Below, in pieces: positions 1 to 64,000 of a DNA stretch of 64,000 nt. The notes below the pieces were generated by a model. That model had not been told where the DNA came from and made no database searches. It saw nothing but the letters and a program-made list of their open reading frames with translations. How positions within the stretch are numbered: the first letter of the stretch is position 1; every line of letters starts with the position of its first letter. A program made the translations under genes and the position numbers. The stretch is taken from sequence record MZ475891.1; one strand, 5' to 3'.

Positions 1-70
1 GAAGGCGAAAGCTGTTGCTTCTGATGACATTGGCGGGACCGTAGTAGAACTGTTTAGTCTGGGTAGCTAC

Positions 71-2470
71 ATGGACGACGTCCTCGATGCTATCGAAAAG
101 AAGACGAAAGTTAGTTCCGCTGATGCTGCCCGACATGCTCCTCGTATCTCGACCGGTGTGCTTGCTCTCGACATGTATCTGGATGGTGGTATCGTGCCTG
201 GCGGCTGGTACACGTTCAGCGGCGGTGAGCAATCATGTAAGTCAACCATGACCATGAGTATCATGGCCTCTCTTATTCGTCTCAAGTACAGCGGCATTAG
301 CGTTGTGTTTGACTACGAAGGTTCTACCGATGCCGACTACGTTGCTGGTCAGCTCAAAACATTCGGCGTTAAAGTCGATCCGAAAACTATCTTCGGTGTG
401 CGTGATGAAGAAGGCGGCTGGATCATCAAGCCTACCATTCGCTACTACGCGCCTGACAACGGTGAGCGCTTCTTCGATTATATGTCGATGCTGCGTCGTC
501 GCCTGCCTGACAAGATCGTTGAGAAAGACGGTTCAGCTTACTACCTCTTCGAGAACACCAAAGAGAACTCGAAGAAGCTGGCAGGCAAGTACGATAAGAA
601 GTGGTTCAGTCGTAACAACCAGTTCAAAGTTCCTGCGCCAGATGGCCACATGCAGGCTGCTGTTATCGTTGACTCATATCCGGCAATGCTGCCTGATCAG
701 GTCGATGACGACGACGGTTCAAAAGCAATGGCTCTGCAAGCGCGTATGTTCTCCGATGGCATCAAACGTTTCCGTGGCGGTATGCGCCGTAAGATGATGA
801 CTATCGTGGGCGTTAACCAGTTGCGCCAGAAGCCTGCTGTAATGTTCGGTAGCCCTGAATATGAGCCAGGCGGGGACGCTCTCAAGTTCTATTGCTTCGC
901 TGATGACACGCGCATTCGTACCGACCACGGTGTGTTGACTGCGCCTCAGATTAAAGCGTTGCTGGACGAAGGCAAAGAAGTTTGTGTTGAATCGTTCGAA
1001 GGCTTCCAGAAGATTAACGGCGCGTGGAAAGTTGAAGACGCTCCTTATCCGATCGAAGTCAATGCTGGTGGCCATGTGTACATCGGCAGTGCTGAGCATC
1101 GTCAGTTCACCTTCATGCATGACACAACCGCAGAAGGTATGCGTGTACTTCGCCCTGAGTGGAACACGCTTAGCCAACTGGCTCAGTACCCTTCTGCGGA
1201 AGGTCAGTACGCTGCGATTCGTCTTGCGTCCGTCGAAGAACTCAAGCAGAACACGCCTGATCAATTCGATGCCTCCAGCAAGAACATCGAGCTGGTGCTT
1301 TCTAACTGCGGTCCTGAGAAGCGTGATATTAATATCCTCTCTCATGACGGCACAACGTACACAATGCCTGCTGTGCTGATCGACGCCGTTGGTCCTTACG
1401 ATCACGTTGAAGACTTCGCGCATTACATTCAGGACTTCCTGAACATCGGTATCTATGCGTATGCAGACAACTCCGGTATCTGGATTCCTGGTCTGGTTGA
1501 AGCTGACCTGCACAATGCTGTTGCACGCGATGCAGACTCTGGTTATCAGGGCGTTGACTTCTACGCTACCTCACGTCAGATCAGCTATCAGATGATGGCA
1601 GTTATCTCTGATGTGTTCCCAGAGCTGACCCGCTTCGTTCTGGACTTCAACGCTAATCACGCGGAAGAACAGGAAGAGCAAGTTTATCTGGCGCCTGGCT
1701 TTGACATTGCCGAAGCGATGGATGGCATTCTGCACAAAGAGATCAGCGGCTACGACGACCAATACGATCTGCTGATGCAGCAACTGGCCTACGTTGAAGA
1801 CTGGTTCAGTGTTGATGATCGTCTGCTGCCTGTACCGTTTACGCTGCGTGCGCTTGACAAGCAAGTTGAGTTCTGGGATGTTAACGTCGATGAAACTTCC
1901 GTCGTTATCACCAACAACTTCGTTAGTCATAACAGTGACGTTCGCGTTCGTCTGGCTTCTCGTGCTGTGCCTGAAGGCTGGCCGAAACTTAAAGACGCGC
2001 CTGGCGTTGTCGGTGAGAAGTCTGTTTCTGTTGAAGGCGGTACTGACCGCTATCGCTTCATTGCAGCCAAGACCATCAAGAACAAGATGGGCGGTATCCC
2101 GAACCAGCAGACGTGGTTACGCCTGTGGGAAGCTGACGGTAATGGTGAAGCACGCGGCTTTGACCCAGTGTTCGATACATGGCACTACGTCAAAACTCTC
2201 GGCCTCGTCAACGGCACGCGCAAGTCGTTCAAACTGAAAGCGCCATGCCCTGTAGCATCCGAAGTTAAGATGGATTGGGATGACTTCCGTACGCTGATCA
2301 ACGGTAACAAAGAACAGATTGTTAGCGTGTGCAAAAAGCTGAAAGTCAAACCTGTATCTCTGCGTCTGTGGGCGTTCAAGTTCGTGCAGTCCCAGAAAGG
2401 CAAAGATATGTTGAAAGCGTCGATCAGTAAGTCCGTCAAGAACGTTAACGACGACGAAGACGACGATTAA
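71..2470 (+). CDS. uvsX: RecA/UvsX-like recombinase, intein-containing (probably 5'-partial: the frame is open from position 2)
   Basis: RISTGVLALD, P-loop variant GGEQSCKST, Walker B VIVDS, MALQARMFS, NQLRQKP..MFGSPE..PGGDALKFY, KTIKNK. No stop codon in frame between 2 and 71. Confidence 0.93.
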   Translation: MDDVLDAIEKKTKVSSADAARHAPRISTGVLALDMYLDGGIVPGGWYTFSGGEQSCKSTMTMSIMASLIRLKYSGISVVFDYEGSTDADYVAGQLKTFGVKVDPKTIFGVRDEEGGWIIKPTIRYYAPDNGERFFDYMSMLRRRLPDKIVEKDGSAYYLFENTKENSKKLAGKYDKKWFSRNNQFKVPAPDGHMQAAVIVDSYPAMLPDQVDDDDGSKAMALQARMFSDGIKRFRGGMRRKMMTIVGVNQLRQKPAVMFGSPEYEPGGDALKFYCFADDTRIRTDHGVLTAPQIKALLDEGKEVCVESFEGFQKINGAWKVEDAPYPIEVNAGGHVYIGSAEHRQFTFMHDTTAEGMRVLRPEWNTLSQLAQYPSAEGQYAAIRLASVEELKQNTPDQFDASSKNIELVLSNCGPEKRDINILSHDGTTYTMPAVLIDAVGPYDHVEDFAHYIQDFLNIGIYAYADNSGIWIPGLVEADLHNAVARDADSGYQGVDFYATSRQISYQMMAVISDVFPELTRFVLDFNANHAEEQEEQVYLAPGFDIAEAMDGILHKEISGYDDQYDLLMQQLAYVEDWFSVDDRLLPVPFTLRALDKQVEFWDVNVDETSVVITNNFVSHNSDVRVRLASRAVPEGWPKLKDAPGVVGEKSVSVEGGTDRYRFIAAKTIKNKMGGIPNQQTWLRLWEADGNGEARGFDPVFDTWHYVKTLGLVNGTRKSFKLKAPCPVASEVKMDWDDFRTLINGNKEQIVSVCKKLKVKPVSLRLWAFKFVQSQKGKDMLKASISKSVKNVNDDEDDD
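893..1933 (+). mobile_element. Intein (347 aa) within RecA/UvsX, with a degenerate LAGLIDADG-like core
   Basis: Starts CFADDT right after ALKFY. Block B-like SAEH, block F-like FWDVNV, ends VSHN followed by Ser(+1). Removing it restores ALKFY|SDVR. The internal IPGLVEAD...FYATSRQI resembles a LAGLIDADG block. Confidence 0.9.
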
Positions 2471-2477
2471 TTAACTC

Positions 2478-2495
2478 GCGGTCCTTCGGGGCCGC
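2478..2495 (+). terminator. GC-rich hairpin with UUCG tetraloop (no U-tract)
   Basis: GCGGTCC-TTCG-GGGCCGC just after the uvsX stop; an identical 18-mer is at 50331. Confidence 0.55.
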
Positions 2496-2514
2496 CCACT
2501 ATCTGGAGAAAGAG

Positions 2515-2898
2515 ATGCGTACTCTGATTCATACCGCAGACGTAACCAATCTGTCTGTGCTGGAACTGGAAGAAGGCTCGGTAGCAAAGCCTGTTACTCC
2601 AAGCCTGATTTCTGATCTCAAGGAGTTGCTGTCGCGCGAAGACCTGAGTCAGAACATTCGCCACGTTGTGTTCATCTCTGCTGATCAGGTCGGTGTGTTT
2701 ACCGAAGCTGAGATGATCAACTACTTCGATCCAATCGAGCAGGTGTCTGAAATCAACGCAGGCAATATCGGTACTGTGCTGGCGATGCAGGTTATTCGTG
2801 TCGATGACAAGACTAATCTGATCGCAGTGGCTGCTGTCACTGATGTGGAAGAAGGCGTTACTATCAACGAGTTCAACGCATCACCTGTAAATCTGTAA
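2515..2898 (+). CDS. hypothetical protein (127 aa)
   Basis: GGAG RBS, fits gene packing. Confidence 0.75.
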   Translation: MRTLIHTADVTNLSVLELEEGSVAKPVTPSLISDLKELLSREDLSQNIRHVVFISADQVGVFTEAEMINYFDPIEQVSEINAGNIGTVLAMQVIRVDDKTNLIAVAAVTDVEEGVTINEFNASPVNL

Positions 2899-2968
2899 AT
2901 AAAACAAGTGAGGACACGATTGCCCTCACTTAACTCACTCTGATAGGGCATTGACCCAGGAGATAAAC

Positions 2969-3691
2969 ATGACAATCAAATTTGTCGAAGTACCGAACGT
3001 TAGTATGTTCGAGGGTCTGGTGCATGGCGCCAACCGACACGCACAAAACGCCAACATCGGCGGCAAGGCTCGTTACGCATTCTACGTGGATGTGACAGAA
3101 GCTGCGGCAGAAGCTGCACTGTATTCAATGTTGCGCAAGAAGGCACACGCAGATGTTAGAGCTGTGGGCTACTCTGTTTCTCATACTGTGCGCGGTATGA
3201 CTCAACCCAAAGAGATTCCTGTTTTCTTGTCAGACAACTTGTCGCACATATCATTGGATTCTTTGAAACAAAATTTAGGTGAGTTGCTTCGTGCGCTATG
3301 CCGTTCGGCAGCCAGCTCTGATAGCAACATCATTCTGTATTACCAGAAGGACATGGCTTTCATCAAAAGCAAAATGTTCGATTGGGTTCTTGAAAGCAAA
3401 CTGAGCAGACCTTCAAAAGTAGACTGCGAACTGTATGTTCGTTCCTCAAATATCGATCTTAACGTCCTACTTAATATCGTTAGAGATCACGATTACATTG
3501 GTCACTTTGCATCTAACATACCACAAGAGATTACAATAGGCTCTGATGCGAGTGCCATAGATGCGGTCAAGTTATACGACACGGCCGACTTACTGGCTGC
3601 TCAAGGTCGCAAAGTGCATCTGTGCAATGACATTTACCGCAAAGCGTTGTCTATCTCCTTTGCCGACGGTATTCCGCGTAATCAACTGTAA
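2969..3691 (+). CDS. hypothetical protein
   Basis: AGGAG RBS upstream of the ATG at 2969. Confidence 0.75.
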   Translation: MTIKFVEVPNVSMFEGLVHGANRHAQNANIGGKARYAFYVDVTEAAAEAALYSMLRKKAHADVRAVGYSVSHTVRGMTQPKEIPVFLSDNLSHISLDSLKQNLGELLRALCRSAASSDSNIILYYQKDMAFIKSKMFDWVLESKLSRPSKVDCELYVRSSNIDLNVLLNIVRDHDYIGHFASNIPQEITIGSDASAIDAVKLYDTADLLAAQGRKVHLCNDIYRKALSISFADGIPRNQL

Positions 3692-3779
3692 ACCAAACAC
3701 ATTGCTGTGTGTAGTCTTTGGCCAAACTTAGGCTCGGGAGTCCAGGACGGGCTCCCATTTTTATTTCGGAGACAGAACA

Positions 3780-4844
3780 GTGACTGACATTAGAAGCAAA
3801 ACAGCCTACGAATATCTGCACGACACCTATCTTGAAAACAATTTCTTTGTTGGTGTTCCTCGATCTAAACTCACTGCAAAGTTTCAAGAGTACCTGAAGA
3901 CAACTAACGGTAGGCTGCATCGTCACGGTCTTCCTCTCGCTGACTTTATGACGTGGGCCAACATGCGTCCTGAGATCAAAAAGGGCGAACAGCAATTTGA
4001 TGCCGTCATGAGACTGCACAAACTTTCTTTTGATGCAGCTGCGGTGTACACACAATTTGTATGGTCGTTTACCAAAGGTGTGTTCAAGATTGATCAAGAG
4101 ATATGGAAGCATCTTGCAGAAGGTGAGCCACCAAAGATACTGCCCTCAGATACGCTCAAGAGATTGCCTAACTGGTCCCAGTGGTTAGATACGTCATTGA
4201 GAATGGTTCGCCACGATAGCGCCAGTGACACGCTGTTTGCTTTGACCACTGAAGGCTTCTGGTCAACTTACCTGTGCTATGATCATCAAAACAGAACGCA
4301 CATGTTCCTCGTAGCGCCTACCGTTATGCAAATAGGCAAAGAGAGTTTCATCGCAACCACTCTGGTTATGTTTGACATAACAAAAGACCATGAGATGGAA
4401 GACAACATGGATTGGCAAATCACTGCCACATCAACTGACGGTCAAACTTCCGTACGCTTTACGAAAGAGCATGAAATATACGGCAAGATACTTGACGGTT
4501 TGGTTAGTGCTTGGATTGATTCTGCTGTCAATGCGTTGTTGTTCGTCGCTTCATCCGTTGATAACGTTTATAAAGGAGGTGTAAAGGGAATCGTCCCACG
4601 CAAACAAGGTAAGACGTTCAAAGTCCTACCGATACGTGACGTGCGTGTATGGCATGTAGGTTCAGAGTTGCTTAACGAGATACGCCAGTATGAATCTGAT
4701 GTAGCCTCAGAGAGTTCTCAGAATCGCCGTGCTCACATTCGTCGTGGTCATTATCATAACTACTGGTATGGCCCACGTGATGGTGAACGTGTACTAAAGG
4801 CCAAATGGCTTCCACCGTGTGTCGTTCGAGGCACCGCAGAGTAA
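3780..4844 (+). CDS. hypothetical protein with C-terminal HxRRGHxHxYW motif
   Basis: 354-aa ORF, GGAG upstream of GTG, C-terminal RAHIRRGHYHNYWYGP...KWLPP. Confidence 0.75.
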   Translation: MTDIRSKTAYEYLHDTYLENNFFVGVPRSKLTAKFQEYLKTTNGRLHRHGLPLADFMTWANMRPEIKKGEQQFDAVMRLHKLSFDAAAVYTQFVWSFTKGVFKIDQEIWKHLAEGEPPKILPSDTLKRLPNWSQWLDTSLRMVRHDSASDTLFALTTEGFWSTYLCYDHQNRTHMFLVAPTVMQIGKESFIATTLVMFDITKDHEMEDNMDWQITATSTDGQTSVRFTKEHEIYGKILDGLVSAWIDSAVNALLFVASSVDNVYKGGVKGIVPRKQGKTFKVLPIRDVRVWHVGSELLNEIRQYESDVASESSQNRRAHIRRGHYHNYWYGPRDGERVLKAKWLPPCVVRGTAE

Positions 4845-4893
4845 TCACAATCAACCGTATCTTCCATAAAGGCGTTTAGCCTAGGAGAATCTT

Positions 4894-5652
4894 ATGTCAA
4901 GAGTACAAACGTTGTTCATCCCTGAAGTTGAACGTTTTGAAGCGTATGTTAAGTCGTTGCTGCACATGGCACGCACGCTAGATAACAGCGGTCGTCAATA
5001 TAACCGCACGAAACATGTAGTCGTCGTCGGCTCAACAACCCGCACAGTCGAAGCCTACGTCAAAACAACAATCGGCTCTAACACAGTTCCAGATGGCGTT
5101 TTCTGCCTCGGACTGAACCAAGCGCCTGACCTTTATAAGAAATATGACTTCGGCTCGGCTCATGTTGTACTGATGTTCGATCTGATGTATACGTCGGAGA
5201 GTGCAATCCAATCACTCGCCCACAGACTGTTTGATATTATCCTGACACTCAAGCAGCGCCCAGAAGACAGAGAACTGAAAAACCTTCCGATACATATCGT
5301 CGGCCAGAACTGGAAGGTGTGGGACGCTATGATGGAGTCCGGCGCAGGCAACGCAGCAAACTACGAATGCTATTCTAAGGGATTGCAGTTTGCGCCCAAT
5401 CAAACTTTCGAAACAGCCTCATGCATCACGTTTGATCAGCTACTCACGCAGGACCCGAACACTTACGCCAAGCACGACATTTCGATTGGCCGAGAGTTCA
5501 CCGTGATTGATCATGCTACGCTGATTCAAAAACTCCATAACATCAAATGGGTGTTGCAGTCAGGCCAGACACAACACAAACTCATCCTCGACCACGCGTT
5601 TCAGCGCATTTTGTTCGAGCAATATCTCTGCTATGAGTTTCAGGGTCTTTAA
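4894..5652 (+). CDS. hypothetical protein (252 aa)
   Basis: AGGAG RBS, long ORF. Confidence 0.75.
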   Translation: MSRVQTLFIPEVERFEAYVKSLLHMARTLDNSGRQYNRTKHVVVVGSTTRTVEAYVKTTIGSNTVPDGVFCLGLNQAPDLYKKYDFGSAHVVLMFDLMYTSESAIQSLAHRLFDIILTLKQRPEDRELKNLPIHIVGQNWKVWDAMMESGAGNAANYECYSKGLQFAPNQTFETASCITFDQLLTQDPNTYAKHDISIGREFTVIDHATLIQKLHNIKWVLQSGQTQHKLILDHAFQRILFEQYLCYEFQGL

Positions 5653-6054
5653 GAATAATCTTAGTCCGCTAACTAATTTAAAAACGTTGGCAAGTAGTGC
5701 TGACGTCTAGTTATCGGAGACATAACGTGTACGAACGTAGCCTCGTGCGATTGAAGTACCACGCCAGAGCACACCTCTGGTACAATAATACAGAACACGC
5801 TTGCAGTGAGCGGAAGGCTACTAATGTGCAATGTGAACAATTCTTGGAAGCAACCAAGAACTGTCGCTCTGTGCAGGAGTCGCCTAGTGTTGTTTCTTTC
5901 TACTCAGGAGCCGAGCTTGTTGGTCAAGCAATATGGCAGCATGATGCAGACAGTGACAGCACACTTCAATTCCGGCTTCTACTTGCGTAACATCCTAAAG
6001 GGCTTTCAGATACCTCTGGCGGCCCTTTATCATTTCAATACACGGAGAAAGCCA

Positions 6055-6321
6055 ATGTCTGTTCAGATTCAACTGTCCGAGAAAAACCTCGACGATATTA
6101 TGCAGCACTCCACCAGCCGCATCAGCCTGTCTGAGTTGAATGCGCGTCTGGCGCAAGATGAAATCATCATGCAGAACGTGCTGGTGGAACGTCCTGTAGG
6201 CGCTGGTGTGCCTATCACTGTCGTGCGTGATATTGTTGACCGCTATCTGGAGCTGATTCGCAATCCAGGTCCGATTGACGGTCAATGGCAGCCGCAAGAA
6301 TACGCTATCGTGCAATACTGA
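6055..6321 (+). CDS. hypothetical protein (88 aa)
   Basis: GGAG RBS before the ATG at 6055, followed by a hairpin. Confidence 0.7.
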   Translation: MSVQIQLSEKNLDDIMQHSTSRISLSELNARLAQDEIIMQNVLVERPVGAGVPITVVRDIVDRYLELIRNPGPIDGQWQPQEYAIVQY

Positions 6322-6325
6322 TCTC

Positions 6326-6347
6326 ATGGGTGCCTTAGGGCGCCCAT
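6326..6347 (+). terminator. putative terminator hairpin
   Basis: ATGGGTGCC-TTAG-GGCGCCCAT. Confidence 0.55.
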
Positions 6348-6395
6348 ATTCGTTTATATGCTAATTTCTACCTACATTCAACTAGGAGAGACAGC

Positions 6396-7055
6396 ATGAA
6401 AATATTCGTTTCGCTGTCGGCCCCACAAAAACAAAAAGAACCGCCGATTGTAACTGAATCTGATCAAAAGAATCCTCGCGTAAACGATAACAGCAAACTC
6501 GGTCAAGTGTTTGATGTGTTCGTGCTCCAGCAAATGTCCTATCTCGATATGAAAGAGATTCGTGGCTCTGCTGGTCCAAAGTACGCGCAGGTTATTGCTG
6601 ACTGGCTCAACAGCCAACGCAGTATCGACAATAAGTTCCGTGTGTCTAAGCGCAGTAAGATCTCTATTGCTGTCAAGAACACTCAACAGCTTGCCGCTCG
6701 CTATACGGACATTTACCTGTTGAGTCCTGAGAGCAATAAAGAGCGTTCGTGGTTGCTTAAAGGCGAAGGCCCACAAGGCAACAACAAGACGATTGAGATT
6801 GGTCGTAATCTCTTATTAGACGTCCTATATGCTTCTGCTCTGACGTTGCTTGGTGCACACCTCGTAACAGAAGAATGGCCAGGCAACAGCACGTATGATC
6901 AAGTGTTGTTTGAAATGGACAAGCGAAGTAAACGTGGTAAAAGGATTGGTAGGCGCTACCCACGCATTGCCAAAGAAAATGAAAACACACTAATCACGAT
7001 GATGCAGGACGGGTTGTCTATTGCAGAAATCACCGATTGGGTTCTGAAACAGTAA
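6396..7055 (+). CDS. hypothetical protein (219 aa)
   Basis: AGGAG RBS. Confidence 0.75.
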   Translation: MKIFVSLSAPQKQKEPPIVTESDQKNPRVNDNSKLGQVFDVFVLQQMSYLDMKEIRGSAGPKYAQVIADWLNSQRSIDNKFRVSKRSKISIAVKNTQQLAARYTDIYLLSPESNKERSWLLKGEGPQGNNKTIEIGRNLLLDVLYASALTLLGAHLVTEEWPGNSTYDQVLFEMDKRSKRGKRIGRRYPRIAKENENTLITMMQDGLSIAEITDWVLKQ

Positions 7056-7064
7056 GAGGAATCT

Positions 7065-7877
7065 ATGTCACTCGTAAAACTTCAAGGCGTCCCGTCCTTG
7101 TCCGCGCCTACCAAGGCCCAGAAAGATGCAGCTATCTATATGTTTGGTTCTAAAGGCCATTCTATCGTTGCTGTGTTGGATAAATTCAGTCGTGCCAAAG
7201 AAGTGCGTGCACCGCATCTCGATGGTCTGTTGAAGCTGATGAAGGAAGGCGAAGATGATGAGATCATCAAATTCGTTTCATCTGCTGCTGGTAAGAAAGC
7301 TCTGGCTAACGCGAAAGCATTCGCCGTTGCAAAGACACTGACCGCAAGCATTAAAGCGCTTAAACTGATTCGCGTTCCGATGGAGTGGATCGACGGTCAC
7401 TCGGATGTTGCTGCTGCACGCAACGAAGAAACCAAAGAGATTCGCGCACGCAAGACGGCAGGCAATCGTCCTGAGAAGCCTATCAAGCTCGATAACCCGC
7501 AAGCGCCTGCGCCTGTTACTCCTAAGGCCAAGCCTGTTCACATCCCTTCTGGTAAGTCTGCTGACACGCTGGTTGATGAGATGGGGGAAATCGCTGCGCG
7601 TAAGATCTCAGGCAAGAGCCTGCAACAGCGTGAAGAGTATATGAATGCTCTCGGCTTTGTTATCCAGCGTAATATCCCGCGTGCAAAAGTCAACGTCTCG
7701 GCTGATAGTGTTATGGTAACTAAAGGCTCCAAGATTTATACCATTGCATTGACCCCACAAGCGTGGACGCTGCAAGAAGGTGTGACTAAGAAACCTAAGC
7801 GCATCGGCACAACGTTCGACATTGTTGACCTGCTGTCTGCGATTGATTCTTCGTTCGCTCCTGTACTGATGAAGTAA
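7065..7877 (+). CDS. hypothetical Lys/Ala-rich protein (270 aa)
   Basis: GAGG RBS, followed by a terminator. Confidence 0.75.
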   Translation: MSLVKLQGVPSLSAPTKAQKDAAIYMFGSKGHSIVAVLDKFSRAKEVRAPHLDGLLKLMKEGEDDEIIKFVSSAAGKKALANAKAFAVAKTLTASIKALKLIRVPMEWIDGHSDVAAARNEETKEIRARKTAGNRPEKPIKLDNPQAPAPVTPKAKPVHIPSGKSADTLVDEMGEIAARKISGKSLQQREEYMNALGFVIQRNIPRAKVNVSADSVMVTKGSKIYTIALTPQAWTLQEGVTKKPKRIGTTFDIVDLLSAIDSSFAPVLMK

Positions 7878-7881
7878 CAAC

Positions 7882-7910
7882 AAAAGGGTGGCCTAAGGGT
7901 CGCCCTTTTT
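7882..7910 (+). terminator. intrinsic terminator, possibly bidirectional
   Basis: AAAAGGGTGGCC-TAAG-GGTCGCCCTTTTT. Confidence 0.8.
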
Positions 7911-8132
7911 CGATCTATTTGCGTGCCAATCGTAAATAACCTTTCCTCTGCGTTGCCTCTCCTACTCCTGCCTCGACGTTCACCAGCTGCATACTCATTC
8001 CATTTGTCTCTACTAACTCTGGCTCTAACTCAAAACCTGCCTCAGTTTCCTGCTCACCTGATCGCTAATTCCTATCTGCAAGCCAAGTTCTTGCATACGC
8101 AAATTTGCTATTAGGTTAAGAGGAATATTCCC

Positions 8133-9971
8133 ATGATTGAAGTAAACTGTTTCGCAGATTTACGCACTACCGCTCCAGCAAAGGCTGGCGACATGGCGTT
8201 ACTGAAACGTTACTATGACAAAGACAGTTCGTTTCGTGGGGGCGGCTACTTCATCGGCTTTCCGCAGACAAAAGATCTGCCCGCAGATGATGGTGGTATC
8301 ACGGCAGTAGATGCAAACAAAAGTTTCTTCTGGAAGCGTGTCGTAAATGACCCAGAAGAGATTAATCTGTTCCACTTTGGTGGTCGCTGCGACGGTAAGA
8401 CAGATGACAGTGACGCGTTCCTGCGTAACTTCATGTGGACGTGTAAGTCTTCTGATGGCAACGACACTATTGGTGTGCGCTTCCCGACAGGCACAACGCT
8501 GATCAACCCTATCGATCTTACTCACTTGGGTGAGATACCTGTGTTCGCTATCTATGGTGACACACGTTCTGATAAGGGCTGGCGTCCTCGTGTCAAGCTG
8601 ATCAGTAACCAAGGCGAAGCTACTGTATTCAAGTTCAATGCACGCCGCACTATTGTTCGTGGTCTGAACTGGAATGGTCAGTGCTATCCTGTGAAGGACG
8701 GCAAGAAGGTAGACGTGTCCACGATCGTGGGTGCTGTCATGCCTGAGCAGCGTTCAAACAATCAGATCTTCCTTGAGAACATCTGTACGATGGGTCAGTA
8801 CATTGGCGTACAGTGCTTCCGTGCTGAGAGCAACGGCGGATCTGCATTGAAGTTCCAAGACACCATCGATACTTCTATCACAGAGATCTATGGCAGTAAA
8901 AGCTACGGTGCTGTGATTGAGGCCAAGTGGTCGAACACAGTGCAGGCAGGTTGGAACCATTCGACTGCTGTGCGCTTAGAGAACGGTAACTTCCAGTACG
9001 GCTACGGCCCCGCTGTGTTAGACATGCCGCGTATGACTCAGGCGTTCATGAAGAACGTCTGGATTGAACACACGCGCTTCCCAGGTAATATGAACGATGG
9101 TCAATGGGTGCTTGAAGGTAACTCGATTGAGAGTTCTGACAACCCACTCAATCTGGCTAACACTCGTTGCGTGATCAACGGCTACTACTTCCAAGGCGTT
9201 GGTACAATGAACTTGGAACGTGCGTCAAGCCCTGACAACTGGCTGAGTGGCTACGAGCGCGGCAACATTCGTACTGAGACGTACGGTATCATCATGACCG
9301 ATTCCTGCTTCCGCGCAGGATATTACACGGGCTATAAGATTACCAACAATACAGATCAGGACAAATGGTTCTATCTGGGTAGCTATTCATTCCCGAAAGT
9401 GAATCAAGTGTGGCAGATTGAGCTGCTGGGTACTGCACCAAACGTTGTACCGAACACGAAGCTGCAACAGCCTACGCAGATGGACGGCATGGGTCGTCGT
9501 GTTATCACAATGCAACGCTGCATCTCACCGCAGAAGAAAGTGTATGCCGATATGCACATGGAAGGAACGGACGCAATCGCCGATGTTGTGTACCAGCGCC
9601 TGTGGGAAGACTACGGCAAGGTGTGGGTTAAGCTGAGAGCCAACAGTGGCGATACTATCTTCAACCTGACCACCACTGGTCCAACTCGTTTCGAAGCAGG
9701 TGTTTGTACATTGTTCAGCGACGGTCCAATTGAATGCGTGGATCCCGTTCTGACCGAGATGACCACCAGTGTCGAAAAGAATCAGAAGGACTATGCGCGA
9801 CCTCAGGCTCGTTTCAGTTTGCACAATGGCCTTGCAGGTGTAGGCGCAAACGAGCAGGGTCTCATCACTATTCAAACCAAAGACGCTACAGCACCGAAAG
9901 ATACCACTAAGCCTGCTGGCTATGTGAGTGTCAATATCAACGGTGTTGATCGTCTCTTGCCTTACTACTAA
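8133..9971 (+). CDS. amsF: AmsF/WceF-like exopolysaccharide-associated beta-helix protein, putative EPS depolymerase
   Basis: N-terminal ADLRTTAP...LLKRYYDKDSSFRGGG and FHFGGRCDGKTDDSDAF (tailspike/pectate-lyase-type start); C-terminal PAGYVSVNINGVDRLLPYY. Resembles Erwinia AmsF as recalled; not searched. Confidence 0.6.
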   Translation: MIEVNCFADLRTTAPAKAGDMALLKRYYDKDSSFRGGGYFIGFPQTKDLPADDGGITAVDANKSFFWKRVVNDPEEINLFHFGGRCDGKTDDSDAFLRNFMWTCKSSDGNDTIGVRFPTGTTLINPIDLTHLGEIPVFAIYGDTRSDKGWRPRVKLISNQGEATVFKFNARRTIVRGLNWNGQCYPVKDGKKVDVSTIVGAVMPEQRSNNQIFLENICTMGQYIGVQCFRAESNGGSALKFQDTIDTSITEIYGSKSYGAVIEAKWSNTVQAGWNHSTAVRLENGNFQYGYGPAVLDMPRMTQAFMKNVWIEHTRFPGNMNDGQWVLEGNSIESSDNPLNLANTRCVINGYYFQGVGTMNLERASSPDNWLSGYERGNIRTETYGIIMTDSCFRAGYYTGYKITNNTDQDKWFYLGSYSFPKVNQVWQIELLGTAPNVVPNTKLQQPTQMDGMGRRVITMQRCISPQKKVYADMHMEGTDAIADVVYQRLWEDYGKVWVKLRANSGDTIFNLTTTGPTRFEAGVCTLFSDGPIECVDPVLTEMTTSVEKNQKDYARPQARFSLHNGLAGVGANEQGLITIQTKDATAPKDTTKPAGYVSVNINGVDRLLPYY

Positions 9972-9976
9972 CAGAC

Positions 9977-9995
9977 GAGGGGCGCAATGCCCCTC
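9977..9995 (+). terminator. hairpin after the amsF-like gene
   Basis: GAGGGGC-GCAAT-GCCCCTC, no U-tract. Confidence 0.45.
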
Positions 9996-10065
9996 AACTA
10001 AGTCAAATCTCTGTACTCTCCCTAACTCAAATAAGATACGCCGCACAGCGTACTATGCACTAATA

Positions 10066-10109
10066 AGGTCAAAATGACCATTCTCTGTGATATGCGCCTA
10101 TGCTATAAT
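10066..10109 (+). promoter_or_regulatory. phage promoter, upstream-box class
   Basis: AGGTCAAAAT at 10066; CCTATGC-TATAAT with the -10 at 10104 (38 nt offset). Confidence 0.75.
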
Positions 10110-10137
10110 AGTTGCGAGCGCATTGCTCAATACAATC

Positions 10138-10151
10138 ATGCTGAGGAGCAT
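10138..10151 (+). promoter_or_regulatory. SD-in-tetraloop RBS hairpin
   Basis: ATGCT-GAGG-AGCAT before the ATG at 10156. Confidence 0.6.
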
Positions 10152-10155
10152 AACA

Positions 10156-10497
10156 ATGAACGCATCTACTTTCGATTTCTCTATCATCTGCACCGAGAGC
10201 TTCAACATTAATGAGCTGAACAAAATCGCCGTTGAGCTGAACAAGCTGATCACTAACTCGCAGATCAAAATTGAAGCCGCAGAGATTGACGATGAAGGCA
10301 CCGAGTGTATTCTTCTGGCTGTCGGTCTTGATGAAGACGGCGAAGAGACTGGCGACAACGGCTACTCGCTGCATCTGGACAACGGCGACTATCAGATCGT
10401 ATATCTCGGCGTGCCGCATCCTGACTTCGATAAGCACGAACTTGCGACCAGCGACTTTGAGTTGTTCATCAAATCAGTGAACGGCCTTGAGTTCTAA
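10156..10497 (+). CDS. small acidic hypothetical protein (113 aa)
   Basis: GAGGAG RBS, D/E-rich, first gene after a promoter. Confidence 0.8.
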   Translation: MNASTFDFSIICTESFNINELNKIAVELNKLITNSQIKIEAAEIDDEGTECILLAVGLDEDGEETGDNGYSLHLDNGDYQIVYLGVPHPDFDKHELATSDFELFIKSVNGLEF

Positions 10498-10506
10498 TCA
10501 CTAATC

Positions 10507-10550
10507 TGGCAGAAATCGCCGTTGTGTTTAGACGCTCAACGGCATACTAT
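10507..10550 (+). promoter_or_regulatory. phage promoter, upstream-box class
   Basis: TGGCAGAAAT at 10507; TACTAT at 10545 (38 nt offset); TTGTGT as -35 with a 17-nt spacer. Confidence 0.6.
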
Positions 10551-10599
10551 TATGTCTCTAGCGCAATGACGCGCTACAACAACGAAAGAGAGAAACAAC

Positions 10600-10854
10600 A
10601 TGAGCGAAGACGTTAAAGTAACAATCGATTTAGTAGCTGACTTTGTATCACGCACCGAAGTTGTGTTTGAAGACGGTCAATCATCTAATGACTGGCTCGC
10701 GCCGTATGATCTGCGCCTGAACGTAACTGAGCCTCAAGGGCCGAACGGCTACCCCGAAGTTGAAATCGTCGGCCAGCGCGATAACGTCTTGCGCTTCTTT
10801 GATGAGCAGATGCCTGACAGCGACATTACAGAAGACTCGCTTGAATCTGCATAA
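10600..10854 (+). CDS. small acidic hypothetical protein (84 aa)
   Basis: 20 D/E versus 5 K/R; sits between a promoter and a terminator. Confidence 0.8.
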   Translation: MSEDVKVTIDLVADFVSRTEVVFEDGQSSNDWLAPYDLRLNVTEPQGPNGYPEVEIVGQRDNVLRFFDEQMPDSDITEDSLESA

Positions 10855-10869
10855 GCAACAAACAACACT

Positions 10870-10891
10870 GTGGCGTTACGGCGCCACTTTT
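10870..10891 (+). terminator. intrinsic terminator
   Basis: GTGGCGT-TACG-GCGCCAC followed by TTTT. Confidence 0.75.
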
Positions 10892-10913
10892 CTATTTCTG
10901 ATCTGAGGTCAAT

Positions 10914-11453
10914 ATGAAACAAAAATTCTTATTCTTGCGCATGAGCCGACACGAGCTGAATCAGCATTTGTTTTTACTTCGTGGCATGAGCCGTGAGCGT
11001 CTTGAATCATTTACTGGCATTATCGCCGTTGTCAAAGACGATACGACGATGGCGAACATCGATGATACTGACCTGTATTATTTCAGCGAAGTAACAGCCG
11101 AAGAGACAACATCAGAGACGCAACAAACCTGGTGGAACCTGATTCATTACTACGACAATCAGATTGCTATCGGCTCACTCCCACGTATAGAGCCGCTTCT
11201 GCCTGACGATTTAGTTGAGCGCATCAAAACAACTCGCAGCAATCGCTTCTACTACGAGTTCGATACGCAAATGCCAGAAGTGTTGGCCACTGTTGATCTT
11301 GACCTACACTTCTTACCGTCTGCCGCTCAGCCTCGTGTGAAGAAGCCTAAAGAAGAACAGCCAGAAGTTAATCCCCTGGCCGCATACACAGTCGAACAAC
11401 TGTGTGCCGAACTGCGTACTCGCCTGAGTGCAAAAATCACTATCGAATTTTAA
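10914..11453 (+). CDS. hypothetical protein (179 aa)
   Basis: GAGG RBS; C-terminal LAAYTVEQLCAELRTR helix. Confidence 0.75.
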   Translation: MKQKFLFLRMSRHELNQHLFLLRGMSRERLESFTGIIAVVKDDTTMANIDDTDLYYFSEVTAEETTSETQQTWWNLIHYYDNQIAIGSLPRIEPLLPDDLVERIKTTRSNRFYYEFDTQMPEVLATVDLDLHFLPSAAQPRVKKPKEEQPEVNPLAAYTVEQLCAELRTRLSAKITIEF

Positions 11454-11470
11454 TCAACTAGCACAGGGAC

Positions 11471-12100
11471 GTGCCTCTAACTGAGATCAAAACTATGTTC
11501 ACCAAAGCATTCTTCTTCAAAACTAACTACTCTGTATTGGCCGAAGGTGAGTTCGCTCTGCCTGTTGACTCACTGACCTCTCTTGTCAATTCGCGCATTT
11601 TTATCTGCATCACAGAAGACAACCTGCGCTTCGCACTGACCAACATCACTGTGCAGCCGATTCGCAATGGCTTCTTGCGCGTCGGCTTCGAGCCGAAGAC
11701 TGACGTGAATGCAATCACTACTCCAATCATCACGCCTAAAACTATGTGGAGCGAATATGATTTTGATGCGTGCAGTGTCGAAAACATTCCGTCATTCAAT
11801 ATCAGTACGCATGAAGACAAGAACAACGAACAACTGATTGCGCTGTCTTATGACCTGCGTATGGCTCTCATGCATTATCGTGAAGGCATGTACTGCGTGA
11901 CCGACATCGTTTTGCGTCTGCATGAACACGGCATTTTCGTTGTAGATATTGATCAGAATCTCAAGGTTGCTCTCTCGCCTATCGCCGTGCTTAGCGAACG
12001 ACCTACACATGCGATTAGTCTGAGCAAAGACAACGGTGTGCTGTCTCGCATTGATGACTTCGAACTGCCTGATCTCGCCAAACTGATCGTCCTACTGTAA
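11471..12100 (+). CDS. hypothetical protein
   Basis: long ORF filling the gap; exact start uncertain (GTG at 11471 or a downstream ATG). Confidence 0.7.
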   Translation: MPLTEIKTMFTKAFFFKTNYSVLAEGEFALPVDSLTSLVNSRIFICITEDNLRFALTNITVQPIRNGFLRVGFEPKTDVNAITTPIITPKTMWSEYDFDACSVENIPSFNISTHEDKNNEQLIALSYDLRMALMHYREGMYCVTDIVLRLHEHGIFVVDIDQNLKVALSPIAVLSERPTHAISLSKDNGVLSRIDDFELPDLAKLIVLL

Positions 12101-12112
12101 ACAAACAACTCT

Positions 12113-12136
12113 AGCCTCGCATCGTGCGGGGCTTTC
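12113..12136 (+). terminator. putative terminator
   Basis: AGCCTCGCA-TCG-TGCGGGGCT followed by TTC. Confidence 0.6.
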
Positions 12137-12152
12137 TGCTTTGGAGAACACC

Positions 12153-12413
12153 ATGTATCAATATGACCGCGATGAATTGAATGACCTGCCGCTTGACGTG
12201 CTGCATAGCGAAGCTGAAAAGCGTGGCTTGCTCGCTGACCTGGACGACGATGATGATTGTCCTGACCGTGCAGTGCTGGTGGGCATGATTATTGATGACC
12301 AGAACGAACGCAACGCCGAAGATGAAGAGGAAGGGCAGCGCCGTCAGATGCAAGACGAAGCTGACGATCATCGTCGCATGTTAGACGAACGCGACGGCTC
12401 AGACGACTGCTAA
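12153..12413 (+). CDS. small acidic protein with HeH/Rho-N-like motif (86 aa)
   Basis: GGAG RBS; LNDLPLDVLHSEAEKRGL...DRAVLVGMII. Confidence 0.75.
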   Translation: MYQYDRDELNDLPLDVLHSEAEKRGLLADLDDDDDCPDRAVLVGMIIDDQNERNAEDEEEGQRRQMQDEADDHRRMLDERDGSDDC

Positions 12414-12414
12414 C

Positions 12415-12753
12415 ATGCTATACTCTGGGCAGCAATACGATACACTCAGTCCTGACCAGTTGAATGAGTGTTTCAATCTGATTGAAAGTTGCATGGTGGC
12501 CTCTGGCTGTCGTGGCTTTCAAATAGTGTTATCACCATCTGGTCATGGCGATTGTCGTAGCGTCGTCCACATTCAGCACCCACAGTATGCAGGTCACATT
12601 GAGTTCCCCTCAGTTGACCGTGATACTTTTCGTGTGACTCTCGTCGCAACACGCGGTTGCTATGACAGCCGCACAGTGTTCGTACCAAATTCAGATACAG
12701 CCTATTCAGTGATAGGTCTGTATCTCTCAAACTTTATAGGGGCTACAAAATGA
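12415..12753 (+). CDS. hypothetical protein (112 aa)
   Basis: tight packing with neighbours. Confidence 0.7.
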   Translation: MLYSGQQYDTLSPDQLNECFNLIESCMVASGCRGFQIVLSPSGHGDCRSVVHIQHPQYAGHIEFPSVDRDTFRVTLVATRGCYDSRTVFVPNSDTAYSVIGLYLSNFIGATK

Positions 12754-13094
12754 AACGCCGCGTTATTCGTATCGATCAGTCAGAGTTCAACGGTGAAGCG
12801 CTTGTCTTCCCACCATCATTCAACATCACCGGCATTGACGTTGTGGTGCTTGTGACCGTGACGCACGAAGATTTCGGTGGCTTGAAGTTTCAAGATACCT
12901 ATCGTGTGAACGAACTACGTGTAAGCGAACATACAAATCCCCTGCGTCAGGAGATTGAGATCGTAGAGTACAGCAAACTGCCGAACGATGAAGCAATCTT
13001 CACACGACTACTCGACGTTGATTACTTCGACGACGACATTGCAGAGCGTGACCTGCGTCTGTACGATGCACCGACCACAATCGTCACTGCGTAA
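12750..13094 (+). CDS. hypothetical acidic protein (114 aa)
   Basis: ATGA overlap with the previous gene. Confidence 0.75.
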   Translation: MKRRVIRIDQSEFNGEALVFPPSFNITGIDVVVLVTVTHEDFGGLKFQDTYRVNELRVSEHTNPLRQEIEIVEYSKLPNDEAIFTRLLDVDYFDDDIAERDLRLYDAPTTIVTA

Positions 13095-13177
13095 TAATCT
13101 TTAGGGCTGCCATCTTGGTGGCCCTTTTTGTTTTCTGTAAACTACACGCACAATCCCAACAATGCGAGAACGCACAG

Positions 13178-13552
13178 ATGCCAAAGCGCCGCTTTTATTT
13201 GATGTTCTTTATCAGTCAGGCAGAACTCGACGCCAAGACTTTCTATCAACACAACATGCGCATCCTGACAACGATACGCCGCACACGCTGCATCTTTCTT
13301 GTGGTGCGAGAGACTGGTGAAGTCTATGTCCCAGGCAGCGCCGTGTATCAGTCTGCAATCGAAGAAGATCTAACGCAGATGGTCTTTGATGATCTGCACA
13401 AGGTCACCGAGTCTGTGAATGCCGTTGAGTCATTCGCTCAGGCTATCGCAGTAAACAAAAACGATAAGACAGTTCGCTACTGTGGTCGCAATCCAGAAGT
13501 GAGTGTCGTCTTCTTTGATCGCATGTTCACGAAAGTGGAGGTTCATCTATGA
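13178..13552 (+). CDS. hypothetical protein
   Basis: ORF overlapping the next gene by ATGA; start uncertain. Confidence 0.65.
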   Translation: MPKRRFYLMFFISQAELDAKTFYQHNMRILTTIRRTRCIFLVVRETGEVYVPGSAVYQSAIEEDLTQMVFDDLHKVTESVNAVESFAQAIAVNKNDKTVRYCGRNPEVSVVFFDRMFTKVEVHL

Positions 13553-13824
13553 GTTACGATCCACCAAAGCCAACTACGTCTCTTGGCGCTTCCCTTGCTT
13601 CACGTTGTGCGCACTCCACCCGAGAGAAAGCAAACAAGACGCGCAAGAAATACCCCGCGACAAAGACTGTGGTTGCTACACTGACCGCACCTATGCACGC
13701 CGCTGTGCAACGTCTGGCCAACAAACGCAATGTGTCTATTCAGCGTTGCTTAGTCAACATGCTCGAAACTGAGTTGGCGAAAGAGGGTATCACTTACGCT
13801 AAAGAACAGGACGAAGACGAATGA
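13549..13824 (+). CDS. ribbon-helix-helix-like DNA-binding protein
   Basis: GGAGG RBS; TVVATLTAPMHAAVQRLANKRNVSIQRCLVNML fits a strand-helix-helix pattern. Confidence 0.55.
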   Translation: MSYDPPKPTTSLGASLASRCAHSTREKANKTRKKYPATKTVVATLTAPMHAAVQRLANKRNVSIQRCLVNMLETELAKEGITYAKEQDEDE

Positions 13825-14456
13825 AACGTTTAGGTACAGTCATGGCGTTAGGTCTAAAAGACAAAGCGCCAAAGAATACTGACCTCGACATTACGCCTGT
13901 ATCGAAAGATGAAGAATGGGGCTCTTTGAGTCCCTTTCACTTAGGTCCGTGTCGAAGCGCAGATGGTATTATGTTCTACAACTTCGAAAACCTCTGGCAG
14001 TATAGCAAAGTCTACGAAGAACATTTGGAGAACACAAACCTCATCCTCTCAGGCGAGATAAGCGCTGATTGGTATCAGTGGCATCTTAAAGGTGCAAGAT
14101 CAAAACAGGCGCATCGCTATCCTATGGGAAAAGGCCAGAAGGCTTTATTCTCCAAATGGGGCGACTTGCGCCTTTCGTACATTCCCGCACGTAAACAGAT
14201 TTATGTTCCAGGCTACGCCGAGCTACTTCTGCCTCAAAAGAAATTCAAACAACTCCTCAAGCAATACAAGGCCGGCGCCAACATAATCGTCAGGGACTAC
14301 GACACCTACGATCTGCTGAAAGCCTATCCCAATTCTAATCGCATGTGGCTTGATGCTCTTAACAACCCAAACGCCAAGTTCGGTCACAGTTTCGTGATCG
14401 CTCTTGCTCTCATACTGCACGACAGGCCTCTATGGTACAATCAATGGGTGATATAA
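13821..14456 (+). CDS. NADAR-like protein (putative ADP-ribosyl hydrolase)
   Basis: LSPFHLGP...DGIMFYNFENLWQYSK resembles the NADAR LSNF...dG..f...E..yQ..K motif; also YIPARKQIY and GHSFVI. Confidence 0.5.
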   Translation: MKRLGTVMALGLKDKAPKNTDLDITPVSKDEEWGSLSPFHLGPCRSADGIMFYNFENLWQYSKVYEEHLENTNLILSGEISADWYQWHLKGARSKQAHRYPMGKGQKALFSKWGDLRLSYIPARKQIYVPGYAELLLPQKKFKQLLKQYKAGANIIVRDYDTYDLLKAYPNSNRMWLDALNNPNAKFGHSFVIALALILHDRPLWYNQWVI

Positions 14457-14755
14457 TCTACGAATGGGTCCACGACCTTGGAGGTAACGAAAGTCAGAAT
14501 CTGCCTATCTTGCCTCCAGACATTTATGCGTATGTGCGTGATTCCGTCACTGGCGCACGTACCCCAATCAACTTTGAAGGCCGCACCGAGTTACAGCGTC
14601 AAGACAAGAAAGTCATAGGCGTTGTCTACTGGTCTAATCGAGCTAATCTGATTTCATGGACGGGTGTAGAGCGCTTTCGTTTTACGCTGTATGTATTACG
14701 CGCCGCACGTAAGTCAAATGAACAACACGAGGAAGCTCAAGTCTGCACTAATTAG
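14432..14755 (+). CDS. hypothetical protein
   Basis: fills the gap up to the next promoter; start uncertain. Confidence 0.6.
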   Translation: MVQSMGDIIYEWVHDLGGNESQNLPILPPDIYAYVRDSVTGARTPINFEGRTELQRQDKKVIGVVYWSNRANLISWTGVERFRFTLYVLRAARKSNEQHEEAQVCTN

Positions 14756-14797
14756 GCTGAAATAGTCATCGCGCATAGTACGCTCCTGTGCTATACT
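14754..14797 (+). promoter_or_regulatory. phage promoter, upstream-box class
   Basis: AGGCTGAAAT at 14754; CCTGTGC-TATACT with the -10 at 14792 (38 nt offset). Confidence 0.65.
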
Positions 14798-14825
14798 TAT
14801 AGACGAAGCAACACATAATCTATTC

Positions 14826-14839
14826 ACGCTAAGGAGCGT
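14826..14839 (+). promoter_or_regulatory. SD-in-tetraloop RBS hairpin
   Basis: ACGCT-AAGG-AGCGT before the ATG at 14843. Confidence 0.6.
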
Positions 14840-14842
14840 ACT

Positions 14843-15274
14843 ATGACTATCAACAAGTTTGACTTTCAAACACTGACTACTCCAGAACAATGGTCTTCCG
14901 CTGCTTGGGGTTTCTATCGTGACTTCGCAGATCGTTTACGCGATGTTATCGGCCGCGATGATCTTTTCTTCGACATTGAAGTTGACGGTGGCAGCGATAG
15001 TGACCAAGTTGCCGAAGAGATGGTCGATGATGGTGTGATTCATTTACTCATCTCGTATAAAAACGAAGATGAAGATTTCATTAACGCCAAAGGCGTCTGG
15101 CTGTTCCAAGTCACTTACCCGACAGAAAGTGATATTGACGGTGAGTGGTCTAACCGCTTCGTGGTCGATGTGCAGACCGTTGATATGGAAATTTTAGAGC
15201 TGGTGGATTTTGATAACGGCCATCCACGTTTGCTTGAAGATATTGCAGCGCGTGTTAATCACTGGTTAGTGTAA
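14843..15274 (+). CDS. acidic hypothetical protein (143 aa)
   Basis: AAGGAG RBS, D/E-rich, first gene after a promoter. Confidence 0.8.
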   Translation: MTINKFDFQTLTTPEQWSSAAWGFYRDFADRLRDVIGRDDLFFDIEVDGGSDSDQVAEEMVDDGVIHLLISYKNEDEDFINAKGVWLFQVTYPTESDIDGEWSNRFVVDVQTVDMEILELVDFDNGHPRLLEDIAARVNHWLV

Positions 15275-15322
15275 TTGCTTGCGGGTCTTTTACGAAGGGC
15301 CCGTCGTCAACAACACAAACCC

Positions 15323-15336
15323 GTTCTGAGGAGAAC
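15323..15336 (+). promoter_or_regulatory. SD-in-tetraloop RBS hairpin
   Basis: GTTCT-GAGG-AGAAC before the ATG at 15340. Confidence 0.6.
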
Positions 15337-15339
15337 AAC

Positions 15340-15609
15340 ATGAGTAAATTTTCAGAAGCATCACCTGAAGTACAGAAAGCACTATTGGCGACTGCCATTA
15401 TCTCTGTAATGCCTGATGCATGTAAAGGCATGAGCATGAAAAAGAAGCAGCGCTACGCCGCTTTCGTTTTTGACCAGATTGGGATGACTGAAGAAGATCT
15501 AGGCAACCTAATCGACCAGAGCCTTAACCCTGCTGCTATTGAGGCTGCGGCTATTGTTGATGCCCAAGAAGCTGCTTTGCATACTTCTCAAAATAAATTT
15601 GACGCATAA
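15340..15609 (+). CDS. hypothetical protein (89 aa)
   Basis: GAGGAG RBS. Confidence 0.75.
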   Translation: MSKFSEASPEVQKALLATAIISVMPDACKGMSMKKKQRYAAFVFDQIGMTEEDLGNLIDQSLNPAAIEAAAIVDAQEAALHTSQNKFDA

Positions 15610-15619
15610 GGGGCTTAAC

Positions 15620-15937
15620 ATGTCATCATCTACTGAACTGCAATTCATCTTCCCAGAGTCAACCACTCTTATCGTTACTGTGGGCAACGGCATCGTCCCA
15701 GAGTATATGGGCATCCCTGCTAATCAAGAAACCCAGATGACGGGTGAGACTGCATTCAACTTTATGCAGAACTCTAACATCGTGGGCGTTATGAATCGTT
15801 TTGATCAGTCGCTCCTCAACCTGCTTATTGATCGCCATGAGCAGAACGAAGAAGATGAGAGTGCGCTGCGTCAAGCACACATGCAGAAACACACAAAGAA
15901 CTCTGGTGTGTATCTGATCATCAAACATCACCGCTAA
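15620..15937 (+). CDS. hypothetical protein (105 aa)
   Basis: ATG 10 nt after the previous stop, with AGGGG RBS. Confidence 0.7.
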   Translation: MSSSTELQFIFPESTTLIVTVGNGIVPEYMGIPANQETQMTGETAFNFMQNSNIVGVMNRFDQSLLNLLIDRHEQNEEDESALRQAHMQKHTKNSGVYLIIKHHR

Positions 15938-15983
15938 GATTTGTGAAGGGCATTCGTATGAGTGCTCTTTGAAAATCAACCCT

Positions 15984-15997
15984 GTTCTGAGGAGAAC
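15984..15997 (+). promoter_or_regulatory. SD-in-tetraloop RBS hairpin
   Basis: GTTCT-GAGG-AGAAC before the ATG at 16001; near-duplicate of 15318-15342. Confidence 0.6.
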
Positions 15998-16000
15998 AAT

Positions 16001-16411
16001 ATGAAACATGCACAACCCGGCTCTGTATACACCCTGCGTGAAATGCTGACTGAACTGAGTCTGCGCGACACGCCGAATCTTGGCTTCACTCCTGTTTCTG
16101 TGCGTTATCCAGAAACGAAGGAGATTCGCCAGCAGACGGTTCAGGATTCGCATCTGACCGAAGAAGAAATGCTCGCTCTTCCAGGCTGGGCAGAAACAAA
16201 GTGGCGCTACATTCGTGAAACCCACGAGTGGATCCCTGTGTTCGTCGCTGTTGGCAGTGCAGAGATTGAAGCGCTGTGTGTTATTGAACCCTACACGGAC
16301 CGCTACTTCCGTAATGAGGGTATCATGCACGTTTACCCTAAGGGCACTGAGCGCTCGCAGCATAAAGCGTATGACCCAGAAACGCACGGCACACTGGTTA
16401 AAGTGGCCTAA
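16001..16411 (+). CDS. hypothetical protein (136 aa)
   Basis: GAGGAG RBS. Confidence 0.75.
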   Translation: MKHAQPGSVYTLREMLTELSLRDTPNLGFTPVSVRYPETKEIRQQTVQDSHLTEEEMLALPGWAETKWRYIRETHEWIPVFVAVGSAEIEALCVIEPYTDRYFRNEGIMHVYPKGTERSQHKAYDPETHGTLVKVA

Positions 16412-16425
16412 GCACAAACTACCTC

Positions 16426-16449
16426 AAGCGGCTTACGGGCCGCTTTTCT
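16426..16449 (+). terminator. intrinsic terminator
   Basis: AAGCGGCT-TACG-GGCCGCTT followed by TTCTT. Confidence 0.75.
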
Positions 16450-16468
16450 TAAACATCAGGAGTCTATC

Positions 16469-16990
16469 ATGAAAACCACCGACGTAGTTCATATCGCTCA
16501 TCACCTCATGACCCATCTCGCATCGGCTCGTCTCATCAGTGCATTGACTTTCATCGGTCAGGACGCTGTGCGTTTCAAAGTTGGTTCGCAGACGTTTGAC
16601 GTTCGTGGGCGCCACCCAAGCTTCATCGTCCATCAAGTTGAAGGTGGCTGCTTGTGTGCAGACGCAGACTCTGCGGAAATTGAAGCGCAGTTGAACGGTG
16701 ACCCAATATCGAGTATGCGTGATCAACTGCCGCATCCTGAGAACGTGCAATCTGCTATCATCGATCACGTCAACTCCATGCCAGACAAAGACGTGCAGAA
16801 CTTTAGTGAACATCAGGGCGGCCCAGACATGGACACGATGTTTGAGCAGCGTCTGTGGTTGAAGAACTGGTTGATTAGTCGTTCAATCGTACTCGCCGAC
16901 ATGCTCGACATTGTTGCGTTTCTTGAAGGCACTGAGCGCCGTAACTCACTGGCTATGGCAATTGAACTCAACAAAGGGAAACGCGCATGA
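16469..16990 (+). CDS. hypothetical protein (173 aa)
   Basis: AGGAG RBS. Confidence 0.75.
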   Translation: MKTTDVVHIAHHLMTHLASARLISALTFIGQDAVRFKVGSQTFDVRGRHPSFIVHQVEGGCLCADADSAEIEAQLNGDPISSMRDQLPHPENVQSAIIDHVNSMPDKDVQNFSEHQGGPDMDTMFEQRLWLKNWLISRSIVLADMLDIVAFLEGTERRNSLAMAIELNKGKRA

Positions 16991-17487
16991 ACTTTGTACG
17001 CAGACTTAAAGCAATCGACCAGTTGCCGTTAATCACTGGTCAGTATTACAATGCGCAAGCTATGGCAGAACAATCAGCATTTGGTTCGTGTGCGTTTCAC
17101 ATAACTGATCGTGTGGAGCTTGATGGCATCTCGATGTACATTCGTTTCCGCGCCAATCAGCAACGTCTGTGGATGCATCCTGTTTTGATACTCGCATCAA
17201 TCGACATTGAACATCAGGGCTGCGGTATCTTCACTGAGCTTCTCGCAGAAGCCCAACGCGTATGTCGTGAGAACAAGTGGGTGCTGCAAATTGAGAACGT
17301 GCTTGAACAACGCTTCCGCCGTTTCCTGTTTGATCGTTCGTTCGAAACTATCGGCGTCGATAAAGATTGTGCGCACGGTAGCATGTTCTGGTTCTTTGAT
17401 GAGAAGATCAAAGAAAACGCAACGCAGTTCCAAGCGATGGAAGAAAACATCCGAGAACGCGCCGCTGCACAGAAGGCAACAACATGA
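16987..17487 (+). CDS. GNAT-fold acetyltransferase-like protein
   Basis: LILASIDIEHQGCGIFTELLAEAQ matches acetyl-CoA-binding motif A (Q/RxxGxG/A-like); later LQIENV...FE. Confidence 0.5.
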   Translation: MNFVRRLKAIDQLPLITGQYYNAQAMAEQSAFGSCAFHITDRVELDGISMYIRFRANQQRLWMHPVLILASIDIEHQGCGIFTELLAEAQRVCRENKWVLQIENVLEQRFRRFLFDRSFETIGVDKDCAHGSMFWFFDEKIKENATQFQAMEENIRERAAAQKATT

Positions 17488-17951
17488 ACATTCCATGGTA
17501 CATGATGTTTGCCATTGGCTGTGTGCCTCTTTTCTTCTGCTATGTAACTATGCCGTGGTTTCGCGCTGCTGTCAAAAGACGGTTGCTGTTTAAACCTCGT
17601 GACTACGATTCGGTGCAGGAGATCTTAGACACAGGCATCCCACCTGAGATCTCTATCGAATGCTTGCAGGCTAGCTATCGCAGCAACATGCCTGTCAAGT
17701 ACGCGCAACACATCGACTTCTATCCGCACAAGGAAGGCATCGTGTGTTGTCGCATGAAGTACGACGAGCAATTCCCAATCGCTCGTATATTTAATGGTGT
17801 ACTCGTCGCCAACATCGGACTGCTTGCTCTGCCTAGCAAAAAGATGCCGCGCATCACCATTAACTATTCCACTTATCAAGTCACGGACTTTGATAGTGAT
17901 AATGAGTACCTGCACATTTATCTTCAACATAAGGAAGGCAAGCATGAATAA
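17484..17951 (+). CDS. hypothetical protein with N-terminal hydrophobic segment
   Basis: ATGA overlap; IPWYMMFAIGCVPLFFCYV. Confidence 0.7.
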   Translation: MNIPWYMMFAIGCVPLFFCYVTMPWFRAAVKRRLLFKPRDYDSVQEILDTGIPPEISIECLQASYRSNMPVKYAQHIDFYPHKEGIVCCRMKYDEQFPIARIFNGVLVANIGLLALPSKKMPRITINYSTYQVTDFDSDNEYLHIYLQHKEGKHE

Positions 17952-18996
17952 CGAATCTGCAATGATCGACGAAGACGTTCTCGAATGGCTCGAAGACCTG
18001 ACCCGTCATAAGTTGCTGGACGTGATTGGCTTAATCAACAATCTGATTTTCGTCCATCGTCCTGTTCTCGATCTGCCGACACTCGGTACAGACGAAGATG
18101 TAGCAGCACTGTCGCACGCTGACCTGACAACGTTGTTCCGTCTGGTTGCACCAGAATGCTCTGTTGATACGAACACGCTGAGCAATCTACAACTGCTTGG
18201 GCTTATGCTCAATCAGAAAGGCGTTGTTGTGTTCTCGCTGCCAAACAACAACAGCCCGATTCTAACTGCCCGTACATTCAACGTACCTAATAAGCCGCAA
18301 CGTTTGAGCCCAGCTTCATCTAAGGGTGAGATTGCTACTGCTGTTAGCGCGTGGCTATTCGGTTTGTTCCCGCTTGAATTACGCTCTGACCAAAACGACA
18401 TGCCGCGTGAGAACGGCCTGTACCTTGCCAAAGACGAGCACGAACAAATTCGTTTCGGGCGTTTGTTCCGTAACGGCGCAGAAGGTGATGGCTGGACTTT
18501 CTGCGAAAGCTATTCTGATGCTACAGCTACTTACTGGCATCACAGCGATTCTCCTGTGGACGACGAACTGCCTATGAGTTTGCTGCATAGCTGGCTGCAA
18601 GTCTCTGCAACCACTTCACCAAACGAAGTGCATAACGAAAACGTCAGTGTGCTGGTAACTGACTCGCAGCGCATCTTTGCTTTCCTGCGCAGCCTGAGCC
18701 AACACGTTAAAGCTGAGCTGGTGGCCAACTTTGATGGCGTGCTTAACTCGACACATACCAGTGTTGAATCTATCGGGCGTCTGACGCGTGCTGACTGGAC
18801 AGCCGCTGCCGTAGCAGTAGCAGATGATAAAGACATGAAGGACGGACTTGGCTCATGGGAAGAGCACAGCGCGTGGGATTGTTTCGTGGCTACGCTACAA
18901 AGTCTACGCTTCAATTTTGATACACGGGAATTCGACCCGATGTATGACTATGGGAAACACGACAATGAGACCGATATTGATCGAGGAGACGAATAA
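17944..18996 (+). CDS. hypothetical protein (350 aa)
   Basis: AAGG RBS, overlaps the previous stop. Confidence 0.75.
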   Translation: MNNESAMIDEDVLEWLEDLTRHKLLDVIGLINNLIFVHRPVLDLPTLGTDEDVAALSHADLTTLFRLVAPECSVDTNTLSNLQLLGLMLNQKGVVVFSLPNNNSPILTARTFNVPNKPQRLSPASSKGEIATAVSAWLFGLFPLELRSDQNDMPRENGLYLAKDEHEQIRFGRLFRNGAEGDGWTFCESYSDATATYWHHSDSPVDDELPMSLLHSWLQVSATTSPNEVHNENVSVLVTDSQRIFAFLRSLSQHVKAELVANFDGVLNSTHTSVESIGRLTRADWTAAAVAVADDKDMKDGLGSWEEHSAWDCFVATLQSLRFNFDTREFDPMYDYGKHDNETDIDRGDE

Positions 18997-19003
18997 ACTA
19001 AGG

Positions 19004-19183
19004 ATGGCCTACGCACTGACTGCAATATTTCTATCTTGGCTTGAGCTGAGCATTGCAGTTCGGTATCTCGACTATACACAGATTTTTGATGCGCTGATCA
19101 TTCTGGTTAGCGGTGTGAATCTGGTGATTGCTTTTATCTCGTCACTTGATGAGGTAGACCATATCTTTTCGTGGGAAGATTAA
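19004..19183 (+). CDS. small membrane protein (59 aa)
   Basis: AAGG RBS, two hydrophobic stretches. Confidence 0.6.
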   Translation: MAYALTAIFLSWLELSIAVRYLDYTQIFDALIILVSGVNLVIAFISSLDEVDHIFSWED

Positions 19184-19184
19184 A

Positions 19185-19391
19185 ATGAAAGACATTGTGC
19201 TACACACAGCCCTTTTATTGCCCATGATCGTTGTTAGCTTTTTGACTCTCCATTACATTCGCTTCCTGAGTCTGGGCTACTATATGCTGATCACTATGAC
19301 AGCATTCGTACTGGCCGTGTATGCGTGCAAGCGTCTCGCATCTGCTGTCACTAAAAATCGTTTTAACAAAGTGAGAATCAATCGTGGCTAA
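19185..19391 (+). CDS. small membrane protein (68 aa)
   Basis: two hydrophobic stretches, tight packing. Confidence 0.65.
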   Translation: MKDIVLHTALLLPMIVVSFLTLHYIRFLSLGYYMLITMTAFVLAVYACKRLASAVTKNRFNKVRINRG

Positions 19392-19929
19392 ATCTTTCGG
19401 TGTGTATCTGACGTTCATTCTGCGCCATCGACCGCAAGACATTGGCATTGCAATGGACACCCAAGGCTGGGTATCAGTTCCTGACTTGCTCGAACGTGCT
19501 CAATACAAGAAGCAGCCAATCACGTTAGAGATGTTGCGTGAAGAAGTTGCTACTGACGGTAAAGGCCGCTTCCAGTTTAACGCTGCCCACTCGCGCATTC
19601 GTTGTGTGCAGGGACATTCAGTTGAGCATGTGATTCTTAACCTCAAGCCGTACACGAATCACAATGACCCGCTGTATCACGGAACAGCCAGCAAGAACGT
19701 TGCGTCTATTCTTGCGCAGGGAATTCTTCGCGGTAAGCGTAAACATGTCCACATCGCGACCAACACCGCTACTGCTAAGCAAGTTGGTCAGCGTCACGGT
19801 GAACCTGTTGTGTTTGAGATCGACACGTATGCCATGATTACTCACGGCTATAAGTTCGAACGAGCCGAGAACGGTGTAATTCTTATCGAGCACGTCCCAT
19901 CCCGATATCTAAGGTTGGTAGAGTTATGA
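19384..19929 (+). CDS. kptA: NAD-dependent RNA 2'-phosphotransferase (KptA/Tpt1)
   Basis: ILRH, GWVSV, KGRF, IRCVQGHS, LYHGT, RKHVHIA, VGQRHG, NGVIL. Confidence 0.93.
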   Translation: MAKSFGVYLTFILRHRPQDIGIAMDTQGWVSVPDLLERAQYKKQPITLEMLREEVATDGKGRFQFNAAHSRIRCVQGHSVEHVILNLKPYTNHNDPLYHGTASKNVASILAQGILRGKRKHVHIATNTATAKQVGQRHGEPVVFEIDTYAMITHGYKFERAENGVILIEHVPSRYLRLVEL

Positions 19930-20333
19930 CTGAACAACGAATGAGTTATTGCGGTTCACGTTACATCCGTACATCCTCCGGCAGGTGGTATTTGCTTTTC
20001 GAACGAGCCGCCTGCTTGTGCATCAATCGTCATGGTACCCAGTACTGGCGAGCAGGTACGCAAGTGTGGAAGGATGTGTCTCTCTCAACTCGCGCCACTT
20101 TGGAGAACGAGTTTATCAGTCGTACCCGCAAAGATTTCAGGGAGTCGAAGTCTGCGTACAACAGATGGGGCAAGGTGATTCGTACACTCATTCTAGGTGC
20201 AGGCACTAACGAGCATCTCCACGATTTAGCGTCGATTCTTGAGTCGCTGAGACAGACGCATATAGGACGCAAGCAACAGCAACTGCGCACTACATTGGAT
20301 GAAATAGCTATTCAGTCGAGAACTACCCTGTGA
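19926..20333 (+). CDS. hypothetical protein (135 aa)
   Basis: ATGA overlap with kptA. Confidence 0.65.
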   Translation: MTEQRMSYCGSRYIRTSSGRWYLLFERAACLCINRHGTQYWRAGTQVWKDVSLSTRATLENEFISRTRKDFRESKSAYNRWGKVIRTLILGAGTNEHLHDLASILESLRQTHIGRKQQQLRTTLDEIAIQSRTTL

Positions 20334-20339
20334 TATAAT
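20296..20339 (+). promoter_or_regulatory. phage promoter, upstream-box class
   Basis: TGGATGAAAT at 20296; CCTGTGA-TATAAT with the -10 at 20334 (38 nt offset). Confidence 0.75.
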
Positions 20340-20390
20340 AGCAGCGAACGCTAAACAGTCTCGTTTAGCTACTTACATGAGGATATGTAT

Positions 20391-20492
20391 ATGATTAACA
20401 ACTACTGCCCGTTTCGCGCTGTGATGTACCACGCTTCAATCATCCTTCTCGCCATTTGCTCTGGCGTTGTTTTAGCCCACGCACATTTCTGA
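20391..20492 (+). CDS. 33-aa hydrophobic peptide (below the ORF-track cutoff)
   Basis: GAGGA RBS; MINNYCPFRAVMYHASIILLAICSGVVLAHAHF; its stop overlaps the RBS hairpin of the rSAM gene. Confidence 0.5.
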   Translation: MINNYCPFRAVMYHASIILLAICSGVVLAHAHF

Positions 20493-20498
20493 GGAGAA
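20487..20498 (+). promoter_or_regulatory. SD-in-tetraloop RBS hairpin (4 bp)
   Basis: TTCT-GAGG-AGAA before the ATG at 20506. Confidence 0.45.
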
Positions 20499-20505
20499 TA
20501 TTAAT

Positions 20506-21645
20506 ATGATGCGTAACTTCACGGCAATCCTGCCAGTAACCTGTAATGCCGATTGTTCATTCTGCCCTGAGAAAGAAATGGAGCAGAAAGCTACGAACCG
20601 CCAGTGGCTGACTAACCTCATCTCGCAGATTAATGATCATGCTGGTGAGTTCGACCACGTTTCAATCTCTGGCGGTGAGCCTACGCTCAAGCCAAAGTTC
20701 CTGTTTGAAGTGATCGATGCGATTCGCAATCAAACGGATATCGATAAAGTTGGACTCACGTCTAACGGTCGCTTCCTGAATAAGCAAGACAGCATTTTTC
20801 AGTTTCTTGATCTGAACACAGACGACATGCTGGAAAGCAAGCTGTCCCATCTGAATATCAGCCGTCATTCATTCGATGATGCCAAGAACAACGAGATCAT
20901 GAAAGTGCGTTACACGTACACGCTCGATGATCTTGTGAAGTTTAGACGTCAACTCGGCACGAAGCTGAGCTTCCACATTAACTTCGTTATCAACGAGCAC
21001 AACATCGATAACATTGAGTGGGAGTTTGCACAGGCTAATCGATTCATGATGGAGAATCCGTGGATCGATGTAGTGTTCCGCGTTGACTATGCAAACGAAA
21101 AGCTGAATCGTCGTCTGCGTCGTTACGGCCTGTCTGTGCAAGCGTGGCGTGATGCAACTCGCGGCTCTATTCGTGATGAACGCATAGCGCGTGAGAAGCT
21201 GAAAAAGAAACCCAAACTCGTTCAGTTGTTTGATGGAGTGTTTAGCGGTACAACACAGGACAATGACGGTACATTTACCGATGCGTGTCCAAGCTGTTTC
21301 GTACATCGCAGCCAGAAGATTCATAACAACCACGCGTGGCTAAAAGCGTCCTCGTACGAACCGAACGTAGACGAAGAGGAATACACTGAGTATGTGTTCC
21401 ACATGGACGGCGAACTTTACTACGACTGGTCGCGTGCTGAGCCTGTGCCTGCCGTAGAGAAGAAGCCGCGCAAACACAAAGCCATTCGCATTATCCAGAG
21501 AGAAGTGGAAGAAGATGATATGGATGAAGACATGCCTGCATCTTCTCGTATGGGTTGTCAGTATAGAACTGTCGGATGTTCTTACGGTGAATCAGAATCT
21601 GCTGGTGGCTGTTCATTTAGATCTCCTGGCAGCTGTAGCTTTTAA
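20506..21645 (+). CDS. radical SAM protein with Cys-repeat C-terminal tail
   Basis: CNADCSFC (CxxxCxxC), ISGGEPTL, LTSNG, LNISRH; tail GCQY/GCSY/GCSF/SCSF. Confidence 0.9.
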   Translation: MMRNFTAILPVTCNADCSFCPEKEMEQKATNRQWLTNLISQINDHAGEFDHVSISGGEPTLKPKFLFEVIDAIRNQTDIDKVGLTSNGRFLNKQDSIFQFLDLNTDDMLESKLSHLNISRHSFDDAKNNEIMKVRYTYTLDDLVKFRRQLGTKLSFHINFVINEHNIDNIEWEFAQANRFMMENPWIDVVFRVDYANEKLNRRLRRYGLSVQAWRDATRGSIRDERIAREKLKKKPKLVQLFDGVFSGTTQDNDGTFTDACPSCFVHRSQKIHNNHAWLKASSYEPNVDEEEYTEYVFHMDGELYYDWSRAEPVPAVEKKPRKHKAIRIIQREVEEDDMDEDMPASSRMGCQYRTVGCSYGESESAGGCSFRSPGSCSF

Positions 21646-21658
21646 TTAAGGAAAGATT

Positions 21659-21895
21659 ATGTCAGACCCAAAACCAAAACCAGAAGTAACAAAAGCTGAT
21701 CTCCAACATCTGCTGCACGTAGCAGGTGCGTATGAAGGCAACGACCGCCATCGCTGGTACGCAATGTTCGTCGTGCTCAAACTGAAACGTCAGATGGACG
21801 GTCAGAACCTGCCGCGCTCTTGTGCCAACATTACGCATGAGAGCCAAGACTACGAGATCGAAGAGGCTTGCTACAAGCTGGGGTATTTATCATGA
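21659..21895 (+). CDS. hypothetical protein (78 aa)
   Basis: AAGGA RBS. Confidence 0.7.
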   Translation: MSDPKPKPEVTKADLQHLLHVAGAYEGNDRHRWYAMFVVLKLKRQMDGQNLPRSCANITHESQDYEIEEACYKLGYLS

Positions 21896-22257
21896 AAGAG
21901 CGCCGTAACTATTACTGGGATAGCCCGTTCTATTACGGGCTGATACTCTGGCGTAAGCGTATGCGCAATGTCGTGCTGTTTCTGATTGCTATCTTAATCT
22001 ATCATGGCACGCACGCACCCGTAGTTGAGAACATGTGGATGTGGACAGGCACTATCTTCGGCATTCTCTTTCTCGTCTGCTATATCAAGATGTGGGAATA
22101 CGAGCGCATGATTCTCGAAGCTATGGGGCCGCTGAATAATAACTGCGTTATCGGTGCTCTTAACTTTGAGAGTCTTGAGCGCCGCCATGCTGTTTGGTAT
22201 CGGAAGAAATTTAAATCCGAACCACCTAAGACTAACACGTATTCGAGGGAAAACTAA
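21892..22257 (+). CDS. membrane protein
   Basis: ATGA overlap; hydrophobic segments. Confidence 0.7.
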   Translation: MKERRNYYWDSPFYYGLILWRKRMRNVVLFLIAILIYHGTHAPVVENMWMWTGTIFGILFLVCYIKMWEYERMILEAMGPLNNNCVIGALNFESLERRHAVWYRKKFKSEPPKTNTYSREN

Positions 22258-22619
22258 TGCCACGTATGTTCACACAGACTCATCGCAACAAATATAAACT
22301 GACCGAAGCTGATGCAGACTATCACGGTGATGCCTGCGAAGCTGTCTATCTTGAAGGTATGGAGTTGCTCAAAGAGCTTCACTATCTGAAAGGGCTTCTG
22401 CATGATCGTCACATTGCAGAAAAGCCGATGCCCATTCCTCCTGAGTCTAAGCGTTGGTCAAAGTGGATGGCTTGCACGAAAATGTCCCAGCTTGATGTGC
22501 GATCCACTGACCGTCTGCGCAAGCGCTATCGTCGTGTCATGGAAGAACTCAAGATTGCCCGCGTGTCTTATACGTTGCTTCACACAGCGCGACATGCACC
22601 GGCGGTTGAGGCTAAGTAA
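22257..22619 (+). CDS. hypothetical protein (120 aa)
   Basis: TAATG coupling. Confidence 0.7.
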   Translation: MPRMFTQTHRNKYKLTEADADYHGDACEAVYLEGMELLKELHYLKGLLHDRHIAEKPMPIPPESKRWSKWMACTKMSQLDVRSTDRLRKRYRRVMEELKIARVSYTLLHTARHAPAVEAK

Positions 22620-22900
22620 TGCAGTTTACTTCAAAAGAAGAAATAGACGAAACGTATGCAATGGTTGTTCATGCCATGCTGGCCGCCCTTGTGCCTGACG
22701 ATACTCGCACAAAAGACCAACGCGTTCTCGACTACGTGGCGAAGCACTTAGCGCCCAATAACATTTTTGACAGGGATCTGTTTAGCATTACATTTGAACA
22801 TCGGTTCAAGTTTCAAACAACACACAGGATGATGCGCAATGCTAAAGTAAGCGGCGCACCTTTTCTATATCTAAAGCAGGCTCATAGCCTAAAGAATTGA
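22619..22900 (+). CDS. hypothetical protein (93 aa)
   Basis: TAATG coupling. Confidence 0.7.
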   Translation: MQFTSKEEIDETYAMVVHAMLAALVPDDTRTKDQRVLDYVAKHLAPNNIFDRDLFSITFEHRFKFQTTHRMMRNAKVSGAPFLYLKQAHSLKN

Positions 22901-22910
22901 GGTTAGTATC

Positions 22911-23174
22911 ATGGCAGTAGGTTTCGCCAAAGATGATGACGTGTCCAACACCGTCGAAACAAACGTGCTGAATGAAATCGACCGCGCTCGTTCTGAGTTG
23001 CGTGGCGCTGGTAGTTCGCACTGTATCAACCCTGACTGTGGTGCAGAGATTCCACTCATGCGCCGCGTAGCAATGCCGAACGCTCGCTACTGCGTTAGCT
23101 GTCAAGCACACCATGACGGTACGCCTGCTGTTGGCTACAATCGTCGTGGCTCTAAAGATTCTCAACTGAGGTAG
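22911..23174 (+). CDS. ybiI: DksA/TraR C4 zinc-finger protein, YbiI-like
   Basis: CINPDCGAEIP..RR.A.P.ARYCVSCQ; ends YNRRGSKDSQLR like enterobacterial YbiI as recalled. Confidence 0.85.
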   Translation: MAVGFAKDDDVSNTVETNVLNEIDRARSELRGAGSSHCINPDCGAEIPLMRRVAMPNARYCVSCQAHHDGTPAVGYNRRGSKDSQLR

Positions 23175-23176
23175 TT

Positions 23177-23308
23177 ATGTGCAACGATACCGAAGTACCT
23201 TGTGTGCGATGCACCAAGCCCGCACCTGTTGTTGACTTGGGTGGGCCTTACGGTGATCTGTGTGATGACTGCGTAACGCTGATGCGCGAAGAACAGGAGG
23301 AAGAATGA
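23177..23308 (+). CDS. 43-aa putative zinc-binding protein (below the ORF-track cutoff)
   Basis: MCNDTEVPCVRCTKPAPVVDLGGPYGDLCDDCVTLMREEQEEE; GAGG RBS; ATGA overlap with the next gene. Confidence 0.65.
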   Translation: MCNDTEVPCVRCTKPAPVVDLGGPYGDLCDDCVTLMREEQEEE

Positions 23309-23487
23309 AACTGTCCGAATCTGAATTAGAGTCTTTGCGTTTTCGTATGCGTCTGCGTGAGCAACCCAAGCCGATGCCTGACACGCACAAAATGCCAGAC
23401 AAAAAGTTTGACAGTCATAAGCTGGACAAGTCCACTGATATGACGCTCGGCGATGTTCGCCACCACTTCCCTCCAAAAGGAAATTGA
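23305..23487 (+). CDS. hypothetical protein (60 aa)
   Basis: GGAGG RBS, coupled to the previous gene. Confidence 0.65.
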   Translation: MKLSESELESLRFRMRLREQPKPMPDTHKMPDKKFDSHKLDKSTDMTLGDVRHHFPPKGN

Positions 23488-23488
23488 A

Positions 23489-23821
23489 ATGGAAGAGATT
23501 CTTGATGTTGACAGCAAGATGTATGCTGTCTATGACGGTCACGTTGTTACCAACTATCATCATGAAGGTAGCGGCGTGATGTACATCGAAGACAGCTTCT
23601 GGTTGAGTTTGAATCTGCGCGACGATCTTTTCCCTGCGCCGCCAACTCGTTTGGCGCATTACAAAAATGTACACACGCGTTCTATTGATCGCGTTCGTGT
23701 TAGCACCATTCAAGATATACGCGAATCTTTGTATAAGGTTCGTCACTATATTCGTTGGTTCGAGTATATCTCCGAAGATAAGCTGCAAGGTTTGCAGCAC
23801 CTGTTACGCGAACCTGATTAA
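23489..23821 (+). CDS. hypothetical protein (110 aa)
   Basis: AAGGA RBS. Confidence 0.7.
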   Translation: MEEILDVDSKMYAVYDGHVVTNYHHEGSGVMYIEDSFWLSLNLRDDLFPAPPTRLAHYKNVHTRSIDRVRVSTIQDIRESLYKVRHYIRWFEYISEDKLQGLQHLLREPD

Positions 23822-23918
23822 AGGTAACGCTCATGTGTCTGCTAGTCAATTTCCTCAAGGACGAGGGTACGATGCGTATCTGTAAACGTTTACAACAACC
23901 CAACTAAAGGTAGCGATC

Positions 23919-24284
23919 ATGATTTCTCGAATCAGTAATCTCCTCTTTGCCGAATCAATGTCCGTTGAGCAGTTAGCGCAGGCATTGCGTATTCAAAACT
24001 TCAACGCGACTGTTCGTGGTGAGTTCAAGTTGGTTGCTGGCACTAACTCCAGTGGCTATATCACTTCTGCACTGTCAAGTCCTGTCGAAGTGCTGCGCGA
24101 CCTGAAAGGCGTTCAGACTTTGAAAGATGCAGGCTTCTCTGACCCTGACATTGCACTCGCTCTCGGCATCGACCGTTTGCGTCTCAAGAAAGTTTATAAC
24201 GAGGCACGCAAGAGCAAAAAGAAGCCTGTTGAGCCGGCTCCAGTGCAGCGTACCTCTAAAGCAATTTCACTCGACGATCTGTAA
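23919..24284 (+). CDS. putative helix-turn-helix protein (121 aa)
   Basis: LKDAGFSDPDIALALGI and MSVEQLAQAL. Confidence 0.55.
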   Translation: MISRISNLLFAESMSVEQLAQALRIQNFNATVRGEFKLVAGTNSSGYITSALSSPVEVLRDLKGVQTLKDAGFSDPDIALALGIDRLRLKKVYNEARKSKKKPVEPAPVQRTSKAISLDDL

Positions 24285-24294
24285 GGAAACAATC

Positions 24295-24999
24295 ATGACA
24301 AGTAAATTTGAAAAGTCAGATGCATCTACTCGCCGCGCCGAACTGCTGGTGCTGATGTGTGAGATCTACACTTCGCTGCGTGACCAGTCGTTGTCTGAGT
24401 CAGAGACAAAAGCCTTTGCGTTGTTCAAAGACATTATGGATTTGGCTGACGTGCGTACCGTCGATGCCGTGTTCTCTGAAATCGAGCACGAACTGGACCC
24501 TAAAGTTGAAGGTCTGCTGAATTATGTCCACAGAACGTTTATGATGCATGACACTTTGTGCAAAACTGAGGCAGAAGCCGCAGCAAAGCTCAAAGCCGAG
24601 GAAGCGCGTGAGCATGTACGCAAACACACGTACAAACCGCCTGTGGAAAAGCTCATTAGTAAAGAGCAGATTACCGAACTGTGTGCAGGCTTGACTTCAT
24701 ACGTTGAGCGCGAAGACGTTCGACCCAAAGTCAACGTCGATCTTATCGATGATATCCTCGAATCATTGGATAAGAACTACACGTTCATCGACACGCTCGA
24801 TCTGTCCAATCATCTTGAAGGTGAAGATCTGAAAACTGCCGTCAAGCTGATTGAAGACGCAGTGACTGAAAGCCATCAACCACTGAAAGAAGTCATGGAC
24901 ACTATCTGGTGCCACATGGCTAAACGCGATTTGCCTGCCGTTGACTTCTTTGACCAATACGGCAATGCCGAAGATGAGAACTATGCACTTGCACCTTAA
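24295..24999 (+). CDS. hypothetical protein (234 aa)
   Basis: AAGGA RBS. Confidence 0.75.
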   Translation: MTSKFEKSDASTRRAELLVLMCEIYTSLRDQSLSESETKAFALFKDIMDLADVRTVDAVFSEIEHELDPKVEGLLNYVHRTFMMHDTLCKTEAEAAAKLKAEEAREHVRKHTYKPPVEKLISKEQITELCAGLTSYVEREDVRPKVNVDLIDDILESLDKNYTFIDTLDLSNHLEGEDLKTAVKLIEDAVTESHQPLKEVMDTIWCHMAKRDLPAVDFFDQYGNAEDENYALAP

Positions 25000-25180
25000 A
25001 CGTTATTGGCGGGCACTCATTGTGTTGCTCGTCGTTTTCATCATTAGTTGTTTGCTGCCCATTCTTGAAGTGCGCAACCCAACACTGACTCTTATCGTGG
25101 TCGTGATTGTTGCCTGCTACTTCATTGCAGTCTGGGCATACAAACCTGTTAAAGCAATTAAGGAAGAGTTGGATGACTAG
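24983..25180 (+). CDS. small membrane protein (65 aa)
   Basis: two hydrophobic segments. Confidence 0.6.
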   Translation: MHLHLKRYWRALIVLLVVFIISCLLPILEVRNPTLTLIVVVIVACYFIAVWAYKPVKAIKEELDD

Positions 25181-25730
25181 TCGTAAGAACGAAGTCAAGT
25201 TGACTGACGCTGAGGTAGCAGCAGGCGCACGGCAGATACTTGAGATGCTGGTGAGTATGCGTCTTAGTGCTCATCACCAAGATGTCGGATATGAAACGCT
25301 GTATACCGATTCTCTTGGTGAGACGCAAGGCGGTTGGTACGTTGCATTCGACAGCTTGAGCCGTACTCGACTCAAAGAATCCAAAGCTGTGTCGTGGCGC
25401 AACGTCGGCATGGTCTCGGGTGATTCGCTCGAAGATGTTCTCACAACGCTGCGAACGCTCCGCCGCGATATGTCCAATCGCGTACATGCGCCCACACCAG
25501 AAGAGCGTGAGCGTGTACTCAACTTGCGTGATAGCAACATACGCAACGCACTGACTAAGTTCCACAAGGGTGAGTCGCTGTCTGATGGTGAACTCAACCT
25601 GAGCATTAAGCATTTTCAGTCGTTAGAGAATGCGCTTCGCGTAGATGAGTTGTTGCAACTTGCAGCACCCTACATTACTCAGAATCTCAACGTGCTCTTA
25701 GGATATAAAGAAGCACGCCGTCGCAAATAA
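25173..25730 (+). CDS. hypothetical protein (185 aa)
   Basis: overlaps the previous stop; ends before a terminator. Confidence 0.7.
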   Translation: MTSRKNEVKLTDAEVAAGARQILEMLVSMRLSAHHQDVGYETLYTDSLGETQGGWYVAFDSLSRTRLKESKAVSWRNVGMVSGDSLEDVLTTLRTLRRDMSNRVHAPTPEERERVLNLRDSNIRNALTKFHKGESLSDGELNLSIKHFQSLENALRVDELLQLAAPYITQNLNVLLGYKEARRRK

Positions 25731-25735
25731 CAATC

Positions 25736-25766
25736 GGGAGATCCCTAACAAGGGGTTTCCCTTTTT
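25736..25766 (+). terminator. intrinsic terminator
   Basis: GGGAGATCCCT-AACA-AGGGGTTTCCC followed by TTTTT. Confidence 0.8.
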
Positions 25767-25786
25767 GCATTTCTGGAGCAAATTTT

Positions 25787-26767
25787 ATGCGTTTTGGTTT
25801 CGCCTGTAAACTGCTGGATGACAACGGTAAGCAACCGTACACGAACAAGAGCCTGAGCTATGCTCACTTCTCCAAGCTGTCTCAGACAGAGCAGCAAGAA
25901 AAGCTGGTGCTCGTCGTCACACACAATCTGACCTCGTTGCTTGAGATGATCAGACACGTTGGTCGTCTGCGTACCGACTTGCGTATGTTTCGAATCACAA
26001 GCGAACTACTTCCGCTGTTCACGCACCCGATGGTCACACGCATGTATCTCCAAACACACATGACCAAACTGACAGACACGATGTTGGCAACGTGTGGTGC
26101 AGCGGCTAGACGTCTCGGTGTGCGACTGTCATTCCACCCAGGTCAGTTTACCGTGCTTGCGTCTGACCGACCCGACGTTATGCTCAACTCGATTAACGAA
26201 ATGGAGTATCACGCCTACTGTGCGCAGGCTATGGGCTACGGTCGTAAGTTCCAAGATTTCAAAATCAACATTCACCTGAGCGGTCGTCGTGGTGCCGCAG
26301 GTTTCAGAGACGCCTACTCTCGTCTAAGCGATCATTGCCGCAAGATGATCACGGTAGAGAATGACGAGTACACTTCCTCGATCGAGGATTGTCTTGAGCT
26401 TGCCGACATTTGTCCTGTTGTTCTCGACATTCACCATCACTGGGTAATGACTAACGAATACATTCAGCCGACAGATGATCGTGTTCAACGTGTCATTGAC
26501 TCGTGGCGAGGCGTTCGTCCTGTTGCGCATTACTCTGTGTCACGCCCAGAGTTCATACCGTCTACGGGTCTGCCTGATCAGAACAAGCTAGAAGCAAAGT
26601 CTGCCTCGCTGCGTGCTCATTCCGACTACTACCACAACGACAGCGTAAACGAGTGGGCCCTCAGCTTCGAGCAATTCGACCTGATGTGCGAGTCTAAAGC
26701 GAAGAATCTAGCACGCACGAAACTAGCCCTTTTTAAGGGCAACTCTGCACAAATATGGTCAAAATAA
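25787..26767 (+). CDS. uvsE: UV-damage endonuclease UvsE/UVDE
   Basis: FGFACK, MFRITSELLP, RLSFHPGQFTVLAS, ITVENDE, LDIHHHW, RPVAHYS, LRAHSDY. Confidence 0.93.
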   Translation: MRFGFACKLLDDNGKQPYTNKSLSYAHFSKLSQTEQQEKLVLVVTHNLTSLLEMIRHVGRLRTDLRMFRITSELLPLFTHPMVTRMYLQTHMTKLTDTMLATCGAAARRLGVRLSFHPGQFTVLASDRPDVMLNSINEMEYHAYCAQAMGYGRKFQDFKINIHLSGRRGAAGFRDAYSRLSDHCRKMITVENDEYTSSIEDCLELADICPVVLDIHHHWVMTNEYIQPTDDRVQRVIDSWRGVRPVAHYSVSRPEFIPSTGLPDQNKLEAKSASLRAHSDYYHNDSVNEWALSFEQFDLMCESKAKNLARTKLALFKGNSAQIWSK

Positions 26768-26800
26768 GGCTTGTTTTAGAAGGTGCCCCTATGATACACT
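26756..26800 (+). promoter_or_regulatory. phage promoter, upstream-box class
   Basis: TGGTCAAAAT at 26756; CCTATGA-TACACT with the -10 at 26795 (39 nt offset). Confidence 0.7.
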
Positions 26801-26851
26801 GATTACGAGCACTGTATGCTCGTTTCTACTGATTCAAGAGGATAAGACAAT

Positions 26852-27148
26852 ATGTTCATTACAACTCTAAACGCAAACACTGCGAAACCTGCACCGAAAG
26901 CAATCAACCACATGAACCTCGACCTTGCACCTTCTGGTCGCATTTCTTGTGTCTGGCCGGGCGCACTCGATGTTCCTGCGAACATTAAACGTTTCTGCCG
27001 TGCTTGTGAAATCATTACCGACCTCGATCCATGTATGCGTCTTCGTTTCAAAGGTCGTCGCTCTGACGTTCTGGCGCTCATCACCAAGATCGCTCCTGAC
27101 AACCCTGACCTCGCAGCGCGAATTGCGGGCACTATCACTGAGGCTTAA
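26852..27148 (+). CDS. hypothetical protein (98 aa)
   Basis: GAGGA RBS after a promoter. Confidence 0.75.
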   Translation: MFITTLNANTAKPAPKAINHMNLDLAPSGRISCVWPGALDVPANIKRFCRACEIITDLDPCMRLRFKGRRSDVLALITKIAPDNPDLAARIAGTITEA

Positions 27149-27149
27149 A

Positions 27150-27413
27150 ATGAAAATCCCCTGTCTGAATGCTGTGTATGGTATTACGAACACCAATACT
27201 CCACTCGTGGATAAACGCGGCTTTCGTTGTGTTGAATCGAAATACGTTGACGGAACGGAGGTTAGATTACAACGACAAGCCCATGACATTCATGAACGTG
27301 TGGTAGTGGCCTATGACCAGTATGGTCGTGCAGTGTATGGAACACTGACTCCGCCCACATCGTTCGAAGTGCGTGACAGCAAGGAAAGCGACCAATATAA
27401 CAAGGCGCCCTAG
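27150..27413 (+). CDS. hypothetical protein (87 aa)
   Basis: GAGG RBS, 1 nt after the previous stop. Confidence 0.65.
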   Translation: MKIPCLNAVYGITNTNTPLVDKRGFRCVESKYVDGTEVRLQRQAHDIHERVVVAYDQYGRAVYGTLTPPTSFEVRDSKESDQYNKAP

Positions 27414-27491
27414 CAAGCTCACAACGAAGCCATAGAATGAATACTAAGAAGTCTAACAATTCATGCGCTGACCTAATCGTGGGGTGTCAAA

Positions 27492-27869
27492 ATGATCGTA
27501 GTATGTAACTCTTCAAAGGAATTTTCTGTTGAACGTTTGAAACACGGGGACGCATTTGTATTCGGCAAGACGCGAATGCTTCTGCGAGCGGACTATCTGA
27601 TACTAACAGATAAGCACAATGCTTTTTACGTGGTTCGCAAATCTGATGTTGTTTGGGCTCCCGAATTAACTGGCGCTACGCACATGATTAAGATCAGGGC
27701 GTATGCCCAGATTAAGCCGTTCGAACTCCATGCAGCATGTCCACAGTTCAATGGTCGTGTTTACGGAACAATCGCTTTCCGTAACCCACACTTTGAACAT
27801 AGAATGAATATACTTCGTTATAGTGAGACAATCTTTGGAGGTCAACATGGCACGGTATCATGTGTTTAG
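27492..27869 (+). CDS. hypothetical protein (125 aa)
   Basis: GGGG RBS. Confidence 0.6.
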   Translation: MIVVCNSSKEFSVERLKHGDAFVFGKTRMLLRADYLILTDKHNAFYVVRKSDVVWAPELTGATHMIKIRAYAQIKPFELHAACPQFNGRVYGTIAFRNPHFEHRMNILRYSETIFGGQHGTVSCV

Positions 27870-28095
27870 TGCAGAAAGCAAATACTACGGCGAAGCATAC
27901 GAGGGGACGCACTTAAAAGCGATTGACCTCGGGTACCCAGTTACCCACGCCGAGTTTAAAAATTTCGAGAGTGCTAAGGAATGCGCAGATAAGTTACATG
28001 AGGTTTGCGATATGGGCTGGATTGTATACAACGCTTTTTCAGAAGTATCTGTATACGACAGCCGCACTATTGAAGGTGAGTCTGTAAATAACTAA
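27847..28095 (+). CDS. hypothetical protein (82 aa)
   Basis: GGAGG RBS. Confidence 0.7.
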   Translation: MARYHVFSAESKYYGEAYEGTHLKAIDLGYPVTHAEFKNFESAKECADKLHEVCDMGWIVYNAFSEVSVYDSRTIEGESVNN

Positions 28096-28166
28096 CAGAC
28101 GACCTTGCATCTTCCGTGTGATGCTTACGGGCGTCACGCACATTCACTGTGATAATGAGGTTCAAA

Positions 28167-28682
28167 ATGAAATACGCTTCAATCGTTCTTGCTACTCTGC
28201 TTGCCACTTCTTTCGCTGCGTCTGCCGCTAACTACAAAGCACCAGCGCCTGTTAAGGGTATGCAGTCTAGCGGTATGCACATCGATGATCAACTGGACGA
28301 TAGCTGCCAGACCAAACTGTCTCAAGCCATCGACTTGCGCGACTCTGTTGTTGACTTCACTGTTAGTCGCAATCAGATTGATACTGTGGCCGCTTGGCCG
28401 CTTGTGTGTTCCCCAACAGTCGAAGCAAAGACTGTTAGTGTTGAGCGTATGGGTTCTGACCTGACGATCACTTACGTTAACAACGACGACACCCTGCACC
28501 CGCTGACTCTGACCTTGCAGCGTGTTGAATCTGAATCCGAAGATGACGCACCTGCGTATCAGATCGTCCAAGTAGGCGACATGAGCGCAATGGGTTATCA
28601 GGAGCAGGCTGACGTTAAAGACTGGCTGCTGGACTGTTACGCTGCTACGTTGCAGACTGGCATTCCACTGAGCATGAACTAA
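28167..28682 (+). CDS. exported/periplasmic protein with Sec signal peptide (171 aa)
   Basis: MKYASIVLATLLATSFAASA-A signal peptide; GAGG RBS. Confidence 0.75.
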   Translation: MKYASIVLATLLATSFAASAANYKAPAPVKGMQSSGMHIDDQLDDSCQTKLSQAIDLRDSVVDFTVSRNQIDTVAAWPLVCSPTVEAKTVSVERMGSDLTITYVNNDDTLHPLTLTLQRVESESEDDAPAYQIVQVGDMSAMGYQEQADVKDWLLDCYAATLQTGIPLSMN

Positions 28683-28960
28683 TGCAGCACCGTCGTAAAG
28701 TAAAGGCCGAGTCAAAGCAACGTTCAATACCCGAAGACTGGCCTGTATTCAAAGACATGTTGCTGACGTTGCGCATCGCTGTACTCACGGACGAGAAGCC
28801 TCACGCTAAACTGCGTGCGCTTGCTCTCCAATGGTATACAGATGGGAAGTATCGTAACCCTGTCTGTGATTCTGTTCTGCTTAGGTTGACCGCTGAGAAA
28901 CGACCTAAGCAAACTCTTGATCAATTGATCACTCTCTATAACTTTCTTGAGGAAGAATAA
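28682..28960 (+). CDS. hypothetical protein (92 aa)
   Basis: TAATG coupling. Confidence 0.7.
   Translation: MQHRRKVKAESKQRSIPEDWPVFKDMLLTLRIAVLTDEKPHAKLRALALQWYTDGKYRNPVCDSVLLRLTAEKRPKQTLDQLITLYNFLEEE
28944..28957 (+). promoter_or_regulatory. SD-in-tetraloop RBS hairpin
   Basis: TTCTT-GAGG-AAGAA before the ATG at 28963. Confidence 0.55.
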
Positions 28961-28962
28961 AA

Positions 28963-30183
28963 ATGGCTATCATTTCCGCAGAAGAACAAGCGCGTCTGGA
29001 TTCACTTGCTGCTATCGTAGCTAAGATGTGGGATCAAGGCGGCCCTGCTGTGCGTGATGCTCTGCGCTACGTTGCTAACCAAATGCTGAGCGACGAGCAT
29101 TCATTCCTGTACGAAGAAGTGCCTGGTGTAACGCCTGACATTGAATCAGTCTACCACCACCTGAGCGATCTTCCACTGACGGGTATGACCCGCATCGTGC
29201 GCAATCCTGACTTGATCAGCTCGCTTGAAGATCTGATGAACAAAAATGAGCGTGAGATCTTCGGCTCTGCCGTGCGTAACAGCGCATACACTATGTTCAA
29301 ACTTTTACCGCAGAATGAAACCTCGGTGTTCTGCCATCCAGGTAAAGGTGCTACCTCTCGCACCCAGCCTCGTCAAGTCGCTGAAAGACTGCATCGTGGT
29401 TTAAGCTACATGTTGTCCGTGCACGGTCTGGACGCGTATATCAAAAAGGCTGACAATCAAATTCGCTCTTACGGGCATACTCGCCTAGCCTCTCTGGTAA
29501 TCGCAGTCGCAGTCAAAGGCGAACGCAGTGTTGCTACTCGCATCGTACCTCTGTGGTGTATGGACAATCACACCACAGAGGTGGGCACGATTGAACTTGA
29601 TCAGGATATCCCGAACGATAAGCCTTCAACCTCAGTTGAGGTAGAAACTGATATCCAAGTTTGGCCGAAGTTTGAAGCAAAACAACTTAGAGATATCCTG
29701 CTCAAGCATGGGAATTATATCGAGTCTAAGCTGCGCGGCATGGACCGCGAAGAATTAGATGATACCTATGAAGCCTTCGTTGATGCATACCTTAACAATA
29801 CTCACGACGAGGGTGATGAAGACGAAGATGATGAGTGGGACGAAGAAGAGGATGAAGACGAAGAAGATGCCTTCTGTCCTGAAATCCCTTCGCGCCTAGC
29901 TCTACCTGTCGAACTGCCTATTGTTAATCTCGAACGTCCGAAGTTAGACATTCGCCCAGGCATGCGTTTGAAGACCAAAAAGCCTAGACAGTCTCATATT
30001 CAGAATATTCTGATTGATCCAGTTTGGCACGCAGTTGACCCACAAGACGAGAACAATATTCATTATTTCAGTGTGTCTATTGTTGCCCGTGATACTGTCG
30101 GTCATAAGGCTATTTCAGCTTCGCCGCTTGAAGCACTGACTATCTCCAACGTGCTGATGCAGATCGCTGAAACTAACACTTAA
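28963..30183 (+). CDS. hypothetical protein with acidic tract (406 aa)
   Basis: long ORF; DEGDEDEDDEWDEEEDEDEED. Confidence 0.8.
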   Translation: MAIISAEEQARLDSLAAIVAKMWDQGGPAVRDALRYVANQMLSDEHSFLYEEVPGVTPDIESVYHHLSDLPLTGMTRIVRNPDLISSLEDLMNKNEREIFGSAVRNSAYTMFKLLPQNETSVFCHPGKGATSRTQPRQVAERLHRGLSYMLSVHGLDAYIKKADNQIRSYGHTRLASLVIAVAVKGERSVATRIVPLWCMDNHTTEVGTIELDQDIPNDKPSTSVEVETDIQVWPKFEAKQLRDILLKHGNYIESKLRGMDREELDDTYEAFVDAYLNNTHDEGDEDEDDEWDEEEDEDEEDAFCPEIPSRLALPVELPIVNLERPKLDIRPGMRLKTKKPRQSHIQNILIDPVWHAVDPQDENNIHYFSVSIVARDTVGHKAISASPLEALTISNVLMQIAETNT

Positions 30184-30184
30184 C

Positions 30185-30228
30185 TGGACAAAACAGCGCT
30201 TCTTAACGAGGCGCTTTTCTGCTATAAT
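30185..30228 (+). promoter_or_regulatory. phage promoter, upstream-box class, overlapping a terminator-like hairpin
   Basis: TGGACAAAAC at 30185; TGC-TATAAT with the -10 at 30223 (38 nt offset); AGCGCTTC...GAGGCGCT+TTT in the spacer. Confidence 0.75.
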
Positions 30229-30294
30229 AGCAGCTAGAGCACAAGCTCTCACGTTTGCATTTACTATACGTTAAATACGGGAACCTCACATATT

Positions 30295-30597
30295 ATGGCA
30301 CGTAACATTTCACGCAAGAAAGCGCTCGACCTGATGGCAAAAACTTACAACGAAAAACATCCAGAGTATTTGCCGCGCCTCATGAAAGAGGACATGAATG
30401 CGAAAGACCTGTTCGAATTCCGTGAAGATGTTGTAGCTCAAATTCAGGCAGGTTTGAATCCTGCGAAAGTTGTTGATGATATGATCGACAACGCAATACG
30501 CGTCACCACGATGCGCCGCCGTATGAGCAATGATTATAATCCGAAAATCTCCGACGTTCTTACCGATGAACTGCGTGAGGAACTTCGTAAACTCTAA
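30295..30597 (+). CDS. hypothetical protein (100 aa)
   Basis: first ORF after a promoter. Confidence 0.75.
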   Translation: MARNISRKKALDLMAKTYNEKHPEYLPRLMKEDMNAKDLFEFREDVVAQIQAGLNPAKVVDDMIDNAIRVTTMRRRMSNDYNPKISDVLTDELREELRKL

Positions 30598-30606
30598 GGA
30601 ATAAAA

Positions 30607-31167
30607 ATGAAAAACTACGGTTACTTCTTTATCCTGAATCACATCGCACTCGCCGTAGATAGCGCCAGCAAGGAAGCTGGCTTTAAAGATTTGGTTGAGC
30701 TGGACATGTTCAACCGCGCTTCTGTTTTAGTTGTAGCTGACGCCGAGCCAAGGGGACGTCAGATTGCAAACGATTTGACCGCTGCACTTTATCCACGAGC
30801 GGCTGATTGTGTGCCAACAGTTGAGCAACGCATGATGTTAGTGCAAGCTCTGCATGATGCCGAAATCGAAAAGATTCTTGGCAACATCCGCTTCTTCGTA
30901 CCGCACGCTCACACGCGAGAAAATTTGATTTCGCGTTTCGGCTTTTACGTGGAGAACGATCAGCCTGCGCTGTTTATGCCGTACTACATGCGAAAGCATA
31001 TTCTTAGTGACACCGCTGTGTTCTGCGAGGGGCGTCTGACTTCATTCAGAGACGCTTGCTCTAACGGAACTGTCACTGAGAACATCCGCGACTACGGCCT
31101 ATTGACTGCGCAAGCGTACGGAAAAGACAACGTGCCTGAAATGTATCAGGACCTGCCTTTGTTTTAA
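30607..31167 (+). CDS. hypothetical protein (186 aa)
   Basis: AAGGA RBS. Confidence 0.75.
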   Translation: MKNYGYFFILNHIALAVDSASKEAGFKDLVELDMFNRASVLVVADAEPRGRQIANDLTAALYPRAADCVPTVEQRMMLVQALHDAEIEKILGNIRFFVPHAHTRENLISRFGFYVENDQPALFMPYYMRKHILSDTAVFCEGRLTSFRDACSNGTVTENIRDYGLLTAQAYGKDNVPEMYQDLPLF

Positions 31168-31178
31168 GGAGACACCTA

Positions 31179-31646
31179 ATGGGTGTAGTTAACGGTATCA
31201 GTTCAACTAAGTTCCCGCGTCGAGGGCGGGACGAAGGTCTGACAGTCATTCTTCGTCGTCGCTGGGGATTGTTCCCAGCTGTTATCGTTCGTCAAGATCA
31301 CGGCGAACCCAATAACACGATCTACCGCATTGAAGCTAAGGCCTTGCCTAAACGTTTCTTCGACGGTAGTCATGAACTCTATGTTGCTGAGTATTATCAA
31401 ACGAACTTTCCTAAAGACACTCCTATGTGTGCTGCCGGTGCAGTTGAAGGTCTGTTCGTTGAGATTGTATTCGACCATGACGTTCACAACAAATGCGAAG
31501 GCATCTGTGTGACCGATCGCGGTATGCAGAAAATCTTTTTGATCACGACAGGTCAACACGAAGGTCGTTACGTCACTGAGGCCGAGTGTGATTACAAAGT
31601 CAAACCTAAACTTGTAAAGGATAATAGAGATGACAGTAACATCTGA
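31179..31646 (+). CDS. hypothetical protein (155 aa)
   Basis: AAGGAG RBS. Confidence 0.75.
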   Translation: MGVVNGISSTKFPRRGRDEGLTVILRRRWGLFPAVIVRQDHGEPNNTIYRIEAKALPKRFFDGSHELYVAEYYQTNFPKDTPMCAAGAVEGLFVEIVFDHDVHNKCEGICVTDRGMQKIFLITTGQHEGRYVTEAECDYKVKPKLVKDNRDDSNI

Positions 31647-31935
31647 ACACTCAACAACATCTAGCTGCAAGCGTGCGACTACAGGTCTGGGTCGTTTGAC
31701 TAGCGGTGATCAGTTCTTCCTGTCGCTGGCAATCACTGGCTCTAAGACAGGCGAAGATGCGGGCTTCATTGATTCCGTTCGTGATCTGCACAAGCACATC
31801 GCTGCGTTTGCAGCAAAGCATGAGGTTACGCAAGTGACCGCGTTTCTTGGACATAACGTTATGTCCGACGCCGAGTACACGTTAGAGTTCAACGTGTCTC
31901 AAGTATTCACACTCAAAAAAGAAAGGACGTATTAA
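31630..31935 (+). CDS. hypothetical protein (101 aa)
   Basis: overlaps both neighbours, TAATG coupling to dut. Confidence 0.65.
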   Translation: MTVTSEHSTTSSCKRATTGLGRLTSGDQFFLSLAITGSKTGEDAGFIDSVRDLHKHIAAFAAKHEVTQVTAFLGHNVMSDAEYTLEFNVSQVFTLKKERTY

Positions 31936-32480
31936 TGGAATTTCAAATTAAGCCAGACTTGCAGACCTACCCAAATTTCATTCTGCCTAAGCGTGGCTCT
32001 GCTCAGGCGGCGGGCCTCGATCTGTTCGCGCAGGAAGATATGATCTTCACTGAAACTACTGAGCTGTTTAATCTTGGCTTCCGCGCTGCTGTACCTGAAG
32101 GCTACGTTGCCTTAATCGTACCGCGCTCTGGCTTGGGTGCTAAGTTCAACATGCAACTGTCAAACACGATGGGCGTTATTGATAGTGACTATCGTGGTGA
32201 TTGGATGGCAGCGTTCCATCTGGGCGGTAAAGGCACGCAAGCTGATACACTGCCGCCATACGGTCAGTATCAGAAAGAGTTCTATCATCACGGCAGTGAG
32301 CTGTGGGAAAAAGCGAATCAAAACGAAGCGCCTATGCTCCTAGTTCCTAAAGGTGATGCGTTTGCACAGGTGCTGTTCTTTGAAGTACCGTTGATGCAAG
32401 TGACTCTGGTCGACGAGCTGCCTGAAACAGAGCGTGGTGAAGGTGGCTTCGGTTCTACCACGAAGTCGCAAAGTGCCTGA
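31935..32480 (+). CDS. dut: trimeric dUTPase with an insertion between motifs III and IV
   Basis: AAGLDL, PRSGLG, GVIDSDYRG, AQVL, RGEGGFGST. Confidence 0.95.
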   Translation: MEFQIKPDLQTYPNFILPKRGSAQAAGLDLFAQEDMIFTETTELFNLGFRAAVPEGYVALIVPRSGLGAKFNMQLSNTMGVIDSDYRGDWMAAFHLGGKGTQADTLPPYGQYQKEFYHHGSELWEKANQNEAPMLLVPKGDAFAQVLFFEVPLMQVTLVDELPETERGEGGFGSTTKSQSA

Positions 32481-32688
32481 TTACCTTATCTTCATCTTGA
32501 TCGCCTACTACATTGTAGGCTTCATGCAGTTTATGCGTGAAGTGTTCAGTTCTAAACTGAGTGAGAGCGAACGCTTGGCTGTCATTAAAGAAGATGAGGA
32601 CACTCCAACGTCCGTAGTTTGGGCGCAGGCATTTAAGCTGATGTTATACGTTCTGTTCATTCACATACCGATGTGGATATTCAGATAA
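32473..32688 (+). CDS. small membrane protein
   Basis: GTG start overlapping the dut stop; hydrophobic segments. Confidence 0.55.
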   Translation: MPDYLIFILIAYYIVGFMQFMREVFSSKLSESERLAVIKEDEDTPTSVVWAQAFKLMLYVLFIHIPMWIFR

Positions 32689-32698
32689 CGTCAATCGT

Positions 32699-32722
32699 TA
32701 GGTCCTTGCGGGGACCTATTTT
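32699..32722 (+). terminator. putative terminator
   Basis: TAGGTCC-TTGCGG-GGACCTA followed by TTTT. Confidence 0.65.
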
Positions 32723-32739
32723 ATCGTAATATAAACACT

Positions 32740-33060
32740 ATGAGCAAAAAGAAACCGCAGTACATTCTGCCTCGTGAGCGTCCTACGCGCTTGCCAAATC
32801 TGCGTGCTTATCTGATGCATCTGGCACGCAACCCAAACAAACATCGTGCCGTCCTTGAGATGCATTGCAATGCAGCGCTGGCCCAGCTGCGTAAAGATCG
32901 TTTATTTCTTGGCAGACTGTTTGCTCATAAGGTGTATACGAAGTCGAGCAAGGTCGCATACACAATAGTATGGATTGACCCGTACAACTACGATTGCCTT
33001 GTTCTAAATCATATAAAAAGGAGAGTAGAGTTTAAAAACCTTTACGGCCTGATTCTTTGA
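32740..33060 (+). CDS. basic hypothetical protein (106 aa)
   Basis: ORF fills the gap; weak RBS. Confidence 0.6.
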   Translation: MSKKKPQYILPRERPTRLPNLRAYLMHLARNPNKHRAVLEMHCNAALAQLRKDRLFLGRLFAHKVYTKSSKVAYTIVWIDPYNYDCLVLNHIKRRVEFKNLYGLIL

Positions 33061-33093
33061 TTAGGTCCTAGCGCCTTCACACTAGGAGACACA

Positions 33094-33774
33094 ATGACTA
33101 TTCTTATTTCTAACCGCACCGACGAGGTGATTCGCCAACTCAACGTAGCTATCTGGTCAAGCGTTTTATTCGGACTCATTGTACTTGCATCAATTCTGGT
33201 GCAGCCGAATGCAACAGCCAGCGTCTCTACGGGCCCTGATAACGTTATCGATATGTCTTCAACAACTTCACTCGATCCCTCCAATCGTGTGGCAAGAGAA
33301 TACAAGGAGATTGCAAAGACGCTAGTTGTGCAAGACGAGCGAAGGCCCTCGCGTTCTGTTACGAGAGAGCGCCTCCGACAATTGTACTCGCATCTACCGC
33401 ACCCCAATGATTTAGGCAGGCAGATTGATTTGGCCGCTGCAAAGTATGCAGTGGACGCAAAGCTGATTCTTTCCATTTGCGTTTCCGAGTCGCATCTTCG
33501 TGCTAAAGTCAGAAACAAGTCTGGTGCAACAGGCATCTGCCAAGTAATGGCTAAGATGCATGGGCATTCAGCAAAAGACCTCCTCGATTATCGTATCAAT
33601 ATTGATGCGGCAACGAAGATAATTGCAGATCTTAATAAACAGTGTCGTGGTCGTACTGCTTGTGTTATTCAAGCGTACAACACAGGCTGGGGAGCATATT
33701 CGAAGGGTGCCCGTGCACCGCAATACTTGGCTAAAGTTAGATCAGAGATGCGCAAGCACCCATCATCATCCTAA
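33094..33774 (+). CDS. SLT-family lytic transglycosylase with N-terminal membrane anchor
   Basis: ILSICVSES (catalytic Glu), GATGICQVM, NIDAATKII, AYNTG; hydrophobic IWSSVLFGLIVLASILV. Confidence 0.88.
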   Translation: MTILISNRTDEVIRQLNVAIWSSVLFGLIVLASILVQPNATASVSTGPDNVIDMSSTTSLDPSNRVAREYKEIAKTLVVQDERRPSRSVTRERLRQLYSHLPHPNDLGRQIDLAAAKYAVDAKLILSICVSESHLRAKVRNKSGATGICQVMAKMHGHSAKDLLDYRINIDAATKIIADLNKQCRGRTACVIQAYNTGWGAYSKGARAPQYLAKVRSEMRKHPSSS

Positions 33775-33787
33775 AGAGGACATAATA

Positions 33788-34441
33788 ATGAGCACCGCCA
33801 ACATCGCAGACTTGTACAAAATGCAGTTCCAGATTCTCAAACCACTTTCGCCACGCCAAGAGTACGCACTGATTGTGCTACATGCTTCCGCGACCGAAGA
33901 TGACGTTCGTGGTCTGGCCGAAGTTGTTGTTCGTGATTACCCGCACGTTGCGCGTCTGTATGATGCGTTTGCTGCTGCGACTGAGTACGGTGATAACTCT
34001 GTACCGTTCATCATTCCAGTATCAAATAGTGAGCACGTCACCGAAGAGATTTACGCTATCGTTGATCACTCACTCGTCGTTGCGCCAAGTCTGCGCCAAC
34101 TTTTGGAGCAAGCCCTTGAGCGTGTTCAATACATGCCAGAGACTGCTGACGAAAGACGTTTCGTAATTGAACGCGAACCCCTGACTATGGGCTGGTTCAT
34201 TGATTGTGTCCTTGACGCGTACAACTGTGGTCAACTGCCTATGGCTGTTCGTCCATCGAAAGCGCAACAACAAATGCGTAACGAAAACCTGCTGTCGTTC
34301 AATCAGCTCCGTGATGCTGATATGTTCAGCGGCGAGATCGACTACACGCAAGCCTTACAGCCAAGTATGCAAGCGCGTCACATTGCAGCTAAGCTGATCG
34401 CACGTCTGCAAAACAGCAAGCGTGCCGTAACTGTTAACTAA
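33788..34441 (+). CDS. hypothetical protein (217 aa)
   Basis: GAGGA RBS. Confidence 0.75.
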   Translation: MSTANIADLYKMQFQILKPLSPRQEYALIVLHASATEDDVRGLAEVVVRDYPHVARLYDAFAAATEYGDNSVPFIIPVSNSEHVTEEIYAIVDHSLVVAPSLRQLLEQALERVQYMPETADERRFVIEREPLTMGWFIDCVLDAYNCGQLPMAVRPSKAQQQMRNENLLSFNQLRDADMFSGEIDYTQALQPSMQARHIAAKLIARLQNSKRAVTVN

Positions 34442-34446
34442 CAACT

Positions 34447-34474
34447 CGGGAGACCTTAACTGGTTTCCCGTTTT
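34447..34474 (+). terminator. intrinsic terminator
   Basis: CGGGAGACC-TTAACT-GGTTTCCCG followed by TTTT. Confidence 0.75.
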
Positions 34475-34505
34475 ACTTTCTCGCTGAATTTTTAAGGAAA
34501 TTCCA

Positions 34506-35651
34506 ATGACTAATTCATCTCTGCCTTTCGTTTCTTGGTTCGAACGTGACAACTACTTTGATGACATGCTTGAGCGCCTCGATCTCAAACGTCTCTGGGG
34601 CTATGTTGAAAAGAACAACGTGGTCAACAAGACTAAATACAATCTGCCTAACCTCACTGCTTACCACACTACCGAGCACATGAAAGAAGTTGCGTGCATC
34701 GCGTCCTCTCTACTGCACCGCGAGTCGAACCACGACTGGCAGATTCGTCTGATGGAATATCCGTTAGTCGTCGCGTGCCTTTTCCACGATATGAATCACA
34801 GTCTGGGTAAATATACTGATGACGTGAACATCAACCATGCGCTCGTTGCGTTTAATGACTATCTTAATAGCAAAGATGAGAATCAGGGCAACGACAAGCT
34901 GCTGTTTGAATATCGCGATCAGATCTGTGCGCTGATTCGTTGCACCCAATTCCCGTTCCATGACTCACGCAAGCCAACTAACCTGATGGAGCGCTGCATT
35001 CGTGATGCGGATATTCTATACGGCCTGCAGGATGACGCAATGCCTGCTGTTGTGATTGGTCTACTGGATGAAGTGAACGTTCGTTTGGCCCCAGAAAGCA
35101 AATACTCCACCGCACAGTGGGTGGCAGGTCGCATTGAGTTCCTGTTGTCCTGTGAGATGTTCACCGAAACTGCTAACAAAATCTTCTGTGATGCTCTCAG
35201 CACCAACAGTCCAAACTATCACGGAAATGTGCTGCAATCTTTCCTTGAGATGAAAGTGCGGCTGATCGATGTTCGTGCAGGTAAGTTACGTGGTGGCGAT
35301 GTTATCTGGACAGACACAGAGAACGACTCAACCTATCGTCCACGCCAGATCAGAAACATCGGCAATGAAGCGCTGCCAGACGTTAACGTGTATTTCACTG
35401 ACGGTCAGGCTTGTGGTTATCGTAGCGGTGAGACCGTTCAGTTGCTGCCTAATACAGAGATGGTAAAGCTCGAAGACATTGTAGTTGGCGACATTATTCT
35501 TGAGCCTGCACAGGGTGAAGTGAAGCGCGATCTACATCGCATCGTAAACATCGCTAACGCCGGCCTGCACGAGAGCGTGCTTTATCTCGAAAATGGCGGT
35601 GTGTTTACGTCAGCGCCCAAAGGCCGCGTCTGTCGTGTAGTCAGCAAATAA
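34506..35651 (+). CDS. HD-domain phosphohydrolase with tandem C-terminal beta-repeats
   Basis: YHTTEH, ACLFHDMNH, IRDADIL; C-terminal AGKLRGGDVI and LEDIVVGDII repeats. Confidence 0.8.
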   Translation: MTNSSLPFVSWFERDNYFDDMLERLDLKRLWGYVEKNNVVNKTKYNLPNLTAYHTTEHMKEVACIASSLLHRESNHDWQIRLMEYPLVVACLFHDMNHSLGKYTDDVNINHALVAFNDYLNSKDENQGNDKLLFEYRDQICALIRCTQFPFHDSRKPTNLMERCIRDADILYGLQDDAMPAVVIGLLDEVNVRLAPESKYSTAQWVAGRIEFLLSCEMFTETANKIFCDALSTNSPNYHGNVLQSFLEMKVRLIDVRAGKLRGGDVIWTDTENDSTYRPRQIRNIGNEALPDVNVYFTDGQACGYRSGETVQLLPNTEMVKLEDIVVGDIILEPAQGEVKRDLHRIVNIANAGLHESVLYLENGGVFTSAPKGRVCRVVSK

Positions 35652-35652
35652 C

Positions 35653-35696
35653 TGGACGAAATAAGGCTACTCTGCTTAGGCTGCTTATGCTATAAT
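35653..35696 (+). promoter_or_regulatory. phage promoter, upstream-box class
   Basis: TGGACGAAAT at 35653; CTTATGC-TATAAT with the -10 at 35691 (38 nt offset). Confidence 0.75.
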
Positions 35697-35720
35697 ATGC
35701 GTGAGCAGTCTTTTAACTTA

Positions 35721-35734
35721 TTCTCAAGGGAGAA
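35721..35734 (+). promoter_or_regulatory. SD-in-tetraloop RBS hairpin
   Basis: TTCTC-AAGG-GAGAA before the ATG at 35739. Confidence 0.55.
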
Positions 35735-35738
35735 ACGT

Positions 35739-36413
35739 ATGTTTAGAACATTCAATCCAGATATGACAGGCAAGTTTTTCGTAATCGAACACAGCTTTAA
35801 AATTCAAAACATCTTTTGGATGGGCTTCAAAACGATTGATGGCAGAGAAATCATTTTGCCTATTCCTGCACGTGACGCACAGAGTGGTTATCGTGTTGGC
35901 CGAGAAGCGGCCTTCCCTGTAATTCGCTCCAACATTAATACGAACGCTGACCCAGATTCAGACGTCTTGTTCGAACATACGGTAGGCATCTTGCATATGC
36001 GAGCACGCCGTTTCGAAACTCAGATCATGACGCGCACTGCCGTCTCTTATACTGGCTTGCTGCCTGACGTCCGTATGGCAAAAGAGGGCGAGCGCTATGT
36101 TACGCCTCTTAATTCGTTTGAAGGTCCTCTTATTCCTGCACTGAGTCGTCGTCTTACTCATTTCTGCGAAGAAACGCCGATGCTGCACAGTTCTTTCCTT
36201 GAGACGTTCTCTGACGAAGAGTGGTCGAAACTGAAAGCCGCACCTGTATCAATCAATGATTGGCATAGTGTTTCTAACTCTATTCGTGAGGGTAAGCTAA
36301 AGCCTACAGTTAATATCCCAGACTTCTATCTGTCTACCCGTAAAGAAGATACGACAATACCGTCAGACGTTATCGAATATTACGCCGAAGCTAACGCACG
36401 AGGTGATAGTTAA
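35739..36413 (+). CDS. hypothetical protein (224 aa)
   Basis: RBS and promoter upstream. Confidence 0.75.
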   Translation: MFRTFNPDMTGKFFVIEHSFKIQNIFWMGFKTIDGREIILPIPARDAQSGYRVGREAAFPVIRSNINTNADPDSDVLFEHTVGILHMRARRFETQIMTRTAVSYTGLLPDVRMAKEGERYVTPLNSFEGPLIPALSRRLTHFCEETPMLHSSFLETFSDEEWSKLKAAPVSINDWHSVSNSIREGKLKPTVNIPDFYLSTRKEDTTIPSDVIEYYAEANARGDS

Positions 36414-36646
36414 TGAGCAACGTCATTCATCAAACGTCCGAGACTGTCTTCTACGTTCTCGGTGCTGTAACCCTTTTAGCTCACCTTGTGGGCTTCGTTA
36501 AGAACTGGCTCAAGATTCATGAGATGCGCCAGAAGCGCCGCGATAAACTCGCAAAAGCTAAAACTCCGCACGAAAAGATGCAACGCCGTCTGGGCAAAGC
36601 TCGGCGCGATGCTCTGCTTTATAAACCCCGCAAAGTAAGGAATTGA
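36413..36646 (+). CDS. small protein with one hydrophobic segment and a basic tail (77 aa)
   Basis: TAATG coupling. Confidence 0.7.
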   Translation: MSNVIHQTSETVFYVLGAVTLLAHLVGFVKNWLKIHEMRQKRRDKLAKAKTPHEKMQRRLGKARRDALLYKPRKVRN

Positions 36647-36648
36647 TT

Positions 36649-36951
36649 ATGTCTTCTGATTTACGCCGCAAGCTCATGGCTGTGCTTGACAAGATGTTTG
36701 AGCACAAGTCTGAAAACAATCTCGCAGACGACACGGCCTACTCCGTACCTCGTTCTGAGTTCTCTATGATTGCACCTGAGAGTGCTGCTGAGAAATGCGC
36801 GGTCATTACAGAGATTCTGCGTGATGGCCACATCATCAATCTGTACGGTCCGTATGCGGTTACTGTTAGTCGTGACAGTGAAGGCCAACAGGTGTTTGTG
36901 TTCGTCCGCGTCCCAGACTATCAAGACATTGTTGCTGTGGAGAAACTGTGA
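36649..36951 (+). CDS. hypothetical protein (100 aa)
   Basis: AAGGA RBS. Confidence 0.7.
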   Translation: MSSDLRRKLMAVLDKMFEHKSENNLADDTAYSVPRSEFSMIAPESAAEKCAVITEILRDGHIINLYGPYAVTVSRDSEGQQVFVFVRVPDYQDIVAVEKL

Positions 36952-37499
36952 TGGAACAGATCGACATGTTCTACCAAGATCAGCCTCAGCAAACAACAAC
37001 GCGTGCTGAATACTATAACCCGCACATCTCAGAAGAAGATCGTCTTCGCCAGTGGCGCTATGTGCAAGCTGCATTCGGCGGCGGGCCTGCAGGTAGTCCT
37101 ATTCGTGTTGAGAAGATGCCGAAAGACATTACCAACATTCATGAGTTCATCATTGTGCCTAACGAGAAACAGCGTAAGGAAATGAATGAACTCATGGGTG
37201 ATCCCGAAGACCCGTCCGACCAGAAGTATCTGACGATGCTGTACACATACACGACAAAAGTCGGTATGATGGTACGCTCGTTCCAAGAGCTGGCTGAACG
37301 TGGTGGCCCTATGGGTTGTCTCAACGTGTTCACTACAACGAACATCTATGAGTCTCGCCTGCTTGTGTTCTGGAATAAGAACCCTCTCGAAGATCAAGAG
37401 GAGTACACACAGTGGCTTGACCACATTCGCGGTAACTTCAACAAGAAGTCCCGACGCTTCTATGAGATTTCCTCAGAGCGTGAACTTTACTCAGCATAA
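36948..37499 (+). CDS. hypothetical protein (183 aa)
   Basis: GGAG RBS, overlap with the previous stop. Confidence 0.75.
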   Translation: MMEQIDMFYQDQPQQTTTRAEYYNPHISEEDRLRQWRYVQAAFGGGPAGSPIRVEKMPKDITNIHEFIIVPNEKQRKEMNELMGDPEDPSDQKYLTMLYTYTTKVGMMVRSFQELAERGGPMGCLNVFTTTNIYESRLLVFWNKNPLEDQEEYTQWLDHIRGNFNKKSRRFYEISSERELYSA

Positions 37500-37536
37500 T
37501 TCATTTTGGCCTTGCGGGGCCAATTAGGAGAACATC

Positions 37537-38928
37537 ATGATTTTCGATCTGCGCAAAAGTTTGGCCATGGTTCGTACCGTAATCGATGACCAAGTAATCT
37601 ATAACTTCTACAACATGATTGGCCGCGAGATGCAACTGTCTGGTACTACTCTCAAAGAGATTATCGACGTGCAGCGTAAGGGCGAACTGTGCACCAACAT
37701 CATGTGGGGTACTCAGAAGATGGAGTATCGCACACTCAGATTCGATGAGCGTGGTGATCTTCTCTTAGACGTGACCGTTGGTCCGCATTGCTACGCACGG
37801 CTCTCTTACGATCAGATTGAACATTACGGGCGCAAAGAGTTTAAGATTATTAACTGCATTGAGATTGATGGCTACCTAGCCCGTGATATTAAAGCGCATC
37901 TTCGCGCAGTGGGTCAGACTGAGCCTAAGCTCGAATGGTACGACAACGTGTCGGATGATGAACTGAAGGACGCTCTACTTTCAGTTGGCCACATGGGACC
38001 TCTGGCTTATGAAGGTAAATCTCGTAACCAGTTAGAGGACATGTTTGAGAAATTCCAGCGCAAGCACGATGGTGAATACAAATATACGCACTCGGCTATT
38101 GGCTTAGACCCAAATGAAAAGCTGCCTGCTGATTTGTATGAAGATGAGGCATGCTCAATCACTCGTCGTTCGTTTGCTCCTCAGAAGACTGTCGATATGA
38201 TGATCACTGAGATCTCAAACGTGATGCGCATGTTCGATATCTGGGACTCAGCGCCAACCTCTGAGACGCATGAGTGGTCAATGCAGGAAGCATACATGGC
38301 CTTCTATAATAGCTTAGTGATTGATAGCGATGGCAGCCGTCTGCGTGAACTGAAAGATAACCCACAGTTCGCTATCAACTTCATCTACGGTATGGCGGCT
38401 GACCTGAACTGGATTCACATCAACGAGATGACCGAAGACTATCGTGGCTCGGTTGTGAATCGCATCCTTCAGGAGATTGCTGTTGAGATCAGCACCTCTG
38501 ATGATTACTGCACGACGGAGCACGGCATTGCTCTTATTCAGAAAGAAACAGAAGAAACAGAAGAAGAGGAGGATGCTTCTGAGCCAGTCTCCATCGAAAA
38601 GAAAAAGAAGAAAGGCTTCCCGGATATTCGTTCAGTAGAAGAGGTGAACTATGACGCACTGCATATCATCGAGATTACATACAAACTGCCTAAGCAGCCT
38701 AAGCTGCGCACTAAGCTAGACGTACTGCAATCTCGTGAGTGCTATCTTGAGCACTTCTTCGGTTGTTTGAAAGAAAATGATTGGCATAGATTAGACAATA
38801 TCACTAATCTTGATCTGCGCCGTATTGTTGGTGCTATTACTAAATCTAATGGTGGTAGATTCAGCCACAACGCCCTGTTAAACATAATTAAACGTGCAGC
38901 TAAGAAACTGGCTGCCACTGAGTTCTAA
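37537..38928 (+). CDS. hypothetical protein (463 aa) with possible HeH-like motif
   Basis: AGGAG RBS; NVSDDELKDALLSVG...KSRNQLEDMF. Confidence 0.8.
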   Translation: MIFDLRKSLAMVRTVIDDQVIYNFYNMIGREMQLSGTTLKEIIDVQRKGELCTNIMWGTQKMEYRTLRFDERGDLLLDVTVGPHCYARLSYDQIEHYGRKEFKIINCIEIDGYLARDIKAHLRAVGQTEPKLEWYDNVSDDELKDALLSVGHMGPLAYEGKSRNQLEDMFEKFQRKHDGEYKYTHSAIGLDPNEKLPADLYEDEACSITRRSFAPQKTVDMMITEISNVMRMFDIWDSAPTSETHEWSMQEAYMAFYNSLVIDSDGSRLRELKDNPQFAINFIYGMAADLNWIHINEMTEDYRGSVVNRILQEIAVEISTSDDYCTTEHGIALIQKETEETEEEEDASEPVSIEKKKKKGFPDIRSVEEVNYDALHIIEITYKLPKQPKLRTKLDVLQSRECYLEHFFGCLKENDWHRLDNITNLDLRRIVGAITKSNGGRFSHNALLNIIKRAAKKLAATEF

Positions 38929-38962
38929 TCCACTATTATACCTAACATTGTAGGGAACCAAA

Positions 38963-39385
38963 ATGAATTTCAATCCAAACATCATTGTTGTTGATCGTGT
39001 TGTCGTCATGGCCACCAAAGAGACCACAGACAAGTGGGCTGTTGCTGCAAAGCAAGATCGTGACAACGCACAGTTCGGTATGGCTTTATTGCACGCGGAG
39101 CTTCAACGTAAAATCAGTAGCACGCTGCGCAACGCCAACCCTGAATCGATGTTCCGTCCAGAGATATTCTGGGCAGACTACGGCCCGCTCACCGTTAGCG
39201 GCTTCATGTATATTGAGAGCAGTGCGGACGAAGAAGTGTTGAATCAGGCAGATGACCGTGATTACCTGTGTCATCTCGAAGCGATCAAAAACATCGCCGC
39301 ATCTATGGGACACACCGTTGTTATTCAGCGTGTGAAAGCCCAGTTCCCTATTGTCGATACTCGCATACCTGTTGCTTATGCCTGA
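38963..39385 (+). CDS. hypothetical protein (140 aa)
   Basis: AGGGA RBS. Confidence 0.7.
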   Translation: MNFNPNIIVVDRVVVMATKETTDKWAVAAKQDRDNAQFGMALLHAELQRKISSTLRNANPESMFRPEIFWADYGPLTVSGFMYIESSADEEVLNQADDRDYLCHLEAIKNIAASMGHTVVIQRVKAQFPIVDTRIPVAYA

Positions 39386-39395
39386 GAGGTGACCT

Positions 39396-39692
39396 ATGTC
39401 TGAACAAACTCAATTGCCTGGCCAAGTCGTTATCGTTTGTGTTATGCAGGAATCTGATTCTTTCATGGGTCAGAAGTTTGATGGCTATGTGTACTTGCTC
39501 AATCCAGAACACAAAGAGATGTTTGAACGTCACCTGCAGGCGCACAAAAGCCGTGAGAACTATTCACACATTATCAGCCACGCTAATCACTATATAACTA
39601 GCACGGGCTTCGATGCGCTTCATGCTGCTATACGCAAAGACGCAAACAGACCCTGGCTGTGGTCAGATACTGATTACACGATAACTGCATAA
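39396..39692 (+). CDS. hypothetical protein (98 aa)
   Basis: GAGGT RBS. Confidence 0.7.
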   Translation: MSEQTQLPGQVVIVCVMQESDSFMGQKFDGYVYLLNPEHKEMFERHLQAHKSRENYSHIISHANHYITSTGFDALHAAIRKDANRPWLWSDTDYTITA

Positions 39693-39695
39693 ATC

Positions 39696-39739
39696 TGGAC
39701 AAAATAGAGGTAGCTAGAAAAAGCTGCCCCTGATATACT
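39696..39739 (+). promoter_or_regulatory. phage promoter, upstream-box class
   Basis: TGGACAAAAT at 39696; TGA-TATACT with the -10 at 39734 (38 nt offset). Confidence 0.8.
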
Positions 39740-39767
39740 AAAAGCGTAGCTTGTGCTGCGCTTTTTT
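39740..39767 (+). terminator. terminator-like hairpin directly after the promoter
   Basis: AAAGCGTAGC-TTGT-GCTGCGCTTT followed by TTT. Confidence 0.5.
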
Positions 39768-39773
39768 ACTTTC

Positions 39774-39787
39774 TGTCTGAGGAGACA
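39774..39787 (+). promoter_or_regulatory. SD-in-tetraloop RBS hairpin
   Basis: TGTCT-GAGG-AGACA before the ATG at 39793. Confidence 0.6.
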
Positions 39788-39792
39788 ACTAA

Positions 39793-40257
39793 ATGAAACC
39801 AATCAAAGCAACTGAGGCTGACAAAGCGCTTCAAAACGAATGTATGGATGCTGTTGCTCAGTGCATTATCCTGAACACACCCGACTGGCGCGATGTGGCG
39901 ATTGCAGGTTTGCGCCTGTATCTGGTTGCATCGAGTATGAGCGGCGCGGAACTTCCGTGTATGCAATTCGAGCACAACGGCAAGCCTTGTCGTTTGTCGT
40001 TTAAGATGAACGTTGTCGATGAAGGCGAAGACTTCACTCCAAACGAAGTCAACCAAGCGCACCAACAAGAAATGGTCGAATGCATCCTCGCTAAGACCGA
40101 AGCTCTTGGCGGTTACAGTTACTTTGATTTGTTCATTTGTGCAGGACGCCTGTTTATGATTGGCTTCGACGGTATGGCCGACACCGTTCCTGCTCTGATG
40201 TTCCGCTCGGACAAAAAGAACTACCGTGTTAACTTGATTACAACGGATAATTCGTGA
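39793..40257 (+). CDS. hypothetical protein (154 aa)
   Basis: GAGGAG RBS. Confidence 0.75.
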   Translation: MKPIKATEADKALQNECMDAVAQCIILNTPDWRDVAIAGLRLYLVASSMSGAELPCMQFEHNGKPCRLSFKMNVVDEGEDFTPNEVNQAHQQEMVECILAKTEALGGYSYFDLFICAGRLFMIGFDGMADTVPALMFRSDKKNYRVNLITTDNS

Positions 40258-40436
40258 AGACCACCAACGACCTGATTAAAGAATTAAAGCAACATCGTGT
40301 TATCATCATTGAAGAACACGACAAGCACATTCTGCCTGACCTGACATTCGCCCTGAGTTGCTTATGCATCGATCATACGAAACGTGTGGTCGAAACAAAG
40401 CGTAGTGCTCAGGCAACCAAAATCAAACTCGCATGA
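40254..40436 (+). CDS. hypothetical protein (60 aa)
   Basis: GTGA overlap. Confidence 0.55.
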   Translation: MKTTNDLIKELKQHRVIIIEEHDKHILPDLTFALSCLCIDHTKRVVETKRSAQATKIKLA

Positions 40437-40443
40437 GGTTACT

Positions 40444-40881
40444 ATGAAATTTGATCAAGCCCCAACGAAAGCACAGCTCGTACTGCTGGCACTCGCTCTC
40501 GAATCCGTTCTCCTCTCTATGGAGAAAACGTTTATCAACCGTAACCTGCTGGAGCAGTTACTTGCGAAGTACGGCATCTCGTTTAACGACCTGAAAGAGT
40601 TGCGCGAGTACGGTGAAAAGCATTCCGCCATCGGCACCAGCGTTGCTCAAGTTATGGAGATAGCTGCATTGAATGTGGCTCATCTGAAAACAGAGCCGAA
40701 GCCTGAATACAGTCAAGACGACCTTGATCTAATTCGCGTAGAATACGAGCCAATCGATACGTCTGTCCTGCGTCAGGGCGCTGTGAATGATGGTGTTATC
40801 ACAGTGCAGCAAGCAGCCACTTTTGAGCGTGATCAGATACTGACTGCTATTCTTGAGTACCGACTGCGCTCAGAAGCATAA
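40444..40881 (+). CDS. hypothetical protein (145 aa)
   Basis: GAGG RBS. Confidence 0.7.
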   Translation: MKFDQAPTKAQLVLLALALESVLLSMEKTFINRNLLEQLLAKYGISFNDLKELREYGEKHSAIGTSVAQVMEIAALNVAHLKTEPKPEYSQDDLDLIRVEYEPIDTSVLRQGAVNDGVITVQQAATFERDQILTAILEYRLRSEA

Positions 40882-40884
40882 ATC

Positions 40885-40928
40885 TGGACAAAATCGTGGT
40901 TGTAGCAAAAACCGTCCTATGTTATAAT
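40885..40928 (+). promoter_or_regulatory. phage promoter, upstream-box class
   Basis: TGGACAAAAT at 40885; CCTATGT-TATAAT with the -10 at 40923 (38 nt offset). Confidence 0.8.
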
Positions 40929-40985
40929 AGAGATGTAGCGTAGACGTGAGGTATGCGCTATAAATTGAATGACGCGTTTTTGCTT

Positions 40986-41078
40986 GACTGTAAGGTAGCG
41001 GTATCTTACAGTCCTTTTTCAAGTGGCTTCGAAGTTTGAGGCTTCTTGCGAAAGGGTTCGATACCCTTTAAGCGCTTT
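40986..41078 (+). ncRNA. structured leader RNA (copy 1) with a tRNA T-loop-like hairpin
   Basis: 12-bp hairpin GACTGTAAGGTA/TATCTTACAGTC, then CTTTTT, a AAGTG...CGCTT stem and AAAGGG-TTCGATA-CCCTTT. Confidence 0.4.
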
Positions 41079-41136
41079 CGGATTTACGCGGTTTTCACCG
41101 ACTGTGCTTTCATATTAAATCGCAAAGGAAATTGTT

Positions 41137-41958
41137 ATGCCAGAAGCACGCAAACCTCGCCCAGCTGATCGTTTCGCTAAAGCCCGTGCAGAGAAAAACT
41201 CACCGGAGCGTCAAGATGCGGCAGCCCAGCGCACGTATAAAGACACTCCGCCTAAATCTGTTCAGGTGAAACTTGATGCTGTGGCAGCTTCTAAGAAGAA
41301 AGTTTCACGCGGCCCCAAGGCATCTCGTCCGCGTCAGTCGCCTGTTGTTGACGCAGCACCAAAGCCTCGCATTCGTGATGAGGAACGTGTGTACAATCTC
41401 GTACACATGATTCTCTCTGCGTGGAAAGCCGATGCAGAAAACGCGGCGGTAAGTGTGGGAATCATTAAAGTGTCTCGCCGTAAGATCGAGGGTGCGTTAC
41501 GCGATCTCAAGAATACGCGCTTCACTAAAATCCCAGGCTTAATCAATGACGTGCTTGTCTACAATGAACTGGTAGCTGAGTTCGGACAGTGGGTGTACGT
41601 CGAGCACGACAGTCCTGATTGGATTTTTGTGCGCCTGCCTGAAAACAGCACGCCTGTGATTCGCGCTGACATTAGTTACGCCAAGACGGGTGAAACTTCC
41701 ACGTCTGTTTCGACTTCTAGTGAAGTTCTGCTGAAAGATCTTAGCGAAGACGAAGAAGATGAGATCCCCGATAATGTCGAGTACGACGATGCGGACGAGA
41801 CTGACGAAGACGAAGCTGAGCCGTATGACTACAGCGCTTGGTCGCTGAGTGACCTGCAGGCTTATGCAAAGCGTTATGACTTCCTGCAGCCCGACACTGA
41901 GGGGTTCGATGATCGCGAGAAGTTGATAGCAGCCATCGAGCTGGGGGAACAGCACTAA
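41137..41958 (+). CDS. hypothetical protein: basic N-terminus, acidic linker, C-terminal HeH-like motif (273 aa)
   Basis: AAGGA RBS; SAWSLSDLQAYAKRY...DREKLIAAIE. Confidence 0.8.
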   Translation: MPEARKPRPADRFAKARAEKNSPERQDAAAQRTYKDTPPKSVQVKLDAVAASKKKVSRGPKASRPRQSPVVDAAPKPRIRDEERVYNLVHMILSAWKADAENAAVSVGIIKVSRRKIEGALRDLKNTRFTKIPGLINDVLVYNELVAEFGQWVYVEHDSPDWIFVRLPENSTPVIRADISYAKTGETSTSVSTSSEVLLKDLSEDEEDEIPDNVEYDDADETDEDEAEPYDYSAWSLSDLQAYAKRYDFLQPDTEGFDDREKLIAAIELGEQH

Positions 41959-41967
41959 GCACAAATA

Positions 41968-42012
41968 TGGACAAAATAGTGGTAGTATCTAAAGCATGAC
42001 CTGTGCTACACT
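41968..42012 (+). promoter_or_regulatory. phage promoter, upstream-box class
   Basis: TGGACAAAAT at 41968; CCTGTGC-TACACT with the -10 at 42007 (39 nt offset). Confidence 0.75.
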
Positions 42013-42015
42013 ATA

Positions 42016-42135
42016 GATCGAATGCCTTGTAGTTTTTTGACTGTGAGTTACTTTCCGGCTCACAGTCCTTTTTAAAGTGCTCTCACAAGAACGCTTTAAA
42101 AAGCACAGACTGCCTGCGCTTTTGATAGACAGCAT
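42016..42135 (+). ncRNA. putative ~120-nt small RNA (copy 2 of the structured element)
   Basis: ORF-free interval between two promoters; hairpins GACTGTGAG/CTCACAGTC (42039-42067) and CTTTTTAAAGTG/CGCTTTAAAAAG (42068-42103). Confidence 0.45.
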
Positions 42136-42140
42136 AAATC

Positions 42141-42184
42141 TGGACAAAATCATGGTTGTATCAGAATGCTGCCTGTCATACACT
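42141..42184 (+). promoter_or_regulatory. phage promoter, upstream-box class
   Basis: TGGACAAAAT at 42141; CCTGTCA-TACACT with the -10 at 42179 (38 nt offset); TTGTAT as -35. Confidence 0.75.
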
Positions 42185-42226
42185 TTAATGAGTCGAGCAA
42201 TAGTGCTCGCAACAAACTAAATCCCA

Positions 42227-42240
42227 ATACTGAGGAGTAT
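42227..42240 (+). promoter_or_regulatory. SD-in-tetraloop RBS hairpin
   Basis: ATACT-GAGG-AGTAT before the ATG at 42246. Confidence 0.6.
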
Positions 42241-42245
42241 TACAC

Positions 42246-43838
<1,593 letters not shown>

Positions 43839-43860
43839 GTAACCTGTAGTTCTGAATACA

Positions 43861-43880
43861 TGCGGCTCGAAAGGGCCGCA
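43861..43880 (+). terminator. GC hairpin with GAAA tetraloop
   Basis: TGCGGCTC-GAAA-GGGCCGCA, no U-tract. Confidence 0.5.
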
Positions 43881-43895
43881 CACTGACAACAAAGT

Positions 43896-43909
43896 TGATT
43901 GAGGAATCA
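43896..43909 (+). promoter_or_regulatory. SD-in-tetraloop RBS hairpin
   Basis: TGATT-GAGG-AATCA before the ATG at 43914. Confidence 0.55.
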
Positions 43910-43913
43910 CATT

Positions 43914-45176
43914 ATGTCAAACGCAAATAAAACTCTGCTTAACGCTCGTGTACGTCTGTCCACTGGCACAACTACTTTCATCAACAAGATTAACGCGAAC
44001 GGCTACGGCATCGATGCTAAGGGCCCACAGATTTCTGTGAAGCGTCTTGTTATTGCAGGCAAAATGCTCAAAGAGCTGGCTGAGCCGCTGCCGCAAGGTG
44101 AATACGTTGTGCTGAACGGCGTCACTGTGAAACTGAACAAGCGCCAGCAACGTGAGCTTGCAGAGAAAACGCTCGACACTAAAGCGCTGCTGCCTGATTT
44201 AAGCAAGCTGACCTACGTTGACCCGCAGACAGGCAAAGTCACTGATTCAAAAGTGAAGGCGCCTAAAGCTGGCGCGAAAGCAAGTCTGAAAGCAACGCGT
44301 GAGCACAACAAAGAGCCGAAGCGTAGTCGCAAACAGCACAAAGCTGAAACGAACGATCTCAAAGACAGTCTGGACATTATCGACGAACGCAAATCACCGA
44401 AAGCGTCTCTGATTGAACGTCTGGATGCAGCAATCGCCGAAGCGAAAACGAAAGCACGCCGTAAGCTGTTAGCCGAAACGTTCGACATGGACTGGGCTGA
44501 TATTAAAAAGCATGGCGGTGCAGGTATCGTTAAGCAGCATGGCCGCAAGAACGCCCAGAAGTTTATTGATCGTCAGACAGTGCAGGTCGATAGCACAACG
44601 TTCATCAAACAAATGCCAGCGCCGCTCAAGCGTCTTATTCAGGACACTGAGTTGCGTCTCAATCAAAAGCAGATTGAGCAAGTGCTTGGTGCGCTGGGGC
44701 TTGATACGCAATTCTACGCAGTCGCCGTGCAAGAGCTGCTGGGCAAACTCAAACTGTCCATAGGCGGCCGCGTGATCGAAGGCGAAGTTGTTCGAAAGGA
44801 GAACACGCCGAAGCCAAAAAGGTTCGTACACGCTGAGGCGCAATACGCAGATAAGAAAGAAGCGAAACGCCGCGTAAGCAAAATGAAATACGCGCTGCTG
44901 ATTCCGCCTACGAAAGGTCTGCCTGCGTTACGCATTCATCAGGCAGAGGCAAAGCAGTCACTCGCCGTTATGCTGCACCTGAAGCCTGGGAACATCAAGC
45001 GTGGTCTGCTTGCGTATGACAACAAAGGCCGTGAGTATATGTATGTCGCTTGCGATATGACGGGCCCTGTGTTCATCGATAAAGATAGCAACGAGCTGGC
45101 GTTCACGTATGCCAATCTGATCGATAACTTCAAACTCAAAGCGCAGCCTGTGTCTGAACTGGACGTGGCCGTATGA
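43914..45176 (+). CDS. Lys-rich protein, apparent paralog of the 42246 gene (420 aa)
   Basis: similar N-terminal beta domain and similar L.pG....Y...G....D domain. Confidence 0.8.
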   Translation: MSNANKTLLNARVRLSTGTTTFINKINANGYGIDAKGPQISVKRLVIAGKMLKELAEPLPQGEYVVLNGVTVKLNKRQQRELAEKTLDTKALLPDLSKLTYVDPQTGKVTDSKVKAPKAGAKASLKATREHNKEPKRSRKQHKAETNDLKDSLDIIDERKSPKASLIERLDAAIAEAKTKARRKLLAETFDMDWADIKKHGGAGIVKQHGRKNAQKFIDRQTVQVDSTTFIKQMPAPLKRLIQDTELRLNQKQIEQVLGALGLDTQFYAVAVQELLGKLKLSIGGRVIEGEVVRKENTPKPKRFVHAEAQYADKKEAKRRVSKMKYALLIPPTKGLPALRIHQAEAKQSLAVMLHLKPGNIKRGLLAYDNKGREYMYVACDMTGPVFIDKDSNELAFTYANLIDNFKLKAQPVSELDVAV

Positions 45177-45559
45177 GAACTGAAATCATCGTAGCGGGAG
45201 TTCTCTCTCAACTTTACACGCGGCTGATTACGGCCGCTATAATGAAAGCGCATGTGTATTACTCAGACCTTGCGCCGGTGGTGTTCGGTGTGCAGCTTAC
45301 CAAAGTCGGTAAGTCGCAGTATCAAGCGCTGTGGGATTTAGTAGCGCTGACGATGCAGATGGACCACGCACACGGCCGACCGCCTGTTGCTGCTCTGTAT
45401 GTGTCTCGCGCTAATGCATCAAAACGACCGCCGCAAGCATTCTTCGCTGAATACGAGCGGCTAACTGGTAAGCGACTCAATGACGACGACTGGGAAGAGT
45501 TAGTCGATGAAGTATGGGCAGCTTACTCTCCACCAGAAATCTGTCAGGAGCCGACATGA
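45173..45559 (+). CDS. hypothetical protein, possible winged-helix domain (128 aa)
   Basis: ATGA overlap; GRPPVAALYVSR...P.QAFF. Confidence 0.7.
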   Translation: MRTEIIVAGVLSQLYTRLITAAIMKAHVYYSDLAPVVFGVQLTKVGKSQYQALWDLVALTMQMDHAHGRPPVAALYVSRANASKRPPQAFFAEYERLTGKRLNDDDWEELVDEVWAAYSPPEICQEPT

Positions 45560-46014
45560 AGAAGTTGAAAGCCGTAAAGGTTAAAATTAGCCGCGGTGGT
45601 TATAAGCCTTCTTCTAAGGAAGAGGCAAAGAAGCTGGTGGCAGAGTTTCTGCTCGGTACCATCGGCATTAGCCCAACGCAAGTCAGTCAACAACTGCTGT
45701 TGAATATCACGAACTACAACTATCTGACCTCTGTTGCGTATTCTGGACGTTCTACAGATTACAGCCAAGCGGCAGCGCACAAAACTGTAAAAGAACTAAA
45801 TGAATTTTGTCGAAAGCATAAAATTCAACTGGGCTTGCTAATTATGCCCCACACGTCGGCGTCTGAATATGATGGTGACGTAATTGTTGCAATCCCGTGG
45901 GAGCATGTTAAGAACAATCCGCAAATCCAGTCTGCCGTTAATTCTCTGTTTGAATCGGTTGAAGCAGACGGCTACCCACAGTATGTGACTGATGCTAAAA
46001 CAGTAGAGGGATAA
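45556..46014 (+). CDS. hypothetical protein (152 aa)
   Basis: AGGAG RBS, ATGA overlap. Confidence 0.75.
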   Translation: MKKLKAVKVKISRGGYKPSSKEEAKKLVAEFLLGTIGISPTQVSQQLLLNITNYNYLTSVAYSGRSTDYSQAAAHKTVKELNEFCRKHKIQLGLLIMPHTSASEYDGDVIVAIPWEHVKNNPQIQSAVNSLFESVEADGYPQYVTDAKTVEG

Positions 46015-46015
46015 G

Positions 46016-47296
46016 ATGTTCTACGACTATGTATTCAACTTCGACGAGCGCCAGACGCTACTGTCGTTAGCGGAATCCAAGTATCTTCTTAAACGGGACA
46101 TTCCCGAGTATCTTAAAAAGTCCAAACACGCAATTGAGATTCGTCACACTGTGACCAATCGTGGACGCGAGCGCCGCTCAGGAACAATAACAACTCCTAT
46201 CGTGCCGCGTATTCACACCCGTGATGTTATGCGCTTGCTTGATGATATTCGTGACAACGCGACTTACAGCTCCTGCCAAAGTCTCGCTGAACTGTTTGAA
46301 TTGGGCTTGGGCGTTCCGCGCCAGAAAGATATTGCTACTTACCTTCATGCTTATTCGCGTGAGCACGACAAGAAAGGTATCGGTATCAAGTATATCCGCA
46401 AGCTGGTGGTTGATTATCATCGTAAGCACCGTCGTAGTATGGCGGGCAGTCGCTGGTTAATGCCTGCTGCTTACACGGCCAATCTGCTGAACATGCAGAA
46501 CTTCATTCATCTGAAAGAAGACGGCTACAAGGGTAAAGTCAAAACGCCAGACGGCATCCCTGTAGTCTTGATTTACCAGAGCACTGAATACGCGACTGGC
46601 GAGTTTACTCTGTGTGACGCATTCATGATTAGTCCGATGGGATATCCAATGCCGTTCGCTCAGATTGCGCTGCGTCCCGAGTTCAAGGCTGTGCCTAAAA
46701 CGTTTTGCTCCCAAGCTCTGCGTGGCAAAGGCATGTACTCAATGGTTCTCGGTATGATTTACTGGGAGAAAGGTGATTCAGTCGAATTGACACGCGAAGT
46801 CATGGAGATTGATGACAACCAGTATCTCACGTTGCTCGATGATGAACGTTATGCTGACCGCCGCTCTGATGAATATTCAGCGATGCTGGTCAAGCGTGAA
46901 GAGTTCCGTCGCAATCGTGACAAGTGGCAGTCAGTGATTGATAAGTACGGCCAGACAGTTCGAACCCTCAAGCCTGAGATTAGCGCTCGTCTTGATCGTG
47001 CTCGTCAGTTCTTCTACGACCGCTCCGAGTTCCTGAAAGAGTTCGAGTCTCAGGAGAAGCGTGAGAACACCCGCGCATCAAAACGTTTTGCTGTAGCGTC
47101 TGCGATGTTTGCTGCGATTGACTGTGGGACAATTGCTGATCGTCAGACCTACCTTGCAGTGAGCACAAAGATTGATAAAGTGCATGACATTCTCGGTAAG
47201 TGGGGATTCAACACTGTAAAATCTGTTAATGCTAGTTTGAAGAAGTCTCTTTTAACCTATGACGAATCAGGCGTATCTCGCGTCTGGTCACTATAA
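46016..47296 (+). CDS. hypothetical protein (426 aa)
   Basis: long ORF, tight packing. Confidence 0.8.
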   Translation: MFYDYVFNFDERQTLLSLAESKYLLKRDIPEYLKKSKHAIEIRHTVTNRGRERRSGTITTPIVPRIHTRDVMRLLDDIRDNATYSSCQSLAELFELGLGVPRQKDIATYLHAYSREHDKKGIGIKYIRKLVVDYHRKHRRSMAGSRWLMPAAYTANLLNMQNFIHLKEDGYKGKVKTPDGIPVVLIYQSTEYATGEFTLCDAFMISPMGYPMPFAQIALRPEFKAVPKTFCSQALRGKGMYSMVLGMIYWEKGDSVELTREVMEIDDNQYLTLLDDERYADRRSDEYSAMLVKREEFRRNRDKWQSVIDKYGQTVRTLKPEISARLDRARQFFYDRSEFLKEFESQEKRENTRASKRFAVASAMFAAIDCGTIADRQTYLAVSTKIDKVHDILGKWGFNTVKSVNASLKKSLLTYDESGVSRVWSL

Positions 47297-47299
47297 CCC

Positions 47300-47315
47300 T
47301 TATCTGAGGAGATAA
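47300..47315 (+). promoter_or_regulatory. SD-in-tetraloop RBS hairpin (6 bp)
   Basis: TTATCT-GAGG-AGATAA before the ATG at 47318. Confidence 0.6.
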
Positions 47316-47317
47316 AC

Positions 47318-50300
47318 ATGTCCGAGAACAATCAAAGCGGAGCTACTCGCTTCGGCACAGAAGTGCAGGCCGGCATCGCAGAAGCGCAACGCCGTGCTAA
47401 CTCTGCTGAGAGTGGCAGGCTGAACAAATGCACGATCATCGTGCTGACTTCGATTGACGCCAACCAGCGTTACTCTTATCTGTCCGCAGACGAACAACTG
47501 CGCGAAGAACTGGTGCGCGGTAAAGTAATCAACCGTCTGCCTGACCTGTTAGAGCGTGCTGGTGGTAATACCGCTGCTGACAATAACAGCGCGTTCCACG
47601 TCCTGCACCCAAACAACGGCGTGCCTACCTCGATCGATGCTCGCATCAAAGTGGGCGAAGGTAATGCGGTCATTCTGTCATATACTGTAAACAAAGCAGT
47701 GACAGAGATGCACGGTAGCTTATCGCTTGCTCTGTTTGCATCTGGCGCCGAAGACTTAAATGATCTGGCCGCTGATTTCGGTATTCACGCAATTGCGATT
47801 GTTGAAGAATCGAAAGCCGCTGAGTTCATCAAAGGACTTGAAGCTCAGGTGGAAGCGTTGAATATTGTAAATCTCACTAGCATTGATGATTCTAACGATT
47901 CGTTAGACCTGCCAGTGATTGACTTCGCTGCATTAGCGGGCAATCCTACAACAGTGCTTACGGGCGCTGTGCGTACCTTCATCATGCAATCAATCAGCGG
48001 CGAAGTCTTCGCTGCAATCCCTAATAACGGAGAACTGAACGTGAAAAACGATAACGTGGCTCAGCCTGCTGACCTGGAAGAAGACTTCGACAACAATGAT
48101 GAGATTGTTGATCAGAACGGCGGTGAAGGCGAAGTTACTGGCGAAGAGCTGCTGGGCTACAAAGCAGAAAATCTTTCGCTCGACCAAATGCGTAGTGCGC
48201 TTGAAGCGATCAACTACGACCTGTCTGAAATGACGGAAGAAGCAATCCGTGAAGCGTTCGAAACTGAACAGAACCTTTACCTGGGTGGCGGCGATGACGA
48301 ATCTTCCGAAGAAGAGGAAGATGAAGACGCCGCTGATGTTGACAGCGACGAAGAAGAAGAGGAAGAAGACGAGGAGTTCGATGCTCCTGCGTATCTGGCT
48401 CAAGCGCTCGCTGCTGAAAACTTTAGCCGTAGCGATCTGAAACTGCTGGTCAAGTCTCAAGACCTGAAAGTGATGAAGAACGACACTCCTGAAACTCTGG
48501 TGCAGAAGCTGCTGGACCTGGTGCAGGACGCATCGTCCGATGAAGTGTTCGAACTGATCACTGTGTTCGTTGAACTGCTGGACGAGCACGGCGTTGAATG
48601 TGACGCGCTGCGTGCTACCATCGCTGAGGACGAAAGCGATGAAGACGAAGAAGAGGACGGCGAAGACGAAGACGCCGATGAAGATGGCGACGACGAAGAA
48701 GAGGAAGATGAAGAGGAGTCTGATGAAGACGAATCTGAAACCGAATCTGATGACGAAACCGAAACGCTGTCTGTGGCTGACGTTACCGATCCTCTCGATT
48801 ACTTCCGCTTCAACGGTGGTGACCTGACTGCCGAGCAGCGTATTGCTGCTGTCGAATCGATGGGTACAAGCACTGTTGGTCTGAACATTGTTCAGGTCAT
48901 GAAAGCGTTCAACGAAATCCGCTCACAGTCTAACCTGATCGATATTGCCGCTGATGAAGCCGACTCTGCGCTGTACGATATGCTGACTGCTCTGCCGTAC
49001 GCAACGCTGCTGAGCTTCGCTCAAGAGATTGAGCTGGAAGTTGATGGCGAAGAGTCTGCCGAAGATCTCGTCACTCTGCTGATGGACGAATCTACTGCCG
49101 ACAGCGATACGCTGAAAGCGCTGGCGTATGTGTTCGAAACCTACGGTGGCCTGGGTGTTGAAGCAGATGATATCCTGCTGATGGACTGGCATGAAGCGCT
49201 GGCGCTGGTTATTCCTGTGTATGCATCGTCAGACGAAGTTGAGTCCGATGCAGAAGACGAAGACGAAGACGTTATCGCCGATGAAGATTCGTCTAACGCT
49301 AACCTGAAGTTCCTGAAATCTGTTGACGTCAACAACCCTGTCGGCCCGATGCTCGAAGTTGATATGGACCGCACTCTGGTTATCAACTACACCTTCACTG
49401 ACGGTAACACTTACCGCGATGTGCAAGATGAGCTGGCTGATATCGGTGGCGTTAACTACCGCTTCCCGTTCAATCTGGGCAAAGCAGGTAAAGCAAACAA
49501 GAGCAGTGCGCCTGGTAGCCTGATTGCTCCTGCTGAACATCTGATCGCAATGTTAGACCGCGCCGGTACTACTCGCTTCTTAGCTGACCCGAACACCTTC
49601 GATGTTGGTGTGTGGGCAGAATCTCTGGAGCGTATGCTGAACGCAGAAATCGCTAACAACCTGTATGCTGGTCGCATTGAAGACGGCGCTGACCCGCAGC
49701 AAGCTGGCATCGTAGTCGGTGACTTCATCGATGAAGACGAGCAAGCAGAAGTTGCTGACCTCGGTCTGCTGGATGAAGATGAGCTGGAAGCGTACACTGG
49801 TGACCATCTGCCGATTGCAAGCCTGTACAATGCGCAAGCCCGCGTTCGTCCAGTCAACGTCGATAGCTCTTACGTTGCACTGAGCACTGTAGTGCTGAAC
49901 GTTGCAGTCCCTGGCTTCTGGTGTGACTCTGATGTTGGTCGTCTGGTGCAAGCGTGTGTTAATCGCGTAATCAGCCTGGCGGAAAGCGTTGAAGGCATCA
50001 AAGTGTATGCAGGCTTCACTCTGGAATCTGCTGCGCTGCTGAACAACGGTCGCCTGTACGAAGTTGTTGGTGCGCTGCGTGAGATGGACGGTGTGCAGTC
50101 TTACTCTGCCGCTGACGCTGCTAACTTCTCAGAAGCGGAAGACATTATCGAAGTAGCGTCTTCTATCGATGATCGTGACCTGCCGTTCACTGTACTGGCA
50201 AGCGGCCTGTCTGGCGCAACGTTTGAAAACGGCGGTGACCTGACCGTGCTGGTTCCGTGCTCTGTCTTCGACGAAGAGGAAGATGAGTCCGAAGAGGACG

Positions 50301-50323
50301 AGTCAGAAGAAGACGAAGAGTAA
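47318..50323 (+). CDS. very large acidic protein with repeated HeH-like modules (1001 aa)
   Basis: several D/E tracts separating helical modules (ENLSLDQMRSAL, ENFSRSDLKLLV, ALPYATLLSFAQ). Confidence 0.85.
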   Translation: MSENNQSGATRFGTEVQAGIAEAQRRANSAESGRLNKCTIIVLTSIDANQRYSYLSADEQLREELVRGKVINRLPDLLERAGGNTAADNNSAFHVLHPNNGVPTSIDARIKVGEGNAVILSYTVNKAVTEMHGSLSLALFASGAEDLNDLAADFGIHAIAIVEESKAAEFIKGLEAQVEALNIVNLTSIDDSNDSLDLPVIDFAALAGNPTTVLTGAVRTFIMQSISGEVFAAIPNNGELNVKNDNVAQPADLEEDFDNNDEIVDQNGGEGEVTGEELLGYKAENLSLDQMRSALEAINYDLSEMTEEAIREAFETEQNLYLGGGDDESSEEEEDEDAADVDSDEEEEEEDEEFDAPAYLAQALAAENFSRSDLKLLVKSQDLKVMKNDTPETLVQKLLDLVQDASSDEVFELITVFVELLDEHGVECDALRATIAEDESDEDEEEDGEDEDADEDGDDEEEEDEEESDEDESETESDDETETLSVADVTDPLDYFRFNGGDLTAEQRIAAVESMGTSTVGLNIVQVMKAFNEIRSQSNLIDIAADEADSALYDMLTALPYATLLSFAQEIELEVDGEESAEDLVTLLMDESTADSDTLKALAYVFETYGGLGVEADDILLMDWHEALALVIPVYASSDEVESDAEDEDEDVIADEDSSNANLKFLKSVDVNNPVGPMLEVDMDRTLVINYTFTDGNTYRDVQDELADIGGVNYRFPFNLGKAGKANKSSAPGSLIAPAEHLIAMLDRAGTTRFLADPNTFDVGVWAESLERMLNAEIANNLYAGRIEDGADPQQAGIVVGDFIDEDEQAEVADLGLLDEDELEAYTGDHLPIASLYNAQARVRPVNVDSSYVALSTVVLNVAVPGFWCDSDVGRLVQACVNRVISLAESVEGIKVYAGFTLESAALLNNGRLYEVVGALREMDGVQSYSAADAANFSEAEDIIEVASSIDDRDLPFTVLASGLSGATFENGGDLTVLVPCSVFDEEEDESEEDESEEDEE

Positions 50324-50329
50324 TTGACA

Positions 50330-50349
50330 TGCGGTCCTTCGGGGCCGCA
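50330..50349 (+). terminator. GC hairpin with UUCG tetraloop, identical core to 2478
   Basis: TGCGGTCC-TTCG-GGGCCGCA followed by ATCTTTCT. Confidence 0.6.
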
Positions 50350-50374
50350 ATCTTTCTCAACAGGAACTGTCTAA

Positions 50375-51196
50375 ATGTCAGAACAAGTTGACCACGCAAC
50401 TAACATCATTAAGATGGTTAGTGACCGTGATGCAAAGATTAGCGAGCTGTCCGTTACGGCAAACGAGCTGCAAGGTCAGGTGAATGACTATGCTGCCGAA
50501 CTCGCCGCATCTGCTGTGCGTGAAACTGCATTGCGTTTGAAGCTACGTTCTCAAGAGCGCCAGACGAATACTGATTTAGTTCGTCTGGAAACTCGCACGA
50601 AAGAGCTGGTGGATATTTCAAACACTCAGATGGCCGAAAGCAACGAGCTTAAAGCACGCGTTGAAGAAATGAACGCTAAGCTGGCGCAAGTTGACCCGAT
50701 GCCGTTCGTGCTGCATCTGGTTGCTGTGCAAGCTGCATCTGTGTTCTCGTACATGGTGCAGTCGTTTGCTCATGCTCATGTTAACCAGCGTACCAACGAT
50801 ACCACACGCACACTCAGTGCTCTGATGGTAGGCGAAACAGCGCGGCGTTATCAGTCTTTCGAAAAGACCATCGCTCGTTACTGCAACTCGATTGGCGCTG
50901 AACGTCCGAAAGCAAATGATGTGCGTAACGCTTTCCCTGACTTCATGCGTAATGAAGCTGATTTATTCTGTAAAGACCCGAAGTACAGTCACGATTGCAT
51001 GGCATTAGCTGCTATGCTTAATCTGCCTCGTACATCGTGGATGTATCGAAAGTCTCTGGACGCCGTAAACCACTTCGCGTGGATTGCAGCTTTCGAAGGC
51101 AGTCCTCAAGAGTTTGAGTCAGAATCAGATTACAACGAATTATACGTTAACTCGCTTATCGATATTGCAAGCGCGTTAATCGGGCAAAACTTTTAA
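50375..51196 (+). CDS. hypothetical protein with N-terminal coiled coil (273 aa)
   Basis: AGGA RBS, heptad-like N-terminal half. Confidence 0.8.
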   Translation: MSEQVDHATNIIKMVSDRDAKISELSVTANELQGQVNDYAAELAASAVRETALRLKLRSQERQTNTDLVRLETRTKELVDISNTQMAESNELKARVEEMNAKLAQVDPMPFVLHLVAVQAASVFSYMVQSFAHAHVNQRTNDTTRTLSALMVGETARRYQSFEKTIARYCNSIGAERPKANDVRNAFPDFMRNEADLFCKDPKYSHDCMALAAMLNLPRTSWMYRKSLDAVNHFAWIAAFEGSPQEFESESDYNELYVNSLIDIASALIGQNF

Positions 51197-51241
51197 TCTG
51201 TAAAACTTCCCTGTGATTTATTCTGTAAACACTAATTGAAG
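51195..51241 (+). promoter_or_regulatory. tandem TCTGTAAA boxes, candidate phage-specific promoter
   Basis: AATCTGTAAAA at 51195 and TCTGTAAACACTAATTGAAG at 51222. Confidence 0.5.
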
Positions 51242-51291
51242 TTCGCAACGGGCAAAAGCCCAAATCGAAAAATTAACGGAGTTCCACTACA

Positions 51292-51861
51292 ATGGCAAAA
51301 GCTACTAAGTCAACTAACCTGGTTCCTACCCTGGTTTCTCGCATCGCTAAAAAGTCTGGCTCTATCGGTACTTCGAAAGCAAAAGCAACTGACCTGCCGC
51401 ATGACATTCTGATCGAATCTCAGCACGTTGTCGAAATCATCGGTTATATCACTGACCGTTCTGCGAACCACGTTACTCTGCGTCACAAAAAAGGACACGG
51501 TTCTTCTTCTCAGATCGTTTCAACCTTCGGCCCTGGTCAACTGCTGACCGTTCTGGGTGAAGCTGGTTCACACGGTTCTGTGCGTGCGCTGATTACTGCT
51601 CCGGTCTGCGAACTGAAAGGCTTCACCATTAAGTATGACGGCGATACCATCATCGCTACTTCTATCGAAACTGGCGAAGTGATTCACGTTAACACCCAGC
51701 TGGCCGGTCACACCGTTCGCGCTACTGTGAACGAAACTGCCGCCGCTAAGAAATACGGCACGCCTGCTCCAGGCAAAGGCAAGAAAGATGCTAAGCCTGC
51801 TAAAGCAGACAAAGCAGCGAAAGGCGGTAAGAAAAAGAAAGGTAGCGACGAAGACTTTTAA
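51292..51861 (+). CDS. beta-rich protein with Lys/Ala-rich tail (189 aa)
   Basis: GGAG RBS; tail PAKADKAAKGGKKKKGSDEDF. Confidence 0.85.
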   Translation: MAKATKSTNLVPTLVSRIAKKSGSIGTSKAKATDLPHDILIESQHVVEIIGYITDRSANHVTLRHKKGHGSSSQIVSTFGPGQLLTVLGEAGSHGSVRALITAPVCELKGFTIKYDGDTIIATSIETGEVIHVNTQLAGHTVRATVNETAAAKKYGTPAPGKGKKDAKPAKADKAAKGGKKKKGSDEDF

Positions 51862-51874
51862 TCGCTGACCTGAA

Positions 51875-51954
51875 AATCTGTAAAAACTGATTATGCAGAG
51901 CAACAAAAATAAAGTTGCTCTGCCGTTAAACGAATCTGTAAACATTAATTGAAG
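51875..51954 (+). promoter_or_regulatory. tandem TCTGTAAA boxes, candidate phage-specific promoter
   Basis: AATCTGTAAAA at 51875 and TCTGTAAACATTAATTGAAG at 51935. Confidence 0.5.
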
Positions 51955-51990
51955 CAAGTCGCTTCTCATCCCATACAGGAAATAAAAACC

Positions 51991-52785
51991 ATGGCTAAAT
52001 CTGCTAAAGTAACCGTAACCGTCGCACAGAAAGTTCTGGCTCAGATGCTGGGTGTTGTTGTAGCGAACGCAAGCGAGAAAGAACTCGTTGCGATTCTGTC
52101 TGACCTGGGCCTGACTGTTGCTGCGAAAGGTAAAGGTGCTAAAGCTGAGAAAGCTGCGAAGGGCGGCAAGAAAGCTAAAGCCGCTACCGTTGCTCAGATC
52201 GTTAAGGCCGTTGAAGAAGAGGAAGCTATCTCCCTCGACGGCGTGAGTGAAGATGACCTGCGTGCAGCGGTCGTCAAAGCTAAGCTGGCTAAGGCCAACA
52301 AAGCTAAAGCGCTGGACGAAGAGGAGTTGACTGAACTCCTGACCGACGCAATGGGTGCCGAGTCTGATGAAGACGAGGAAGAGGACGAAGAAGAAGAGGA
52401 CGAAGACGAGGACGAAGACGACTCGGACGACGAAGACGAAGATGAAGACGACGAGGACTCAGATGATGAAGATGAGGACGAAGACGACGAAGATTCGGAC
52501 GACGAAGACGAGGACGAAGATGATGAGGAGGAAGACGAAGACGAGGATGAAGATGAGGACGAAGATGAAGATCTCGACCTTGACGGCCTCGACGAAGACG
52601 AACTCCGCGCCCTCGTGATCGACAACAAGCTGGCCACTAAGGCCAAAGCTAAAAAGATGGACGAAGACGAACTTCGTGAACTGTGTGAATCCCACTTCGG
52701 CGGCGACGATGAAGACGAAGACGAAGATGAGGACGAAGACGATGAAGACTTCGACGACGAAGACGAAGACGAAGACGACGAATAA
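51991..52785 (+). CDS. protein with two HeH-like modules separated by a ~70-residue D/E tract (264 aa)
   Basis: AGGA RBS; LDGVSEDDLRAAV... and LDGLDEDELRALV... repeats. Confidence 0.85.
   Translation: MAKSAKVTVTVAQKVLAQMLGVVVANASEKELVAILSDLGLTVAAKGKGAKAEKAAKGGKKAKAATVAQIVKAVEEEEAISLDGVSEDDLRAAVVKAKLAKANKAKALDEEELTELLTDAMGAESDEDEEEDEEEEDEDEDEDDSDDEDEDEDDEDSDDEDEDEDDEDSDDEDEDEDDEEEDEDEDEDEDEDEDLDLDGLDEDELRALVIDNKLATKAKAKKMDEDELRELCESHFGGDDEDEDEDEDEDDEDFDDEDEDEDDE
52360..52580 (+). repeat. coding low-complexity D/E tract with three DSDDEDEDEDDE units
   Basis: 36-nt units differing at synonymous positions. Confidence 0.8.
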
Positions 52786-52800
52786 GTCCTGATCTGCCGC

Positions 52801-52835
52801 TGCCCTGCAAGACTAATGAGTGTCTGCGCAGGGCA
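52801..52835 (+). terminator. hairpin after the acidic gene
   Basis: TGCCCTGC...GCAGGGCA. Confidence 0.5.
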
Positions 52836-52998
52836 AGAAATATTCGAAAAATAGTTCGAATTATTTCGCAAAAAGTTTGAAAAATTCCTGTCGTTGTTTA
52901 TTGCACATAGTAATATTCGACTACAGGAATTAAACCTGAAAAATTTTACTTTTATCCAACGCGACGAGTCGCACAAAATAAATTCACGGAGTTATGCC

Positions 52999-53511
52999 AT
53001 GACTAAGAAAATCATTTCCGGCCTGAACAAAAACCTGAAAGCTATCGCTAAATCAGAAGCTGCCCTGGCCAAAACTGTTGCTGCTACCAACAAAGAGATC
53101 GAAAACCTGGGTTCACAGCGTGCTGGTATCGAAGCGCAGATCGCTGAACTGTCTGGCGTTGCTGCTCCTGCCAAAGCTGATAAAAAAGCTAAAGGCGCGA
53201 AAGCTGAAAAAGCGGCCAAGCCTGCTAAAGCTGAAAAAGCAGCTAAAGCCGGTAAGAAAGAAAAAGCTGCAAAAGCTGAAAAGCCAGCCAAAGCTGATAA
53301 AAAAGCTAAAGGCGCCAAAGCTGAAAAAGCTGCTAAGCCTGCTAAAGCTGAAAAAGCTGGCAAGAAAGAAAAAGCTGCTACCAAGCCTGCTAAAGCTGAT
53401 AAAAAAGCGAAAGGCGCCAAGGCCGACAAAGCTGCTAAAGGCGGTAAAGCTGACAAAGCCGGTAAGAAAAAGAAAGCGCAGTCTGATGACTTCGAATTCG
53501 AAATGGAATAA
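52999..53511 (+). CDS. histone H1-like Lys/Ala repeat protein with N-terminal coiled coil (170 aa)
   Basis: GGAG RBS; three PAKADKKAKGAKA(E/D)KAAK repeats; ends DDFEFEME. Confidence 0.85.
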   Translation: MTKKIISGLNKNLKAIAKSEAALAKTVAATNKEIENLGSQRAGIEAQIAELSGVAAPAKADKKAKGAKAEKAAKPAKAEKAAKAGKKEKAAKAEKPAKADKKAKGAKAEKAAKPAKAEKAGKKEKAATKPAKADKKAKGAKADKAAKGGKADKAGKKKKAQSDDFEFEME

Positions 53512-53543
53512 GCAAGCGGTCGCATAGCGCGATAACTTGATCG

Positions 53544-53575
53544 AGAGGGCAGCGCTGACGGGCGTTTGCCCTCTT
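53544..53575 (+). terminator. putative terminator
   Basis: AGAGGGCAG-CGCT-GACG-GGCG-TTTGCCCTCT. Confidence 0.6.
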
Positions 53576-53609
53576 GTCGTATCTAACTCATTTTCGAGGC
53601 TCTTTAAAA

Positions 53610-54095
53610 ATGTCCAAACAAGAAGTATTCAACCGTCTTGATGACCTTCATGCAAAAGAGCGTGAGCGTATCAAACAAGCCAAGCAAGGCCCCTCCTATT
53701 TCGAACTGACGAACCTGCGTATTGAAGCAGCCGCTCGTCTCGCTCGTGCCCTACAAACTCTCAAAGCCGCAAACGTTGTTGGTAACGTTGAAGGTGTCTC
53801 TCTGCAGGAAGATGCGCTTGAAGTCGCTCAAGCCTACTGGTCTGCTATCTTAGAAGGCTTAACCCCTGTAGTAGTTGAAGGCTCGCCTATGCGCAAGCTG
53901 CTTGATGGTATGCCTGCATGTATCGAAGCGTTCCGTGTTATCGTAATGGAAAGCGCTATGCGTGAACGTCTAGTCGTTCAATGCAATGCGATTGCAGATG
54001 ACATTAAGGGTTTCCCGCAACTGACTGGTCATGTTCTGCCTACTATTCAACACACCTGCGAAGAGGGATGCAACTGTGGCTCAATCACTAAGTGA
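53610..54095 (+). CDS. hypothetical protein (161 aa)
   Basis: GAGG RBS. Confidence 0.75.
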   Translation: MSKQEVFNRLDDLHAKERERIKQAKQGPSYFELTNLRIEAAARLARALQTLKAANVVGNVEGVSLQEDALEVAQAYWSAILEGLTPVVVEGSPMRKLLDGMPACIEAFRVIVMESAMRERLVVQCNAIADDIKGFPQLTGHVLPTIQHTCEEGCNCGSITK

Positions 54096-54846
54096 GAAGA
54101 TTAACCGTTACTTCAATCTGATGGAGGACATCCGTGCTGAGATGTTCCGCGTGATTGATGTATCTGACCGTTACTTCGGTATCGTTAGTTTCAACACTAA
54201 CATGCAGGCACTGCAAACCACACTGGTGAGCAAATCCACCCTGATGGAAGTTAAGCTGCTTGAGGGTATCACTGGTGCGGAGCTGATTGCGTTTGGCAAT
54301 ATGGTTCACACTGTAGAGCAATGGGTTGCTGGTGGCATGAAAGGCGCTTTCCCTATCGAGCAGACCAAAGACGTGTATGCCAAATATCGCGCTGCTACCT
54401 CAGATGAACCACAGGCACAAAGTGAACCTAAGCCTGCTAATACCCCGCAGCCTGATGCTGATGAGTTAGACAGCCAGGAACTGGACAATATCAAAGTTCA
54501 ACTTCTGTCCTTCGATGACTCTGAACTGATCGACCATGCCGCTCAGTTTAAACTTGGGACGCGTACACGCCTGCGCAGAATGGGCCGAGATGATTTGTTG
54601 GACATGTTGTTTGATCATCATGGTATCTACGCAGAAAACGACCAGCGCCGCAATGAAAGTGTTGCAGACTGGTTAGAGCGTATACCTCTTGATGATGCTC
54701 TCCGCGAAGTCGACCGCATAGATGATAGCAGTGTACTCGATCACGTTGCGGACGCTATGAGCGTTATGTCGGGTGTCAATGACGCTGTGACGCGAGCGCG
54801 TATTAAGCAGGCTCTGAAAGAGCTACACACTAAGCCCGCGCAGTAA
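54076..54846 (+). CDS. hypothetical protein with HeH-like motif
   Basis: GTG start with GAGGG RBS (start uncertain); LLSFDDSELIDHAAQFKL...MGRDDLLDML. Confidence 0.75.
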   Translation: MAQSLSEKINRYFNLMEDIRAEMFRVIDVSDRYFGIVSFNTNMQALQTTLVSKSTLMEVKLLEGITGAELIAFGNMVHTVEQWVAGGMKGAFPIEQTKDVYAKYRAATSDEPQAQSEPKPANTPQPDADELDSQELDNIKVQLLSFDDSELIDHAAQFKLGTRTRLRRMGRDDLLDMLFDHHGIYAENDQRRNESVADWLERIPLDDALREVDRIDDSSVLDHVADAMSVMSGVNDAVTRARIKQALKELHTKPAQ

Positions 54847-54870
54847 GTCAAATTTGTCTCTACACTAAGC

Positions 54871-54915
54871 TGGACAGATCGTGGGTAGCGTCTGACGCTC
54901 TGCCTATGTTATAAT
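54871..54915 (+). promoter_or_regulatory. phage promoter, upstream-box class, driving the topoisomerase genes
   Basis: TGGACAGATC at 54871; CCTATGT-TATAAT with the -10 at 54910 (39 nt offset). Confidence 0.7.
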
Positions 54916-54986
54916 ACATATAGGACAAGTAGTGTCTGAATATGCTAATATCGAGTGGTCAACGCTACTCATTAGGAGAAACGAAA

Positions 54987-57014
54987 ATGGCGAAAACGCC
55001 TAAAGCCGCAAAAGTCAAAAAGGGTGACGGCTCCCAAGATGGCTTCACTATCGCAGAAGGCCTCGACGGGATTCGACTAAACCCTGGCATGTACATGGGT
55101 CAACAGGGTGCGGACATGGCGTATCGCGCTGTGAAAGAACCTGTGGACAATGACTACGATGAATACATCGCAGGTCGTAACAAGTTGATCGAAGTGGTCA
55201 TTGATTACGATAGCGACCTGAACATCGTAGCTGACCAAGCAGGCGGCATTCCTACCGACTTTAAGAAACTGAAAGACGGTACGAAAGAAACGATCATGAC
55301 CGCAGCGTTTAGCCGTGTTCATGCGGGTGGTAAATTCAACGATCAGGCATATAAGACCTCTGCTGGTACACACGGTGTAGGTGTAGCTGCACTGAACGCA
55401 ATCTCCAGTCAGTTGCGTGTGTGGTCAATGTACAAAGGCAGTTGCGCTTATCAGATGTGGCAGTGTGGCGAAGTCAAGTCGGGCAAAGACCCTAAGAAAG
55501 TCAAGACCATCGACAAAGACGTTATGAGCCTGCTGCGCGATAAGAAGCACAGCAAGTACGGTACTGTGGTAGCGTGGACGCTTGACCAGACTGTTGTGTC
55601 TGCTGATGCACAGCGTGGTAAGAAGCTGCCTAAGAACTATCGACACGCTGCTCCTAATCCAGCTCAGCTTGGTGAGTGGCTGCGTAACATGTCAATGCTC
55701 AACCCAGGCCTTGAGATTCGCCTGACGTTGATCAAAAAGGGCAAGCGCAAAGAGTTCACTTTCATCAACAAGAAAGACCTGAACTATGTTGTGAAGACTA
55801 TGTGTGAAGAACGCGAGCTGGGAACTGTAGGAAAGCCGTTCATCTTCAAGTCTGACAATATCACGGCTGCGCTTGCTTGGACAGATCATGCAGACACTGA
55901 CAACTTCCTCAGTTTCGTTAACACCAGCCCAACAGTTGATGGCGGGTGGCACGTAGTAGGTTTCCGTGATGCGCTGTTTGATGCAATCAAGCCGTTCATG
56001 AAAGAACCGAAAGGTAAGGGCAAGAAGAAGAAGCAGGGCTTCAAACAAGAAGACTTGTTGATTGGCCTGACCGGTATGTTCGACTGGCGTATGCACGGTG
56101 CTCAATACACCTCGCAGGTAAAAGACAAGCTGGCCAGCCGCGTCGAGAAAGACGTGTACGAAATGCTGAAAGATGCTTTCGTGAAATACTTCAAGGACAA
56201 TAAGAAGGTCGCTACGACAATCATCAAGCGTGCCGAAGCGATGAACAAGGGACGTGAAGAACTCAGCGCCGTCGTTAAGTCTATGGCTGATACGAAGAAG
56301 AAGCTGAAAGGTAACGCACTGCCTGCCGACCTCGTTGTCGCAAACAAGTGTAAGCCGCATGAGCGTGAGCTTGTCGTGGTGGAAGGGGATTCTGCTGGTG
56401 GTACTGCAAAAGATGCGCGTAACCCTGACTATCAGGAAGTTATGAAAGCTGGTGGTAAGCCGCTGAACGGTCTGAAAGCAAGTCTGGCTGACGTACTCAA
56501 GCACAAAGAAGTGCAGGGTATGCTGGTGAGTATCGGTGCTGACCTGAAATCGCTTGACCCGAAAGCAGAAGCACCAAAGTTGAGCACGAAGAATCTGCGT
56601 ATAGGCAACATCCTGTTTCTTGCTGATGCTGACCCAGATGGCTTCCACATCAACGTGCTGTTCCTCGGCGTTATCTATCGATTGCTGCCTGACTTGATGA
56701 AAGAAGGCCGTGTGTGGATTGTTGACGCACCGCTGTACAACGTTATCCATCAGGGCAAACACTACGGTGGTATGACGTTTGAAGAATGCCGTGCTAAAGC
56801 GCCGTCTGCTGTAAAAGACAAAGACATTGTACGCGCTAAAGGTTGGGGTGAAGTTGAGCCTGACGTGCTTGAAGCAATCGCGTTCAATCCGAAAACTCGT
56901 CGTCTCATTCGTGTTAACCCGTTTGAGAACGTTGAGCAGGAACGTTTCTTTAGAGGTGTAGTTGCAGAAGATGCAGTTCACCGTCGTCGCTTGCTCGGTC
57001 TGGAGGCAGCATGA
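54987..57014 (+). CDS. gyrB: type IIA DNA topoisomerase, ATPase/TOPRIM (GyrB/ParE-like) subunit
   Basis: IRLNPGMYMG, EPVDNDYDE, HAGGKF, SAGTHGVGVAALNA, VEGDSAGG, DADPDGFHI, RAKGWGEV; AGGAG RBS. Confidence 0.93.
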   Translation: MAKTPKAAKVKKGDGSQDGFTIAEGLDGIRLNPGMYMGQQGADMAYRAVKEPVDNDYDEYIAGRNKLIEVVIDYDSDLNIVADQAGGIPTDFKKLKDGTKETIMTAAFSRVHAGGKFNDQAYKTSAGTHGVGVAALNAISSQLRVWSMYKGSCAYQMWQCGEVKSGKDPKKVKTIDKDVMSLLRDKKHSKYGTVVAWTLDQTVVSADAQRGKKLPKNYRHAAPNPAQLGEWLRNMSMLNPGLEIRLTLIKKGKRKEFTFINKKDLNYVVKTMCEERELGTVGKPFIFKSDNITAALAWTDHADTDNFLSFVNTSPTVDGGWHVVGFRDALFDAIKPFMKEPKGKGKKKKQGFKQEDLLIGLTGMFDWRMHGAQYTSQVKDKLASRVEKDVYEMLKDAFVKYFKDNKKVATTIIKRAEAMNKGREELSAVVKSMADTKKKLKGNALPADLVVANKCKPHERELVVVEGDSAGGTAKDARNPDYQEVMKAGGKPLNGLKASLADVLKHKEVQGMLVSIGADLKSLDPKAEAPKLSTKNLRIGNILFLADADPDGFHINVLFLGVIYRLLPDLMKEGRVWIVDAPLYNVIHQGKHYGGMTFEECRAKAPSAVKDKDIVRAKGWGEVEPDVLEAIAFNPKTRRLIRVNPFENVEQERFFRGVVAEDAVHRRRLLGLEAA

Positions 57015-57268
57015 TGTTCAACAACGCAAAATGGTCTGACGGTACGATGCTACGTTTTCTCGATATGCCTGACGTCCAGCATCCGCCAATGACCGAAGAA
57101 CAACACAAGCAGTATGAGGCGTTAATGGCAAAAGGTCGTGAGTTGTCGAAAAACGTTACTGTATCTGCATTCAGTGTAGTTGACGGTAAGCCTGCTAAGC
57201 GTGTGCAGGTGCAGATGAGTCGCACAACTCTCGATAAGATTAATGCGATGCACTCAGGAGATCAGTAA
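57011..57268 (+). CDS. hypothetical protein (85 aa)
   Basis: GGAGG RBS, ATGA overlap with gyrB. Confidence 0.7.
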   Translation: MMFNNAKWSDGTMLRFLDMPDVQHPPMTEEQHKQYEALMAKGRELSKNVTVSAFSVVDGKPAKRVQVQMSRTTLDKINAMHSGDQ

Positions 57269-57507
57269 TGCTCAAGGGTAAGAAAGTCAATCAAGCACCA
57301 TCGTGTGTTGCACGAATCTTCCCTGTAGTTGCAGGTACTGAGGATTGGCCAATCCCGCTGTTCGATATGCCTGACTTTCATATCAGCATGAGCGAGGAGC
57401 AGAAAGCTCGTCTTGATTCTGCTATGGCTAACGTCAAGCAACACATTAAAGATAGCCCGTACAACGGGAAGCTATTCTTTACTATGCCTGGAGATGCCCA
57501 TGAATAA
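57268..57507 (+). CDS. hypothetical protein (79 aa)
   Basis: AGGAG RBS, TAATG coupling. Confidence 0.7.
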   Translation: MLKGKKVNQAPSCVARIFPVVAGTEDWPIPLFDMPDFHISMSEEQKARLDSAMANVKQHIKDSPYNGKLFFTMPGDAHE

Positions 57508-57739
57508 GTTCCAGCGTCACATTAAATCTCTGCCCGAATCTGGTGCCAGCTTTCAGCAAGCAGCACCGCTAGGCCGTACTGTCGTAACACGTTCAGCGGG
57601 TATCACACGCGGTGTAACTCGCATGGCTTATCCTCAGTTGCAGCAAATCCCACGCAACTTATCGGGCCTGAATGGTGTGAACGTTCGTCGCATCGATATT
57701 AACTTGGATGAAAACGTTTTCATCCAGACGCATTCGTAA
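57500..57739 (+). CDS. hypothetical protein (79 aa)
   Basis: GGAG RBS, overlaps the previous stop. Confidence 0.65.
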   Translation: MNKFQRHIKSLPESGASFQQAAPLGRTVVTRSAGITRGVTRMAYPQLQQIPRNLSGLNGVNVRRIDINLDENVFIQTHS

Positions 57740-57748
57740 GAGGCTGGC

Positions 57749-59410
57749 ATGCCAATCAAACCTAAGAAAGTCAAAGCGGCCAAAGCAGTTAAGCCTGCTA
57801 AAGCGACCGCTGTTGCAAAGCCACTTAAAGTCAAAGTGAAATCGAAAGCCGTTTCTGTCGATGACATTAAGACAAAGAAAAAGTCGAAAGAAGTCGCCGC
57901 AGTGCAGACAGGCGCATCGCTCTATCCGATGATTGGTCAAGACGAATCTAACATTCGTGACCAGGGCCTCGCAGATTACACACGCCACGCGCTGGGTGTG
58001 TACGGTTCTTACGTTGTTGAAGACCGAGCTATCGCTGACTATCGTGATGGCCTCAAGCCTGTGCACCGTGCGCTGTTGTGGTCGTTGTCTGATCTTAACT
58101 TGCGTCCTGGTGGTGCGTTCAAGAAATCTGCGCGTACTGTTGGTGACACGATCGGTAAGTATCACCCGCACGGCGATGCAGCCTGTTACGGCGCAATGGT
58201 AACGATTGCAAACACAGTGCCACCGGCTGTTGCTGGTTCTGGTAACTGGGGTAGCCCTGTTGACCCTGCTGCTGCTATGCGTTATACCGAAGCGAAGATG
58301 AGTAAGTTCACGGGTACGTTCTTGCTCGACTCTGATTACTTAGAAGTTGTACCTCGTGTGCCTAACTTCTCAAACGATCTTGAGCTACCGCTTTACTTGC
58401 CTGCTCTGCTGCCGTACATGTTGTTCAATGGCTCTGTGCCTGCACCAGCGTACGGCGTCAAGTGTGGTAACCCGTCATTCAGCTTCGCGTCCGTATCTAA
58501 AGTCGTGTGTGAGATGCTGAGCGGCAAAGAGTACACAGCGAAGACGCTTGCGAAGACGCTTGAGATTCGCCATGAGTTCGGCTGTATCGACGTTAGCTCT
58601 GACGAAGATATGTACCAGCTTATCTCAACAGGCCGTGGCAAAGTCACATACGAACCGCTGATTAAGATCGATGAGAAGTCGAAGACCATCACGATTCAAA
58701 CGTATGTGCCTGCTGGCATGTCCAATACTGCGGGTATCACTAAGAAGCTGGAGAAGATTTCTGAGTGGCCAGGCATTAGCTCCGCAGCAAACGCCAGTGG
58801 CAAGAAGAACAAGAACGCAGGTCCTTACGGTGCAGCGTTTGAGTTCCGCGTACGTGGTAGTGAAGACCAGTTGTACGAACTCGCCTCACGCATTCAGAAG
58901 GAAGTGACTGCTGGCGTCAACTACAATCTGGGCGTTACGATTCGTCGCGCCGATAAGCCGAACACCTTCAAGTATCTGAACTATCTGGATTACTTCAAGG
59001 CGTGGGTAGCGTATCGTATCAAACTCGAAACAGCCATGCTGAACAACAAGCTGGCCAAAGCAGAGAAAGCCCTGCACTTGCAGCAAGTTTATCTGTGGGC
59101 AGTTGACAACATGAAGCAACTGCTGGCTGCCTTGCCTAAAGTGTTAGTCGCAGAAGACCCAGACAAAGCGCTGGCCAAAGCGTGCAAGATTCCAGTTGAA
59201 GATGCGAAGATCATCCTCGACCGTCAAGTGCGTAAACTCGCCAAGCTGGAACGTGGTGGTCTGATTGCCAAAATCAAAGACATTAAGGAAGAGATTGCTG
59301 GTTATAAGGCAGGCTTGAAAGCGCCAGGCAAACATGCAGCACAGAGCACGGCTGCGAAAGTCAAAGCGTACATCAAATCACCTGATGATAAGCTGCCCGT
59401 AAGTCTTTGA
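57749..59410 (+). CDS. gyrA: type IIA DNA topoisomerase, breakage-reunion (GyrA/ParC-like) subunit without a C-terminal beta-pinwheel
   Basis: RAIADYRDGLKPVHR, KKSARTVGDTIGKYHPHGD, GNWGS, AAMRYTEAKM (catalytic Tyr); only 553 aa. Confidence 0.93.
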   Translation: MPIKPKKVKAAKAVKPAKATAVAKPLKVKVKSKAVSVDDIKTKKKSKEVAAVQTGASLYPMIGQDESNIRDQGLADYTRHALGVYGSYVVEDRAIADYRDGLKPVHRALLWSLSDLNLRPGGAFKKSARTVGDTIGKYHPHGDAACYGAMVTIANTVPPAVAGSGNWGSPVDPAAAMRYTEAKMSKFTGTFLLDSDYLEVVPRVPNFSNDLELPLYLPALLPYMLFNGSVPAPAYGVKCGNPSFSFASVSKVVCEMLSGKEYTAKTLAKTLEIRHEFGCIDVSSDEDMYQLISTGRGKVTYEPLIKIDEKSKTITIQTYVPAGMSNTAGITKKLEKISEWPGISSAANASGKKNKNAGPYGAAFEFRVRGSEDQLYELASRIQKEVTAGVNYNLGVTIRRADKPNTFKYLNYLDYFKAWVAYRIKLETAMLNNKLAKAEKALHLQQVYLWAVDNMKQLLAALPKVLVAEDPDKALAKACKIPVEDAKIILDRQVRKLAKLERGGLIAKIKDIKEEIAGYKAGLKAPGKHAAQSTAAKVKAYIKSPDDKLPVSL

Positions 59411-59448
59411 AAATCTGTAAATAGACTATGATAAACTCTGCACTAAGT

Positions 59449-59491
59449 TGGACAGAAGCCGCTTGAGATTATTCTTAGTCTATGATATACT
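59449..59491 (+). promoter_or_regulatory. phage promoter, upstream-box class
   Basis: TGGACAGAAG at 59449; TTGAGA as -35 at 59463; TGA-TATACT with the -10 at 59486. Confidence 0.65.
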
Positions 59492-59629
59492 GGTACTGTT
59501 GATTGCAGACATTCTGACGAGGGTTTTCTGCAATCATGCCAGAAAAAGGAGGGTAGCGTATATAAGCAAAAGACGTAGCATAAGTTGGGATGAAAATTCG
59601 AGCCGAAAAGGCCGGACGCTGTTTCAAGA

Positions 59630-59658
59630 TTGACCTCTGAAACGGCAAATATTATAAT
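59630..59658 (+). promoter_or_regulatory. canonical sigma70 promoter
   Basis: TTGACC-17 nt-TATAAT. Confidence 0.7.
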
Positions 59659-59764
59659 CGACCTACAGAATACTAATATGTAGTTGCAGCACATTAGTTT
59701 CGACGTGTCGCTAGGGCCAAGAGTACGGTCCTCAACTCTTTTATGAGAAGTTTGGAATCCGCAA

Positions 59765-61039
59765 ATGAAAAATCAGGTACACAACCTCAAAGCTGGTTTG
59801 AACGTAGTTGTCACCTCACTGACGGAACTGCGTTCAGGAAAAAACATGAAGCGCCAGCATGTTGTTGAAGTATTAGGTCAGCCGTCTTCCGTTTTGACTG
59901 ACCTCACAAAGGCATTGAAAAGTAATACCTTCAAGTCATATCCTGATGTACTCCAGTTGCGCGACTCAGTTCGTGCGACAAGCACTACCTGTCTTAACCT
60001 GTTAGAGCAAGTGGTATCTCGCCGTATCAAGCCACGCGATCTGATGGAAAAACTTGGTGAAGTTGTGAAGTCGTTTGAAGCCGACGTTAAGCTGGCTGAT
60101 TCGACCCTCGGGTATCTGCCTGAATCTCGTAAGACTCTCTCGCTCGATGACGTTGAGCGCGATGCTGATGGTAAGCTGAATCTCAAATCCTTGAATGCGG
60201 TCAGTGAAAAGATCTATGAGCAAGAGACGAACGATAAGGCGATACGCAGAGAGCAACGCGAAGACGCAGCGACAGTAAAGACCAGTCGTGTGCTCCAGCG
60301 TCTCAAAGATTCGTATGCTCACAAAGTCCCAAGAACGTTCAATAAAGCCATTCAAATAATCCAATTGCCTGTGATGGCACGATTCGGTACGCTCGCTATG
60401 AGTCCTGAGTCGCTGTCTAAGATGGGATTCAAAATTCAAACTGCTGGTCTGCACTCCACCCCGAGTTCTGACTTAGGTATTGTCTTTGAAAACCAGTTGC
60501 TGCTTTTCTTCCGTATGTCTGACGCTAAAGGCGTTGCAGAAGAAGCTGCAAAGAAACACAAGGACCTCGATGGAACTCTCGTAGAACGCAAACGCCTCCA
60601 GAAAGAAAGAAACGCAGAACGCCGCGACATTAAGAAGCTCAATCAGCTTTTGGCGGAAAACAAGTCACTCGTAGCCAAGCGCAAAATCCGTGAGCAAATT
60701 GCGGAAGCACAAGGCAACGTTGACGACATTACTGCGACTCTTGATGACATGGACCAAAAGGTGCGCTCATCGAACTCCAAAGAGCGTGTGTATCGTCAGA
60801 TGAAAACATCAAGCGATCACGCGATGCTGGATTACCTTAACCCTATCGTCGATATGCTCAACGAGAAAAGCAGTTCAACTCTCGGTCTGTTTACTACCAT
60901 GCCGTTACGCGGTGTCATGAAAGACGCTGACGTGCATTGCGCATGGCTCATGGAACAATCAGCTATTCGACTTCTGTTGCGCCATTGTGGCGGTGACGTG
61001 AAGTTGCAGAACTGGTTCTTGCCGTGGACTAATGGCTAA
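59765..61039 (+). CDS. hypothetical protein with coiled-coil segment (424 aa)
   Basis: long ORF downstream of the promoters. Confidence 0.8.
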   Translation: MKNQVHNLKAGLNVVVTSLTELRSGKNMKRQHVVEVLGQPSSVLTDLTKALKSNTFKSYPDVLQLRDSVRATSTTCLNLLEQVVSRRIKPRDLMEKLGEVVKSFEADVKLADSTLGYLPESRKTLSLDDVERDADGKLNLKSLNAVSEKIYEQETNDKAIRREQREDAATVKTSRVLQRLKDSYAHKVPRTFNKAIQIIQLPVMARFGTLAMSPESLSKMGFKIQTAGLHSTPSSDLGIVFENQLLLFFRMSDAKGVAEEAAKKHKDLDGTLVERKRLQKERNAERRDIKKLNQLLAENKSLVAKRKIREQIAEAQGNVDDITATLDDMDQKVRSSNSKERVYRQMKTSSDHAMLDYLNPIVDMLNEKSSSTLGLFTTMPLRGVMKDADVHCAWLMEQSAIRLLLRHCGGDVKLQNWFLPWTNG

Positions 61040-61571
61040 CGAAAATCGTTTACCAGCGGAAACAAAAGGTGCGTTAACACGGTGTATCATCTGCGGTCAG
61101 TTTAGCCGAGCGATTCACTACCACCATACTGTTCCCCGCTCACTGGGAGGCGAGCACTCGCTCCAAATCCCAATAGACGGTAACTGCCACACAACGCTCC
61201 ATGCGAAAGCAGAAGCTGTGGTAGCGCGTTTGGCCGGTAACCGTAAACAACCAATTGGTCAGTTCTGGGACGACCCAGATGCTGAACAACGAGCTGAAAT
61301 GTGGCTAACGATTCTGGTAGATGCAATGCTTAATCCTCCAGTGCAGCCCGGACAGAAAGAAGTCCTGTTGCCGATGATTAAGGTTGATTTAGAAACCAGA
61401 CATGCGTTAGAATTGTTGAAGCGTGACACACCAGGCATAACAAACATGGGCCAAGTGTTGCGCTACTGTATTGAGACAACGTTAAAGGTTAAGGGGTTAA
61501 AAAATGGCAAATCAGAAAATCCGCACTCTGGACATCAAAGCACTCGTAAAAAGCGAGATGACCTGTGGTGA
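61032..61571 (+). CDS. HNH-family protein with possible C-terminal ribbon-helix-helix
   Basis: CIICG...HYHHTVPRSLGG...NCHTTLH; C-terminal MIKVDLETRHALELLK...NMGQVLRYCI. Confidence 0.7.
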   Translation: MANENRLPAETKGALTRCIICGQFSRAIHYHHTVPRSLGGEHSLQIPIDGNCHTTLHAKAEAVVARLAGNRKQPIGQFWDDPDAEQRAEMWLTILVDAMLNPPVQPGQKEVLLPMIKVDLETRHALELLKRDTPGITNMGQVLRYCIETTLKVKGLKNGKSENPHSGHQSTRKKRDDLW

Positions 61572-62367
61572 TTGCAGAGGGTTGACGCGGGATGCGTTAT
61601 TACCTACAGCGGAAAAACCATGTGCTACTCAAGGGCAGTTGCCAGATGCTAAGATCTGCAAACACTATCGCCCTGACAGCGCATCACTGACTACCTTAAT
61701 GTCTGAGAATGGCGATTCATTGATCGCTATGTTCAACACAGTAAAAGACTTTAGCACCAAAGACCTGCACGTTGTTGCTGGTCTGTTGTTACGTGAAGCG
61801 AAGACACGTAGCTACGGTGTGCGCATAGGTCAAGCTGTGTTCGTGCGCTATCAAGGCCGCGAGACGCGTAACTATCTCAACAACTTTATGGCAGCGCGTG
61901 TGCTTGACGTTGACGACGAAACGATTCGCCTTATTTCCGAGAAGGGTGACATTGTTCTGACTTACGCCAACACAGGGTTCTCTGGACCGTCTGTCTATTC
62001 TAAACAGCAATTCACCAAACTGCGCAAGGAGATGAAAGCCAGTGGTAAGTTGATCGATCCTGAACGTCAGATCAAGACTACGAAACGCATGTTACCTATG
62101 GAAGACAATGTTAGCTTCTCCGCACCGAGTTCGCTCGATGGCTTCTCAATCCCGATGATGGATGAAGTTGTCAAAGGCCGTGGTGCTAAGCGTAAGGGCA
62201 AGAAGACCAACACGCTGGTGGACATTGTGAGCATGATCGATAACGGTTATGACATGGGTGCAGAGCAAGACGAGTCTGGTGTTATGTCGCTGGGCAGTAA
62301 CAGCTACAAGAACAAAGGCAAGCGCATTCAGAAAGGCGCTGTCGAACTGTCTGACCTCGAAGGTTAA
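61504..62367 (+). CDS. hypothetical protein with N-terminal Cys4 zinc-binding motif (287 aa)
   Basis: CGDC...C...C; AGGGG RBS. Confidence 0.75.
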   Translation: MANQKIRTLDIKALVKSEMTCGDCRGLTRDALLPTAEKPCATQGQLPDAKICKHYRPDSASLTTLMSENGDSLIAMFNTVKDFSTKDLHVVAGLLLREAKTRSYGVRIGQAVFVRYQGRETRNYLNNFMAARVLDVDDETIRLISEKGDIVLTYANTGFSGPSVYSKQQFTKLRKEMKASGKLIDPERQIKTTKRMLPMEDNVSFSAPSSLDGFSIPMMDEVVKGRGAKRKGKKTNTLVDIVSMIDNGYDMGAEQDESGVMSLGSNSYKNKGKRIQKGAVELSDLEG

Positions 62368-62409
62368 TCTGAACAACTCTTACCATAATATACGATTAGG
62401 ATCTCGGAA

Positions 62410-63549
62410 ATGATCACAGAAGAAATCACTCTTAATGCTTACCTCTCACAGCGTCTGAACCTCGAAGAAGATTCAGAGCAATTCCGCCGAGTATACGCAG
62501 CCACGATCAAATATATTGGCAGCGGTTATAAGTCTATCGCAGGTTATCATCGTGACCTGCAATCCGAAGTAGATTTTAAGCAATTTGAGTTCACAGCGCC
62601 AGATTTGCGTATTGATATTTCTTCCGTATGTCGTTTTACTCTCAAGCTGCGTTTCTTCGTGCTGGCTGTATGCTTGCACAAGGACCCAAAAGAGATTGTT
62701 CAAAAGTATGCAGCGTATGGTCTCTCCAAGCGTGAGGCAGTGCTTGCATGGAATACATTGTTGAAAGAAGTCGCAGCCCGCACACAGATTCGTCGTATGG
62801 CCAAACAGAAGTCCAAGACTAAGGGCGGCCTTGATGTTACGATGGTTAGTAGTCGTGAGCTTCGTCTTCGCCTTGACCAGACAGCCAGCCTGTTTGCAGA
62901 ATTGCATCGCAGTGCGAAGCGTCTGGTCAGAAAGAATCTTATGTGGGTGAGCAAGAGCGAGAACATCCCTCTGCCAGATCTGACCTGTGACATTATGTGC
63001 AAGGTGCTGTTGTCGTATTATCAGTCGCTGCCTAATCGTTTCTCAGAAGCCCACCAGCTCAACTACCTGCGTGCGTCTCTGAACAACCGCATCAACAACA
63101 TGAACAACTACTACAGTGCAGACTGCCGCAAGCGTATGCACAAAGTGGGCGAAGACAAGTATGAGATTCTTGTTATGTCTGACAATCAGATGTGGCATAA
63201 TCCGGAAGATGATTCGTCTGCCTCGTACGAGGACCTGTTGGCTTCTGATGCGCGTGTTCATACCGAAGAGATGGAAAACAATCTGACTATTAATCGCCTT
63301 CTTGAGGAAGCTGAAGGCACTAAGCGCCACAAGCTGTACAGTACGGTGTTAGGCCGAGACTGTGCCGAGTTCACTGAGTATCTCCGCGACAACGGTATGC
63401 TCAAACAGACAATGACGTGTGCGACTCAATGGTTCATGGCCAAGCCCTACAAGTTCATTCGTAAGCATCTTGCGCAATGGCTTGAAGTGGCAGTTGAGAC
63501 GGTTAACGCCGGTCTGGTAACATTACGTGGTTCTTTGCAGGCAGCATGA
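62410..63549 (+). CDS. hypothetical protein, possible divergent sigma-factor-like regulator (379 aa)
   Basis: LVRKNLMWVSKS...DLTCDIMCKVL...YL...L.N loosely resembles sigma70 region 2. Confidence 0.4.
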   Translation: MITEEITLNAYLSQRLNLEEDSEQFRRVYAATIKYIGSGYKSIAGYHRDLQSEVDFKQFEFTAPDLRIDISSVCRFTLKLRFFVLAVCLHKDPKEIVQKYAAYGLSKREAVLAWNTLLKEVAARTQIRRMAKQKSKTKGGLDVTMVSSRELRLRLDQTASLFAELHRSAKRLVRKNLMWVSKSENIPLPDLTCDIMCKVLLSYYQSLPNRFSEAHQLNYLRASLNNRINNMNNYYSADCRKRMHKVGEDKYEILVMSDNQMWHNPEDDSSASYEDLLASDARVHTEEMENNLTINRLLEEAEGTKRHKLYSTVLGRDCAEFTEYLRDNGMLKQTMTCATQWFMAKPYKFIRKHLAQWLEVAVETVNAGLVTLRGSLQAA

Positions 63550-63938
63550 GAGGTCACCAATTAGATATGCAGCAGTCAATCATCAACACTGATTTGGAGC
63601 GCTCAGCTTTCGCTCTGTTCAGCCGTTCTCAGTTAGCTGAGGACTATAAGCGTACCGTATTGTATCTCGTGTATAAGACTGTAAATCGTAATGGCATGAT
63701 GCAGGTTAATCGCCTCATCTATGAACTCGGTCAGAAGTATGAACTCAACCGCGAAGATGTTAAGTCCGCTATCGGTGCACTCAAAGCCCCGTTCGCGTTT
63801 AACGCGCTGTCTGTGTTCGTGCCTCGTGCCGACGTTAAAACAAATCGAGTGTGTCGTACTAGCTCTAACCCTGCGATTGATAATTGGTTAGCAGAAGTAG
63901 AGCACAATTTCCCACACATCAGTCGTATGTTGCAGTAG
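63546..63938 (+). CDS. hypothetical protein (130 aa)
   Basis: ATGA overlap with the previous gene. Confidence 0.7.
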   Translation: MRGHQLDMQQSIINTDLERSAFALFSRSQLAEDYKRTVLYLVYKTVNRNGMMQVNRLIYELGQKYELNREDVKSAIGALKAPFAFNALSVFVPRADVKTNRVCRTSSNPAIDNWLAEVEHNFPHISRMLQ

Positions 63939-64000
63939 GGGCGCAGATGGAAATGTTTTCGCTTGGCCTTGAGATCAGGGCCATCCGAACTATAACTAAT

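Follow-up and report, generated by a model that had tools for sequence, protein, structure and literature searches.

The last arm of the Erwinia phage pEa_SNUABM_13 genome carries 13 copies of a composite module that, with a probability of about one half, represents a class of early promoters for the host sigma70 polymerase, of the extended -10 type, with an UP-like upstream block and a further contact for a phage-lineage protein. pEa_SNUABM_13 is a jumbo myovirus with a genome of 264.7 kb, and the window analysed here consists of the final 64 kb of its record (MZ475891.1). The module comprises, in this order, a distal tctGCAnAA block (-62 to -54), a box (-50 to -41), a vestigial -35 element (T-W-G), the extended -10 element TGnTAYAMT and, usually, a stem-loop at the predicted 5' end of the transcript. 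Motif, spacing, strand, distribution, conservation, concerted evolution and hairpin covariation are direct observations; start sites, timing and use by sigma70 are predicted from sequence resemblance, and any reader of the upstream block is a proposal.

Thirteen modules in one genome arm

All 13 box/-10 pairs listed in a preliminary description of this DNA were recovered (Table 1), with the offset between the two elements at 38 nt in nine sites, 39 nt in three and 37 nt in one, in agreement with the range given there. The other structural claims likewise held: TG is present at -15/-14 in 11 of the 13 sites, the exceptions being those at 10507 and 42141; CCTRTG, described as lying upstream of the -10 in most sites, is exact in seven; CACTAA, noted before several sites, precedes six, either as such or as a one-off variant; and the -35 hexamers are indeed poor, matching TTGACA at only 2-3 of the six positions in 12 of the 13 sites. 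The box, said to lie upstream of the -35, near -50, spans -50 to -41, an arrangement that is not of the MotA type (-30). Positions 1, 2 and 6 of the -10 hexamer are T, A and T in all 13 sites, no window site departs from T at -35, and the commonest base at -33 is G.

The box makes up just the proximal half of a longer conserved block of 22 nt (-62 to -41) that reads tctGCAnAA-N3-TGGNCAAAAT and includes two A-tracts, at -57 to -53 and -45 to -41; in the 13 window sites, G-59, C-58 and A-57 are conserved as strongly as the box itself. Within pEa_SNUABM_13, the distal half reads GCACTAA or GCATAAA, and two variants of the box are found, AGGCTGAAAT at 14754 and TGGACAAAAT at the other sites.

Several tests place the modules far beyond chance expectation. 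The pattern GGNNRAAA-N29-TAYAMT, with its fixed offset, produced 8 matches compared with 0.02 expected, a number reached in none of 100 dinucleotide shuffles. With a 19-nt matrix of the upstream part, the 13 sites scored 18-27.6 bits, and the next best site in the 264-kb genome scored 14.3. An independent matrix, built on 41 sites from five other phage genera only, placed 6 of the 13 window sites above every shuffle maximum; the CACTAA-type sites were weaker when scored by the upstream element alone. A generic sigma70 scanner, run on 26-45 kb of the window, detected none of the seven module sites there because their -35 hexamers are poor. In the non-coding DNA of the window, the box is present at five of the seven top sigma70-like sites.

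The scan of the pEa_SNUABM_13 record, which covered all of it except for 714 nt (200,001-200,714), yielded 13 sites in total, all on the coding (+) strand and all within positions 210,780-260,163 of the record, that is, in one 50-kb arm; there is no module in the minus-strand block that contains the tail sheath and other genes. Sites in phage Y3 are confined likewise, to 207-257 kb within the two segments scanned there (1-50 kb and 175-261 kb, together 136 kb). The module arm encodes topoisomerase II, a DksA-like protein and many small proteins with no assigned function; it also has homologues of genes whose annotation in relatives reads dUTPase or UV-damage endonuclease.

Table 1. Predicted promoter modules of pEa_SNUABM_13 (window coordinates; bits according to the family model)
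Module	Coordinates	Strand	Box start	-10 start	Offset	TGn	Bits	Context
1	10054-10109	+	10066	10104 (TATAAT)	38	yes	37.4	before CDS 10156-10497; GAGC/GCTC hairpin directly 3' of -10
2	10495-10550	+	10507	10545 (TACTAT)	38	no	19.7 (weakest)	before CDS 10600-10854
3	14742-14797	+	14754 (AGGCTGAAAT)	14792	38	yes	36.3	before CDS 14843-15274
4	20284-20339	+	20296	20334	38	yes	36.6	inside 3' end of CDS 19926-20333; 7-bp hairpin downstream
5	26744-26800	+	26756	26795	39	yes	50.0	overlaps stop codon of CDS 25787-26767
6	30173-30228	+	30185	30223	38	yes	36.6	terminator-like hairpin and T-run in spacer, 30195-30215 (spacer MFE -12.2, z -3.9)
7	35641-35696	+	35653	35691	38	yes	52.3	before CDS 35739-36413
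8	39684-39739	+	39696	39734	38	yes	48.5	then hairpin and T-run 39740-39765
9	40873-40928	+	40885	40923	38	yes	47.2	before non-coding stretch annotated as 95-nt tRNA-Glu
10	41956-42012	+	41968	42007	39	yes	48.8	hairpin and T-run at 42039-42072; possibly a short RNA of about 55 nt
11	42129-42184	+	42141	42179	38	no	45.7	before conserved 530-aa gene 42246-43838
12	54859-54915	+	54871	54910	39	yes	33.8	before topoisomerase II large subunit gene 54987-57014
13	59437-59491	+	59449	59486	37	yes	28.9	274-nt leader before CDS 59765-61039; best -35 (TTGAGA), weakest upstream block; strong leader hairpin (z -5.0)

Conservation and concerted evolution among related phages

Searches of eight relatives that belong to at least five further genera, with hosts in Erwinia, Dickeya and Yersinia, identified 65 further copies at syntenic positions, which brings the family to 78 sites in nine phages, 78 on the coding strand and none on the opposite one. 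The gene order is largely syntenic across these genera, and the PaBG-like clade has been described as including Y3, Alexandra, Yoloswag and Dickeya phages (PMC7412058). Module 11 has syntenic copies in all eight relatives (seven were aligned), and a module follows the homologue of CDS 25787-26767, annotated as UV-damage endonuclease in relatives, in seven of the eight, with no site there in JA29. The hairpin downstream of module 8 is common to SNUABM_1, SNUABM_18, AD1 and Y3. The Y3-type box AGGCTGAAAT of module 3 recurs in SNUABM_18, AD1 and Y3, before homologues of window gene 35739-36413.

Across the 78 sites, the information content amounts to 1.9-2.0 bits at C-58, A-57, G-49 and A-43, to 1.8 bits at T-35 and to about 1.4 bits at G-59, A-55 and G-48. 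Of these sites, 63 have TGn and 59 match the -10 at five or more of its six positions. Box and -10 are offset by 38 nt in 56 of them, by 39 nt in 14 and by 37 nt in 8. The family -35 is barely above random (mode of 3/6 matches vs 2/6 at random positions), its remnant being T-W-G at 17-bp spacing. In the footprint of module 12 upstream of the topoisomerase gene, compared across the nine phages, invariance is limited to the motif positions.

Positions -51, -50, -47 and -46 show a different behavior: promoters from one genome resemble each other more than syntenic promoters from different genera do (summed difference 0.93, reached in 0 of 5000 permutations). This likeness persists when only the four Erwinia amylovora phages, which represent different genera with a common host species, are compared, whereas the neighboring positions -40 to -33 track vertical descent. 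Similarity within a genome combined with divergence between same-host genera favors either a phage-specified reader or short-tract gene conversion. Such conversion, if limited to the conserved block, could account for the concerted evolution in place of selection through a reader; all the concerted positions are flanked by invariant positions that could provide homology.

A rival reading is that the block needs no reader, the modules being PeSL-like mobile cassettes that are kept alike by duplication and homologous exchange and serve as a substrate for the shuffling of early genes. PeSLs are built in the same manner, from a repeated strong early promoter, an A/T-rich upstream part and a stem-loop (PMC2839356, PMC4122927); gene conversion yields concerted evolution, and the phage encodes a UvsX-like recombinase. 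Moreover, the part of module 2 that runs from the -10 to the end of the 5' hairpin duplicates, as a paralogue, the cassette found in Y3 and Yoloswag before another gene, the 530-aa one. However, the conservation is punctate rather than tract-like, with single positions invariant across at least six genera and their neighbors free to vary; positions -40 to -33, right beside the box, follow vertical descent; and no gene gain or loss was detected at the modules in a 96%-identical relative, with gene content largely syntenic across genera. We consider this explanation quite unlikely.

Hairpins at the predicted 5' end

A perfect stem of at least 5 bp follows the -10 in 37 of the 78 sites, compared with 15% at control positions (hairpin MFE vs controls, p = 9e-9), and the 5' hairpin of module 11 shows compensatory changes in three of its five pairs. 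The transcript would usually start with a stem-loop located 3-4 nt from its predicted 5' end. In E. coli mRNAs, 5'-terminal hairpins protect from 5'-end-dependent decay, and by analogy the stem-loops of the modules would shield the phage transcripts from such decay.

Predicted recognition by the host polymerase and a second strand-specific motif

The host sigma70 holoenzyme would recognize the extended -10 element TGnTAYAMT, with only T-W-G, 17 bp away, in place of a -35; the upstream block, at a fixed distance and helical phase, would provide the contact that is missing from the weak -35. A point against such a role of the block is that extended -10 promoters are able to function without any upstream help. 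According to a review, jumbo phages that lack a polymerase of their own rely on the host RNAP (PMC13282480), and dependence on the host enzyme has been described for the clade of pEa_SNUABM_13. A gene for the sigma70-family factor reported in the clade was not located: where the records of Y3 and fHe-Yen9-02 were examined, they annotate neither a sigma factor nor an RNA polymerase subunit.

The scanned genome also has a second motif, aaTCTGTAAAt, with 32 of 32 occurrences on the coding strand, and CTGTAAAT shows a strand ratio of 53:0 in favor of the coding strand; the remaining genes would accordingly have a promoter class of their own, specific to the phage. The existence of this motif bears on the possibility that the modules are read not by host sigma70 but by a phage-encoded sigma factor or phage polymerase. 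Phages of the PaBG-like clade reportedly have at least one sigma70-family factor of their own (PMC7412058), and the -35 region of the modules is non-canonical. Nevertheless, the combination of TGnTATAAT and a T-W-G located 17 bp upstream is typical of host housekeeping promoters, the strictly strand-specific aaTCTGTAAAt suits a factor of the phage's own better, and the modules are missing from the minus-strand block with the tail sheath; reading by a phage enzyme appears highly improbable.

Possible readers of the upstream block

The initial suggestion that the block is read by alpha-CTD or by a phage activator fared unevenly: the two A-tracts fit alpha-CTD, but the near-invariant G/C positions and the lineage-specific positions speak against alpha-CTD alone. 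Under the favored reading, the A-tracts would correspond in position to the two alpha-CTD subsites of UP elements, whereas G-59, C-58, G-49 and G-48, together with the lineage-typical positions -51, -50, -47 and -46, most likely would touch an additional protein that the phage lineage specifies. Scans of 53 window proteins against Pfam or PHROGs revealed neither a DNA-binding domain nor a MotA or AsiA homologue, and the lack of the former leaves no candidate reader in this set. The coexistence of two box variants in pEa_SNUABM_13 also speaks against the favored reading.

The block might instead be a plain UP element, read solely by two host alpha-CTDs, with the G/C positions just setting the DNA shape between the A-tracts, an explanation that we find rather doubtful. 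The UP consensus is AAAWWTWTTTTnnAAAA, its A-rich parts reportedly located (Estrem et al. 1998) at -57 to -53 and -44 to -41, and the A-tracts of the modules are within 1-2 bp of these. The location between -40 and -60 in a fixed register is also shared (-62 to -41, 38 +/- 1 in 78 of 78 sites). Early promoters have to work ahead of any phage protein synthesis, none of the scanned early genes was found to encode a DNA-binding protein, and UP elements are used by T4 early promoters (PMC2988021). The modules, however, are not A/T-rich throughout as the consensus is, given that C-58 and G-49 reach ~1.9 bits and G-59 and G-48 ~1.4 bits; yTGGNC stands where the distal UP subsite has its central T-tract; and the box is uniform within each genome but differs among four genera on one host species, which is unexpected for a host-only reader unless gene conversion is involved.

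It appears unlikely that the block is an operator or decoy for early shut-off, where a phage protein bound at -62 to -41 would displace alpha-CTD or the polymerase; the binder could be a phage sigma-type factor that reads TCTGTAAAT. The distal half in the relatives (tCTGCAAAt) is one base away from the phage-specific aTCTGTAAAt, with C at the differing position in 77 of the 78 early modules, and lineage-specific positions would suit a phage-encoded binder; the shut-off of T4 early transcription is itself still unexplained (PMC2988021). Conversely, the strict spacing of 38 +/- 1 to the -10 is more typical of a polymerase-contacting element than of a simple operator, the distal half in pEa_SNUABM_13 (GCACTAA/GCATAAA) is less similar to the second motif, and no binder was found among the 53 window proteins scanned.

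More tentatively than the favored reading, the block can be regarded as the docking site of a co-evolving phage protein. One possibility is a virion-delivered activator, which would bring the host polymerase to -35-less promoters at time zero; virion delivery is pure conjecture. The other is a phage sigma-type factor that would use the distal half, a one-base variant of the TCTGTAAAT motif, as a non-melting decoy, possibly switching the early promoters off.

Implications

Outside T4, little work has addressed how jumbo phages without an RNA polymerase of their own take over that of the host within a minute of infection; if the block indeed is a docking site, for an activator or as a decoy, it would represent a type of host-polymerase takeover not yet described for such phages. 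The module delimits the predicted early regulon of a clade with 57 sequenced members on Erwinia, Dickeya and Yersinia, among them several phages proposed for fire-blight control, and sets this regulon apart from the second, phage-specific promoter class; it also helps annotate records in which nearly all genes are labelled hypothetical. The invariant G/C and lineage-typical bases within an UP-like element provide a clean test case for reading by a phage protein in phages that share a host, and the compact promoter and 5'-hairpin parts are usable for expression in Erwinia and relatives.

Comparison with known promoter systems

[quoted passage not shown] With UP elements of the rrnB P1 type (alpha-CTD sites, -40 to -60), the block shares the location, the fixed core register and a pair of A-rich subsites separated by about one helical turn; it differs in its G/C positions, which are conserved to the same degree as the A-tracts, in the missing distal T-tract and in a sequence that varies by phage lineage despite the same host.

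The closest known kinds are the T4 early promoters and the PeSL cassettes. The original designation of the modules as an undescribed promoter class stands insofar as the class is real and conserved across a phage clade, but "undescribed" was an overstatement because these two are of the same kind; a published description of the module class itself was not found in the accessible literature, which did not extend to the Y3 genome paper. In T4 early promoters, the upstream A-rich elements are located near -42 and -52, and the T4 virion protein Alt modifies alpha. These promoters ("uber" UP/-35/TGn/-10; Hinton 2010, PMC2988021) are, as the modules are predicted to be, phage early promoters for the host sigma70 polymerase, and the two share TGn with a near-consensus -10, conserved upstream A-rich elements, extra consensus positions beyond the known polymerase contacts, and occurrence in many copies before small genes without assigned functions (13 here, + strand only). 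Unlike the modules, with their vestigial -35, T4 early promoters have a good one, and their upstream part is A/T-rich, whereas the module block has near-invariant G/C and lineage-typical bases.

The PeSL cassettes (Arbiol et al. 2010, PMC2839356; Comeau et al. 2014, PMC4122927) resemble the modules in being repeated composites of ~100 bp, with a strong early promoter, a conserved upstream part and a stem-loop, and in having a consensus that is not the same in all phage lineages; of the modules, the one at 10507 has been relocated ahead of another gene. [quoted passage not shown] In the comparisons with the 96%-identical relative and across the largely syntenic genera, no association of the modules with gene gain or loss, as in PeSLs, was seen. 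Finally, PeSLs occur in T4-like phages, whereas the modules belong to jumbo phages of the group that includes Alexandravirus, Sasquatchvirus, Yoloswagvirus, Rivsvirus and Salmondvirus.

Genomic setting

The window is 100% identical to record positions 200,715-264,714 of MZ475891.1 (264,714 bp), the genome of the Erwinia phage pEa_SNUABM_13, in which 342 of the 344 features are annotated as 'hypothetical protein'. The minus strand carries the genes between 46 and 186 kb; in the remainder of the record, from about 186 kb across the origin to 46 kb, genes lie on the plus strand. The phage is related to Alexandravirus; Alexandra, Y3, Yoloswag, Dickeya phages AD1 and JA, and Pseudomonas phage PaBG have been assigned to one group, and a sigma70-family factor has been reported for these PaBG-like phages (PMC7412058). 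According to a review, jumbo phages without a polymerase of their own depend on the host RNA polymerase (PMC13282480). Recognizable functions among the window proteins are those of a UvsX-like recombinase, both subunits of topoisomerase II, an EPS depolymerase, a radical SAM enzyme, a Tpt1/KptA phosphotransferase and a zinc-finger protein of the DksA/TraR type. For two marker proteins encoded in the window (530 and 1001 aa), homologues are confined to 57 records of Erwinia, Dickeya and Yersinia phages, so that the Pseudomonas members of the PaBG group fall outside the comparison. The UvsX-like recombinase, at about 800 aa, spans the 506-position PHROG profile end to end and therefore contains a large insertion, possibly an intein.

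Coordinates of features in the window discussed in the text
Feature	Window position	Remark
UvsX-like recombinase	71-2470	
Second-motif sites, examples	2892, 13134, 23879, 28081, 51197, 51222, 51877, 51935, 59414	
Stretch without annotated genes	5653-6054	402 nt; no early module
Stretch without annotated genes	7878-8132	255 nt; no early module; C/T-rich, downstream of a terminator-like hairpin
Tpt1/KptA-family RNA 2'-phosphotransferase	19384-19929	Pfam 4e-44; flanks module 4 (box at 20296)
Radical SAM protein	20506-21645	flanks module 4
DksA/TraR C4 zinc-finger protein	22911-23174	87 aa; Pfam 2e-10; early arm
UV endonuclease homologue	25787-26767	
Gene whose homologues in SNUABM_18 and AD1 follow a Y3-type box	35739-36413	
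Annotated tRNA-Glu(ttc)	40981-41075	95 nt
Hairpin with T-run	40986-41018	past promoter 40885
Hairpin with T-run	42039-42072	past promoter 41968
Gene for the 530-aa protein	42246-43838	
Topoisomerase II large subunit	54987-57014	
Gene-free leader	59411-59764	354 nt

A composite promoter module

The module, a box at a fixed distance from an extended -10 element, is a genuine feature: it is highly non-random and is conserved throughout the clade. All 13 box/-10 pairs of the preliminary description are present where it had placed them, with the claimed offset between box start and -10 start (38 nt in 9 sites, 39 in 3 and 37 in 1); TGn precedes the -10 in 11 of the 13, and the -35 is indeed poor, TTGACA being matched at only 2-3 of its 6 positions in 12 of the 13 sites. 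The position of the box near -50 (-50..-41) likewise holds. A position matrix extends it into a longer block, of which the box forms the proximal half; the block consists of G-59, C-58, A-57, an A-rich part, and then T-50 G G A C A A A A T-41. Downstream of the block, T-35 is invariant and G-33 frequent, representing bases 1 and 3 of a -35 hexamer at 17-bp spacing. The pattern GGNNRAAA-N29-TAYAMT produced 8 matches against 0.02 expected. A generic sigma70 consensus scan of 26-45 kb recovered none of the modules there, because their -35 hexamers are poor, and detected no promoter-like excess (14 sites vs 20.9 expected). Module 59449 (named, like the others, by the window start of its box) has the best -35 (TTGAGA) but the weakest upstream block.

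A both-strand scan of the genome, in five pieces comprising all of the record except 714 nt, yielded the same 13 modules only, with the window-derived matrix as well as with the 78-site family matrix described below. All 13 are on the plus strand, at record positions 210,780-260,163. In 11 of them, the distance to the following annotated feature (a coding gene in ten cases, the tRNA-like stretch in one) is 43-72 nt, the leaders of the remaining two being 234 and 274 nt long, and several modules start at the stop codon of the upstream gene. Among the best sigma70-like sites in non-coding window DNA, five of seven carry the box; a box-less canonical promoter, TTGACC-N17-TATAAT, is located inside the long leader after module 13 (box at 59449). 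Along this leader, a TCTGTAAAT site (59414) comes first, then module 13 and a strong hairpin (z -5), then a degenerate copy resembling the box near 59587, and finally the box-less promoter (-10 at 59653).

Conservation among related phages

The comparison included a syntenic 40-kb stretch from eight phages: pEa_SNUABM_1, pEa_SNUABM_18 and Dickeya AD1 (all Alexandravirus), along with Y3 (Sasquatchvirus), Yoloswag (Yoloswagvirus), pEa_SNUABM_5 (Rivsvirus), Yersinia phage fHe-Yen9-02 and Dickeya JA29 (Salmondvirus). Over the nine phages, the iterated matrix converged at 78 sites; every one of them is on the coding strand, and the opposite strand has none. These sites are syntenic, for example, 3' of the UV endonuclease gene, 5' of the 530-aa gene and 5' of topoisomerase II. 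In the nine-phage alignment of the latter locus, the invariant columns are TC, CA (of GCA), the first G of GG, one A of the A-tract, T-35, TG and TA.AAT; the spacer and flanks vary freely. In Y3, scanned over 136 kb (1-50 and 175-261 kb), sites occur only at 207-257 kb. A degenerate composite pattern, run against IMG/VR, matched 21 stretches, of which 7 are known isolates of the clade and the others are single matches at about chance level by a rough estimate; no wider family was found in this search. A description of the box motif was not found in the accessible literature.

The upstream block and its potential reader

The information content of the 78 sites is concentrated at C-58, A-57, G-49 and A-43 (1.9-2.0 bits) and T-35 (1.8 bits), followed by G-59, A-55 and G-48 (about 1.4 bits). 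The A-tracts at -57..-53 and -45..-41 lie within 1-2 bp of the alpha-CTD subsites of the UP element consensus; however, the UP element is A/T throughout, and the upstream block is not. The form of the box differs between genomes: TGGACAAAAT in the Alexandravirus-type genomes including Dickeya AD1, AGGCTGAAAT in Y3, TGGTCAAAAT in Yoloswag and pEa_SNUABM_5, CGGCTAAAAT in fHe-Yen9-02, and TGTCCAAAAT in JA29. Across seven syntenic promoter groups from six genera, promoters within a genome are closer to each other at positions -51, -50, -47 and -46 than syntenic promoters are between genera (summed difference 0.93 vs a null of 0.07 +/- 0.07, reached in 0 of 5000 permutations), and this likeness persists with the four Erwinia amylovora phages alone. 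The neighbouring positions -40..-33 show the opposite pattern, as expected of vertical descent.

Such uniformity is not predicted by a host reader alone. It is predicted by a reader that the phage specifies and also by short-tract gene conversion confined to the conserved block, so that the test does not separate these two. A Y3-type box at 14754 in pEa_SNUABM_13, coexisting with the TGGAC type elsewhere in this genome, and its counterparts in SNUABM_18 and AD1 count against a strict one-reader-one-site picture. Pfam and PHROGs searches detected no helix-turn-helix, sigma, anti-sigma or MotA-like domain in the 53 window proteins, and no labelled sigma gene was found in the annotated relatives Y3 and fHe-Yen9-02; according to the literature, profile-profile methods are required to detect the sigma factor of the group.

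Two other identities of the box were rejected. As a second -35 of a tandem promoter, TGGACA approximates TTGACA only in the Alexandravirus-type genomes, and there is no -10 at 16-18 bp downstream. By-eye comparison with Fis, IHF, CRP and PhoB-type sites produced no fit.

A second, strand-specific motif

The motif aaTCTGTAAAt(a) occurs 32 times in the scanned genome (about 8 expected), each time on the coding strand of its own gene block. The same bias is apparent in the nine loci, with coding-to-other ratios of 73:1 for TCTGTAAA and 53:0 for CTGTAAAT. On the minus strand, sites are found 38-48 nt 5' of start codons (for example, record 146834, 163867, 177120 and 183762), and no second conserved element accompanies the motif. 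It resembles the T4 late promoter, TATAAATA. The motif is likely to be the target promoter class of the phage's own sigma-type factor; under this assignment, the 13 box promoters remain as the class served by the host polymerase and hence used early. In the relatives, the distal half of the early block, tCTGCAAAt (-62..-54, e.g., locus L014, 19709-19717), is one base off the aTCTGTAAAt of the TCTGTAAAT sites, and the differing base is C in 77 of the 78 early modules. By a rough estimate, chance alone would produce a 9-of-10 match about one time in a thousand.

Hairpins downstream of the -10 element

Folding of the 34 nt after the -10 is stronger than that of shuffled sequences (mean z -2.0), of segments taken at random from the genome (p = 9e-9) and of the DNA preceding the block (p = 1e-4). 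A perfect stem of at least 5 bp follows the -10 at 37 of the 78 sites, compared with 15% at control positions; under a strict criterion, spacer hairpins (12 of 78 vs 11%) are not enriched. In the 530-aa-gene cassette, the consensus hairpin begins 10 nt past the -10, and three of its five pairs show compensating changes on both sides. Given a predicted start about 7 nt past the -10, the stem would lie 3-4 nt from the 5' end of the transcript. In E. coli mRNAs, a 5'-terminal stem protects from 5'-end-dependent decay, and by analogy, we infer that the module hairpins might protect phage transcripts in the same way.

Module 30185 has a hairpin and a T-run within the spacer, which would terminate the upstream operon inside the next promoter. 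The part of module 10507 that extends from the -10 to the end of the hairpin duplicates the 530-aa-gene cassette of Y3 and Yoloswag; the gene that follows it is a different one, as is the ribosome-binding region.

Two related hairpins with T-runs (TTGACTGTRAG...CTYACAGTCCTTTTT.AAGTG) are located about 30-60 nt past early promoters 40885 and 41968, respectively, and would either give rise to short RNAs (roughly 85 and 55 nt) or serve as attenuators. The annotated tRNA-Glu(ttc) is also called by ARAGORN, has no Rfam tRNA match at gathering score, contains a T-arm-like GGGTTCGATACCC, and is longer than standard tRNAs; it may represent a tRNA-like RNA, degenerate or unusual, that is transcribed from module 9 (box at 40885).

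Other genes of the early arm

The DksA/TraR protein is conserved in SNUABM_1, Y3, fHe-Yen9-02 and JA29, and a GTP pyrophosphokinase (Y3_066) is annotated in Y3. The early promoters are mostly A/T-rich at -6..-4, the kind of discriminator that is not inhibited by DksA/ppGpp. The Y3 annotation adds a macro-domain O-acetyl-ADP-ribose deacetylase (Y3_013) which, together with the Tpt1/KptA and radical SAM genes, hints at ADP-ribose or RNA-end chemistry in early infection.

Comparison with known early promoters

The best reading of the modules is as the class of early promoters used by a jumbo phage dependent on the host polymerase. A MotA arrangement is ruled out by the position of the MotA box at -30. 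T4 early promoters combine UP, -35, TGn and -10 elements in an 'uber' promoter with further unexplained consensus, and are helped by the virion protein Alt (PMC2988021). [quoted passage not shown] The modules appear to work like both, with four differences: no link to gene gain or loss is seen, only a vestige of the -35 is left, G/C positions in the upstream part are invariant, and the stem-loop is mostly at the 5' end of the transcript.

Follow-up and report, generated by a model that had tools for sequence, protein, structure and literature searches.

A conserved hairpin around the Shine-Dalgarno core in one gene block of an Erwinia jumbo phage and its relatives

The last 64 kb of the Erwinia jumbo phage pEa_SNUABM_13 (the window) contain 11 short hairpins that hold the core of the Shine-Dalgarno (SD) sequence, [G/A]AGG, in a tetraloop closed by a perfect stem. 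The hairpin module is real and under selection: it is specific to strand, geometry and region, far above chance. The explanation we favour, tentatively and at somewhat below even confidence, is a standardised, probably early-class translation-initiation module, in which the 3' tail of 16S rRNA would dock on the exposed SD loop and displace the stem.

Census and enrichment

A scan of both strands for perfect stems of at least 4 bp around [GA]AGG returned 11 hairpins on the plus strand and none on the minus strand, each followed by an annotated ATG 2-7 nt downstream of the hairpin end (Table 1). All of them had been located in a preliminary description of this DNA, whose list proved complete; nine stems were correct as written there, while those at 15983-15998 and 42226-42241 are each one pair longer. 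Stem lengths around [GA]AGG at ribosome-binding sites (RBSs) are bimodal, 0-3 versus 4-6. The possible variant at 20374 is of doubtful membership in the family, the 6-nt-loop class being at chance level.

Table 1. Hairpins, putative promoter elements and leader structures in the window (stem and loop separated by points or hyphens)
Feature	Sequence	Position	Strand	ATG (distance)	Remarks
SD hairpin	ATGCT.GAGG.AGCAT	10138-10151	+	10156 (4 nt)	113-aa ORFan
SD hairpin	ACGCT.AAGG.AGCGT	14826-14839	+	14843 (3 nt)	
SD hairpin	GTTCT.GAGG.AGAAC	15323-15336	+	15340 (3 nt)	
SD hairpin	TGTTCT.GAGG.AGAACA	15983-15998	+	16001 (2 nt)	6 bp
SD hairpin	TTCT.GAGG.AGAA	20487-20498	+	20506 (7 nt)	4 bp, weakest of the 11; radical-SAM protein
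SD hairpin	TTCTT.GAGG.AAGAA	28944-28957	+	28963 (5 nt)	
SD hairpin	TTCTC.AAGG.GAGAA	35721-35734	+	35739 (4 nt)	closing pair C-G
SD hairpin	TGTCT.GAGG.AGACA	39774-39787	+	39793 (5 nt)	
SD hairpin	AATACT.GAGG.AGTATT	42226-42241	+	42246 (4 nt)	6 bp; 530-aa conserved acidic protein
SD hairpin	TGATT.GAGG.AATCA	43896-43909	+	43914 (4 nt)	
SD hairpin	TTATCT.GAGG.AGATAA	47300-47315	+	47318 (2 nt)	6 bp; 1001-aa protein
Possible variant	TACAT.GAGGAT.ATGTA	20374-20389	+		6-nt loop; before 33-aa ORF
Extended -10	TGCTATAAT	10101-10109	+		upstream-box class; consensus
Extended -10		14789-14797	+		
Extended -10		20331-20339	+		
Extended -10		30220-30228	+		
Extended -10		35688-35696	+		
Extended -10		39731-39739	+		
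Extended -10		40920-40928	+		
Extended -10		54907-54915	+		
Extended -10		59483-59491	+		
Leader hairpin	GAGC-GCATT-GCTC	10116-10128	+		predicted, 5'-proximal; between promoter and SD hairpin
Leader hairpin	CGAGCA-ATAG-TGCTCG	42194-42209	+		upstream of the 42226 module
Stem-loop		39740-39765			with U-run; precedes the 39774 hairpin

Chance was assessed by exchanging 5' flanks among the 52 annotated RBSs with [GA]AGG, which keeps the SD and the position-specific composition. This form of shuffled control gave an expectation of 0.62 ± 0.77 hairpins, none of 20,000 permutations reached the 11 observed, and chance palindromes are thereby excluded. The enrichment is for tetraloops only and is confined to perfect stems: RBS hairpins with loops of 5-8 nt are not enriched (15 versus 17), and imperfect-stem copies are at chance. 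An unbiased count of hairpins with stems of 5 bp or more in the block gave 11 versus 1.3, with a RAGG loop in all but one. All 11 SD hairpins lie in a 38-kb block (210-249 kb of the record, 10-48 kb of the window), at 11 of its 72 genes. The remaining 270 genes, 74 of which have leaders of 40 nt or more, show no excess over chance; the signal is therefore not phage-wide, contrary to what had been proposed. Across 405 kb from 14 genomes, the coding strand carries 91 copies at RBSs and 6 elsewhere, and the opposite strand carries 8.

Conservation across genera

Sites were mapped through the downstream protein in 13 further phage genomes from at least five genera. The hairpin is kept at 48 of 52 such orthologous sites, where 221 pair cells are unchanged, 25 show double compensatory changes, 3 are singly changed and still pair, and 11 are broken; RNAalifold recovered the hairpin de novo, with compensatory pairs. 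The differing stems of the 11 sites had earlier been taken as compensatory variation. Because the sites were chosen for pairing, these differences are not by themselves evidence of covariation; that conclusion stands on the flank swap and the ortholog comparison, which show that selection preserves the hairpins across genera by way of compensatory changes.

The deepest-conserved copy is that at 42226, with the counterparts TAATTCT.GAGG.AGAATTA in Yersinia fHe-Yen9-02 and ATTTCT.TAGG.AGAAAT in Dickeya JA29. The 39774 hairpin is present in 10 of 10 relatives examined, its pair 5 being U-A in pEa_SNUABM_13, A-U in Y3, C-G in pEa5 and U.G in Yoloswag. Orthologs of the 14826 hairpin read ACGCT.GAGG.AGCGT or, in pEa17, AAGCT/AGCTT (pair 4 from C-G to A-U), and the Alexandra ortholog of 15323, TAAGCT.AAGG.AGCTTA, has three pairs exchanged. 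At 15983 the stem becomes TAAGCT/AGCTTA in pEa35, pEa17 and pEa18 and ATGCT/AGCAT in Y3, and the 5' arm is lost in Alexandra. The 28944 hairpin, which overlaps the final codons of the upstream gene (28682-28960), reads CCTT.GAGG.AAGG in pEa17 and pEa18 and is missing from Alexandra and pEa35; that at 43896 has the same letters in Alexandravirus and Sasquatchvirus and is missing from Yoloswag, pEa5 and fHe-Yen9-02. Related genes in Alexandra-type phages carry TGCC.RAGG.GGCA as the counterpart of the 10138 hairpin. The 20487 hairpin is restricted to the pEa13 lineage, its relatives having a longer unbroken ORF without a start there, and the 47300 hairpin, which starts 4 nt past the stop codon of the upstream gene, has TATCT/AGATA in common among four genera.

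Stems are interchangeable between genes and genomes, and are swapped among neighbouring genes and close relatives. At several sites the inner four pairs are identical in four genera amid scrambled adjacent sequence, an identity that exceeds what pairing alone demands. The closing pairs of the 91 family copies are U-A in 72, C-G in 9 and G-C in 9, and the start codon is ATG in 88. The repeated promoter, leader and SD module with its swapped stems resembles the PeSL cassettes of T4-like phages, in which a terminator stem-loop, an early promoter, an SD and a start lie between ORFan genes, and which are likewise repeated composite cassettes beside small ORFan genes of a plastic region, exchanged by recombination (PMC4122927, PMC2839356). 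The PeSL stem-loop, however, is a terminator upstream of the promoter, whereas the hairpin described here encloses the SD.

An alternative is that the palindromes arose by chance or work at the DNA level, as inverted repeats bound by a protein, as promoter elements or as terminators. In its favour, the sequences are short and rich in A and T, and the SD consensus partly dictates the inner CT/AG pairs; yet the opposite strand of the window has no copy, every loop is the SD of the sense strand at the spacing of an SD, and half-sites vary among copies with pairing preserved. The hairpins have neither a GC-rich stem nor a U-run. Given the flank swap, the strand bias and the compensation among orthologs, this reading is scarcely credible and was rejected; the hairpins are strand-specific and belong to the RNA level.

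A candidate cis-acting initiation module

An upstream box, CTGGACAAAATAG, at about -50 to -39 accompanies an extended -10 (TGnTATAAT) in 9 copies, found on the plus strand of record positions 210-260 kb only; we infer from their sequence that these elements act as promoters. As noted earlier, several lead into hairpin genes: a box stands directly ahead of those starting at 10156, 14843 and 35739, each the first gene behind its putative promoter (10101, 14789 and 35688, respectively), and of 39793, behind that at 39731. One small ORF separates the hairpin gene at 20506 from such a promoter. The leaders of relatives contain an equivalent of the GAGC..GCTC hairpin at 10116, and the 42194 leader hairpin reads GACGCA-ATAG-TGCGTC in relatives. 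The hairpins appear to be RNA structures in the leaders of one gene class, in a block served by these promoters, and the promoter consensus suggests that the class is early and transcribed by the host polymerase.

Together, the loop and the top of the stem can form 6-7 bp with the 3' tail of 16S rRNA; the 3' end of the loop lies 8-11 nt before the ATG. In hairpin genes the SD core is predicted to be more often unpaired than in other genes (probability 0.76 versus 0.35, p = 5e-5), the predicted SD:anti-SD duplex is stronger (-8.5 versus -6.5 kcal/mol, p = 2e-4) and a more open start codon is predicted. The hairpins themselves have little stability (-1.5 to -6.3 kcal/mol at 28 °C) and are predicted to form in context for 9 of the 11; in predicted cofolds with the 16S tail the SD duplex supplants them, with a net -3.4 to -8.3 kcal/mol. 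G makes up only 4% of the 10 nt ahead of them and 7% of the spacer, and their genes are unusually uniform in local folding energy (sd 1.5 versus 3.0). The predicted net free energy of 16S-tail binding gives hairpin genes no advantage over ordinary ones (-3.4 versus about -4.3 kcal/mol, a difference that is not significant); any gain would therefore be kinetic or come through insulation.

On the favoured reading the hairpins would form in vivo and act in cis, with a positive effect. The proposed module would comprise a G-poor, A/C-rich tract, a stem of 5-6 bp, the RAGG tetraloop as SD core and a G-poor spacer of 2-5 nt before the ATG, with the top two stem pairs, usually C-U / A-G, containing the remainder of a long, 6-7-nt SD. 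The local helix would keep the G-rich core from pairing elsewhere and expose it in the loop; the 16S tail would dock there, its pairing would spread into the stem top, the other 3-4 weak pairs would come apart, and the collapse would free spacer and start codon. The outcome would be fast, context-independent initiation rather than thermodynamically stronger initiation. The interchangeability of the stems favours such a module. Since pairing with the 16S tail or the demands of the stem can account for all conserved features, a module that acts in cis is no less likely than a signal that is read by a protein.

Against this, the leaders are already G-poor and little structured, and it is hard to see why exposing the SD should take a hairpin. 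If the module served efficiency in general, late genes with high expression and the other 74 long-leader genes should have it too, but they lack it. Nor does pairing alone call for the identity of the inner four pairs in four genera.

Candidate readers and known systems

Restriction to one block fits a class-specific regulator just as well. In such a scheme the hairpins would be operators of a regulon: a phage-encoded endoribonuclease or RNA-binding protein would recognise the RAGG tetraloop with its short stem and repress or cleave the class at a set time, in the manner of RegA and RegB on the early messages of T4. The single fixed geometry, the all-or-none membership within one promoter-linked block, the constant loop on a variable stem (as in classical protein-binding operators) and the stem identities conserved past the need for pairing all point this way; the hairpins are too weak to stop ribosomes unaided, though a protein clamp would let them do so, and fraying of the U-A pair would give C[UGAGGA]G. 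On the other side stand SD and stem function, which explain every conserved nucleotide, the inconstant closing pairs, the 22 of 91 copies without GGAG and the missing reader. Searches of 338 of the 342 phage proteins against Pfam found no RegB, RegA, CsrA, Hfq/LSM, KH or S1 family, and the sole HeH-type match was a weak Ish1 domain, so that neither kind of reader suggested in the preliminary description, HeH or Sm-like, was identified; no domain can be recognised in about three quarters of the phage's proteins. Regulon operators are accordingly a serious rival reading, if less likely than the cis-acting module.

Host CsrA had been suggested as an alternative reader. CsrA requires GGA in the loop of its target, a short hairpin that in many cases overlaps the SD, and where the searched literature describes an SD inside a hairpin loop, it does so mainly for CsrA/RsmA (PMC2896534). 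The likeness extends to a short RBS hairpin with part of a purine-rich SD in its loop, and GGA occurs in 81 of 91 copies, including all 11 in the window. The phage loop, however, is RAGG and not RGGA, a register off by one base that leaves only GG in the predicted loop and the A of GGA in the closing pair. The SELEX consensus RUACARGGAUGU is matched at only 4-7 of 12 positions (PMC2896534), 10 of 91 copies (the TGCC.AAGG.GGCA type) lack GGA, and an unsystematic look at the leaders noticed no second GGA. These hairpins, moreover, stand at phage genes of one block. That they serve as CsrA/RsmA sites, repressing or timing these messages, is thus highly improbable.

T4 RegB cuts at GG*AG within the translation-initiation regions of early messages (PMC3014915, PMC1702504). 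A probably early phage class with a common GGAG-type SD, and so a possible handle for shut-off, recalls the RegB/RegA system. RegB requires GGAG followed by a single-stranded A-rich tract, the T4 targets being single-stranded 11-mers (GGAGRAYARAA) protected by structure (PMC3014915), whereas the phage hairpins are paired 3' of GG and no RegB or RegA homolog was detected; a reading as RegB sites is not supported, and with the copies lacking GGAG part of the family falls outside the site definition. The same protective effect of structure in T4 (PMC3014915) suggests that the hairpin might mainly protect the mRNA, shielding the SD from host RNase E or from an SD-directed nuclease of phage or host defence, or stabilising a processed 5' end. 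The predicted translational neutrality of the hairpins at equilibrium would agree with this, as would the position of several close behind 5' leader hairpins or terminator-like stem-loops. Yet the loop, the would-be target, remains exposed, five weak pairs offer little protection, the A/C-rich single-stranded leader is still open, and neither a nuclease candidate nor a sign of processing sites was found, which makes protection improbable. The hairpins do sit exactly on the SD, and the link to translation initiation or mRNA fate drawn in the preliminary description stands, although for one gene class rather than phage-wide.

The coat protein operators of MS2 and PP7 are short hairpins that lie on the RBS or adjoin it and combine a constant loop with stem pairs that vary. 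The T4 gp43 operator is also a short hairpin by the RBS (PMC3014915). The phage hairpins share with these the position beside the RBS, the constant loop and the variable stem; the operators, however, are single autoregulatory sites that involve the start codon in MS2 and, for gp43, a site upstream of the RBS, whereas here the SD lies in the loop, each genome has more than 10 copies and no protein is known to bind them. In antisense systems RNA pairing is nucleated at a loop, and in engineered toehold switches, as in the proposed module, the RBS is unpaired in a loop with paired flanks, opening by strand displacement from an exposed segment. Compared with the latter, the natural stem is far shorter (4-7 bp), the start codon lies outside it, and the 16S tail would be the displacing strand.

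Shine-Dalgarno tetraloops in one gene block

The window is identical to positions 200715-264714 of the record of Erwinia phage pEa_SNUABM_13 (pEa13), a 264.7-kb jumbo myovirus of Erwinia amylovora. Its relatives belong to the genera Alexandravirus, Sasquatchvirus (Y3), Yoloswagvirus and Rivsvirus, with Yersinia phage fHe-Yen9-02 and the Dickeya Salmondvirus phages standing further off. All protein-coding genes of the record except two are annotated as 'hypothetical protein'. When both strands of the window are scanned for [GA]AGG tetraloops closed by a perfect stem of 4 bp or more, 11 hairpins appear on the plus strand and none on the minus strand. All the hairpins listed in the preliminary description are present; nine of the stems are as written there, while two (15983-15998 and 42226-42241) are one pair longer. 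Each of the 11 ends 2-7 nt before an annotated ATG. The genes that follow are mostly ORFans: PHROGs and Pfam identify one radical-SAM protein, the remainder belong to families of unknown function, and no PDB relative was found for the 530-aa conserved acidic protein of the gene starting at 42246. Rfam returns no family at gathering score anywhere in the window.

A plain shuffle is the wrong null for such an element, because Shine-Dalgarno (SD) motifs cluster at gene starts and their flanks are compositionally biased. The 5' flanks were therefore exchanged among the 52 window starts that carry [GA]AGG 4-12 nt upstream. This flank-swap among real ribosome-binding sites (RBSs) leads one to expect 0.62 +/- 0.77 hairpins with a stem of 4 bp or longer, with a maximum of 5, and none of 20,000 permutations reaches the 11 observed. 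Stem lengths at the 52 sites are bimodal, with 0-3 bp in 41 and 4-6 bp in 11. As a feature, the hairpins are well established.

They are not, however, the phage-wide signal that had been supposed. Over 342 of the 343 annotated pEa13 starts, the tetraloop form is enriched on the plus strand of record positions 210-249 kb (11 against 0.63 expected); outside this block it occurs at none of the plus-strand genes (0.60 expected) and at two on the minus strand (0.85 expected). Among genes with leaders of at least 40 nt the module precedes 8 of 24 in the block and 0 of 74 elsewhere. A loop-agnostic census of perfect hairpins of at least 5 bp at positions -32 to -1 likewise gives 11 tetraloop genes in the block against 1.3 expected, all but one with an RAGG loop, and nothing unusual outside it. 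A general tendency to keep the SD accessible in any loop can be ruled out, since SD cores in loops of 5-8 nt remain at chance level throughout (15 against 17 expected), and so can a graded pairing tendency, copies that contain a G.U pair or a single mismatch also being at chance. The module is therefore all or none: a gene of this block either has the one exact form or lacks it.

The two minus-strand copies, outside the window (see the table), are the only RBS-associated SD tetraloops beyond the block. They precede late-strand genes with one gene between them, and their number is within chance, yet they lie close together.

Conservation and exchange among related phages

The homologous block was retrieved for 13 further genomes from GenBank phage records; a scan of IMG/VR with the 530-aa protein, in which low-complexity patterns served as queries, found no relatives. 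Counting hairpins followed by a start codon within 10 nt and an open reading frame of at least 40 codons, the 405 kb from 14 genomes (window included) hold 91 RBS hairpins, all on the coding strand, whereas copies away from an RBS number 6 on the coding and 8 on the opposite strand. The loop is GAGG in 80 and AAGG in 11 of the 91. The closing pair is U-A in 72, C-G in 9, G-C in 9 and A-U in 1, the second pair is C-G in 69, and the stem measures 5 bp in 51 copies and 6 bp in 24. A spacer of mostly 2-5 nt leads to the start codon (ATG in 88), and G is scarce around the module: it makes up 4% of the 10 nt before the hairpin and 7% of the spacer, compared with a genomic 24%.

Exact-stem scans, protein-anchored mapping of orthologs and RNAalifold stood in for a covariance model, addressing the same question. 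Orthologous starts were mapped by tblastn of the downstream protein alone, because a choice of sites based on pairing was to be avoided. Of the 52 mapped sites that have an NAGG core, 48 retain a hairpin of 4 bp or more. Compared with pEa13, the pairs at these 52 sites comprise 221 unchanged cells; pairing survives a change on both sides in 25 and on one side in 3, and is broken in 11, most of them in the few sites that have lost the module. Compensatory change at orthologous positions, the mark of a conserved structured RNA element, is thus present. At the site before the gene at 39793, pair 5 is U-A, A-U (Y3), C-G (pEa5) or U.G (Yoloswag), and at 14843 pEa17 has A-U instead of the C-G of pair 4. 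A deletion on both arms distinguishes Yoloswag, with TAGCT/AGCTA, from other genomes, which have TAAGCT/AGCTTA at this place. The module at 42246 is identical in four genera while the sequence just upstream is scrambled, and reads TAATTCT.GAGG.AGAATTA in fHe-Yen9-02 (protein identity 43%) and ATTTCT.TAGG.AGAAAT in JA29 (33-36%). RNAalifold predicts the SD hairpin in both of two alignments of start-anchored leaders, with pair types AU/UA and UA/AU/CG/UG; it is the sole conserved structure in one and is joined in the other by a 3-bp helix of the upstream stem-loop.

The module has been both gained and lost among these relatives. The radical-SAM gene, annotated as GTP 3',8-cyclase MoaA in phage Y3, is one longer reading frame in the relatives and is split in pEa13 into frames of 33 and 379 codons; the hairpin at 20487, acquired by the latter, marks the new start that the split created in the pEa13 lineage. 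A decayed module before the pEa13 gene at 15620 retains the 3' arm and spacer of the cassette TAAGCT.GAGG.AGCTTA-AC-ATG, which precedes the orthologous gene in six further genomes. The 5' arm is also lost in the Alexandra ortholog of 16001, and Yoloswag and pEa5 lack the 43896 site. The stems are drawn from a small repertoire (TAAGCT, (T)GTTCT, ATGCT, ACGCT, TGCC and others) and are exchanged wholesale: the same protein N-terminus follows TAAGCT in pEa17 and TGTTCT in pEa18, and one stem is often common to neighbouring genes of a genome. Judged from these sequence comparisons, the exchange points to recombination of short cassettes. Among known genome arrangements the module comes closest to the PeSL cassettes of T4-like phages, in which terminator, promoter and SD recur as a unit that promotes shuffling and the stem-loop precedes the promoter (PMC4122927). 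The block studied here has a repeated promoter class and swapped stems, but its stem-loop encloses the SD, while that of PeSL lies upstream of a sigma-70-type early promoter.

Initiation element or operator

The loop is part of a Shine-Dalgarno sequence, an element defined by complementarity to the 16S 3' tail at a distance of 5-10 nt from the start. Its end lies 8-11 nt, and that of the AGGAG 6-9 nt, 5' of the ATG, and a duplex of 6-7 bp with the 16S tail is predicted at 10 of 11 sites, with a mean SD:anti-SD energy of -8.5 kcal/mol in hairpin genes against -6.5 in the others (p = 2e-4). The predicted stability of the hairpins themselves is low, between -1.5 and -6.3 kcal/mol at 28 C, and 9 of 11 form part of the minimum-energy fold of their context. 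In 100-nt contexts the predicted probability that the four SD core bases are unpaired is 0.76, against 0.35 for all other genes (p = 5e-5), and the start codon too is predicted to be more open. In cofolding with the 16S tail, the hairpin gives way to a 6-7-bp duplex formed by the loop and the upper stem, at a net -3.4 to -8.3 kcal/mol. This gain is no larger than that of ordinary genes, and the module is therefore no stronger an RBS in equilibrium terms. What sets it apart is its architecture, with the core exposed and the flanks locked, and its uniformity (standard deviation of local folding energy 1.5 against 3.0). We therefore favour, as an inference, a cis-acting, insulating initiation element for one gene class, which the 16S tail would open by strand displacement starting at the loop, and which may be kinetically favourable.

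Several known elements resemble the module in part. A CsrA site is recognised by a loop that invariably contains GGA and by its consensus, RUACARGGAUGU (PMC2896534). GGA is present in all 11 window copies and in 81 of the 91, the TGCC.AAGG.GGCA type (10 of 91) being without it; the loop here holds GG only, with the A in the closing pair, and the hairpins match the consensus at 4-7 of 12 positions at best, which argues against host CsrA/RsmA as the binder suggested earlier. The parallel with T4 RegB fares no better. RegB cleaves single-stranded GGAGRAYARAA and is hindered by structure (PMC3014915, PMC1702504), whereas the bases 3' of the GG here sit in the stem; of the GGAG (or GGAU) expected at a cleavage site, GGAG occurs in 9 of 11 window copies and 69 of 91 in the family, the other 22 being without it, and no RegB family was matched among 338 of the 342 phage proteins (Pfam, E <= 0.001), though a remote or novel analogue may exist. 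An intrinsic terminator would have a G+C-rich stem and a U-run, and the SD hairpins have neither: their A/U-rich stems of 4-6 bp lead into an A/C-rich spacer and then the ATG, and none appears in a terminator scan. An RNA thermometer of the ROSE or fourU type, with the SD sequestered in the stem and released by melting, does not fit either, as the SD core lies in the loop and is predicted to be mostly unpaired. The stems closing with CU...AG recall lambdoid boxB (nut) hairpins; boxB, however, has a GNRA-like pentaloop and goes with a neighbouring boxA and an N-type protein, and the RAGG loop has 4 nt and ends in G rather than A.

Alternatively, the tetraloops could be operators of a new post-transcriptional regulon of jumbo phages, in which a phage protein reads the RAGG tetraloop on its short stem and, acting at the RBS, silences (or activates) a whole class of host-takeover genes, as a structure-specific counterpart of T4 RegA/RegB. 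Such a reader is best argued for from the confinement of the module to a single class of genes and from how strongly the identity of the stems is conserved. It would be a protein without a recognisable RNA-binding domain: a Pfam search of 338 of the 342 proteins matched enzymes of replication, repair and nucleotide metabolism, Tpt1, ASCH, structural proteins and a weak Ish1 domain, with no RegB, RegA, CsrA, Hfq/LSM, KH or S1 family. Of the HeH or Sm-like readers proposed initially, the Ish1 domain is the only HeH-type match. We regard the operator as rather unlikely, and the insulating initiation element is preferred.

The finding belongs among structured translation-initiation regions and operators. 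In the literature searched, an SD in a hairpin loop is described almost only for CsrA targets, and neither these hairpins nor the structure of RBSs is described for Alexandra-, Sasquatch-, Yoloswagvirus or PaBG-type phages. To our knowledge, structured RBSs are mostly isolated examples, with the SD hidden by the structure. The present design is the opposite, everything being paired but the SD core, in one precise and evolutionarily durable form across a gene class; it is maintained in at least five phage genera, at genes whose proteins are only 28-63% identical, and passes between genes as a unit. Acting in cis, it would be a natural, portable RBS part that insulates against context, and would allow loop-nucleated 30S docking to be tested; if it is read by a protein, it would mark a new regulon of host-takeover genes in a poorly understood group of jumbo phages used against fire blight. 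Either way it offers a simple sequence marker of one gene class in genomes almost wholly annotated as 'hypothetical'.

Promoter-like sequences, leaders and neighbouring features

A promoter-like class of nine copies, limited to the plus strand of record positions 210-260 kb, combines the box CTGGACAAAATAG at about -50 to -39 with an extended -10 (TGnTATAAT). In its fuller form it reads GCAcTAA..cTGGACAAAATAG at about -60 to -39, then about 23 nt and the extended -10, with no -35 hexamer, and the distal box sits at an UP-element-like position. Canonical -35/-10 promoters are not enriched (15 in the scan against about 22 expected), the relevant class being that with extended -10 and distal box. 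As the preliminary description had it, several hairpin genes come first after such a promoter, four directly and a fifth after one small ORF; the remaining ones follow downstream in these presumed units. A sigma factor of its own is reported in a related phage group (PMC7412058); early, host-sigma use of the upstream-box promoters fits with this, though it is not thereby proven.

Coordinates of promoter-like copies, modules and neighbouring features (window positions unless marked as record)
Feature	Position	Strand	Details
Promoter-like copies	10101, 14789, 20331, 30220, 35688, 39731, 40920, 54907, 59483	+	consensus
Split radical-SAM gene	20391-21645		
Decayed module	15594-15619		cgcat.AAGG.GGCTTAAC-ATG; 5' arm lost
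(C)ATAACCC or AAACCC tracts	15313-15322, 15973-15982, 42216-42225, 47290-47299		directly 5' of modules
Leader hairpin	42194-42209		CGAGCA-ATAG-TGCTCG
Terminator-like hairpin	40986-41013		GACTGTAAGG...; CTTTTT follows
Terminator-like hairpin	42039-42067		GACTGTGAG...; CTTTTT follows
'tRNA-Glu(ttc)' (doubtful)	40981-41075		95 nt; anticodon at position 38
Tpt1/KptA gene (probable)	19384-19929		
SD tetraloop outside block	record 148954-148969	-	TCTTTT.AAGG.AAAAGA; gene start at record 148951
SD tetraloop outside block	record 148127-148140	-	AAGT.AAGG.ACTT; gene start at record 148125

Some leaders carry a 5' hairpin between promoter and module, one of which covaries between genomes. This is the leader hairpin upstream of the 42246 module, whose ATAG loop is conserved in orthologous leaders and whose stem becomes GACGCA/TGCGTC in Alexandra-type phages; a similar GAGC..GCTC hairpin lies downstream of promoter 10101. 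The (C)ATAACCC or AAACCC tracts directly 5' of some modules, which recur in many relatives, may be simply part of the G-free leader or a separate signal.

Two strong terminator-like hairpins resemble each other, and terminator-like sites occur at about twice the shuffle frequency across 9-48.5 kb. The first overlaps the 5' part of the record's 'tRNA-Glu(ttc)', a doubtful call made by ARAGORN that falls below the Rfam tRNA gathering score. The same block encodes a Tpt1/KptA RNA 2'-phosphotransferase (E = 4e-44), one gene within 2515-27410 that synteny with Y3_272 probably places at the position in the table. Elsewhere the genome encodes 2'-5' RNA ligase / Acb1-like and ASCH domains; together with Tpt1 these are RNA-repair or anti-defence functions that possibly bear on conflicts at the RNA level.

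Follow-up and report, generated by a model that had tools for sequence, protein, structure and literature searches.

Several very acidic proteins of the Erwinia jumbo phage pEa_SNUABM_13 do share a recurring mini-domain, about 40 residues long with two helices, that belongs to the SAP/Rho-N type. The DNA analysed, referred to here as the window, is the final 64 kb of the 264.7-kb genome (MZ475891.1), within which every gene is annotated as hypothetical. Window positions equal MZ475891.1 positions minus 200714, proteins are named by their window coordinates (42246 is w42246-43838), and all features described below lie on the plus strand. On sequence comparison we consider the reused module real in six proteins, with seven copies: 28963, 37537, 40444, 42246, 51991 (two copies) and 54076. 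The core helix-extension-helix (HeH) module was not found in the remaining 200 kb of the genome. An earlier note had proposed one module in at least seven proteins. Its quoted peptides were all found in the genes that it named and six proteins stood up to analysis, including 40444 and 28963, which are additions absent from its list, but the claim was overstated in that five of its ten segments are not demonstrably homologous to the rest.

The C-terminus of 42246, copies a and b of 51991 and the 54076 copy, together called the core, were joined by jackhmmer with mutual E values of 1e-12 to 1e-23, using an input that included orthologues from eight related phages. In the 530-amino acid protein w42246-43838, which matches phrog_33433 (PHROG annotation: unknown function), the module occupies residues 491-530 (positions 43716-43835; E 6.6e-19), is kept in 8/8 related phages according to the orthologue alignment, and has matches below the gathering score to Pfam SAP (E 9.5e-4) and LEM (E 0.027). 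The 264-amino acid protein w51991-52785, which is 47% Asp+Glu and matches phrog_30618 (again of unknown function in PHROG), includes copy a at residues 80-122 (52228-52356; E about 1e-18) and copy b at residues 195-237 (52573-52701). The two copies that had been noted there were confirmed by jackhmmer, and the orthologue alignment shows them kept in all eight relatives examined. The fourth core module lies inside the 256-amino acid protein w54076-54846, at residues 141-183 (54496-54624; E 2e-13 to 8e-21), with topoisomerase II genes directly downstream; in the alignment the orthologues of Alexandra, Yoloswag, SNUABM_5 and JA11 are shorter and do not include it.

The literal pattern of the earlier note reached nine of its 12 fixed positions in 42246 only, while at seven or more positions it was found in seven windows, compared with 1.75 expected and a maximum of five in 200 local shuffles. 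The HMM that the note had suggested was built from its ten listed segments leaving out one protein at a time, and was partly successful: 42246 (15.6 bits), 51991 (12.3 and 10.1 bits) and, marginally, 37537 were recovered, with decoys at 7-11 bits, but 12153, 41137, 47318 and 54076 were not. For comparison with the core by hhalign, a null was obtained from 1215 windows of 45 amino acids cut from the remaining proteome of the window; the top probability among them was 10.9%, and none was at 20% or above. Alignments in register were found for 37537 (47.8% with its single sequence and 88.6% with its profile), the C-terminus of 40444 (73.8%, E 2.9e-5, 41 columns) and 28963 (50.9%, E 1.6e-4, single sequence). 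The values were 4.6% for 41137, below the null maximum, 1-3.7% for 12153, 14.7% but out of register for 47318a, and less than 1% for 47318b and 47318c. Significant alignment exists among the core copies and, by profile, for 37537, but not for these last five segments. The core resemblance is not a composition artefact, since locally shuffled and reversed decoys score lower and the hhalign null ends where stated.

The copy in the 463-amino acid protein w37537-38928 is a divergent relative of the core located at residues 134-174 (37936-38058), with a match to Pfam Ish1 at E 0.12. Poly-acidic flanks, described before as usual, accompany most copies but not this one. The orthologues in related phages include a second, typical core copy at about residues 350-490, which pEa_SNUABM_13 does not have. 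In the 145-amino acid protein w40444-40881 a core-related module forms the C-terminus (residues 98-143; 40735-40872) and was detected by the core HMM in a six-frame scan at E 0.038. The module of the 406-amino acid protein w28963-30183 (residues 232-275; 29656-29787) is a probable member; it is followed by a poly-acidic tract, reaches only E 3.2 with the core HMM in the six-frame scan, and its site is occupied by an unrelated Cys-rich stretch in the aligned orthologues.

The module has been gained, lost and swapped among orthologues. Signs of its portability are the extra core copies in 37537 orthologues, the swapped or absent C-terminus in 41137 orthologues and the missing module in four 54076 orthologues. 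An extra copy in SNUABM_17 has 62% identity to the 51991b type and only 34% to the copies found at the same site in other phages, and accessory copies at the same site share 22-36% identity. These comparisons show a lineage-specific family of HeH modules, about 40 residues long and of the SAP/Rho-N type, that has been duplicated and moved between genes.

An AF2 model of 51991 copy b (pLDDT 83.6) has helices at model residues 12-21, 27-32 and 35-46. In the module layout a brief turn at the N-terminus precedes helix 1 ('s-E-D-E-L-R..V'), which a linker rich in Lys and Arg ('L-x-T-x-K-K-A-K-K-M') joins to helix 2 ('D-E-D-E-L-R-E-L-L'). When 48,161 PDB chains were compared with the model, its structural neighbors had Z-scores of 3.3-5.7, none reaching 6, and at least 18 of the top 50 were SAP, LEM, Rho-N or T4 endonuclease VII C-terminal domains. 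They include the SAP structures 1zrj (Z 5.7), 1v66 (4.5), 2do1, 2kw9, 1h1j, 1jjr and 2rno, the SLX4 SAP 7bu5_B (Z 5.2), residues 1-46 of Rho (1a62, Z 4.9 over 45 residues), and the LEM structures 7ndy_G, 1h9f and 2odc, emerin and LAP2 LEM being at Z 3.4-4.1. Foldseek matches in AFDB include Rho, Ku and hnRNP-U, and Rho_N clusters are among the matches of a shape search of the Atlas. Likeness to Rho_N, SAP and LEM is found at the level of structural neighbors, but all Pfam matches of module copies stay under the gathering score, no Foldseek match has an E value below 1, and no HeH protein came up when the PDB was searched with a sequence profile. The predicted HeH fold of the core module is supported because the model folds well and its nearest structures are SAP, LEM and the Rho N-terminal domain; the fold assignment made earlier holds for the core but fails for 47318b, which is part of a helical bundle.

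Rho_N (PF07498), the N-terminal helical sub-domain of the terminator Rho that also stands alone in many phage proteins, resembles the core in its length of about 45 residues and in its layout: the first helix is short, the main helix ends in 'G-L', and some nine linker residues, Met and basic ones among them, lead to the second helix, 'x-x-L-[IR]-x-[LI]-L'. Unlike Rho_N, the core has strongly acidic helices and tandem copies with poly-acidic spacers, no adjacent cold-shock-like RNA-binding domain as in Rho, and no Pfam Rho_N match at E of 1 or less in any of 35 copies. SAP (PF02037), a helix-extended loop-helix domain that binds DNA in the eukaryotic proteins SAF-A, Ku70, PIAS, Tho1, FAN1 and SLX4, provides the best structural neighbors and shares 'E-L-R' in helix 1 and basic loop residues, but its conserved loop glycine is not kept in the core (PMC9399289). 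Sub-threshold Pfam SAP matches occur in five of the 35 copies (best E 1.3e-3), all SAP matches staying under the gathering score (19.2 bits versus 23.9), and the core differs further by its negative net charge and a longer linker, in which model residues 27-32 are predicted to form a helical turn. The LEM (PF03020) and HeH/LEM-like domains of inner-nuclear-membrane proteins have the same two-helix arrangement, with sub-gathering Pfam LEM matches in 6/35 copies; the core proteins differ in having no membrane anchor, and we know of no BAF-like partner in bacteria or phages.

Outside the core, the C-terminus of the 273-amino acid protein w41137-41958 includes an Ish1-like segment of the HeH type (residues 232-271; 41830-41949). 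Its 'Y-S-A-W-S-L-S-D-L-Q-A-Y-A-K' fits positions 1-33 of the 37 of the Pfam Ish1 repeat (PF10281; E 1.5e-5), which belongs to the same clan as SAP and LEM, but it occurs only once, in a phage protein, and its 25.7 bits lie just below the gathering score of 26.6. At this position a core-like module is found in the orthologues of Alexandra, SNUABM_3, L016, L017 and L024, the same Ish1-like variant in Yoloswag and JA11, and nothing in SNUABM_17, AD1 and SNUABM_5. The 86-amino acid protein w12153-12413 has a candidate HeH-like pattern with an acidic linker (residues 7-50; 12171-12302), kept in three orthologues. The 1001-amino acid protein w47318-50323 had been credited with about three copies, none of which aligns with the core in register. 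Segment a (residues 281-318; 48158-48271) is predicted as a 10-residue helix, a nine-residue acidic loop and a helix (288-297 and 307-321; block pLDDT 80-86). Segment c (556-592; 48983-49093) is a helix-loop-helix with an acidic linker (helices 561-570 and 581-589; block pLDDT 80-87) in a domain of four to five helices (about 545-640) that resembles SAP-containing domains, namely the FAN1 SAP region (Z 6.3-6.7) and the SIZ1 and PIAS1 SAP domains (Z 4.9), with no sequence similarity to the core by hhalign. Segment b (364-402; 48407-48523) was rejected as a free-standing HeH since it forms helices 2-3 of a larger bundle of about 95 residues in the AF2 model (352-447); this region compares with death-fold six-helix bundles at VIA-align Z 5-6.9, under the trust level for helical bundles.

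For 12153, 47318a and 47318c the likeness to HeH comes only from the pattern, the predicted structure or the neighbors in a language model, and homology of 41137, 12153 and 47318a-c to the core is unproven. It is partly shown that 41137, 12153, 47318a and 47318c have the same general shape with acidic linkers, their relatedness not being demonstrable. We regard it as a serious if tentative possibility that the resemblance of 12153, 47318a-c and perhaps 41137 is convergent or due to chance and that these segments adopt other folds, amphipathic helix-loop-helix stretches being common in acidic helical proteins. The HMM and hhalign results, the location of 47318b within a six-helix bundle and the outcome of a Pfam scan, in which 12153 and 47318a-c had no match, point this way. 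Against it are the near-threshold Ish1 score of 41137 and the core-like module at the same site in its orthologues, the SAP-like surroundings of 47318c and the predicted geometry of 47318a. Language-model neighbors, rated as leads only at scores below 0.9, can be read on both sides: all scores were below this level (0.65-0.76 for 12153, mostly SAP and Rho_N), but SAP, Rho_N or HeH clusters make up about two thirds of the named neighbors of 12153, the 41137 C-terminus and 47318a.

Charge bears on the ligand. In core copies linker columns 27-32 are 40-89% K/R, with acidic residues in only two of the six columns, whereas the linkers of 12153, 47318a and 47318c are acidic and the net charges of these segments are -8 to -10; a single ligand common to all listed segments is therefore unlikely. 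Every core module itself has a negative net charge (-2 to -5) and long poly-acidic tracts beside it, and poly-Asp/Glu tracts, encoded by slippage-prone repeats of the GAAGAC type, adjoin nearly all modules.

The seven copies lie in a plus-strand arm whose gene positions suggest early/middle expression, and the block of module genes is found just upstream of the topoisomerase II subunits. Interspersed with the module genes are genes for Lys/Ala-rich basic proteins, w52999-53511 (29% K/R) and w51292-51861 (K-rich tail). These two end in acidic-aromatic tips, 'DDFEFEME' and 'SDEDF' respectively. In metagenomic phages the modules occur in tandem in replication and recombination neighborhoods: P0005 (four copies) is preceded by PolA, PDDEXK and AAA_24, P0032 (two copies) lies between AAA_24 and MCM, and P0018 is flanked by PolA and RecA. 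In P0005 and P0032, whose genes adjoin AAA_24/Sak4 recombinase genes, the modules follow an N-terminal domain; a weak match of P0032 to phrog_7778 (E 4e-4) is all that hints at an SSB nature of such domains. Acidic C-terminal tails are present in E. coli SSB, T4 gp32 and T7 gp2.5, and the chromatin protein DEK combines SAP with an acidic tract. The phages have in common with these the disordered acidic tracts on DNA-metabolism proteins, the arrangement of modules in P0005 and P0032, and the acidic-aromatic tips of w51292 and w52999, but the phage tails include folded mini-domains.

A docking code, as the earlier note imagined, in which the modules bind one common protein hub and gather their carriers at one place, seems to us rather unlikely. 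Candidates for the hub are a basic protein of the phage, such as those whose genes are interspersed with the module genes, a component of the replisome or a nucleoid protein of the host, by analogy with LEM-BAF and SLX4-SAP-MUS81. Such a code would suit the net acidic modules, and protein-binding HeH domains are numerous among the best structural neighbors (7bu5_B, 7ndy_G, 6h9u_B and 1v66), with uses such as SLX4-MUS81, emerin LEM-BAF, MANF-BiP and PIAS1-p53; SSB tails act as recruitment hubs, and the P0005 and P0032 genes come just after AAA_24, where hub-tailed SSB-like proteins could be expected. However, the linkers of 12153, 47318a and 47318c carry the opposite charge to those of the core, and the fast divergence of same-site accessory copies is not expected of one fixed interface. 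That the modules are ligand-free stable folds, which break up acidic disordered tracts to keep them soluble, spaced or resistant to proteases while the tracts do the work, for instance by mimicking DNA or chaperoning basic proteins, agrees with the nearly constant adjacent tracts, their slippage-prone coding and the tolerance of orthologues to module gain and loss, but is improbable, since linker Lys/Arg at surface positions are kept across paralogues and distant metagenomic phages, which is not expected of a mere spacer, and the 42246 and 51991 copies persist in all relatives examined.

The core module would be a low-affinity tether to DNA or protein. SAP domains make most of their DNA contacts through residues of the loop between the helices, and a single domain binds with low affinity (PMC9399289). 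We give close to an even chance to core modules being weak, independently folding tethers, although the long poly-acidic tracts and net-negative modules should repel DNA. The conserved basic loop between the helices, which corresponds to the DNA-binding surface of SAP domains, would contact DNA or, alternatively, the acidic surface of a DNA-bound partner, and several copies spaced by acidic linkers would provide avidity. Very acidic proteins of these phages may thereby be held at replicating or recombining DNA.

Proteins are named here by the window start coordinate of their genes, with a, b and c for segments or copies within one protein. An earlier note had proposed that one helix-extension-helix (HeH) module, the fold found in SAP, LEM and Rho_N domains, is reused in at least seven proteins of the window. 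Every peptide quoted in support of this proposal was found at its gene, and the ten listed segments can be plausibly aligned by eye. Taken literally, the underlying sequence pattern is weak: 9 of its 12 fixed positions are met by the 42246 segment only, and windows with at least 7 of the 12 positions numbered 7, compared to 1.75 expected from local shuffles (maximum of 5 in 200). Since an HMM made from all ten segments recognizes its own members by construction, it was run leaving out one protein at a time. The segments of 42246 (15.6 bits) and 51991 (12.3 and 10.1 bits) were recovered and that of 37537 marginally so, while those of 12153, 41137, 47318, and 54076 were not, the decoys scoring 7-11 bits.

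Orthologues from eight related phages were then added. Jackhmmer searches started from 42246, 51991a, 51991b or 54076 converged on one set with E values of 1e-12 to 1e-23, which consists of 42246:491-530, 51991:80-122, 51991:195-237, and 54076:141-183 and is referred to as the core. Comparison with hhalign linked three more segments to the core, all of them in register: that of 37537 (88.6% profile to profile, or 47.8% when used as a single sequence) and two that had not been listed before, the C-terminus of the 145-amino acid product of 40444-40881 (73.8%) and residues 232-275 of the product of 28963-30183 (50.9%), which are followed by a poly-acidic tract. The null for these values consisted of 1215 windows of 45 residues taken from the rest of the window proteome; its maximum was 10.9% and none reached 20%. 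As single sequences against the core, the C-terminus of 41137 (41137C) reached 4.6%, 12153 1%, and 47318a 14.7% out of register, and 47318b and 47318c each gave less than 1%. A value of 46% for 41137 was rejected as not meaningful, since it had been raised by core-like rows that Alexandra and SNUABM_3 contribute to the profile of this segment. The proposed single family thus stands by profile similarity for 42246, 51991a, 51991b, 54076, and 37537, and gains 40444 and 28963, but it does not extend to 12153, 41137, 47318a, 47318b or 47318c, which have no significant sequence or profile similarity to the core. That the core is a composition artefact of acidic proteins is excluded by the decoys and the empirical null. 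When the whole genome was searched with the core HMM and a broad HMM, no copies were found in the other 200 kb outside the window.

The highest scores of the null set against the core came from two half-motifs, LGLLDEDELEAY in 47318 (residues ~805-828, window 49730-49800, plus strand) and ASEKELVAILSDLGLTVAAKGKG in 51991 (residues ~24-47, window 52060-52130, plus strand). Both look like a first helix followed by 'GL' in which no second helix can be recognized, and they may be decayed or partial copies of the module.

An HeH fold was defined as two approximately parallel amphipathic helices of ~10-12 residues connected by an extended linker of ~6-10 residues, with a small hydrophobic core. The alignment used for AlphaFold2 included the window copies and loci of other genomes, and some of its module sequences may be identical between phages. 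The resulting confident model of 51991b (pLDDT 83.6) is helical at residues 12-21 and 35-46, and its linker contains a short helical turn (residues 27-32). Exhaustive VIA-align comparison of this core model to 48,161 PDB chains placed at least 18 HeH-type domains among the top 50, with 39-47 residues aligned and rmsd values of 2.0-4.6 Å. The best neighbours were the SAP domains of E1B-AP5 (Z 5.7) and SLX4 (Z 5.2) and residues 1-46 of Rho (Z 4.9); the top 50 also include the SAP domains of PIAS1, Hcc-1, MKL1, Tho1, Ku70, SIZ1, SF3B2, and FAN1, the SAP-like MANF and CDNF, the LEM domains of emerin and LAP2, and the C-terminal domain of T4 endonuclease VII. The Z values, at most 5.7, are low in absolute terms because only 45 residues are compared, and the case therefore rests on enrichment. 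This enrichment in SAP, LEM and Rho-N domains is visible only in the exhaustive VIA-align run: Foldseek searches of PDB and AFDB Swiss-Prot with the core model returned nothing with an E value under 1, the lists above that value including a SAP-containing exonuclease, Rho, Ku, and hnRNP-U. In a shape search of the ESM Atlas, Rho_N clusters were among the matches. The nearest predicted shapes in the Atlas belong to hypothetical giant-virus (Nucleocytoviricota) proteins, with TM by query of 0.73-0.79 and rmsd of 1.4-2.2 Å over 45 residues, which outrank bacterial Rho. On the basis of the model and its structural neighbours the core module is predicted to have the HeH fold, and to this extent the proposed fold holds for the core copies.

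Pfam searches with whole proteins and isolated segments produced only sub-threshold matches to SAP, LEM, and Ish1. The SAP (PF02037) gathering score of 23.9 bits was not reached by any core copy, the best being that of 42246 with 19.2 bits (E 9.5e-4), and matches at E of 1 or below were found for 5 of 35 core copies. Six of these 35 matched LEM (PF03020) at the same limit, with a best E value of 0.0031; here too the gathering score, 24 bits, was not reached, the 42246 copy having 14.5 bits (E 0.027). Rho_N (PF07498) had no matches at E≤1 among the 35 core copies or the ten listed segments, so the likeness of the core to Rho_N is structural only. The core alignment, used for a sequence-profile search of PDB, returned no HeH proteins, the best matches being Nudix proteins and E2p at E≥0.01. 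Structural enrichment with no gathering score reached indicates that the core, although predicted to have the HeH fold, is not a member of Pfam SAP, LEM or Rho_N, and that Pfam thresholds miss this family.

Some of the segments outside the core have HeH likenesses of their own. 41137C is Ish1-like, a near miss of the gathering score of Ish1 (PF10281), with 25.7 bits when isolated and 20.7 bits in the whole protein against 26.6 bits. Residues 268-652 of 47318 were modelled with AlphaFold2 with a mean pLDDT of 66.5, the folded parts reaching 80-87. In the model, 47318a is predicted as two helices, the first of 10 residues, with a 9-residue loop between them, and 47318c as two helices separated by a 9-10-residue loop within a 4-5-helix domain. 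This domain is similar to SAP regions, those of FAN1 at Z 6.3-6.7 and those of SIZ1 and PIAS1 at Z 4.9. Segment 47318b corresponds to helices 2-3 of a bundle of ~95 residues. This predicted helical bundle (residues 352-447, window 48371-48658, plus strand) has five helices in the model, and its best matches are the six-helix domains of the death fold (pyrin, DED, DD, and CARD) with Z values of 5-6.9, which are too low to trust for helical bundles; a death fold would be unexpected in a phage protein if real. About two thirds of the named language-model neighbours of 12153, 41137C, and 47318a are SAP, Rho_N or HeH clusters, with scores of 0.65-0.81 that the method itself rates as leads only. A homology search with the 12153 protein found no homologous proteins.

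In sequence, the family is narrow: among 1.84 billion cluster representatives, a profile search found only 36 proteins at an E value of 1e-3 or better, and the genomes found by tblastn with a single module were only the same 57 of related phages. Besides orthologues, the family includes metagenomic proteins with 2-4 tandem copies and acidic linkers between them. The gene for one of these, P0005, follows those for DNA polymerase A, a PDDEXK nuclease and an AAA_24 ATPase; that for P0018 lies between polymerase A and RecA, and that for P0032, a protein whose N-terminus has a weak match to an SSB PHROG, between AAA_24 and an MCM helicase. The N-terminal domains of P0004, P0005, and P0032 had no matches in PDB sequence searches. 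The module recurs in unrelated metagenomic phages, in tandem and in replication and recombination neighbourhoods.

Within the related phages domain shuffling is clear, both within and between genomes. All eight relatives examined have the copies in 42246 and 51991, while four orthologues of 54076 are without the module. The orthologues of 37537 have an extra typical core copy that pEa_SNUABM_13 is without, those of 41137 end in a core-like module, the Ish1-like variant, or neither, and the 28963 copy occupies the place of a Cys-rich stretch in the relatives. An extra copy in SNUABM_17 has 62% identity to the 51991b type compared to 34% to the same-site copies in other phages, which points to a probable origin by replacement or conversion.

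The window sequence is identical to the final 64 kb of the record of Erwinia phage pEa_SNUABM_13 (MZ475891.1, 264,714 bp), where positions are higher than in the window by 200714, and its ~96 genes are all on the plus strand and all annotated as 'hypothetical protein'. The gene order is kept in the related jumbo phages Alexandra, AD1, Y3, Yoloswag, JA11, and many pEa_SNUABM isolates. In the annotation of these relatives, topoisomerase II subunits are encoded directly downstream of the block of module genes, in agreement with PHROGs matches at window 54987-57014 and 57749-59410 (plus strand); the neighbouring genes otherwise matched only 'unknown function' families in PHROGs and Pfam. Plus-strand genes extend from ~186 kb across the record end to ~46 kb, and the intervening minus-strand block carries structural genes such as that for the tail sheath. 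From gene position and strand layout alone, the window is placed in the non-structural arm. Literature searches yielded neither a description of the module nor a virion proteome or transcriptome from this group of phages.

In the core, conservation is seen at the hydrophobic positions and at the 'E-L-R' of the two helices. Its linker, columns 27-32, has 40-89% Lys/Arg, and four of these six columns are free of any acidic residue; the rest of the module is acidic, and the module as a whole has a net charge of -2 to -5. The segments 12153, 47318a, and 47318c, on the contrary, have acidic linkers and a net charge of -8 to -10. Imperfect tandem repeats of the GAAGAC and GAA types at window 43200-43263, 48629-48753, 52369-52571, and 52705-52782 encode the poly-acidic linkers, and slippage would be expected to alter the length of such repeats readily. 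The sole tRNA in the window, a tRNA-Glu (anticodon UUC, 40981-41075, plus strand), is located just upstream of the acid-rich gene block and at 95 nt is unusually long for a tRNA-Glu. Glu accounts for 14% of the codons in the four most acidic genes and 6.5% in the rest, and GAA for 73% and 57% of the Glu codons, respectively. Two basic proteins are encoded between the acidic module genes, both on the plus strand. The product of 52999-53511 has 29% Lys/Arg, consists of Lys/Ala-rich repeats that are tandem repeats in the DNA as well (53200-53477), and has the end 'DDFEFEME'; that of 51292-51861 has a Lys-rich tail and the end 'SDEDF'. These acidic-aromatic ends recall SSB tail tips, and 42246 carries 'DDDFEFDD' immediately before its module. 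Besides its C-terminal HeH module and a poly-Glu/Asp tract of 40 residues, the latter protein has a Lys/Ala/Pro-rich, histone-H1-like basic tract (residues ~80-130, window 42480-42640, plus strand). The 54076 gene is annotated with a GTG start, and its first 20 bases lie within the end of the 53610-54095 gene; its true start is uncertain, as an in-frame ATG at 54031 would add 15 residues.

The analysis thus yields a family of portable HeH mini-domains, a conserved basic loop, and an association with acidic tracts and DNA-metabolism neighbourhoods. In SAP domains the inter-helix loop makes the contacts to DNA, and the affinity of each domain is low (PMC9399289); by this precedent each core module would be a weak tether, most likely to DNA or to something bound to it, that multiple copies would make effective. 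The Lys/Arg conservation, together with the SAP precedent, is indirect support for a putative binding of DNA or RNA through the inter-helix loop and the start of helix 2. The main rival, not far from tethering in likelihood, is that the modules dock onto proteins, which would agree with their net negative charge and with the fact that HeH domains known to bind proteins are among the neighbours in structure. The modular docking code of the earlier note, with one ligand or scaffold for the proteins that carry the segments, is at odds with core and non-core segments having linkers of opposite charge. Core modules as basic-loop stickers with the poly-acidic linkers as spacers might form a multivalent network of 42246, 51991, 54076, 37537, 40444, 28963, and the neighbouring Lys/Ala-rich proteins, which could condense on phage DNA as a chromatin-like coat or as a membrane-less compartment for replication; we consider this quite improbable. 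To our knowledge, no protein-shelled nucleus has been found in this jumbo-phage lineage. Were such condensation true, the likeness in shape to giant-virus proteins would suggest a solution shared among large DNA viruses.

HeH modules in phage proteins are already present in databases, for example as Uroviricota SAP and Rho_N clusters. The core adds a new sequence variant that is narrow, has acidic spacers in an unusual architecture and has visibly been shuffled; so far it has not revealed a new kind of system. It provides a first handle on at least six 'hypothetical' genes, as well as on a conserved block beside the topoisomerase genes that is common to Alexandra-, Y3-, Yoloswag-, and JA11-like jumbo phages, and it makes testable the simple question of whether these mini-domains recruit the very acidic proteins of such phages to DNA or to a partner that they share.
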